Positions 1 to 64,000 of a stretch of DNA of 64,000 nt are shown one piece after another (position 1 is the first letter of the stretch; every line of letters starts with the position of its first letter). The stretch is from Thalia democratica (taxonomy: Eukaryota). Location of the stretch: NCBI GenBank assembly GCA_965202585.1, contig OZ241829.1:31434001-31498000 (forward strand), given 5' to 3'. A model generated the notes under the pieces. It ran no database searches, had not been told where the DNA came from, and was given only the letters and a program-made list of their open reading frames with translations. Both the position numbers and the translations under genes were made by a program.

Positions 1-3000
1 GTTCGACAGATCGCTCAAGTTGGTGTTTTTACAAACATTCTTTCAAAACTGACCGATTTGCTTATGCGCTGAATTCGCACAGGTACACGATAAACTCCAG
101 CCACACCAGCTACTTGCTGGTGAAAGCCACCGTGGTCCCCATTCAGCTCCGACTGTCCACGCACTTCCTCGAGCTGCATCCCGAGAACGGGGCGTCCGTG
201 TACTGCGCGTACAAGTAAGTTGATGTTTGTACCAGAGGTTTTTGCGGTAAGCACAGTAGTGTGGAAGAAATCATTTCACTGTGAATTGAAAGCTAGTTAA
301 AGGATATAAACATTTTCATCATATAGGTAGAAAATTTTTGTTTCTACAAAAAATTTTTTTTTTCCCCACAGTAAGCAACCACTCAAACTTGTGTTTGAAT
401 TAGAAAAAAAGTTAGTAATTGGTATTCTCAATGCATTATTTTTTATTCTCAGGATTAAAGCATGCTTACAAACATGTAAGTAATATTTTATTTGAGTGTT
501 AGCAAACTTTTTAGGTCGACAGTGACACTGCACAACGACAGAAACCACCCGGCAGATTTCCAGTGGTCCCCCATACTGGGCGAACGAGGCACCGCGTTTT
601 CAATCAGGCCAGCGTCCGGCACCGTTGCCGCGTTCAAGAGCCTCAAGTGTGAGGTTTGACGACTTTTTGTTTTAGTTTAAGCTGTGGTTAATCGACTTAA
701 CACAGGTTTTTGTTTGGGTGAAACTTATACGTATTACAGCTAGCATTGAAAGTGAAATTTCCGAATTAAGTTTACAGATTAAAATAAAAAACTGAATGGG
801 CCTCGAGTGGTAAAAATTATATTTTTATTAGCAAACTTTCGCACCTCGAAAAGATGCTTTTAGCTAATAAAAAATAACTTGGTATAAGACGCTTGCAATT
901 ACTTTGTCGATTATTTTTTACGTTACTTTAAATTAAAGTAGAGTTGAAAATAGTTTAACTGCAAAAGTTTGTTTATTGTGAAAATACAAGAAAGTTATAA
1001 AGTATTTAAGTTTACCTGGAATAGTTGTTAAATCCTTTGTTACTGTAAACACAGGTGGTTTTTCACCAAAGTTACTTTGCACCACTAGAGGGTGAATTCC
1101 AAGTGAAGGTGAGCGGAGGAAAAACTTTTAAACTGAGCTGCGTTGCCAGATTGGGCACACCTACTGTAAAAGTAACAATGTTATCTATTTTTTGATTTAA
1201 ATTTTTTTATTGTGCTTGTTTACTTACCTTAAGTTTTTCGTTGTTTTTTGTGAAAACCACAAGGTGTTGTTACTACTTGACGCTTAAAACTTTTCATTTA
1301 CTTACATGATTTAATATTATTTTTTATTAACAAAGCAGTTCGGAATAACAATTTTTTGTATTTAAATTCAAATTGTTAAAAGTGCAATAAACGTAAGAAT
1401 GTTTTTCCGTAAGTTGTCGACGTATTCAAGCATAATTAGGCATTATAAGACGTAATTAGTTCAAAAATTGCGTTGTTTCTTATCTAAGTAGCTGACCGTC
1501 ACGTCACAGTTTTTGGACAAGCGCCTGGGTTTCGGCAACGTTGCCATGAAGCTGGTCGCCCACCGGACCGCCATCCTCAGCAACGTGGGCGCCTACAACG
1601 CCATGTTCTACGTTGCCAACAGCAACCCCATCCCCAACATGACCATTGAACCCGTGCATGGGATAATACCGGTGGGGGGCAGTACCGAGCTGAAAGTTTG
1701 TGTTTTTTGATGTTAATAATTAAAGTTTTTGTCAATGTTTTAAATTAGTCATTTTTGCTTGAAAAATTGTGAAAAATAAACAGGTATATAAATATATTTG
1801 TTTTACAAAGTACTCTAATTTGTAAATTTGAAATTTTTAGATTGTCAAAAAAATGAAAGACATGAGACTGTATCACACTTACTTTTGAAAACAAGTTACA
1901 TTACTTGGTTTCATTACTGTTATATTTTGTAAGAAGATGTTTTATGTATTAATTTATTTAAAAAAAATCAATGAGTACCGTAATAAGTACCATTTTTGTG
2001 GTACCTAAACATAAGTCTTTTAATTGTTTTCACATTTAAGTATGTGATTCATTCTATATATTTTTCTCTCATGATGTTACATTTAGTATAATTTATTTTA
2101 AACAACCTAATTAATTTTTCAGATAAAGTTTCAGCCGCAAAACTTGATCAAGTACGATGCATACACCGAAGTCTTTATAAGAGGCGCCAAACCGCTTGAG
2201 TTGAGGCTCAATGGCTGCGTCGAAGAACCGAAAGTTGATATAAACATATCTGTTAGTACGATATCAACTTTAGTGTTTATGCTTATATGTTAACAAGTAT
2301 TTTAAGTCGTTCACAGCATTGTTCTTTGTTTTAAGTTTTAAGTTGTAAAATACTTTTATAAACTTTTTTTAAGACATAGCAGTAATTGTACCCTTAACAT
2401 TAAACAAATCAGTTTTCTTAAAGCAACCTTTCCTAATGTTACATGTTTCAATATTGAAAGTGTCGTGTCTACCAATTTTCAATTGCAGAACTTCAATTTC
2501 CACGGGGTGTACTGCGGGTCGCGACACCTCATACCCTTCAAAATGTTCAACAGGGCCATGACGAAAGCCCTGGTGGAAGTGGACATGTCCAGGTACGAGG
2601 ATTTCACGTTTCACCGTGTCGTGGACAGACTAGTTGGTCAGTGAGAACTTTATAATCGATGTTTATATTTATATTTTCGAAGTTTACTATTATAGTAGAA
2701 GGTCTTTTTATCAACTTACGGTTTTAGTTTAGAATGTAAATAACTAAATAACTTTTACACTATAATAACAATATAAACAAGTTCTATTCACGTTTTTTTT
2801 TGTTCTTAATTGTAATATGTTATTGAACTGATTTTTGTTGAGATATTTTTGTGGCCCGCCTAAATAATTTTCTTTGAAATGTTGTCTGGTAGGTAAAACG
2901 ATAGGGCAACCTTGAACTAAACCTATCTCACACAACAAAATGTGTTTGTAACGTTTTTTTCCAATTTAATCATGTAAATTTTTTTTTACTAGTTCAAAAG

Positions 3001-6000
3001 TAAGAGTCTAAAAGTGTGTTCTATGTTTTGTAAAGTCACAAAAGAGTTGCTGTTTTGATCGCAACTCAAATTAAACTTGCATAATTTTTGCTTCACAATC
3101 AATAACTTAAAAAATTAAGCTTCGATCTACTTTTATTAATACATCATGCTATCTTTACAATACTTCAACACAAACAAACAGACGAGCAAATATGCACGAG
3201 TTCGGATGACATACCGAGGCAGCACAAATTTGAAATTCCTCCCAGAGCCTCGATTAACTGCTCCCTTCTGTTCGCACCAAGAGCCGTTAGTGTCATTTAC
3301 AATCATTGTTTTCGCGATATTTCTATGCAGAGTTTTAAAAACTTTAATTTAAAAAAATTTCAACCAAAAACGTAAAAATGTATCTTATAAACAATAAGTA
3401 TGTTTTGTATAAAGTTTATTTTTTCAGTTTATTGTTTATAATTATTGTTTAATGTAAAGTTCCTGAGTTCTAGTGGAACTTCTAACAATTAGAAGTAACT
3501 ATATATACTTATATACCACGTAAGGTCTATATAAAATAGTTTAAACATTTCATAGCATGTTTAACAACAATGTTCATAATTAGAACTTTCGTATGCTTCC
3601 GTCTAACAGCCAATGTTAACTTTTTGTAGAAAAGTATATCGTGGCACCATTTTTTCCAACAGGCAGCACAAATTAGTAGAATAATAGTTTAGTTCTATAA
3701 ACAAATTTGCAGTATAACAATGAACATACTTTCAATCCACTAGGTGGCGGCGTACGACTTCCTGCTTCCCGTCAGATTAAACAAATGCGAAGCTCCACCG
3801 CCGTCTCCCTCCGTCGAACCCTTGACTCCCACCTCCTCCGAGCTGCAGGCCACCCAGGCGCAGTTTTCCTCCCACAAGAAGCAGCGCCACACGTCGGGTT
3901 CGAGGGGCCCCGTCCCAGGGGACAAGGTCATCACCCCCTGCAGGAGGATCCAGGCCACCGCGTTGAGGGTTCCCTTGAAAATGTCGCAGACCGAGTTGGT
4001 GTTTTCTCTAGTTGTTTGTTATGGAGTCCGACGTTTTTTTTTAGTGTTTAGCTTTTAATATGTTTCTGTTTGTTTATTTTATCACATAAACGTTCTATAT
4101 TCAGATGAAAAACTTATAATATGTTATTTAAATTAGAAATGTTGTTTTATATAATAAATGTTATGCAAAACACTTACTTGAAAGTCTCAAAAAGCAACCA
4201 TCATTAAATTTTCCCACCCACAAAAAAACTTCCTTCAAGGTTCAAGTTCACTCTGCCGTGCTCCTACATGAAGATGTCGGTTCCCGACAACGCGGGCGGC
4301 GACCGCAAACTGCTCCACTTGCAGAATATGACGTCACAAACGATCAAGTGGCGGCTGAAGGTGAGCAAGGTGAATGGCATGAGGAGCAAGGAGACCGCTT
4401 TCGTGTTTGTTTTTGTTTGCTGTTTACAAAGACTTTAAAAACATTTTACAAAGTTTGTTTTCGGTTAGCTGCTAACAAGCTATGCAGAGCTTTGTTTGGC
4501 TTGTTAATACTGAATTGAAAAAAGTTGTTTAGTTTATTAACTTATGCCACATAACTATCCATGTTTTTTGCTTTAGTTAACTTAAGTGAATGATGCCAGC
4601 CATGCTAGTCTTCTACCCACAATTTTTTACAAAGTAACAAAGTTCATAAAAACAAAGCTATTTAGATAAGTTAACTCGCTTATTAATTTTAGTTAGTACT
4701 GTTTTAATTATAACCCTTTACTAACAAAGCATGCTCAAATGTGTTTAAACTTTACCAAATTGACAGGTTCCTGAAACAGGGAGGCGCCGACTACCCCCCC
4801 AACAAGATTCAGGGGGAGATACCCGCCGGCGAAACTTACCGCGTCACCATAGTGTTTTGCCCGCGAAAAGTCGGCAGCTACGGTTGCGAGGTGCCGATGT
4901 ACATCGACCACGACGACTACTGCCGCCCTTACAGGTTACTGCTGGTATCAATTGCTACTCAGAAAAATGAGAGAGTTTGTTACGTCATTACTTTTTCATC
5001 GAGGTTGTGCGCGGTCTTGTAATTTTGGTGATTTTTAGTTGTCGGATAAACGCGTAATTTTTTTTTAGCCCAGCAATTTTTTTTTGAAAAACTGTCTATG
5101 TTTTTCCAAAACGTACCATATCGGTAAGTAAGCGTTGAAATATATAAGTCAGCAGTTATCTGTCTTCATTTGTAAAAGCTTGTTTGAAAACAATAAAAAT
5201 GTTATCCCTGGGAACTTTTCAAAAGTTCCTAACTGTCTTGACTAAAAAAGTTGCAGGCTTGAAACTAAAAGTAACATAAAATCAGGACAATAAAGCTGGA
5301 CGCCTTCATGAAGCAGTCCAGCATCCAGTTCCAGCCGCCCGTTCTCAACCTGACCCCCGTCCCACTGCAAATACAGGCGCAAGGACAGTTCAACGTCGTC
5401 GCCACCGGCTTCTGCAAGTTTGTTTCGTTGTTGCGTTTTTAAGCTGATATATTTCACCCAAGGCTCTGTCCATTGAAAATTGATTTTTGTACAGAGTCTC
5501 GAAAGTCTAAAACAAAGTCTAGGTACTTTGTTAAAGCTCAGGCATTAGCTATTACTAGATAATTTCAAAGTTAGTTATCATACATTTATACGCTTAACTT
5601 CAGTTACAATGCTTTGATTTCCTTAGGTTTGCCCCAATAATTGAAATAACTTGCAATCATGTACTTTTAGGTCGACTGCTCTCCGAGTTGAAATGGTACA
5701 GAATAAGAATGACGAAAAATACGATGTGCTCGAGCATTTTGATATCAAGTTTCCTAATGGACTTGTCATTAACCAACAAAACAAAGACAGAAGTATTTAT
5801 TTTATAATTTTAAAAACTGCTTTAACTTTTTTTTTTGTTTTAAAAGCATATCAAAGGCCAGTTTTAGTAGTTGGTGCAAAAAGCTAAAACAAAATTTACG
5901 ATTTTTCTCAGCCGAATTTTAGTTTAAAGTTAAGGAAAGATGCGTTTTTATAAGAACTTTTACAAACTAATAGTTCAAATATTTGTATAATTAAATATTT

Positions 6001-9000
6001 GACTGCTTTATTTTAGGTGGGTCTGTGAACAGCACTTTGACAGCTGTGTTGAGTTTCAAATCTCTAAATCATTTTTCAAAAACAATCAACATCGTCTTCA
6101 CTGACGAAGATGACAACAAGTGGGTGTTTTGAGCGTTCTAGTTTTTTAATAGACAATTACTTACGCCGTCATTGTTTTCTAGAAAAAGTTTTAAATACTA
6201 AAGTTTAAAATTTAAACTATGAACAAACATTTAGTTTAAACATCAAGTCTTGTTTCTTAGAAAATGATTTTCTACGAATCAGAGTTTTTTTATTCTGATG
6301 ATTGAGCTACAGATTTTTATTAAGTATTAGCTCATGATTTTTTCTAAATTTATTTCTCCACAATTTAAACTCAAATCGCGTTCAGGTACACAATGCAAGT
6401 GACGGCCACTGCAGACAACAGTTTACTGTCAACATACGCGTTCATGGCCAAGCACAAAACCGACTACAGAATCGTCTGCGCCGCTAAATCGTTCATAGGT
6501 CAGACGAGCAACAACGAACACCCGCAAGTTGTTAAAAGTTCGTTTGAAACTAGGGTTGAGTAGTTTAAAATTATTACAAAAATAAAAGAAACTACTTTGA
6601 GAGCACGAGCTTTATAAGATAGCTTTAAAAATGTTAATTAGTTAGAAAACATACGACAGTATACATTTTTACATCTTGATAAAGAACTTGTTTTATTAAC
6701 TCGTTTTAAAACAATAAAAGCGTATTCCATAACTTTTCTGACCCCAAAAATTTACTTTGTTTTAAAATAGTTTTTGATTATGAATGCTAAAATTATTTTT
6801 CTATTCTTATTTCGGCTATTATTATAATTAGGTTCTATAAAAGTTGTAAAACAATAAAAATAATCTTCCATCGTTTTTGCGACCCAATAATTTTATTTTC
6901 TATCACAACAAAAATTTAAACTCACCTGAATAACTTCCCGTGCAGCTACCGGTTGCGACGCGATGCTGATACCGCTGGAAGACAACAGCCAATCAGAGTC
7001 GCGCAGCCGGTGGAGCGGAACGAACTCCACGTCGCGCTTCAACATGTCGACCACTATGACGTATGACGGGGAAGGAGAAAGTCAGTTCGAGTACCGGTAC
7101 AGAGAGGGTTGGTTGTGCAAATTTGTTATTTTTTTGTAAAAAGTTTTCAAAATCAAACACCGATGTACAGTCGTACTAAACTGCATTAATAATTCAGATA
7201 ACCGTTTTATAATTTTGCTTAACTTTTTTTTACATTAGATGTTAATAGAAACAAGATAAAAAAATTACGGGTAGATTAGTTTAGTAAAACAGCTCCCTAA
7301 AGTTGACTATCAGTTTTTTGTGACGAAATAAAAGTAAGTCAGTAGTTAGTCAGTAGTTTTAGACTTTCATTCAGTTTTTTAAAAGTTTACTTCTCTTTGT
7401 TTTGAAGACTTTTTGTTTAAAATGTGAAATGACAGCTGAGAGGGCAGCAGTTAGCTCGACCGCAGTAAACAGTAAGAAGAGCAAAACATTTATCTCTGAC
7501 GACCAGAAGTCAGATACTGGTCAGTAAACTTTTCTTGTACTACTTGATCAAATTACAGTGGGTATCAAGTTTTACCAAGTAAGAATAAACGTAAACATAG
7601 TCACTAAGAAAAAGTTTAACCCTTGGTAAATTGAATATCTTGATACCCTTGATAAAATCTATAGTAATTATTTTTTCTTGCATTAAAACCTTTTTTTTTA
7701 TTTAGTCAAGTAAAAATTATTTGATAACTGATAAAGTTAGAAGAAGAAGATAATTTTTGTTAAATTTTGTTTTCAATTCATAGAAATTAATTTGTTTCTA
7801 AAATTAGTCTATGAGCTTTACTAAACTAGTACTTAATTTTTTATTTAATTAATTAAATATGATTTTTTACAACTATATGAACTGTAAACTGGTTAATTAA
7901 CTATTATATATTTTTTATAAAAAAAATCTTTATATTAATTAATCACTAAAATACTTATTAAAGTAATAAAAACTGTACTAAAACAAAATTGTTAATCTTA
8001 TTTATATATTTTAGGTACAGAATCATCAACTGCTATGACTTCAACTACAACAAAAACAATTTCAAACCGATCTGTTAACAAGGTTCGTCTCAAGTTGCAA
8101 TACTAAACTCGAGCCTTTTTGTTGCAAATGAACTCCGGCTTTGATTTCATAAAATGTTTGTGGTATTAAACACTGTTTGCGAAATGTAACAGTTAAAACT
8201 TAAAACGAGGATTTAAAAGTTTTCTGCATGATTTAGTAGAAATACCTGCTAAGCGCGTATAAAGACTTTTGATAACTTTCAATGTTACCAAACCAGCGGA
8301 GATTTTTTTATACTTCGCTCTTCCCACAGATCAGGAACTCTTACGTGTCCTCGCAAACCCCGGGCCTGCCCCCGGACGAGGACAGCTCGGAGGTGCGCGT
8401 CCACCCGACCGAGGACTCCTCGCTGTCCCAGAACGAGCTGGACTGCAACTCGATGTTCCCGCCGATGCACCACGACGACCACGGCTACCACTCGGACGTG
8501 GTCCGCACCGTCGAGTGCTGGTTCCAGAGCTTCGGGTGGAACACGCCCTTCCACTTCAAGATACCCGACAACATCAGGAAGTCGGTGTTGTTTCAATAAA
8601 TTTTTATTGTCAACATTTAATACAGTTTAATTATAAGTTTATTGAACCAGACAAATTTGGTTTAAGGACCTGGTGTGCGAAAAGACATCTTGGTCTACGA
8701 GTCGTACACCATCTGTTTATTTTCAAATGATAATTTTTTCTTACAATCGAAACATTGAGTTAACATTTCAAAACGTTGATCTTCATTAAAGATTAAGCAG
8801 TTGATCGCCATATTTTTTAATAAATTACAAAGTGCTTTAAATTTTAATTGAAACTGTTGACTGAACGTTCACAAAATTTTGTAGCCTGACGAGCAGATAC
8901 GCGTGCAGGTATGACGAGGAAAACTTCAAAACTTCCTCCAGCACCGCCATAACCAACTCCAACACCTTGTACGACATGATCTCCCACTTGACTGGAAGGT

Positions 9001-12000
9001 AGCTTGGTTGTTTGATTAAACTATAAGTTAAACATGATTTAATGGGACACGTTCAAAATCCACCCGCAATCAAAATCCACCCAGCCAAATTCGAGAATCG
9101 CTTACCGATCGAGGGTTAGGGGTATCAGTGATAGTGAAAAAAAATGCAAAAAATATATAAAATAAATTAAGAAAATAAAGTAAAAAATTGGGTGGATTAT
9201 GAAACGCGAGTAGATTTCGATAATATACCGATTTAATAGAGCTAAAAGGTGATTGATTTATAAAGTTTTTAGAACTGGAACCTCACAAAGTCAGATAAAT
9301 ATTTTTCTCTATTATAAGATAAAGACACTATACAATTCTACAGTGAAATTTTTTAATACTCCCTGCTTCGTAATCAAATACTTGTTTAAGTTTAATTTAA
9401 ATAAAACTTCAGGCAACTGCCAGGAGTTTCGGTCAATTCTCCGCTTCCCAGCAACACGAAAGAAAGAATCACGCAACTTCACTGGCAACACGCCACTCTC
9501 ATAACACTTGTCAGGTAATTTACGTTTACTTGTCTGTTTTACTGAAATGTATGAGCAAACGATTTTTAAGTTAGAGCTAGTTCTTCAATAACTTATTTAA
9601 CCATAAAGGACTTTTTAACTCTAATACGAAGCTCGCAATAAAAAAAAATCTAATCAAAGACACACTTACCTAACATACAGTAACTATTCCCCACACACAC
9701 ACACGCACAACTTTACTGAACAACCAAAACTGAATTTCACAGAGCGAACGGCGGATCGGTGGCGAGCATCCGGCCGGAGCACCTGCTCAACCCCACCGAC
9801 TACAAGAGCTGGGCGCGGCTGAAGGGCCAGGTGAGGTGCGACGCGCCCCCCCTGCCCCACGAAACCAAGTCGGACTCGTCGGTGGAGTCGAGGGACAGCG
9901 ACGAGCTGGACTCGGTGGGGGCGCCGTCCGAGACGCTGTCGTCGATGCAGGTGCTGAAGCGGCACGACTTCAAGGAGTTCGACGAGGCCACGTTCCACCT
10001 GGTCAGCAAGAAGGCGTGGTGCGACCTGCTCATTCAGATTTACAAGGTTTCGTTTGTGTTGGAGAGTTGCTAAGACGTGTTCATTTGTTTCGTTGGTTTC
10101 AAGGCGATAATTCTTAGTGTTTGAAACGTCGTATCTACTGCTTTTCAAGTTTTTAAATCGCCGCAAGTTGTCTTCCATGTAAAGTAGTTTTTATTGATGA
10201 GGCTATGTGCAACTCTTTTTTGTTTATTTTTTTTTTAACTATTTTTATTAAAGCAAGTTTTTTTTTGCAATAACATTAAGTCTTTACAAATTGTCGACTC
10301 CACAACTGACGTTTCTTTCCAGGTTTTCATTCTGTCCAGAGTGAATTACCAAAACTATTTGCAGCTGAAGCCGCTTCCGAAAGGAACAAACTTTCCGCCA
10401 ATCAACCCGGAGCTGGCGTCCAGCAATATTTACAGGTACACCTGCTATGTTTGAAATATAAATGTATAAAAAGTAGCGCTTCACATACAAGTTCAATTGA
10501 ACTTTTATTCATTTAAAGTAACGTATTTTGTTTAAAAGAATGTTGATAGAAGTGATTTCATATGTATTTATAAGTATTTTCATTGTTTATTACAAAAACT
10601 CACACACACATAATTTACTTTTCAATCCGCTTCAGCTTGAGCGAGCGAATAGTTCTGTCGTGGCTGAACCACTGTTATGCGCACTTCTGCAAAACCTACA
10701 CCAACAGCGAGGGCCTGCCCCCTTCGTCGCGGTGGGTCGTCAACTTTGACGCCGACCTCTTGGACGGCCTGGTCCTGTGCGCCGCCCTCGGAGTCTACTG
10801 TCCCTGGCTGGTTCGTTGCGTCCTTTTTTTTTTTAAACATCATAAACATTTGAAAGTATTTAATTTTATGACATTCGGATTAATAAAGCATTTTGAGATA
10901 GCAAAGTAACTTGAGGTGTTTTGGTTTAAAGTTCAACTTAATAGTGAATTTTTGGTAGAAATACTATATTTTATGTTTAAGATTTAATTAAAATTAATCT
11001 TACACTTAAACTAATGCTTAAAAGTTTACGAAAAATGTTATTAAGTTAATACATGAAAGAATGTTTTTTAGGGGAGATAATAAATTTAATCTATTATTTT
11101 TGTAACAACACACTTTCGAATAATTTATACTTGATATAAACAACATCTACTTCTTCACAGTTCATTTGATTTACAGCCGTATGTTACTGTTTATTTAACC
11201 TCCATAACTATTTGTTGATAGAAAGAAGAAGTGTTGCAAGATTTGTACGTTGCGCCCACCACGGCCGAAGAGTGCCTCCACAACAGTTTGCTGTTCATAA
11301 AAGCCATGAAGTCGCTCAGCTTCATCTACCAGATACAAGCAACTGACATCACCGATCCCAATCCCATCACAATGTTGTTTGTTAGTGTTTGAAACATGTG
11401 TGTTAAAAAAAGAAACGTGCTTAACTTAGACATTTGAAACATTGGTCATTTAAGAAAATTTTTAGTAAGTTGTATGATCAATTTATTTTTTATATTATAT
11501 TGATAGCACCAGCAGTAAATTTTTGTACAACGACTTTAAGTTAGTAAAAAAACATGCAAAATTTATTTAACTACATGGATGTATTAAGAGATTCTAAAAT
11601 TATGGTTTTAGAATTATAGTGCTAGTAATATTCTAAATTTTTACAGTTATTGTTGTGTTACATTTTTGTTCCTAACAGTCGGCTAATGTTTTATATTTTA
11701 TAAATTTTTATTAAACAGTTATGCGTGTATTTGTATCAACAACTACCTGATTTCCTACCAAAAGCCAAGGTTGAGTTTCTCGGATCTCTGGGAGGAACCG
11801 TTAAAAGAAAGGTTGGTTTTGTATTTAAATTTTGGATGAGTTTAAGCTACTTTCCAAACTTAAATAAGCTCTGTGTCTTTATATCTAATAAATATTAAGC
11901 ATATAGCAGAATGATTTAACAACTTTGTAATATGCACTTAATAGGTCTCCGAGTAACATTATAACATGTTAAATTGTATTATATAGATTTTTAAAATAAT

Positions 12001-15000
12001 TTTAATTGTTAAATTGTAAATAAATTATTATATTTTTGCAATGATGCATTTAGGTAATGGTGCAAAATTCAGCTGGTAAGCCGGTGAAGTACATTAGCAA
12101 AATTGTGGGTAGAGATTCAAATGACTTTCATATTATAGATGGCAAGGAGCTTCATACGCTGGCCAGGTATATAAAATATGAAGTAGTCGAACTTTTTTTG
12201 TTATTATAAGCTAAAATAATCTTTTAAATGAGTACTAATATATAATTAGGCTCAGTTTTAAAGCAAGACATAACACTCAACATAACAAAAAAAATATTTT
12301 AAGCTAGGTTCAAGCAACATACGCCCCGCGATGTAATTTTTAGCTTAAAATCAATTTATGCAAAGCAAAAAATGAACTATGTGCTTTATCAAATGTAATC
12401 TAAAATCAATTTTAAGTACACTACGCAGCAGTACTGATTAAATGAATATTTTGTTATAGTTTTCTTTTGAAAAGTTGTTGGTAATTTTTATGGTAAGTTT
12501 TTTTTAATTACGCGGCTTGCGCAAGACTTTTTCTGATGAACCTCCCTGCCGACTGCAAAAGATTTTCACCACCACTCTGGAACAACGCATTGCATTTTTT
12601 TTACCTTATTAAAACCAAAACAAAAAGGATCAGCTTTCAAAAATGCATTTTGTTTCACTTTTGTCACGAATACACGCAGGGTCTACACTCCCGTCGAGGT
12701 CACCTTCCGGTCCAGGCTTCTGCGGCCGGCCGAGGCCTACCTCGTTCTCACGTCCAAGTTCGAGTTTCCCACGCAGATCGAGACCAACCACACGAACCAC
12801 GCGTCCAAGCTGAGCATGTCGCAGCAGTACATGGTCGGCGACACGCTGGTGTTCGAGCTGTCCACCATCGTCAACGACGTGCAGCCCATCAGGATCGTCC
12901 CGTGCCAGTCGCCCTGCTACGAGATCACCCCCGTGCAAGTGCCCGTAAGTCGTTTGAAAATAATAGTTTTAGATTTAAACTTGTTTGAGGACGTGTTTTA
13001 TTCTAAAATAAATTAGCAACTCAAGTAAAAAAAAGAAAATTAATGAAAAACTGCACTATAAAATAGCATGCTTCTTAAGTTTGAAAGGTTATAAATTTAA
13101 CTTGTACAAGTGTTTTATGTGTTATTGTTAAAGCATAAAATATAAACGAAATTAATAGCTTGTTTTAGTTTTAGATTTTTTAAATCTGTGACAGACAGGA
13201 AAAATTTAAATATTTTGATAAGTAAGTTTCAAACATACCAATAAACTTTTATAAATTCTAATGATACAAAACTTGATAAATTGTTATATTTTTGAAATTT
13301 TATTTACTACTCTAGTATATAACAAAACTACTTTAAAGAAGTATAATGTAATAGCTACTTTTATGGTAATGAAAATAAAAACTGGAGTGTATAAATACTT
13401 GTAGTGATGTTAAACAATGATAATTTGAATTAAAGGCTGTACAATGGGAATTTACATTAGATTACTTCAACGTCTAAACTTTTTATTTGAATTTCGTTAA
13501 AAAAATTAAGTTTTAATATATTGTGTTTTATGGTACACTCGTGACTTAGTAGATTTTGATTAAAATTTTAAGCTTTTAATTGCCAATATAAATTATCCTT
13601 GCATCTTCGCTTAATCTAAGACTGAAGATTGATTTTATAATTGTATATAGAAGTTACTTTATTTAGAATTTTGTTCATTAAAAAAGGTTATAAGAAATTT
13701 TGACAAAATCAACTGTAAACGTAATTATAGATATTTTATTAACAAAATTCACCGTGGAACTTTTAAGCTATTTAAATCCTTAAATTTTATTTGTTTATTT
13801 AACAAGATATTACTAAGTTTTTTGTTATCAAAAATAAAGCTGTGAAAATAATTTTAGATACTAAATATGATCTATTTGGCTTTATAGTTGTATTATTTAT
13901 TTAAATATCTTCAACTGTTTACACGTAGACAGGGTTCCCACTTCCCTATATATCACTATAATTTCCTACCAATTTGCAATACTCTGAAAGATCCCTATAA
14001 ATACCTAGAAAAAATTGAAAACTATGTGAAAATCCCTAGAAATCCCTATGAATTACGTTTGTTTTTTGTTGATGGTTGAAATTTGAAAGCAAAACAGTGA
14101 CACCGCGTGGTGAAAAACACATAAAAAATGTTTTAAGTATTTTTTAAATCTAAATCTTTGCAATCTCAGTAAAAAGCTGTAACTCCATGCTGCCACCTGG
14201 CGGATAAAATTATCTTTATTTACATTAAATCCAATTTATCTAAAGTTTGCTAACTTAACTAAAATTAGAGCTCAAAAACCCTCAAACTTTCGTAAATTTC
14301 TTATTAAGACTGTGCTTATAAACGGTTAATGACATATTTTACTTTATGTACTTTAAAAGTATGTTCGTAACGTATAAAATTCATTGTTATTTTTTTGATA
14401 ATTTCCCTATAAATTTGCTATACTTTATGGATTTCCCTATAATTTTTTTAAATAATTTTAGTAGGAACCCTGCGTAGATATCTGTGAAAATAATAGTTAC
14501 AACTTTTTAATGCAAGCATCAAGATATAGGTGATAAAAATTTTAAAATACACATAGATTAAAATAAAAAGTTTTTTTCAATTATATGTTGACAATAAGTT
14601 GTGTAAAATATTTTATTTTAAGTTTAATTTAAATACTATATTTAACTTATTATAAATTAAAAAAACTCTCTTTTAGTTAGTTTATTGCTTAAGATTATTC
14701 TAATGTTTACTAAATGTTTATAGAAAAAATTCTATAATTGTCGAGGAGTTTTTTGTAACAGCAACTTTTAAGGTATAGAAATAGCTTTTTTTAAATAATA
14801 GCTTTTCTCTATCCTAACTATCAACATTTTGTAGTAAGTATTTGCTTTTTTTTCATTATACCACATCCCAACGTTTTAAAAAATGTTTAAGGCTCAGTCT
14901 TTTTTTTTTTTTTGTTTTATTCAGCTGTCATTATAATTAAAAAACATTGTATATCAACCTAGTTTGAAAAAGTAAGTAAACTACAGTTTAGACTTTGTAG

Positions 15001-18000
15001 CATCTTAAAATATATAAGCATGTTTTTTTAATTAACAACAACTGTTCAAATTCATGTTTTAGTCTTAGTTTTTTTTCGGAGTATATATTCTTTGTTTAAA
15101 AATAAATTGTGGAAAATAAAATTTCCCGTTTGCGTACAGTTCAGTTCTATCTTACTTTTCAGTTTTCATAAAAATAATTGTGAGTAAATTAATTAAGAAA
15201 AAAATAAAAATAAAAACTTGACCAGCATTTGTCTTATAGCATTTTTTCTGCGCTGTAAGATTCAATTTTCCTAAACCAGTTTTATTATTATGCGTTTAAT
15301 AAATACAGTATCACTTAGTGCACTTACAATATGTTAAAGTTCAAATAATTTTATCTAGCTTTTGCTTATACTTGTTATGTTTTATATGTTTAATTGTGAT
15401 AAGGATTGCAAAAATCATTTTTTTTAAATTGCTTTAAAAAGCTGTTTATAAACGTTTCTTTAAGTTTAAAACTTTAAAAATTTTAAAACACTTGGGAAAC
15501 GGGTACTAGAAAATAAAAACAAATTTTTAAAAACTAAACCTATTTTGAATTCATAATAATAATCTTATAATGACTTTTTAAGTACTTTAACTAGAAAAAT
15601 AGGTTGGAATTAGATAGTAAAGGTTTGAGATAGTGTTCTATGTTTTCAAGTAAAAAAAAAGTTTATTAAATTCAAAAATTAAAAGTGGTCATAAAAAGTT
15701 AATAAAAAAACATCAAGTGATGATTAGCGGCAGTTTGGTATCAAAAGATTTCCTCACTGAACTGCGCACCGGATTCGGCTCGACGCTCCGAATTCTCTTC
15801 CTCACTTTCCGCCTTCTCTCGTCCGTCCTCCGGTAGCTCTCCTTCAGATCGTATATTTTGTTTTTCGTGTCGCTGATGTCGTCGTACGTCATCTCGTAGT
15901 CGGAAATGAGGAGAGGGAGGTGCAGCAAACCGGCTTTGCTCTGCAGCTTCGAGTTCCTGCTCCTCACCTTGTTCCTCTTGCGCTTCAGCAGGGTTATTTT
16001 CCGCCTGTGCTCCTGTATGTCCTCTTCTAATTTCCCCCGCCGCCTCCGCATACTCTCGATCTCCTCCCGCTGCATCTGCGCCTTCTCCTTGATGTGCGCC
16101 GCCCTGATCACGTTCCTCCGCACGCCCTCCTTGATGCCCTCGATCCTGATGTTGCGCTCCTGCAGGGTCTCGAACATTCGGTGGATCTCCATCTTCATCT
16201 GCTCGTGGTCCAGCAGGCTCACGTCGTCCGCGTCGGCGTTCTTCTCGCGGATCTTCGCCTTGAGCCGGTCTATCTGGTGGCCGACCCTGATGCTGATCGT
16301 CCTCACCCTCCTCACCTGCTCGTACTTGTTGCTCTCCTTCACCATCAGGTGCTCCAGCCTCTGCTGCGGCAGCGGCGCGCAGTTGTCGTACTTGGCCTCG
16401 CGGCAGTACCTCACCAGCTTCTTGCACATCTTCTTCCACAGCTCGAAGCAGTCCCGCACCTTGTCGGTCGACTGCTCCTCGAAGCTGGCCTGCAGCCCCA
16501 CCAGCTCCTTCTCGTCCGCCAGCTTGCGCTTCTTCAGCAGGTCGTAGTTGATCAGCTTGGCTATGAACCGCTTCCCCTGCTCGTCGTCTTTCTCCTTGTC
16601 CACGCGGTGCTCGATCGTAAACTCTTCCCGTCTACTTTTCCTGTGCACGTGAAATGACTCTTGCTAAGCGTAAAAAAAATGTCTAATTTCATTAGCTTAG
16701 ATTGGTTAAAAACTACCATTTTCTAACTTTTATACCTTTTTAATTTTTTTCAATTACTTTTTTTTAATTATGGACAAAGACACCAAGGTTATTTTAAAAA
16801 ATATATAAAACAAAGCTTTTTTTTTTTTGATATGTGTTTATGTATTTACGAAGTTAAGATCAGAACGAAAAATCACAAACAAATCTCTTAAAACATTGGT
16901 CAACTCAAGGAACTAGCACATCATAGTTTATTGCTGTTGTTATATACATAAAAGGACTATAAGTGTTTGTTTTTGATCGTGGGTTATACAAATTGAACTA
17001 TTAGTTTTTTCGAAGATTGTTAAATATACCTTATTTAGTTTTTAGAATAGATGTGCTTACTCATCATTACAAGTCTAAAATTTTGATAATAATGTTACGT
17101 TTGGCAATGCACTTAAAAACTAACCTTGCAAAATCGTAATTAACCTTTACAAAGTATATAAACAAATATTAAATATGTAACCTAAGTATTTTGCATAGGT
17201 GGTGCTGCACCTGCGTGTTTTCCTTCACCAACTCGCTCTGCTTCCTTATTTCTTCCCAGTACATCTCCTCGAGCTCCTCTCTCGTAAACTTCTTTTCTTC
17301 TTTCTCCTCCGAAATGCTCGACAATGTCGTTTTTTTAGAAGACAATCCCGAAGAACTGGAAGACTGCTCCCTCCTGACCGACTGTAGGTGCAGCGAAATC
17401 TTGCTCAAGTTACTCTGAACTAGAGGATCCACGTCGAGGTTTTCCACGTTAATTTCTGGGTTGCTGATCCACTCAGGAACTTCGTCAACGTCCGTGAGTT
17501 GAAACCTGTTTGCGCGTTTGACTTTTTCCATTGTTTCATTGGCAAGCCCCAACAAGTCCGCTGTCATTTGTTCCTGGGTTTCTTTAAGCTGAGTGTCTAA
17601 ACCTACAAAGTCTTCTGTCTGTTGAACTTCTAAAACATCGTCTTTAACTGTAATGACGTCGTCTTGCTCGTAGCTTTGCACATTCAATGTGAACTTTGTC
17701 GTCTTTAATGCTTTTAGCTGACTTTCTGATGTTTGTTCTGTTTCTTGAAGAGAAGTTGTGTCCAAATTTTGATTTACTTTACTTTTTTCTTGTTGGCTTT
17801 CTCCATTTTTTAGCTCATTTTCTTCTAAAGATTCTTGATTAAGTGCACCGATTTTTGCTTGTTCATCTAATTTTTTTATATCTTTTTCTTCTGAAGACTC
17901 ATGTTTGTCAATTGAATTTAGAACATTGTTTCCACCATTTGCATCTTCTTCAGCTGATTTGTGGTAACTGTCTTGGGTAAGTTTATATTGCAAAACCTTT

Positions 18001-21000
18001 TCGTTTTTCCTTTTTAATTCAGTAAACACATTGTCGTCTTGTTCTCGTATCGCTTCTATAGTTTCATCGGTAAAGTGACCGTCTAATGAAACGTTATGTA
18101 GTTCTAGTGCTAATTCTGAAAGTGATTTAAACTCACTTTTCGCATGGGAACTCATTTCAAAAAATCCAGTTAAATGTGGTTAGTACTGAGAGTAGTTTGT
18201 GTTTCAAATAAACTTCATGCTAACTGGTTGCAATTGCACATTTGATGCTGCAAAAAAATAATGACGTAATAATGAAAATCTAACTTAACTGTACAACATT
18301 AAAATTCAAGTTATTACTTTTTAACTCTTCGTTGTTTAAGTATGCTAAAACAATTTTATTTTCATTTGCTATTTGTAAATGCAAAACTTAACTATTTTGC
18401 TATATTATATATTACAAATTACTAGTTTAAATAATTAAAAAAAAACAAAAGATAGTTTAGAAAAATCTACAAATTTGTTGCATATTAGTTTAGTTCAACA
18501 ATCTTAACTAATATGCAAAACATTTGTAGATTTTTCTAAACTATCTTTTTTTTTTAATTATTGATGCATATGAAAAGTCACAAATAAAAAATTGACTGTG
18601 TTCTGGACTGATTTAAGAATTTTGTATAAATCTTGTCTAATTTAAATAATTGATTAATAAAAAATCAAATTAAATTATCTATTTACCCTTTCTTAATGTG
18701 GCATAGAAAACTAACTAAACAATTTAATGAAACTTAGCTATTAATTATACACAACTCATGATCCGTTTTACTTAAAAATGTTTTTACAGTTATTTCGTTA
18801 TATGTATTAGTTTATCTTTCTAGTAAAAATATTCTTCGTATATTTTGCTTATTTTTAAAACAACTGTTTGAAGTCAAAATAAAAGTTTAAGTTCAAGAAC
18901 ACAATTGTTTAAGATATTCATTTTTTAAATCATAGGTTTTTAAGTTATTTAAAATATCAAATTTTATAGATTCTAAAACAGCATATTTTTTGGCATTTTC
19001 AATACTGTAGTCCAATCAACTTAACCTTTCTTAAATAGGAATGAAATTATTTTATAGTTTTACTTTTTTGAAAACTAACTTAGTTTGTGGTTATACAGGT
19101 AATTTCGCCTTTTTTTTGTGAAATGTTTTAATTATTAATATAACTAGCTTAAAACACCAAAGAAAATAGTTTACAATCCAACCAGAAACCCCCAACTCCA
19201 AACAGGTGTGCAACATCTTCCACAAGGCGTGCGAGTTCAAGGTGATCGTCAGCGAGCCGAAGATCAACCCGCTTCAGAAGGAGCAGCAGAACTCGCCGCC
19301 CGTCAAGCCGCAGGGCGCCAATGGGGCGAAGCGGAGGGGCAACCAGGCCAAGCGCAGGTTCGACACGGACGAGACGGAGGTGGTTACCACGGCCAACACG
19401 GAGCCGGAGGAGGATCGCGCTAGGAGGCACCGCGACGTGCCCTGCTTCTACTGTGATGTCACAAGCGTGTACATGGAGGCCGGGGAGAAGAAAAATATTT
19501 TGGTTGGTGTTTGTTTAGATTTGAAAAATTTAGTTTAATTATATTGATAGAAAAAAGTGTTTATGATATTGATTTTTGTTCATTATCAAATTTTAAAATC
19601 AGATGTTACGCAAAAAGGCGTTAAATCCTAGAGTTCCAGACGAGTAAAACTAACCAGAAATCAAAACAACCGTTTTCATACCTAGTTGCCATATTATTCT
19701 GACAACGTTTTGCCACCCATAGAGAATAGATAACTTTAACTTGAAACTTACAAAGTATATACATAAATAAAATAAATTGTACAGATAAAATATTTGCCGT
19801 TTGCAATGGGCAAGGACTTCTGCACCATCCTGCTGGTGAACGAGCAAGTGGGCGAAATGGTGTACGCGGTTGAGGGGGAGGCCCTCCTGCCGGTCCCCAC
19901 CCAGCTCAAATTGAACCGCAACTCGAGTCACACCACCGTCCTCGACCAGAACACCAAGAAGCTCAGAGGTACTAGTCGGGTGTTAAAAATAAAAAAAAAA
20001 TAGTTTGAAACGTTGTCCTTCATTAAAGACTATACACTTTCTTGAAGTTTCTAAGTTTTTTTAGCTGTAAATGCAGGTTGTTGTATTACTTGCATTTATT
20101 TATGGTATTTTTGTGTAATTTTTACATACAATTAAAGTTTTTATTTCTCAAGGTTGCAAGCCGAACGTGTTGTACTGGCAATGCCAGGTAAACGAGCGGA
20201 TAAGCGAGGTTCTGAACATCCCGGTGATCAACCCTGCCAAGGAGAAAGCGCTGAGGATTGCCGCTCAGCAGTCCATGAGCAAGTGCGAGCAGAGAAGGAG
20301 ATCGTTGACCGGTATTTTGTATTTTAGATGGTGGTAATTTAAAAACCAATATCTTCTGTAGTATAAGTTTTATAGTTTTTATCTCAAATCAAATTAATTT
20401 TGTTGATTTCATTGGCGGGGTCCAAAAGTTTTACTTACGTTAACGTTAGCCCTTTTTTTGTTAATTGAAGTATAAACAATAGATACTTTTAAAGAATTTT
20501 AAGTTTCATGATATGTTTTTTCTAATAAATAACAGTAACAAACAATACTACGGTTATCTTCACCATCGCTGAATTGTTTTTGCCGTTTTACAATAAGCTC
20601 TAAACTATCCTGTACGACCATGATCATTAGCAGCTTTGTCAACAAATATTTAAAGTGGAAAAATTACTTAATTATAAAATAACACCAAAAATACATACGT
20701 ATTCTTGACCTAGCTTTATTTTAACCAAGTTTTTATATTATGAGTAAAAATAGTTTGTATGCATGTTTCAAACTCTGAGAACAGTAAGTTAAATTAGATT
20801 AATCGTAATCCAATCGAATTGATAAAATTGGGGCAATTATATTTCATATTTTAAATAAATGTTGCTGATTAAAAAATAGGTTAGTTTGAAATAATAAACA
20901 AAACAATTCAACGCTAATAATTCATCCAGGAACTCTGCACAGCGGCAAAGTAGCGGCAAAAGCGGTCATCCGTAACAGCCAGACGAGAAAGTCCCTGCAG

Positions 21001-24000
21001 CCGTACAAGACCCTGTTCCCCACGCAGCCGACCAGCTGCAAGTACCGGGTCAGGGTAACCAATGGCAAGTTCAGGGCGCCCCCTACCGTCGTGGCCCCGT
21101 TGCCCGTGCTGAAGGTTCCGGGTAGCGACGTTTCCAACACTTGCGTGCGGTACAGTAGCCGCCAGGTTTGTTGCGTTAAAAACAATTGCATTGCCGCTAT
21201 TAAGTTTTGTTGAATTATATTAAGTAAAGTTTATACATGGTAGTGTTTTTTAAGGTTTCGTTTACAAAACGTTTTCAAGTAGACGTAAATAATTTTTTTT
21301 AAACTCTTAGTAGAAACATAAAAGAATCTGTATGAACGAGGCTGATACTATTTTTTCAGCCTTTCCTTCTTTCAAACCAAGCATGTTTGACTCTCATTTT
21401 AGCCCGTACTTTTCAAAATAACTTTTGCATCTACTTAACAAAAAAATTATAAGTTCCTAAAACTTAACAACTGAAACAATTGCTGCTTCAAACGAGCGTT
21501 TCAACAACGTTTCAGCCAGACGACACGTTCGGGTTGGAGCTGAGCTTCTACGCCGAGCAGGCGGGGATGTACGCGTGCGACCTCCTCCTGACCTCCCACT
21601 CCGACGTCAGGACGTTCCGTATCGAGTGCGAGGTCCACCAGCAGCCCTCCAACGTCACAATGAACTTCCACACTCCCGCCAACACCCCCCTCACACAAAA
21701 CATTCCAATCGTTAGTTGGCGCTGTTTTTTTTTTCTAGATGTAGATTTATTTATATGGCACCGCGCAGTTATTTGCTTGTTTTTGTTTACGCTCAAAAGA
21801 ACCTACTAAGTTTTTTGAAATAACTCTTGAGAATAAAAAATGTATTTCACTGATGGGAAAGTTATAGCTCAAAATAAAACTCATATTTTTTATATATATT
21901 TAAAAAACCTGACAAAAGCCGTGCTATTTTTTCAACAGCAAAACTCTACGAACCACGACTGGCTTCTAGTTTGCAAGACCACTGGCGACCTGTTCAGCGG
22001 ACCGATAAATTTGGTGGTCAAGGCGCACGAGACCAGCTACTACCCGCTGACGTTCCACCCGACCAGCGAGTGCTGCGCCAACGGCCACCTCGTCATTAAA
22101 AACAGGTTGGAAACCCACCGAGGAGTAAGCAATTTCACTTTGTGATATCACAATTTTACTTTGAAAGTTTTGCACTCGAAAGAATAAATACAATTGATCG
22201 ACTTTAACATTAAAACTTAATAGTTTCTAAATTTTTTTAAAACTATTTCTACAATATAAATTATTTTTATGAATTGGATCACTATGCAGTAGCCAATCAA
22301 TTGGTATTTTAATGCAACATTTTTCTTTAAGTGTTTGATTAATTTTTGTACGACATTTTTCATACAGAGTGGACGGTATGGAGCACAACTTTGAGTTGAA
22401 GGGGGTGGGCCAGACTTCGTTGTCGGTGGAAACAATCAGGTGCAAGGTGAAGTGCAGAGGCTCGTTCCAGCAGACACTGAAGGTGCCAAACTACTCGCAG
22501 GCGACTCTGAACTACGACGTCTACTCCAACATCGACTTCCTCGACGGCCCCACCAACCTGGTCGTTCCCGTTAGTTGCAACTTGCTTTTTTCAATTTGTT
22601 TTTTGTTGGTTGTCTCCTTAAAGTCTTTAGTTTTTACAAAAAAAAAAGTAAATTGACAAGTTGTGTTTGAAGTTTATATTTTGGAAGGCCGTGTTTGAAA
22701 ATGAAGTGAGTTAAAAGCGTTCAGCTATTAATTCGTTCAAAAATAACTTGCAAAACTAAATATTTTTGTTTACATAAAAGGAACTGCCAATTTTTTTCAC
22801 GCGTCATTTCAAACAGCCGCGCAAGACGGGCGACTTCACTTTCACGCTGTCGCCGATGCAGAGGGGCAACTGCAAGGGGGTGCTCATGTTCGTGTGCGAC
22901 GACCCCCTCCGACCCGACCCCCCGGGCCCCACCTCCTCCGACGACGAGTCCGAAAACGGCGACGCGACCGACGACCACGAGGACCACCACGACGAGCATC
23001 CGGTGTTCAAGGTGCCGAACGGAACCGACGCGGACCGGAAGCACGGGCAAAAGTATGACGCAGTTTTTAATTTGCATAATGTTCATTTAAGTCTGTGTTC
23101 TTGAACTTCGGTCGGAACTGAAAATTTAAAAAAATTGTTTGAAAATTTAGTAGCTAGAACGTCAAGATCCGAGCGCATTTGAAGCTTTAAACCGAATTAG
23201 AATATTCGATTAAAACTAATGTAATTTAACTTCCCGTTTGACATAACTCAAAATATGCATAGTAGTTGTAAAATTCAGTGTTGAAACGTCTATAAAAAAA
23301 GTTAAAATGTCTTATTTCAAAAGTACAGTACTTAAGTTGATATGACTTTAAACTTTTAACGAGAACTCACTTAATGCAAATGTACAGTGCTCGTTTATTT
23401 AGTTATAATGCTAAATTATAATTTAAACGGGGTGTAAAGTTCTTTTACTTTTTCAAATTTTGATAATTTATAATATATATATATATGATATAACTAAACA
23501 TATTTGCTTTTTTAGCTCTTTTGACAAGTCTTTTCAAATAAAAGAATTAATTCGACTTGTTATTAAATACTTTACATACTACAGCATGTTTTTGTGTACA
23601 GAAAAATATATTCTTTTCAATATTTACAGTTCACAAAACTTTGATTAATATTGAACAAATTGTTTTTACATGTTACACAGTAGATAAATAATTGAAAATA
23701 TTTATAAATTTAAAGTAAGTATAAATTACAATATGTAAAATGTTTGTTTACTTTTTATAAGCAAAAGGTATTTCAGATGCTCATTCAGCAAACTAACATT
23801 ATTGTAGATAATATCATACTTTTGTGTTACATTTTTATTTGTTAGTTTGTTTTCAATTGGTATGTAATGATTGCTATTTTTCTTCCTAAACATAAAAGTT
23901 ACTTCATGTTTGACATTAAAAACGTGTCAAGTCATTTAAAGTATCAACACACTTTGAAAAGCTACTAAATTGTAGTGTTAAATTTAAGTTATTAAACAAA

Positions 24001-27000
24001 TGACATTTTTTTAATCAATAGAATTTGGTATTCCTTGATGATCGAGGTCGTGCCTTCGGACTTCATCAAAAACGTTCAAATAGAATGCGAGGTGCAAAAG
24101 TCTGTGACGACTGAAGTTAAAATTGAAAATCCCACAAACGAAAAACTCGACCTCAGCGTGAGTCTCATTTATAAAAAACATTTAATTTAAAGCCATGACT
24201 GAAAATAGTAGAGTTTATATTAACTAATTGAATTTTAATTTGATTTCTAATAGGAAGTTTTTAATCAATAGTTTGTTTGAAGTCTAAAAATAATTTTAAT
24301 AATTTTTGAAAATCAAATTAAATAACGACGTGTTCACGGAAACATGATATCAAATAATAATTCTGATAATCAAACTTTTTCCTTGTATCTTTATATTCGT
24401 AGATAACAAACAAAACAACAAGTATGAGCTTTCGAACTCTAGTAAGCTTTTTAAAATTAATTCCAAATATACTTGTTTTCTTATGATGCTTATTAATAAC
24501 AACTTAAATCACGTGACTTTCTTCAGGTGGAAATTCTGGGCGATTACCTGTCGGCGCAGAAGACGCTCACTCTGATGCCGGGGATTCCCGGAACCGTCCC
24601 CATAACCTTCAGCCCGATCAGGGTGGGGGCGTGGGACGGGTCGCTGGTGCTCAACAGCGAGCTGAGCGGAGAGTTCTGGTACAAGATCAGCGTCAGCTCC
24701 ACCACTCCCCCGCCCAAGTCCCTCCGCACCATGGAGTGCGAGCTTGGTAAACTGTTTTAATTGATTTGCACATTTAAAAGTCTGTTAGGATCAACGAGTT
24801 TACTTATTGTAAGAATGTACTTTATTTTCGGGTATGGTAGATAAAAATTTTGTTATACAACAAAATAAAAACGAATTTGCGCAACAGTTTTAGTTTTTAA
24901 GGTTACATGGCTCGAGTTTTTGGTTTATTTTTACTATAAACCAATGCACAGGTATAGGTATTAACTCAACAAACATCTAATTACATTAAAATACCCGCGT
25001 AATCTTTTTTTCGAAGTTGTACTTTATATGATTAAAATTCTCACAATCTAACCACAGAGCGTTGCGTTACTGTTTAGCCAACAAAAAATCCAATTCCTTT
25101 TTAATTTTTTTGAAATCTATTCCAACAGGCAGCTTCTGCCGAAGGTCGATACCGATCCACAACATGTGCAAGACCGAGGACATGGTGGTGGACGTTGTGG
25201 TCAGCAACCGCACCAACTTCCACGTCCAGTCCAACTACCTGGTGCAGGAGGACTCGGTGACGAGCGAGGAGAAGCGGGAGCAGATCCTGGTTACCAAGGA
25301 CACCACGGTGGACGTCCTCATCCAGTTCTCCCCGACCTCGCTGGGGATCCACTCCCACAAGTCTACTGGTAACTTTCAGTTTTTGCGGCTCGGTATTTAA
25401 TTTAAAGTGTTGTACAAAGATTAAAACTATTGCGTTTAAATATTTCGAGCATCTTGTTGTTTAAAATTGAACATAAACTGTAGTTGATTTTTTTAAACAA
25501 TATTTCAACACTAGTAAACTTCACCGCTTTTTTTTGTTCGCAACTCAGTGGTGTTCAAGTCGAAGCAGCTGGGCGACTGCGTGTACTACGTGAGCGGAAG
25601 GGGCCTCCTCCCCAAGCTGATGCCCCCGACCAGCATATCGGCCTCGGTGGGGTCCGGCAACTCCAACGTCATCCAGTTCATGAACCCCACCGACTCCACC
25701 GTCGTCGCCGACATAAAGTTGACGGAGAACGATCAGGTGCTCAGAGAAGTCAGATCCTCCATCATACAGTTTGTTTTTACTTTTGTCTAAGATTATATTT
25801 CATTTTGATTTGTTATTATAGTCCATATTTTATGTTCAAATTTTTTTTTTTTTGATTGTTTAAGTTATATAAAAGTTTAACATGCCTCTATACCTATATT
25901 TTGATTATAAAGGAAATAAGTGAAATACACATTTTTTATAAGAACTTAAATTTTTTTTAGACGCAGCGTGACAACAGAGCCCGCGTTCTCCATTCTGACC
26001 CACCAAAAACACAATTTGGAGGTGGAACCCCACGGAACAGTGGACATCCCCTTTGCTTTCAATCCTAGCGGGGTGAGTGTTGCAATGATTAATTGGATAT
26101 TACTTGTCCAACACAACTAATTTTAATTTGTAATTTTTACGTCGATATTAGTTGAAAAAATAATAAAAACTTAAGTATTTCGGCCAAACTTTACCTTTGT
26201 TTTCATTTACTACGATTTAAAGCTAGTTTACTTGTAAAAGCTTTTGTTAAATTAGTTTGTAGATACTCTTCTTTTTAACAGTTAACTAAAGTGCTTACTG
26301 TTATATACTTGATATGTTGTATTTAGATGCTCAAATACTTCGCAACAATTGCCATCTCTATAAAAAGAACGAAAGGCAGAATGTGGCCAAACGAATACGA
26401 GGATAACAGCCATCAATCTGGTATGTTTGTTATACATCTTTATATATATATATGTTTGTTTATATTTGGTTATATTATTACAGTGAAACTTTCAGTTTGT
26501 TTGTGAATAGCTTTCTTTCACTAATAAAGTTTTCTATTCGTATACTCGTTTTAAATTAGACATAAAATGATGCACAAATCTTAAGACGTAAACAATCTTC
26601 ATATTGTCGACCATAACGTCAGATGATTACTTCTTGGTATACTTTTTGTTACGATTTTTGTTTTTTTCACACTCAACAGCGATACAGTCGAGGGAGCAAC
26701 ACGAGCACATAAAACCCACGTACCACCACAACGAAATTCTGGCCATCAGATACGTGTACCCGGTCCACGGAATCCCTCACATCAAAATGGACAAGCCTAA
26801 CGGAGGTGTGTTTTTGATGTAAATTTCCAAGTGTTTTTGTTTCTGTTGTGTTTGTGAAAGTGCGAAGTTTTGTAAAAGTTTCATTTAAATATAACTTCTT
26901 ACCACTAGTTAATCAGCTAAATGTGGCTAAAACAAGTAAAGAGTTTCTTAATTTATTCATTATTTATATTAAAAAGCAACTGTTAAAATACGCACATTAT

Positions 27001-46139: not shown

Positions 46140-46610
46140 AAAAATCACTAAAAACCTATCTCCTTTATTTTTCAAGCAATCTTTTTTTAAATTTTTAGGA
46201 AATCTTCCTTACATTACAAGAAAAAAACTTTACTTATGAGTTTTAGTAAATTAAAGAAACAAAAATCTTATCAAAAAAATAATAAATAAATTTTTTTTTT
46301 AAAGAAGGTATTTTTACTCAAAATTTTTGAAAGTCTAATATAACGTTTTTTTGTTAATGTATAAAGGTTAGACTGTAAAATTTTAAGAAGATTGCTTGAA
46401 AAATGTAGGAGGAGATAGATTTTAAACAAAATAATCTTTTTTTGCTGTTTTAGTTTTCCCTCCCTATAAGGAACCTATTATGCGGCTTGACTTCGACCTG
46501 TCATACCTCAAAAATCAATTTGAATTTTTTGAAATGTTAAAAAACAACTTGAAGCTTACTCTATAAAATAAGATCAACTTGTAAAAAACATGGATAACCC
46601 CCCTATGGCC
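46140..46610. mobile_element. Second, left-truncated relative of the 44189-44818 element
   Basis: Right arm homologous (ggagatagatt...ccctataaggaaccta...cgacctgtcatacctcaaaaa...agatcaa...cccctatggcc|TTAA). Left terminus not found. Confidence 0.6.
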
Positions 46611-47084
46611 TTAACAAAAAGAATAATTTTTGATATTTTCAAACTTCTTTAAAGTTTTCAACAAAAAAGTATACACCACTTTTTTTTAACTTCCATACTT
46701 TTTATAAGTTGAAAATATCACTAAAAGTATATTTATGTTTCTGTTTTCTGAAATAGTGATTTTAAATAAGTAATCATTCAATAGTTTTAAAATTCTCACA
46801 TATTAGATTTAAATTTGAAAAACAGTAAGATTTTAAAAACCAAAATTTTAAATAAGATTTTTGTTTGTTAGAAAATTAAGCCTTCTTCTAAAAATTACAA
46901 AAGCTACAGCATTTTAATAGTATAAGAAAAAGTACAAAAAATTCTAAGTATAAAATAGTTTTAAAATTTACTTAATTAATGAACGTTTGATTAGAAATTT
47001 TATCAACCAAAATACTTATTAGTAATAAGTTATTACTAGTTTTTAAAAATTAAAATAATTTGAACAGAAACAAATAAATTTGAC

Positions 47085-50000
47085 ATGGTTTTGAACATTA
47101 AAGACTTTCTGACTGAGTTTACCTCTGGTGCAGCAGGTTTAAATTTTATACTTTTATTATAGCAACACTAACAGTTTCAAAACTTATTTGGTTCTTTATT
47201 TGCTTTAAAAATTCTATTTAGTTATTATAAACAATTTTTAAAATTTTCTTGATGTTTTTTATACTTCATTTACTGTAACACCAATCAAAAAACCCACTAA
47301 GTTGCTTGAAATTTATAACCTAAAAATAAAACTGTAAAAGCTAAATGATTTTTTATTGTTTTTTATTTGGAGATCTGTAAGACTTGCAACCTAGAAAAAA
47401 TAGAAATAGCACATGCTAACAAGAAACGAATCTTAAACAAAAGACAAGAGCTCTTCTACACTTGCCCGCACTTTAGGAAATTCTATTTTAAAACTTAGCG
47501 TATTTAATTCTTTTATCACTTATTTTTGTTATTGCTTGTACCCTTATTTGTTAAACGCCATTTTGTTTTGTGTTGTTATAAGCTAAATCTAAATCTGTAT
47601 AGAACAAATCAGCTATTGTAAGTATAAATACTATTTAAATTTTTTTTTTTCCCATTATATTGTTTTTTAATTTTATTAATTAATTATCTAGTAATAACAC
47701 TGTATATTTTTTAACTTATTTTGAATTTAATTATAATTTCTTTCATTATTGTATATTTTTAGTTATCCATCGTCTCATTTTTGTTTTATTTTACAGGCCC
47801 AAAGATCCCTTAGGGGTGAAACATTGTTGCCTTAGTGTGAATAAATAAATATTATATTAAATAAATTTTTTATTGTAAACACTACTTTTATTTTAAAAGC
47901 TATGGCTTAAATTTTTGCAAAAAAACAAAACCTTCATGCATACTAAACTTTAAAATTGTTAAAGCTTCTGTTTTCAAGGCGGAGTTGCCTGCGTGTACTG
48001 CGGCCAGCCTTTGGACACAATAAAAGTGAAAATGCAAACGTTCCCGTCCATGTACAAAGGAACGTGGGACTGCTTCAAGAAGACGATAAGGCAAGAGGGA
48101 GTCTTGGGACTTTACAAAGGTTCGGCTCCTGCCCTCCTGTGCAACGTGTCTGAGAACGCGGTTCTGTTTTTGGCCCTGGCCGAGTCGCAAAAGTTCATGG
48201 CAAAGCTGAGTGGTAGCAAAGTTGAAAATCTCAGGTAATATTTCTTACAATTAGTTGAATATTTTTGTTATATAAGTTTTATTTTGGCCTACAAGTGGTA
48301 ATTAGTTTATAAAAGCTAAAACAAGTTTCTATATTTGGTGTACATTTACTTTTTTATAGTATTTTTATACAATAAGATATACAAGACACACAAATTTAGT
48401 AAAACTTAATATATTTCAAGCAGTTCTCATCAATAGAGTACAAAGCTAATAAGAGATAAGATTTTACAAACTTGTTTAGTAACCAAATAGTTATAAAGTA
48501 ATCAAAAGAGTAATAAAAGACAAAAACAATTAGTAACATTTAAAATCGTTTAAGTTTACTTACGTTATAATTAACCTACACTAAAACTATACATTAATAT
48601 ATTAAAAATAATACGCCCTCTTTATTTTTGTACTACCTTATAAAGCGTGTTGTTGTAAATACATTAATTAACACCCCATGATTTATAAAATTGTCTTAGG
48701 TAGATATGCTATGTTTTTTAATATACTTTGAGTAACAATCATTAAAATTGTCAAATACTAAAATCTTAGCAACGTACTTCAAACAATCCAAGAGCATTGA
48801 AAACAATACAAATAATTTTTTCCAGCAATTTCAGCAACGCCTGCGCTGGCAGCATAGCTTCAATATTTTCATCGCTGGTCGTTTGCCCCACCGAGCTGAT
48901 AAAGTGCCGCATGCAGGCCATGACTGAGATGAAGGAAACCGGAAAACTTTCTGCCGATGCTGCTACGTTAGTTTCGCATCAGTACACATTGTGTTGTGTT
49001 TTTTTGTTTTGGTAGTTCAAAAAGTACATGTGTAGCAATAAGCTTTCAGTTGCACTTATGGTTACTTGTGGTGGTAAAGGTAGAAACAGATTAAATTTTG
49101 AATCACTCTGTAAATTTGTCCAAGTTTAGTTTTCTAATATTATATCATTACACACGCATTAAATTTTATTTTTTGATTTATTTTTAACAGAACTAAAAAG
49201 TATAAAAATTGCTTTAAAGTGTTTAAAAGTACCTAATAAGAAAAATAAGTACCTAATAATAATAAATAAGAAAAAAATTGAGTGATTTGTAGTAAGTTAA
49301 AAACTGTTATTATTGTTTATTTTAACCAGTAAACTTTGAAGTTTGTTTAAGATTTTCCAATTTTATTTTTCAAATAATTAAGTTTTTTTGAGGGTTTTTT
49401 TCACCATATTGGTAAGGTTTTCTGTATTATGTGGTAGAGTTAGTTTTGTTTTTGTAATATACATTTTTTAATCTATAATCTACACGTGTCTGTTTTGATT
49501 ATTTGTACTTATTCAAAAGATTTTTTTTAGTCAATAAAAAAAAAGTGTTCATAATAAATAAAGTACTTGTTTTTTTTTGTTTATAATGTTACTATGTGAT
49601 TTCACTCAGTTATCCCTGTCTTAACTGTTTTTATACATGTATTTCTGTGTTATATAAAATATTTAGTTTGATTCATAACAATTCACTGAATATCTAAAAA
49701 TACTTAAGATAAGGTATAATAACTACTGTTGGTACTTTGATTTTTATTTATTTACAAAGATATATTTTGAAAAAACTTCAACGTTGTAATGCTATGGTAA
49801 TGCATCCCTGGTATTAAGTCTTAAATATCAAAATGATACTGTACGGCCAATCATAATCAACAAATTGCTAACTGCAAATCACCTATAATTATGTATAAAA
49901 CTATATTTGTCATGATGCAACTTAAGGAAAAACAAATTCATTGTTTTTATAATCTGGATTGCAGTCTCTTCAGTGTTGTCAGTTTTACAATCCTGTATTT

Positions 50001-52655
50001 GGGTCTTGAGTAAGTGAAATCAGTTCACTTATAGCTAGTTTGATTTGAAATATTTGCTTGTTAGAACACAAGTTCTGTATTTGGATTTGAACAGTTAAAT
50101 TAGAACTCAGCAGTTAGATTCCAGTTCAAAATAAAACACATTTTTAACTGCTACAATTTTTATTAGGGCTGATACTTATTTAAACTATTCACTGCTAAGT
50201 TTTTATATTCGACTAATTTGCCAATTTTATAGATTTGTATTGATTTTAAAGTTTTATAAGTTCATTATTTTACATTGCCTTGTCTTGATTTTGTTTATTA
50301 ATTGACTCAAAAGTGTACCTAAAATGGACCCTAGTTATAAACCTCCCTCTAGTCTAGATGTAGCAAAGCTACCCTCTAGAAAACCTTCCCCACGGTTTAG
50401 CATGGCCACTAATGTGCCCACCACTCCGGGGCACTCCCCCGTAAATTACAACGTTCTTAATCGTTTAGTACTTAAATTAATTTTTGTTGTGCATATTTTT
50501 TTTCAGATAAAGCTATAAAATTAACTAAAAACTTAACCAATAATTCACAGCTATCACAATTTAATCTTCTCACAGAAGCCCTGGTGCGGTTGCAAGGCAG
50601 ATGTTTCGATCGGGGGGAATCACCTCGTTTTACAAGGGGCTTACCAGCACGTGGGCGCGGGAAATGCCCGGATATTTCGCATTTTTCTATGGTTACGAGC
50701 TGACCAGGGGCCTGCTTGCCCCAAAAGGTGGCACCAAGGATGACGTAGGTGGGTGGTTGTTAATTATTGTTTATATATATTTTTTGTTAGTTGTTTTTTT
50801 ATTATCACTTATTTCTTAAGTGTAAAAGGCGTATAATGTAGTTCACATAAAAGCTTAAATCTTAAAAGTTAGTTTTGATATTTATTTACAAACTGACTAC
50901 ACTTCACAATTGCACAGCAAAAAAATATTTTTATGTTTGTTTTTATTTTTTCTGTATTTCTTATATTCTTGATTTAAGTGTAACAACTAGAGTTCGGCTA
51001 TAACTAAATTCTTACTCATATAAAATTTCTTGTGTTATACTTAATGAAAATCTCAACTGTTCAACAAAAAACAATGAATAGGTCCGGTGGGCACCGCGTT
51101 CGCGGGAGGAACCGCAGGTTTGTGCCTGTGGACGTTCATATTTCCCATCGACGTGGTCAAAACCAGGATTCAGGTTCTGGCCGCGGCTGGTAAGCAGGAG
51201 GGATTCGTGCAAACTCTCAGGATCATCATCAGGACTGAAGGTAGAGAGTTTTTATTGTTATAAGGTATGTGTGTGGTTAGACTTTAAAAATATGATTTAG
51301 AGTTTAGTTTGACAAGTTTAAATAAAAAATTTTAGACCCATGTAAAGAAGTTATGTTGTTTAGTTTTAAAGTATCTATATGCTTAGGCTTTATAAAACAC
51401 AGAGTTTAAAGTTCAACTTAAGAAGTTTATGTTTGAAATTTGTTTTGAAATAAAAGTGGTTATTTTAAAAGTAAAAACAAGTTAATAAATAATTAACTTG
51501 TTTTTCACCCAAGTATATTAAATGGTTGCCACTTGTTAGTTTAGGAAGTTTCAATGTTTAAAAAAATATATATAATTATTTGATGGTCAAGATATTTGTT
51601 TTTTTTTTTTTCATTTGTGTAATAGATTCCACCTTAAGGTCAAAGCTAATTTTTTGTTCACAGTTGTAACTTTTTCAGTGTAAAAAGTTGGTTTTTACTA
51701 AGTGTTTATTAATATTTTTTGCTCCACAAAAGAAGCTAAGATTGTTTTTTTTAATGTTAGTATTTAGTCTGTACAGTTGCTCAGTTATTATTTTATCATT
51801 TGTGGGTTTGTGAGAGATAATATAAATACTAAATTTTATCTATTTAGCTAGGCAAGTTACCTAGTTTAATAAGGCATATCAATGTAGTGTAAACATTTTA
51901 TTATTATTGACAGACTTAAGTTAACATAAAGGTTTGACAATACCTTACCAGACCACAAGCGGTAAAGTGAGACCCGGATTTAGTTTTTAAAGAAACTCGT
52001 CAGTCAGTCGCAACTGAAAAACCCTGAAGTCCGCTCGTGGTCTGATAATCAAAGTGGTATGATCAAATCTATATGTATTGGCTAGTCTCACAGCACAAGA
52101 AAGTCCAGACTTTTGCTTTAATGATTTTCACCGACTTTTAGGATTGCTAAATATACTGTTAATAACTTTCGATTGAATTAGGATTGCTATTTTCTTATAG
52201 ATACAAATGCAGTTTCAGAAAGCTTTACCAAAAGATTTTGTTAAGTATACAAATCGAATCAAATTTATTTATTGTTTTTTAAAGTCTTACTGCCTTGTTT
52301 TCAACCGTAAAAGTTGTTGGTAAAAGCGGAGTACGGTAAGCATATAAGTATTTTTATCATAAAGTCTTTTTACAGGTACATGCGTAGTATTGAGTATAAA
52401 AACTATAATTGCTTTTTAATTTTTTTACAGAGCTCTTTGTGATTTTTAAATTGTTTAGATTTATTTCAATTTAATTAATCAACTGCATGTAAACTAAGTT
52501 AAATAAACATTATTAACTTTTATTTTTCAGGCTTCAGGGCTTTGTACAGCGGTCTTTTGCCCTGCGTGATGCGAACCTACCCCGCCAACGGTGCTCTGTT
52601 TGTGGCTGTGGAATATTCTAGAAAGTTTCTCAGAAATGTTTCGTCTGAAGAGTAA
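47085..52655 (+). CDS. SLC25A15: Mitochondrial ornithine transporter 1 (SLC25 carrier), 6 coding exons, 301 aa
   Basis: Exons 47085-47136, 47979-48234, 48826-48966, 50576-50748, 51082-51240, 52531-52655 (906 nt including TAA). It has three carrier signatures ([26 protein letters not shown]) plus [42 protein letters not shown] and [10 protein letters not shown]. An acceptor at 47067 implies at least one upstream non-coding exon, which I did not locate. Confidence 0.93.
47796..47850 (+). mobile_element. Degenerate Penelope-like terminal remnant (decayed hammerhead) in the SLC25A15 intron 47137-47978
   Basis: ccaaaga-tccc-tta-gggg-t-gaaac followed by aataaataaa. The CTGA core is mutated to CCAA. 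Confidence 0.4.
51945..52048. mobile_element. ~100-bp MITE in the last SLC25A15 intron
   Basis: ttaccagaccacaagcgg ... ccgctcgtggtctgataa (18-bp IR, 2 mismatches) with TA at both ends. Confidence 0.65.
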
Positions 52656-53896
52656 AATTCAATCATAAGCACATCACATGATGTAATCATGTGCAAAATC
52701 AAATGTTTTTATTAGACTATTCTAATTTGATACGTAAATTATTTTCAATTAGCATTTAATGATGAATCAAGATGATAGTATTATGTTTATAAATATGTAC
52801 ATAGAAATGCATATAAGATGCATTTTATTTATGGAAATTTTAAAAATAAAATAATCATATTTGTAAGCTTATGAATTGTTTGAATTATTTTAAAAACTGT
52901 ATGATTATTGCATTAAAAACTAAAAAAAATATTTATTTAATTGAACGGATTATGCTGTGCTTTAAGAATAGGTGCCATTTAGTTATAATTATTTGATTTT
53001 TTGTCATTATGTTCATTCAAAGTGAATAATATTTCAATAATAAAAAATAAAAACAAAACTTATACTTTTCTTATACAAATACAGATTAGTGATTATCAAA
53101 CTAAGGAGATAATATTGAAAATGCTGGTTTAAACTAAAGCTTGTTTTGTTATACTTTGAAAAAATTAACTACATCCAAAACTTTGTTGCTAGTAAAGTAC
53201 AACTATGGATATTTTCAGTGCAAAACTGTTTATGAAGTTATGATAAGCATCAATTACTTAGTCCGGTGATAAATAAATTCTTACCAAATTAACTTGTAAA
53301 ATCAGTAAAACGGTGTTTGTAATTATAAAAATATGACTTTTATTTTCTATAATAAAACATTATTACTAGCTAAAACTGTATTGTATCTGTTTATTAGTTT
53401 GTAGGAGCATGATAAAGTAAATATATAAAGCTCCTTTCTTAACTTCCTGTAAGTAAAATGGTTTTAAAAATACTATTGCTCCTTATATGTTATTAATAAA
53501 AATATAAAGCACCACATTAATACTTAGTAATATATTGTTTCATTTAAACATAAAAAAAAGCTTTATGTTTGACACCAAAAAGACCTAGCCAATTGAACGT
53601 AATGACAAATGTTACAAATAACTGTTTTTTACTACTCTTTGGGGATATACCTTATATCTAGGGAGCGAGTATAATTACTAAGATCTGATTTCAAGAAGAA
53701 CTACGGTTCCAGCTAAACCCTAACTCAGAATATAGAAAAGATCATACGTCAACGTTTTTTTGTCTACAATAAATAAATTGTAACTTATCTAGTTTGTAAT
53801 GGTCTACAATCATTTGATTTTTTTTTTGATTATAAACTGCAAAAATGTCTAATGAATAGTTTAAAGGTAAACTTAGTCTTCATATGTATTACTTTT

Positions 53897-54090
53897 GGGT
53901 AGCTGTCAAGTTTGCACGAGGGGACAAAATTACATGAAGACACTTTTGCACGAGGGGATAAAATTGCACGAAGGGTCACTTTTGCAAGAGCAGACAATTT
54001 TTCACGAGTTGATTTTTTTTTACTATCACTGTTACCCCTTACCCTCGGTCGGTAACTTTTTTTTTTATACTAATTAAAAAAAATTATTGC
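53897..54090 (-). mobile_element. MITE-like element with tandem TTTTGCACGA subunits and the same central core as 9044-9229
   Basis: About six tandem ttttgcacga-like units at 53910-54008. The reverse complement of 54015-54055 reads gttaccgaccgagggtaagggtaacagtgatagtaaaaaa. Confidence 0.65.
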
Positions 54091-54342
54091 CCTGTCAACT
54101 TACTGAATCCAAGAAACACTCCAATCCAAGAACATAAGCTTCTATATACACTCCAAGATGTGTTGTTTGAGAGGAAAAGCAAAATCTAAACTTTAAACAA
54201 AAACTGCTATCTGTCTTTTTTCACATATTCAAACTTAAGCAGTGAAGATAATAAATAGTTTTTAAATGATATTCAGGAATTTAAAAACAAAACCAATAAA
54301 AATACTTTTTTTCGAAAAAGTCATTTGAAATATAGTTTTGTT

Positions 54343-54490
54343 TAGCGGGCCAAGTTTACATGCTCGAGAGCCACATTAACATGCTCGCAGGCCGCAGCTT
54401 TTTCTTTCGCGGACCGCATTCCATTTAAATAAATAACATGCTCGCGGGCCGCAGATTTACACTTCGAGGGCCGCAGTTTGCCGACCCCTG
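54343..54490 (-). mobile_element. Solo terminus of the hAT family seen at 58126-61227
   Basis: Ends gcagtttgccgacccctg (reverse complement of caggggtcggcaaactgc) with GCGGCCCGC-type subterminal repeats. Partner end not found. Confidence 0.75.
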
Positions 54491-54639
54491 TCCTAAGCAC
54501 TAATTTTTTTTTTTAATATATTATACGTAAACAAATTGGACTTATTTTTATTAAAGTATTACCTCAGGGTCAAATAATACATTCAATAGCAAGCTACAAG
54601 TAGTAAAATAGCAAGCTAAAAAGTTAAAATCTTATGACT

Positions 54640-54963
54640 GCCTCATCATTAGCTGATCAAGGTCCATTAGCATCATCAATAGCTGATCAAGGTCCATTGG
54701 CATCATCATTAGCTGATCAAGGTCCATTGGCATCATCATTAGCTGATCAAGGTCCATTGGCATCATCATTAGCTGATCAAGGTCCATTGGCATCATCATT
54801 AGCTGATCAAGGTCAAGGTCCATTGGCATCATCATTAGCTGATCGAGGTCCATTGGCATCATCATTTGCTGATCAAGGTTCATTAGCATCATCATTTGCT
54901 GATCAAGGTCCATTGACATTATCATTAGCTGATCAAGGTCTATTGGCATTATCATTAGTTGAT
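54640..54963. repeat. 30-bp minisatellite (~11 units; reads ASSLADQGPL on +), with a solo unit at 55222-55262
   Basis: Unit gcatcatcattagctgatcaaggtccattg. One 6-nt internal duplication (caaggt). All variation keeps the frame. Confidence 0.9.
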
Positions 54964-55809
54964 GTGAGTGAAAATGGTTGGTTATGTTGAAAAACAGTTA
55001 ATTATTATTAAATAATGACAACAAAACATGTTTTTTTTTTTAAATTATCATTTTGGATCTGAGAATAATAAATTATGCAAAGAATAAAATTTCATACACA
55101 GTTAAACAATTTCATATAAAATATTTAATTTAAATTTATATATTGACTAAATGAATAAAACTTTTAAAGAAGTTGGACTGCTAAGTGAAATAAAGCCTTC
55201 GTCACTAAGTGACATTACAAATGATCAAGGTCCATTAGCATTATCATTGGCTGATGCGAGTGAAGGAATTGAAGATAACCAAGAAAATTAAGATGAGGAA
55301 AAGTACAAAAACAGTTGGTATTTTTTATATAACGTAAAAATTACAATATTTTTGTAAGGAACTTTAGTAGTTTATAACAGCTATATTCTAACAAAACATT
55401 TTGTGAACAAATAAAAGGTTTGCCTGAAAATTAAAAAAGGCACTACTTTTTGGTACAGAGTTTTGCTAGAAAAATTATACATAAATCACTTATTTTGAAA
55501 GTTCAGAAAGTTTGTTTATAAGTTTGGTTTAGCACGTCATCAGAATAAAGCTGCTAAAAACTGACAAAAGTATACAAAATTTAGTATAATAAAAAGATTT
55601 CATTATATTCAGTTGAAACAGTTTTGTCATTAAGAGTCAAATGTAAAAGTCTGTATTAAAGTTTAAAAAAGAATTAAGTTAATCTTTACAATTTAAAGTT
55701 TTTTTTAAGGTAAAATCAACAGAATGAAAGTTTTACTTGAAACAGAATTAAAAAGTAAAGCTTTACAAAAAGCGGCAACAATAAATACACTAAAAATTCG
55801 CTATTTACA

Positions 55810-56950
55810 CAGTTTCAAGTTATAAAATTCAGGTTGTTTAAAAAATTTCGGCTTACGAGTTCTAATGAAAAGTGCTTCAAGAACTGAGAGATAGAACTTC
55901 TTTAAGTGTTTTAAGTGTTTCTGTAAGTGTTTCTCACTCTAGATAGAATTTTGAATTTACTTTCCACTTAGTTTTCAGCACATGTTGAGGAGATGTTTAT
56001 GGATGGAAGAATGTTCATCTTTAGGCCTTACTTCGCCATTAAAAACAAATCGTTTTACTATTTCGTATCATGCTGCCCTCGCTTGAAGATGAAACATTGA
56101 GAAGTCCGACCTACGTAGTCATTTTCACAATGACGCTTTAAAATGTATACTACATTACTCAATTAATGGGTAGAAGTGGCATCTTTCTCAACTCAGTTAA
56201 GCGGGAGGTTGATGTTGTACACAACACGTAGCGAAACGCATTTAAAGTTTGATTTTATAGATAATGAGGTTTGCTTAGCCAATATAATTGAGTTTTCATC
56301 CATGTAAGGAAGGCGGATGTTGACTGGGCAAGGATGTGGGCCAAAGGAGGGTAAGCGGTTTGTTTTGGACTGGGTTGTTTTGATTCTTTTCATGATGACT
56401 CTTTCGGGGTATCCTAATTAGAATTTTTTTGTAAATATTGTCCGATTCTAAAACAGCCGTGCAAACCGCAATGGATCTATTAGTTATGCATTGTATAATT
56501 TTCAATTTTTTTGTGGCACAAAATTAATTCCAGGAAATGTAATGCGCAGTAAAATAATCTATTCTGAACATGGAAATAAAAAAGATGTTATGGCTGTTTC
56601 TAATAGTTTTTATGTCTAGTTTATTTTTCCGAAAATTTCTTATTCAAAGGTAAAACTATAAATTTATGCATCTCATTTAGCGAACTAAGGAAGTTATAGA
56701 CGTTACTTTTAGAAAGGAAAACAGTAAAAAATCATCAACATACCTAAAATACGCAAGTGGCTTACTGTTATATATTGAAAGAAAACTATTTTTATAACAA
56801 CCGACGATAATATTAGCAAGAATAGGGCCTTAAGGTCTTCCCATCGCAGCGCCTTCAATTTAATGAAACTTGAGATCATTAATACTAAGTTGTACATTTT
56901 TCGTGGCCATATATTTTTTCTATAGGTCATCATATTTAAATGACAAGTTA
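55810..56950 (-). pseudogene. Penelope-like retroelement relic (reverse transcriptase plus GIY-YIG endonuclease)
   Basis: Minus-strand remnants with stops and frameshifts: EGAAMGRP*GPILANIIVG...PLAYFRYVDDF (RT core, ~56850-56715), CPVNIRLPYMDENS, SNVVYILKRHCENDYVGRTSQ (GIY-YIG), LSVLEALFIRTRKP (typical PLE C-terminus). Confidence 0.85.
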
Positions 56951-58125
56951 ACAAAAATAGTAGCTATAAGTAAGAATAAAGAATAACTATGCAAATAGAT
57001 TGCTAAATCAATACAACTAAATGCAATTTTAATTTAGGTTTTTGCAATTTAAATATTTAAATCTTCTTAAAATATGCGTGCAAAATTAAAGGCAATCATA
57101 CTTACAATCAAACTTTTAAAAAGCTTTATCAAACATCTTTAAAATTTGATAATTCAATCAAAATGCTTGTAAGTAATAATTTTCTTTTTATAAGAAGGAT
57201 AACTAAAAAATAAAAAAATTTAGCCACTTTAAAAGTATTTACCTTGTTTGAGCAACTAAATCTATCTTCAAAAGCTATTCAATATAACTAGGAGTGCATT
57301 TTAATTCATAGTATTTATTTAAGTTTAGTAGTTTATACAAGCTATAATCTAACAAAACGTTTTGTAGACTGATCTAAAAAATCGAGTAACTTACATTATA
57401 ATGTTTGGTAAAATAAAAACTTGACATGTAAATGTATATAACTTTTTTAATCTTTTTTTTTTCAGATTAGTATGAAAGTCAAAAGCCAAAAGTATTGAAA
57501 AGCGAATTTTTGAAGCTGTAGAAAATATTCTAGAGAAAATGTAGGAATAAACTTTTAAGTTTCGAATATTTAACATGTTTATTGCTTATTAATATATATA
57601 TTCAAATTAACAACTTTTATAAAACACGTTTTAGCTTTACTTTTCAAAAGTATTTTCGTATTTTATTGTGTAAAATACTGATTAAAGTTTGATGCATTGT
57701 TAATAAAAAATAATTTATCTATTGTTTATGTCAGTAATTAAGTGTATTTGTATAACTGTTTTTATTTTGCCTATTTATACAAAAAAAAGTTTTACTCAAT
57801 AAAATTTGCTTTATCAACAATGGCTGTCTTTTTTTTAACTGAAAACTATAAATTTGATTAAATTAGTTGTTGTAGTAGTCATTACAGAGAGATTTTTTAT
57901 TTTGCACCTACCGCCCGCTTAACGGAATTGTGATGCAATAAAGCTGTAAAAGTTTTGAACTTCACACTAACAAAAACTTTTCATTCATGTTTATGAAGAC
58001 AATAATGACTTTTAAAGCATTTTTAACAATAGTCCATTTGTATATTATTGCAAACTAACAAAAAAAATAAGTTTTGAACATAAAAAGACAGTAATAAAAT
58101 AGAAAGTTGAGTTTATATCTTAGAA

Positions 58126-61100
58126 CAGGGGTCGGCAAACTGCGGCCCGCGGGCCAATTGCGGCCCGCGAAGGGTGAATCTGCGGCCCGCGAGCACGTTA
58201 TTTTTTTGAATGGAATGCGGCCCGCGAAAGAAAATTTTGTGGCCCGCGAGCATGTAAAAGTAGCCCGCTGAGCAAAAATATATTTCAAGTAAAAATTTTT
58301 AAGGTAATTCGATTTAATTTGTTTAGTTTGGATTAAGTCTCTGTATAACATTTAAAAATAATTAGAATAAGTTACTACTTTTATTTAAAAATGTCAAAAT
58401 ACAGATTAGCATTCTAACAGGATATTTTTCTGAGTTTCATAATAATTTCTATTTTACAACAGCAAGTAATTATCTGTAAAAAGAGTGCTTGAATTTAATA
58501 AGTAAGTTATATTATACCTATTTATCAAATAAACTAAATGCAAATGTTTTCCATTTTGTACAAAAGTAATGCACAGTAATTAACTAAAGTGTCTTTTCTT
58601 TATAGCTTAGATATTCTTTCCAGTATTTTTTATACCTAATTTTCTTTTATATATTTTTTATTTGTAAATGTTATGTTTTAGTGTAAAACATTTAAAATAA
58701 CATAGTAATAAGAAAAAAAGGTTTACTTAAGTTTTGTTTTGACACATTTTAATTTTTTAGAAGTTTTCTTTGCACTTGAACTAATTTATATGCACACCAA
58801 CTTAAAAAAATGCTCATATTTTAAACCACTTTTTATAAAATACTTTAGTTAGTTTAAGTTTAGTTTATGCATAATTTTCTAAGTCTGCTTTTTCTACATG
58901 TAATATCTAAATTTGTACAGACACAATTAAAACAATATATATTACATAAACTAATATAGTTTTTGTTAGGTATACATTTTCATTTTTCAAACATTTATTT
59001 TGTCAAACTAAGTTAACTTTTATGCTTTGAATATCAATACACACATTTGCTGTTTTTTGGAGCTACCTATTTAATATAAACTAGACTTAGGGATCGTTTA
59101 TAAACATTGACACACACTCAGACTATCACTATTTGAAGGCTTCAAATCTCAGGCCAACTAAGTCATTTTATAAGTTTTTGGCTAGAATTGTTTTTTGTAT
59201 ACAAAAATATCAGGAATGTTTTTGTTAAATCAGGCTGGCTTTTTTGCTTAAAAGAGTGGCAAATTAAACTTATGATGTAAGTTTTGCTCAACCCAAAGTG
59301 TTAGTTTCAGTTATAATATATGTTATAATACATCAAGTTCAAGCTTTGAACTTGAAAATTAATGCTTAAAAATTTTGGAAAAAAACTTGAATTTGAGAAT
59401 TTTTGAAAAAGCCTGGAGTTTCAAACGATTTTTACATGTAAAGTAGTGAAATTTCGATTTGACACAAAAAATTGAGCAAATAAACATTTCTTTATTAAAA
59501 AATATACTAAAGTAGCTTAACAGTGTTTTTTAATATTGATATACTTTATATGACACTTTTTAAACTTTAATTAAACTTTATACTAAAAATAAAAGAAGGA
59601 ATTGCATTTTTAAAACTTTTGGTGCATTGCACCTTTACTTGTAAAATTTCACCGATTGTTGTGCTTCGTGTTTGAACTAAACCAAGAAATTATACTAAAG
59701 TGTCAAAGTTAAAAAAACATCTCTAATAAAAATTCTCAGATGAGCAATAGTTTTTCTATCAGTGCTCTCATCTTAACATATTGATTAAAGTCATAATTTG
59801 AATTATGCGACCTTATAACCTTAATGCATTTCCTAAATAGGACTTTTTGTTGTCATTGAAGAAATAAACGAAAGTTTTTCATTACTGCCAACAAAAATTC
59901 TTTAAAAAAGTTTTCAATTATAAACGGTATCTCATTATTAATAATAAATTTTGCTACTTTATAACTTGCCTTAACAACTTTTTTCTGATAATTCTGTAGT
60001 TACTGAAAATAATCATGTGCTTTGTTGGAACTGACTTTGGTGATTTGTTTTTTTATCGTTTCTCGCAATAACTTACTAACGTTTTTTTTTTTTTTGTTGC
60101 TCGTCTTTTATTTTACAACTAATATTTTTAAATTTTTATTGCAGATAAAGAATTGCTGTAATGCTTAATAAAAAAGAGGTTTTTCTCTTCGCTAATGACT
60201 CAATTAAGTTTTATACCTTTGTTAAAAATGTTTAAGAAAGTTAATTGTCCATTCCAGCTGACTTATATTTTCTGGCATGTAATTTGCTTACTGTTAATAA
60301 GTTTCGTTATTTCTTTATGTTGTGAACTTTGTTTTAACTGGGTTGCTACACAAACAGGCTATTTTAAAAGCTTGAAAACTCAGATGTGTGTGAAACTTTT
60401 ATTTCAAACACTTTAAATAAATCTTAAAATTCCCAGAATAGTTTTTATGACTGTAGTGTAGTTTACTAATTGTATTTTTTTCTTGTATTTTTACACTTTG
60501 TGTACTTTTTAATGATGATATTTTTACTAGGTACTTAAGCTTGATTTACAACGATTTACTAGCTTATTAAACTTTTAATGAACTTAGGCTGGTTTGATAC
60601 AACTCAGACATTTTTGCTTTTTAAGTGACAGCCATGTAAAAGACTAGTTACTAATAAGATATTTTATTTAAGTATTCGAGAATTAATTATGTTAAAGAAT
60701 TTGTTCTAGCTTTCTAGAATACAAATAGGTATTAATTTTATTTAATTAATTAATTACTAATTTTTTTCATGAATGTAAACTATTTAACACGCAAAAACTT
60801 TTTTTTTAAGTTAATATTCTTAGAAATATGAAAAAAGGGGTTGATAATATAACAAATATATAAAAGTAACTAATAAATTACCTTTCAAGCTTGGTTTTTA
60901 TAGAGAGTTAAATTGTATGTAAAATTACAAAAGTATTAAATTTAACTTAGTAATTGCTTATGAAAGTACATAGTTTATTAACACTTAAGTATATTAGTCA
61001 ATGTAAATTTTATTCTAATTTTATTTAATTTAATTTAAATAGTCATTTTATGTATAGCTAAAAGTTATTTAAAATGATAAGGTGAATAAAAGTAAAACTT

Positions 61101-61227
61101 TTCTCTAGTGTTTTTAAAACTAAAACCAAAAGATTATTCAAATGTCACTAAAACTAAAACTGCGGCCCGCGAAGACTTTGTAAACTTGAAATTTGGCCCG
61201 CGACCACCAACTGCCTGCCGACCCCTG
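58126..61227. mobile_element. Non-autonomous hAT element (3.1 kb) with a perfect TSD
   Basis: TIR CAGGGGTCGGCA at both ends. Perfect 8-bp TSD tcttagaa (58118-58125, 61228-61235). Multiple GCGGCCCGC subterminal repeats. No transposase ORF in the interior. Confidence 0.92.
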
Positions 61228-61236
61228 TCTTAGAAG

Positions 61237-61400
61237 AACGGTAGTGCAGCGGTATAAGCTTGTGCTTTGAATACTAAGAACCCGTGCTCGAGTCACTTGT
61301 TTACCGTTTTTTTAATTTAAAATACTATACAAGTAATTTACAAAAAACTACGCTGTCACAAAGTTTCAATCATAACTAAAATATTCTTTTAACTATATTA
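61237..61400 (+). mobile_element. tRNA-derived SINE relic; a related copy lies at ~62980-63145
   Basis: A-box-like tagtgcagcgg, B-box-like gctcgagtc, T-run. The shared body tcacaaagtttcaatca...aaatattctttt also occurs at ~63110, after ggttcgact (63035). Confidence 0.55.
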
Positions 61401-62228
61401 AAATATACTAACTAAATCACTATTATTTATTTGTACTATCTTCGGTCTTTAATATAGACAGTAAATAGTATAACAGATAGCAAATACATATGATAGTAAT
61501 AACAAAATAGATTGTTTAAACATTGTTTGCGCTTTTTAAGAACAAATTATTAAGAGATATAAAAATATTGAGCAAAAAACGATACTAATCATCCATCTTT
61601 AGTTTTTTTTTTGCTGTAAATTTAACTTTAAGTTTCTGTACCATTAGTTTCTACTTATTAGTTTAAAATGTTGATTTTTAATAGAAACATGCAAAAATGA
61701 CAACCTTACCTCTTTTTTACTTTGAAACTTTCCGATATTATTTTGTTCAATAAAATATATGAAAAATTAAATATATTAAAAATGATTCATATTTATAAGC
61801 ATTTTAGTACAAAAAGTAGTAAAATTTACCTCTATTTTTTTATAGTAGCTAATTAAAGCTTAATAAATCCAAGCTTTGTTAAATTTAAAAAGTTTTAAAA
61901 CTTAATATGTGCATAAGCAAACTTCTGATATTAAAGATATTAAATAAATACTATTTTACTATTTGTTTTAAACAAAAAATCAAAACCGCCATTGAAAAGT
62001 ACATTTGAACTGCATATGCAGCTTTTGATTGGGAATTCTTTCAAATATCAATACTTGCGTTTAAGTTTCATGTAAAATAAACAGATGTATCTTGTTATTA
62101 AGCTTATTTTCAACGAAAAGTATAGTAGCCATTTGTTTTAAAACTACAAATGAAAATTTTATACAAATATAAGCAAAATATCAAAAAATTGTAAAACATA
62201 TATTCAAATTAAGAGTCCTGCTCAAAGT

Positions 62229-62295
62229 CTTGATAGCCCCGCGGTCAATGACTGAGATTCATGAGCTTTTGGTACCAGCTTCAAGTTCCTTTTGG
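62229..62295 (+). mobile_element. Possible further tRNA-derived SINE head
   Basis: tagccccgcgg (A-box-like) ... gcttcaagttcc (B-box-like) with tRNA-like spacing. I could not fold an intact cloverleaf. Confidence 0.35.
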
Positions 62296-64000
62296 GGAAA
62301 ATTTATGTTTACTTGATTTACTCATAAATTTAATTCTAAAGTATTAAAAAACGATGATATACTGATAATTGTGATTATAGTTTTAAAATTATAAAAGAAG
62401 CACCAACAATAATTCACATTATATTTGTTAAAACTTTATGTTTATGTATGCTTGAGCTTAGTTAAACTGTTTATCAGGTTTTTTACACTTACGAAACAGT
62501 TATTTTTTTATTTAAACTTACTGTAACATAACATTGGCTTGAAGCACTTTTTTTTAACAGTTCTACTGGTTATTGTTTTAATATAGAGTAGTAGTTTAGT
62601 AGAATCAAAACAAACATTCAGTTTATACATTTAATGTTTAGAATAGCCTTGATGAAAGCAAAAAAAAAAAAACTTTTGATAGCAATAAGCTGTCTTATTT
62701 GCAGTAAGTTATATTACATATTTTATTTAAATGATCCTTAAAAGGTGCAACACTTTTATATATTTATTATAAAATTTTAGTTAATATATATTTATGCTGT
62801 AATTAAGCTATACCAGTTTCAAACTTCAAACTAACAGAAACTTTTCAAACATACTTGTAAAAAATTCACCACTCTTTATTCATTTTAAATATTAGTCAAT
62901 TTGTATATTAACTCATCAAAGTTTTGAAAAGAAAGAGATAGGAAAAAAAAAGGTTCAGTTCATGTATTAGAAGTATGCATTGCTAGATATAGTATAGTAA
63001 TTAAACTATTTTATTTCTAACGGAGACCCAGGTTCGACTTACTTTTAGCCCGTTTTTTTAGTAAACTAAAATATGTACTGTAATAACAACTTATAATAAA
63101 TTACAACTTCACAAAGTTTCAATCAGAAATAAAATATTCTTTTATTAATACGTTTCTAATGTTTTTAATACTAAAATAAAAGACTATTTAAACAATTTAT
63201 GCTTATTCCAATATAAAAAACTAATATGACTAACTTTTAATTCTAATTTCGAGTAAATAACTAAAATCAACTCTGATTTGTTGTAAAGCTACAATTTTGA
63301 AAAAATTGTTAATGACAAATACATATTTATATTTCTAACTTGTATACATACAAAACCTTTAAAATTTAAAAAAGTTATATCAAATAATTTTAAAACTTAT
63401 TTAAAAGTTAGTGATTAAAAAAAAATTATTTTAGCACACTTCACTAGTGAAAAAACTAGTTATTGAATATAATTACTAATGTGTTTTATTTACAAAATTT
63501 AATTGAGTTACTATACTGATATATGTATATATATATATATATATGTTACGTATACTGATAACTGATAAAAAGTATGTAATCATTCAAAAAATTAAAATTT
63601 TTGCATAAAAGTGTTTAGCAGTATTCAATAACTTAAAGAACAAATGTTAGGTTGTAACAATAATTAGCTAGAAGCTCTAAAGAGTTAAGGTAGTATGTCT
63701 AGTGAGATTACATGTAAATGAACAAATAAAAAAATAAATAATGAAGGTAAAGAATAATAATGAAAAAGTTGCTAACTAGAGTATTTCTATAAAGTTTATT
63801 GATTGTTGAAATAATGGTTTTTCCATTATAAAAATCACAATTTTTATACATTAAAGTTTATTGCAAACAAAATACAAAATAGAAGTACTTTTCGGACACG
63901 CTCTTCAGTATTTTTTCGTGTCAAAAACAGGCTGAAATAATGATTTACTAATAAAAACTAATAAAACTAAGTATTTAAGAAAACAAATTAAATTTAACAC

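What the first reader, a model, noticed from the sequence alone, without database searches (positions are those of the whole stretch)
83..29046. Third-position GC ranges from 18% to 96% between exons of one mRNA and tracks exon length
Hand counts of G/C-ending codons: 9743-10046 (304 nt) 97/101; 12680-12944 (265 nt) 83/88; 11719-11811 (93 nt) 11/31; 8015-8082 (68 nt) 4/22; 27547-27718 (172 nt, an exception) 21/56. In the 304-nt exon, three of the four A/T-ending codons are within five codons of an edge. CCDC96 exon 2 is very GC-rich, while its poorly constrained first exon is AT-rich until the last ~250 nt. The Tg1 gene peaks in GC mid-exon-1 (~34380-34800) and has AT-rich short exons. CpG is abundant in the islands. 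Translational selection should act on the whole mRNA, so a local DNA- or chromatin-level process is implied. Candidates are GC-biased gene conversion confined to long indel-free homology blocks, or selection for GC-marked, nucleosome-sized exon definition that offsets the weak splice signals.
Basis: partly seen in the sequence, partly recalled or inferred. Interest (0 to 1): 0.72.

Follow-up and report, generated by a model that had tools for sequence, protein, structure and literature searches.

The report
GC-ending codons fill long exons
In this very AT-rich animal genome, codons in the middle of long coding exons almost all end in G or C, while short exons of the same gene stay AT-rich; this shows a strong force on silent sites that stops at exon borders, and its cause (biased DNA repair or selection) can now be tested.

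Summary
All five hand counts reproduce exactly. I rebuilt the gene, a CFAP47-like cilia gene, as 51 exons; 11 are confirmed by spliced transcript contigs of a related species. Third-position GC (GC3) runs from 0.17 to 0.96 and tracks exon length (Spearman 0.85 for all exons, 0.95 for the transcript-confirmed ones). Flanking introns stay at 22-30% GC.

The length effect is best described as distance to both exon ends, with a reach of about 110-160 nt. It repeats in other genes of this genome. Genome-wide, runs of 12 G/C at spacing 3 are 28 times commoner than at spacing 2.

Length alone is not enough. Four myosin genes, an intronless 1094-codon myosin ORF and the 5' part of CCDC96 exon 1 are AT-rich at third positions despite long exons. 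Near-identical myosin paralogs differ in GC3 (0.24 against 0.55) by chromosomal location.

G equals C at fourfold sites, and G<->C swaps dominate silent differences between species. So an active fixation bias towards G/C operates (scaled strength about 4-6), not codon-specific translational selection. I found no support for compensation of weak splice sites.

Most likely cause: GC-biased gene conversion confined to exons (confidence about 0.45). Selection on mRNA GC content remains open.

Other readers of this scan noted the same trait elsewhere in this genome.

The parts
83..29046 (+). 3' part (51 exons, 2533 codons plus stop) of a CFAP47-like cilia/flagella gene. Mean GC3 0.74, GC1 0.50, GC2 0.40. 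Introns about 26% GC, median 271 nt.
   Evidence: Pfam PF24529 (CFAP47 domain; 26 bits, just under the 27-bit cut-off) and PF22544 on exon peptides. Exon model. Transcript contigs.
8015..8082 (+). 68-nt exon, GC3 0.17-0.18 (4/22), encoding a Ser/Thr-rich linker.
   Evidence: Splice joint 8082/8330 in related-species transcript contigs.
8330..8580 (+). 251-nt exon, GC3 0.96, only 247 nt downstream of the AT-rich 68-nt exon.
9743..10046 (+). 304-nt exon, GC3 0.96 (97/101). An ortholog sits on a metagenome contig (L001): the exon is about 91% identical, while the upstream intron is no more alignable than shuffled sequence.
11719..11811 (+). 93-nt exon, GC3 0.35 (11/31), encoding a structured part of the protein.
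12680..12944 (+). 265-nt exon, GC3 0.94 (83/88).
27547..27718 (+). 172-nt exon, GC3 0.37 (21/56): the outlier to the length rule. It has a low model score and no transcript support.
12945..19205 (+). 6.3-kb intron of the CFAP47-like gene that holds CCDC96 on the other strand.
15716..16663 (-). CCDC96 last coding exon. GC3 is 0.93-1.0 over about 200 codons that cover the Pfam coiled-coil domain, falling to 0.47 and 0 in the last 20-25 codons. The 3' flank is AT-rich at once.
   Evidence: Pfam PF13870, E 7.8e-25. Profile.
17169..18155 (-). CCDC96 first coding exon (open frame of 328 codons). GC3 is 0.07-0.33 over the first 150 codons (acidic, low-complexity N-terminus) and 0.5-0.73 near the donor side.
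33960..34986 (+). Long first exon of the neighbouring 'Tg1' gene. Overall GC3 is 0.42, with a GC peak at 34376-34798.

Best explanation
Shown: silent sites inside coding exons are under a strong, continuing fixation bias towards G or C. The bias does not care which of the two is used. It stops within about 20 nt of the splice junction. It weakens towards both exon ends with a reach of about 110-160 nt, so short exons get almost none of it and look like introns. A second, gene-level factor that follows chromosomal location scales it from zero to full strength.

Inferred cause: GC-biased gene conversion whose heteroduplex tracts are confined to the conserved coding blocks, because the flanking introns evolve fast and are rich in indels. 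A tract that must fit inside an exon covers central sites of long exons often, edge sites less, and short exons hardly at all. Local recombination activity would set the gene-level factor. GC3-saturated exons have low silent diversity, which would further favour pairing and reinforce the state.
For: 1. The effect is limited to third positions and to exons. GC3 tracks exon length (rho 0.85 and 0.95). GC1 tracks it only weakly (rho 0.33), GC2 does not (rho 0.16), and flanking intron GC does not follow length.

2. A model with exponential decay from both edges fits best. In CFAP47: AIC 2511, against 2539 for log length and 2854 for the null, with a decay length of 164 nt and an asymptote near 1.0. 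It repeats in seven mosaic myosin genes, with a decay length of 106-135 nt and GC3 of 0.39, 0.56, 0.72 and 0.82 by length class. This scale resembles non-crossover tract lengths (my own knowledge).

3. The bias is strand-symmetric, and NCG codons are not avoided.

4. The bias is active.
- Against relative L001, the upstream intron aligns no better than shuffled sequence (z 1.6).
- Yet only 8 S->W and 1 W->S changes occur at 101 third positions, against 11 S<->S.
- At fourfold sites, 9 of 12 differences are S<->S. A second relative shows the same trend.
- In mostly intronic DNA between organisms A and B, S<->S is only 3 of 141 changes.
- Both composition and substitution ratios give a scaled bias of about 4-6 (my inference).

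5. Saturation (GC3 0.96-1.0) occurs in cilia genes that are presumably lowly expressed. Amino-acid use also shifts slightly towards GC codons: K/(K+R) 0.66 to 0.56, I/(I+V) 0.52 to 0.41.

6. The gene-level factor follows location.
- Sarcomeric-type myosin paralogs A and D are 90% identical in protein with the same exon lengths. At identical residues GC3 is 0.24 in A and 0.55 in D.
- A groups with its neighbour B, and C with D, although A is closer in sequence to C and D than to B.
- All four uniformly AT-rich multi-exon myosins lie at C2:31.5-42.7 Mb.

7. A comparable 'intron barrier to conversion tracts' was proposed for rice and Arabidopsis (10.1101/010819).
Against: - Ordinary gene conversion does not tell exons from introns (argued in PMC4338330). 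Here intron GC rises only by about 0.1 within 20 nt of GC3-rich exons and by 0.03 at 30-100 nt. The barrier would therefore have to be almost absolute.
- The share of 31-letter words held by runs of the same organism (0.69-0.83) implies only about 0.6-1.2% difference from the reference. That may be too little heterology to stop heteroduplex so sharply.
- Intron GC is the same (0.21-0.27) in GC3-rich and GC3-poor genes.
- An intact intronless myosin ORF of 1094 codons has GC3 near 0.2. This fits only if its region recombines little, which I could not test.
- I had no polymorphism or recombination data.
- The clustering of AT-rich genes on C2 is not statistically significant.
Confidence: 0.45

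Rival explanations
1. Selection on the GC content of the mature mRNA or pre-mRNA. In a genome whose introns are recognised partly by AT-richness, AT-rich stretches far from a real junction risk being treated as introns or being handled poorly (cryptic splicing, premature 3' end formation, poor export or stability). Silent sites in long-exon interiors would then be kept G/C, while sites near junctions are covered by splicing-dependent effects.
For: - It gives a border as sharp as the splice junction.
- The effect is limited to third positions and is indifferent between G and C.
- The dependence on distance to both junctions has the same form as the number of possible cryptic introns.
- Multi-exon but not single-exon lncRNAs are GC-rich in animals (PMC4338330).
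- In this genome the intronless myosin is AT-rich.
- GC content directly affects splicing in AT-rich Paramecium (PMC8997360, title and abstract start).
- Splicing and GC content interact in human expression (PMC7181179).
Against: - Long AT-rich exons are tolerated: 170-230-nt exons with GC3 0.16-0.32 in myosins A, B, J and K, and about 450 nt of CCDC96 exon 1.
- Paralogs with the same exon and intron structure and 90% identical proteins differ by location.
- A scaled strength of 4-6 at every silent site is large for the tiny effect one site has on splicing or export, and it is seen in presumably lowly expressed cilia genes.
- The human-type model predicts the highest GC in intronless genes. 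The opposite holds here.
Confidence: 0.3
2. Selection for GC-marked, nucleosome-sized exon definition that offsets weak splice signals.
For: - Exons are far more GC-rich than their flanking introns, as in the 'differential GC' architecture of vertebrates (PMC3638135).
- The reach of 110-160 nt is near nucleosome size.
Against: - Short exons, which are the hardest to define, have the least GC3.
- GC3 is lowest next to the splice sites.
- Splice-site scores are unrelated to GC3 or length.
- Whole genes with long introns (J and K, median about 1 kb) splice AT-rich exons.
- The change at the border happens within about 20 nt, which is sharper than nucleosome resolution.
Confidence: 0.07
3. Repair or conversion of genomic exons templated by spliced transcripts or cDNA, with GC-biased mismatch repair. 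Homology with a spliced template ends exactly at exon junctions.
For: - It explains the nucleotide-sharp border and the weakness of the effect in short exons and at exon edges.
- GC3 rises 5' to 3' in CCDC96, and another scan note reports the same in an Arf gene (unchecked).
Against: - The UTR flanks of CCDC96 are AT-rich.
- 5' exons of the CFAP47-like mRNA (over 8 kb) are as GC-rich as 3' ones.
- Muscle-type myosins C and D, unlikely to be germline-expressed, have raised GC3.
- Such events are rare where they have been studied (my own knowledge).
Confidence: 0.05
4. Classical translational selection for preferred codons, weakened near exon ends by splicing-enhancer constraints.
For: - The effect is limited to coding sequence and stops near the stop codon.
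- G/C-ending preferred codons are common in animals.
Against: - G and C are interchangeable at fourfold sites, and S<->S swaps accumulate freely.
- NCG codons are as common as NCC.
- Cilia genes are saturated, while sarcomeric-type myosin heavy chains A and B, likely very highly expressed, have GC3 of 0.25.
- The reach of 110-160 nt is much longer than known enhancer zones (my own knowledge).
Confidence: 0.04
5. No current force: GC3-rich exons are relics of a GC-rich ancestor that decay more slowly far from introns, or local mutation bias alone explains the pattern.
For: None specific. Mutation rates are known to rise near indels (my own knowledge).
Against: - G<->C changes, normally the rarest class, have reached about 19% at fourfold sites between the window and L001, while S->W changes are few. 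Many S->W mutations must therefore have occurred and been removed.
- The same exon is GC3-rich in relatives at 94% and at 37% protein identity.
Confidence: 0.03

Closest known systems
Intron 'barrier' effect on coding GC content in rice and Arabidopsis (Ressayre et al., 10.1101/010819)
   Same: GC3 changes in discrete steps at introns. Introns were proposed to block the spread of recombination-driven GC enrichment or of conversion tracts. The effect acts within single genes.
   Different: - In plants the GC-rich parts are the external regions (before the first intron and after the last), and internal exons are held in a low, narrow range. Here internal exons reach 0.96.
- Here the rule is distance to both exon ends.
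- Here introns stay at about 25% GC, and a first exon (CCDC96) is AT-rich.
Differential exon-intron GC architecture and GC-rich exon bodies in animals (Gelfman et al. PMC3638135; Haerty and Ponting PMC4338330)
   Same: Exons are richer in GC than flanking introns in low-GC regions. GC is high across the exon body and different at the edges. Single-exon transcripts lack the enrichment.
   Different: - The amplitude is far larger here (third positions 0.96, against 0.25 in introns).
- The effect is strongly graded by exon length.
- It is absent from whole genes depending on location.
- There is no sign of compensation for weak splice sites.
GC-biased gene conversion shaping GC3 between genes (for example Pouyet et al. 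PMC5576983 for human)
   Same: A strand-symmetric preference for G/C at silent sites. It varies with location and is not explained by tRNA-based selection.
   Different: In mammals, introns and flanks move together with GC3 at isochore scale. Here the signal is confined to coding exons and flips between neighbouring exons 247 nt apart.
Splicing-dependent codon usage in human genes (Mordstein et al. PMC7181179)
   Same: GC content at silent sites depends on where the introns are.
   Different: In human, GC is highest in single-exon genes and first exons. Here the one intronless gene examined and one first exon are AT-rich.

Membership tests
GC-biased gene conversion | A fixation bias from A/T to G/C that is strand-symmetric and indifferent between G and C | tested here: met
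   G = C = 0.45 at fourfold sites of long exons. S<->S swaps dominate third-position differences while S->W are few.
GC-biased gene conversion | Acts on all sequence within tracts, coding or not, so nearby introns are enriched too | tested here: not met
   Intron GC is 0.25-0.29 at 10-100 nt from GC3-rich exons, only 0.03-0.1 above that next to AT-rich exons. The family fits only with an added barrier at exon borders.
GC-biased gene conversion | Strength follows local recombination rate | not testable with these tools
   There is only indirect evidence: the GC3 level of myosin paralogs follows location, not ancestry.
GC-biased gene conversion | Derived W->S alleles segregate at higher frequency than S->W alleles | not testable with these tools
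   Only contigs of four runs over 6 kb could be laid. No allele frequencies were available.
Exon definition by GC contrast or nucleosome marking | Exon GC exceeds flanking intron GC | tested here: met
   Exon GC is 0.49-0.62, against 0.23-0.30 in introns beyond the first 10 nt.
Exon definition by GC contrast or nucleosome marking | The marking compensates for weak signals: it is stronger where splice sites are weak or exons are hard to recognise | tested here: not met
   Splice-site scores correlate with neither GC3 (rho 0.09) nor length (rho 0.04). Short exons have the lowest GC3. GC3 is lowest at exon edges. The weight matrices were trained on only 11 exons.
Exon definition by GC contrast or nucleosome marking | Higher nucleosome occupancy on marked exons | not testable with these tools
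   No chromatin data were available.
Translational selection on codon usage | Specific preferred codons within each family | tested here: not met
   C- and G-ending codons are used about equally overall, and NCG codons are common. G<->C swaps occur freely between relatives.
Translational selection on codon usage | Bias rises with expression level | tested here: inconclusive
   No expression data were available. By gene identity alone, cilia genes are saturated, while sarcomeric-type myosins A and B have GC3 of 0.25.
Intron barrier effect (plants) | Discrete GC3 steps at introns within one gene | tested here: met
   GC3 is 0.17 and 0.96 across a 247-nt intron. The two-edge model fits best.
Intron barrier effect (plants) | External gene regions are the GC-richest, and internal exons are low and uniform | tested here: not met
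   Internal exons reach 0.96. The 5' part of CCDC96 exon 1 has GC3 of 0.07-0.33.

The most novel reading that the evidence does not exclude
Exon-confined GC-biased gene conversion. Fast-evolving, indel-rich introns act as near-absolute barriers to heteroduplex, so conversion tracts must fit inside coding blocks. This would create self-reinforcing GC3 islands. Their height would follow a two-edge decay whose length (about 110-160 nt) reads out the tract scale, and local recombination activity would switch them on or off. If true, conversion-tract length and bias strength could be read from base composition alone, exon by exon.
Probability: 0.4. Interest if true: 0.8.

Novelty: new variant of a known kind. 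Interest (0 to 1): 0.6.

Why it matters
Whether silent-site GC content in animals is set by selection or by biased gene conversion is a long-standing dispute. Usually the two are hard to separate, because GC varies smoothly over large regions.

Here the signal is close to all-or-none at the scale of single exons. It follows a simple law of distance to exon ends. Within one genome it also comes with built-in controls: short against long exons of one mRNA, introns a few bases away, and near-identical paralogs at different locations.

This makes the question directly testable with population resequencing, a recombination map and a few recoding experiments.

There is also a practical point. Gene finders trained on GC-rich exons will miss the short AT-rich exons and the wholly AT-rich genes of this genome.

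Tried and rejected
- **GC3-blind exon finder.** An exon-chain finder that ignored third positions chose wrong frames in GC-rich exons. I replaced it with one that adds GC3 only as an optional bonus.
- **Spurious exon calls.** That finder still called a 30-nt exon inside a repeat (9085-9114), read the antisense of CCDC96 as plus-strand exons, and added a weak extra terminal exon. I removed all three using the transcript evidence and the frame.
- **Protein search for a full-length homolog.** The whole-library search with the 304-nt exon returned only short fragments, with no full-length CFAP47. The 1494-residue hit P0011 is too distant to confirm short exons.
- **Nearest-edge model.** An edge effect measured by distance to the nearest edge alone does not explain the length effect. 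A fixed-length tract coverage model fitted worse than the two-edge exponential.
- **Divergence against GC3.** Across 8 exons the correlation between divergence and GC3 was negative but not significant.
- **Regional test.** I did not try to get round it.
- **Rest of the window.** Genes at 47-64 kb could not be modelled reliably.
- **Literature.** Eight searches found no description of this exon-length law in an AT-rich animal. The sea-urchin codon-bias paper holds none of the exon-length or splice-site terms I searched for.
- **Organism.** It stayed coded. Relatives occur in marine plankton metagenomes and metatranscriptomes.
Full report
**What is in the window**

The window averages 30.5% GC, with long stretches at 21-26% and about 45 short islands near or above 50% GC. 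The plus-strand gene at 83-29046 encodes a CFAP47-like cilia and flagella protein: Pfam finds a HYDIN/CFAP65-type Ig domain above its cut-off and the CFAP47 domain just under its cut-off. CCDC96 (Pfam PF13870, E 7.8e-25) lies on the minus strand, inside a 6.3-kb intron of that gene. The genome is 802 Mb, and the window is C5:31,434,001-31,498,000. The organism's name is coded. Its relatives turn up in marine plankton metagenomes and metatranscriptomes.

**Checking the counts and the exons**

All five hand counts reproduce exactly. Spliced metatranscriptome contigs of a related species, 91-96% identical in the exons, lie on 8015-12946 with GT..AG joints. After small border corrections, the 11 exons join into one open frame. 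The contig's loose end after 12946 matches 19208-19220 exactly, which fixes the next exon at 19206.

A first exon-chain finder that ignored third positions picked wrong frames. A second one uses GC3 only as an optional bonus. It recovered all 11 supported exons, and after I removed evident errors it gave 51 exons with an open frame of 2533 codons ending at the stop at 29044-29046. The model's coding length downstream of 12944 is 3600 nt. About 3574 nt remain in the related 8394-nt contig.

**The relation to exon length**

- GC3 per exon runs from 0.17 to 0.96 and follows length. Spearman is 0.85 (51 exons), 0.95 (11 transcript-supported), 0.83 (43 confident) and 0.79 (confident exons of 100 nt or more).
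- GC1 follows weakly (0.33) and GC2 does not (0.16). Flanking intron GC does not follow length.
- The sharpest contrast is 0.17 against 0.96 across a 247-nt intron.
- At equal distance from the nearest edge, GC3 still rises with length: 0.33, 0.60, 0.62 and 0.75 within 9 nt of an edge. A nearest-edge effect is therefore not enough.
- A model in which both exon ends depress GC3 with exponential decay fits best. Its decay length is 164 nt and its asymptote is near 1 (AIC 2511, against 2539 for log length). Adding length to it gains nothing.
- 'Exon length' is therefore better stated as distance to both junctions.

**Sharpness of the border**

- Around 29 GC3-rich long exons, intron GC is 0.40-0.43 in the first 10 nt (which include the splice consensus), 0.29-0.30 at 10-20 nt and 0.23-0.29 beyond.
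- Next to 44 AT-rich exons the values are 0.30-0.33, 0.20-0.22 and 0.22-0.31.
- The excess at 30-100 nt is 0.03 (p 0.015).
- The force on free sites drops from strong to almost nothing within about 20 nt.

**Nature of the force**

- At fourfold sites of exons of 200 nt or more, the base shares are C 0.45, G 0.45, T 0.07 and A 0.04. NCG codons are as frequent as NCC.
- A metagenome contig (L001) carries the ortholog of the 304-nt exon at 94% protein identity. The exon aligns throughout, but the upstream intron aligns no better than shuffled sequence (z 1.6).
- Of 21 third-position differences to L001, 11 are G<->C swaps, 8 are S->W, 1 is W->S and 1 is W<->W. At 47 fourfold sites, 9 of 12 differences are G<->C.
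- The listed differences to the second relative show 7 S<->S, 3 S->W and 3 W->S at third positions.
- In mostly intronic DNA between the two coded organisms, G<->C changes are 3 of 141.
- So G<->C changes, usually the rarest mutations, have accumulated, while the much commoner S->W mutations have been removed. The bias is active and favours 'G or C', not particular codons.
- From composition (0.96 against an intron equilibrium near 0.24) and from the substitution ratios, I infer a scaled strength of about 4-6. This is an inference, not a measurement.
- Amino-acid use shifts slightly in the same direction. So do Leu and Arg first positions.

**Length is not sufficient**

- In CCDC96, GC3 is 0.93-1.0 across the conserved coiled-coil domain of the last exon. 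It decays to 0.47 and 0 before the stop. The first 150 codons of the roughly 960-nt first exon, a low-complexity N-terminus, have GC3 of 0.07-0.33.
- A search of the whole genome with the myosin-head family gave exon-level hits that do not depend on composition, and I fetched 13 myosin genes.
  - Five (E, G, H, I, O) show the same law clearly: within-gene rho 0.65-0.90, long exons 0.62-0.87 (single exons up to 0.99), short exons 0.29-0.56.
  - Two more (F, M) fit more weakly and were pooled with them for the two-edge fit.
  - Two (C, D) are intermediate.
  - Four (A, B, J, K) have GC3 of 0.09-0.44 in every exon of 50 nt or more, including exons of 170-230 nt at 0.16-0.32.
- An intact intronless myosin ORF of 1094 codons (head plus IQ motif) has GC3 of 0.10-0.37 throughout.
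- Intron GC is the same, 0.21-0.27, in all of these genes.
- The two-edge law repeats in the mosaic genes (decay 106-135 nt) and is absent in the AT-rich ones.

**A natural experiment**

Genes A-D are sarcomeric-type class II myosin heavy-chain paralogs. A and D are 90% identical in protein and share exon lengths. At identical residues, GC3 is 0.24 in A and 0.55 in D. A resembles its neighbour B (80 kb away, at 40.6 Mb), and C resembles D (20 kb away, at 51.2 Mb). Yet in sequence A is closer to C and D than to B. The gene-level factor therefore follows location, not ancestry, protein constraint or exon structure. All four AT-rich multi-exon myosins lie at C2:31.5-42.7 Mb. This is suggestive only.

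**Genome-wide scope**

Twelve G/C in a row at spacing 3 occur at 235,977 places per strand, against 8,283 at spacing 2. Some of the spacing-3 hits are trinucleotide repeats, but most of the listed ones look like coding sequence. Other first-stage readers of this scan noted exon-restricted GC3 islands, and a rise of GC3 with exon length, in other windows of this genome. Those notes are unchecked, and I did not use them as evidence.

**Weighing causes**

- *Translational selection* fits poorly. G and C are interchangeable. Cilia genes are saturated while muscle-type myosins A and B are not.
- *Exon-definition compensation* fits poorly. Short exons and exon edges carry the least GC3. Splice-site scores are unrelated to it. 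Genes with introns of about 1 kb splice AT-rich exons.
- *A relic or pure mutation-bias model* is contradicted by the substitution pattern.
- Two candidates remain.
  - *Gene conversion confined to exons* explains the symmetry, the saturation, the tract-like two-edge law, the small leak into amino acids and the dependence on location. It needs an almost absolute barrier at exon borders. The modest difference between reads of the same organism and the reference (about 0.6-1.2%, from word shares) may not provide one.
  - *Selection on mRNA or pre-mRNA GC content* explains the sharp border and the AT-rich intronless gene. It does not explain the tolerated long AT-rich exons, the paralog contrast or the per-site strength.
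- I put exon-confined biased conversion at about 0.45 and mRNA-level selection at about 0.30.

**Relation to the literature**

- The nearest description is the 'intron barrier' effect in rice and Arabidopsis. Its authors also suggested that introns block conversion tracts (10.1101/010819).
- Exon bodies richer in GC than introns, and the lack of this in single-exon transcripts, are known in animals (PMC4338330; PMC3638135).
- I found no paper describing this amplitude, the two-edge law or the location-dependent switch in an AT-rich animal. The searches were limited to the held library.

Noticed in passing
window 9042-9240: A very high-copy repeat inside a CFAP47 intron. Summed contig depth is about 250,000-290,000 in two DNA-like runs, against about 100 for its flanks, with many loose ends and an opposite-strand joint at 9083/9133. 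It is probably a small transposon-like element.
   Followed up: no
window 12945-19205: CCDC96 sits antisense inside a 6.3-kb intron of the CFAP47-like gene. A 950-nt block at 57% GC is therefore intronic for the host transcript, so AT-richness of introns is not absolute here.
   Followed up: partly
L005:1219-4500 (G000:C6:45.67 Mb): An intact intronless myosin gene (head plus IQ motif, open frame of 1094 codons) with GC3 of only 0.10-0.37. It is a long conserved coding exon that escapes the GC3 enrichment.
   Followed up: partly
L035-L038 (G000:C2:40.58, 40.66, 51.19 and 51.21 Mb): Two tandem pairs of sarcomeric-type myosin heavy-chain genes. The pairs differ twofold in GC3 at identical amino acids and share exon structure.
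   Followed up: yes
window 54662-54976: An open frame of 315 nt made of tandem repeats that encode a ten-residue unit, with GC3 of 0.09. It lies among moderately GC-rich islands (47.9-61.3 kb) that I could not model as genes.
   Followed up: no
L003, L004 (marine metagenome contigs): A more distant CFAP47 homolog (38% identity) from another plankton lineage has AT-rich exons (GC3 0.12-0.25) and introns of only 64-131 nt. L002 (37% identity) shares the GC3-rich exon state. The trait therefore varies among lineages.
   Followed up: partly
window 7450-13400, run X5: Contigs labelled as a second organism differ from the window by about 2% substitutions plus about 1% gaps over stretches that are mostly intron. 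Only two exonic differences for this run appear among the 40 differences the tool listed (189 more were not shown), so silent diversity in GC3-rich exons may be strongly reduced.
   Followed up: partly
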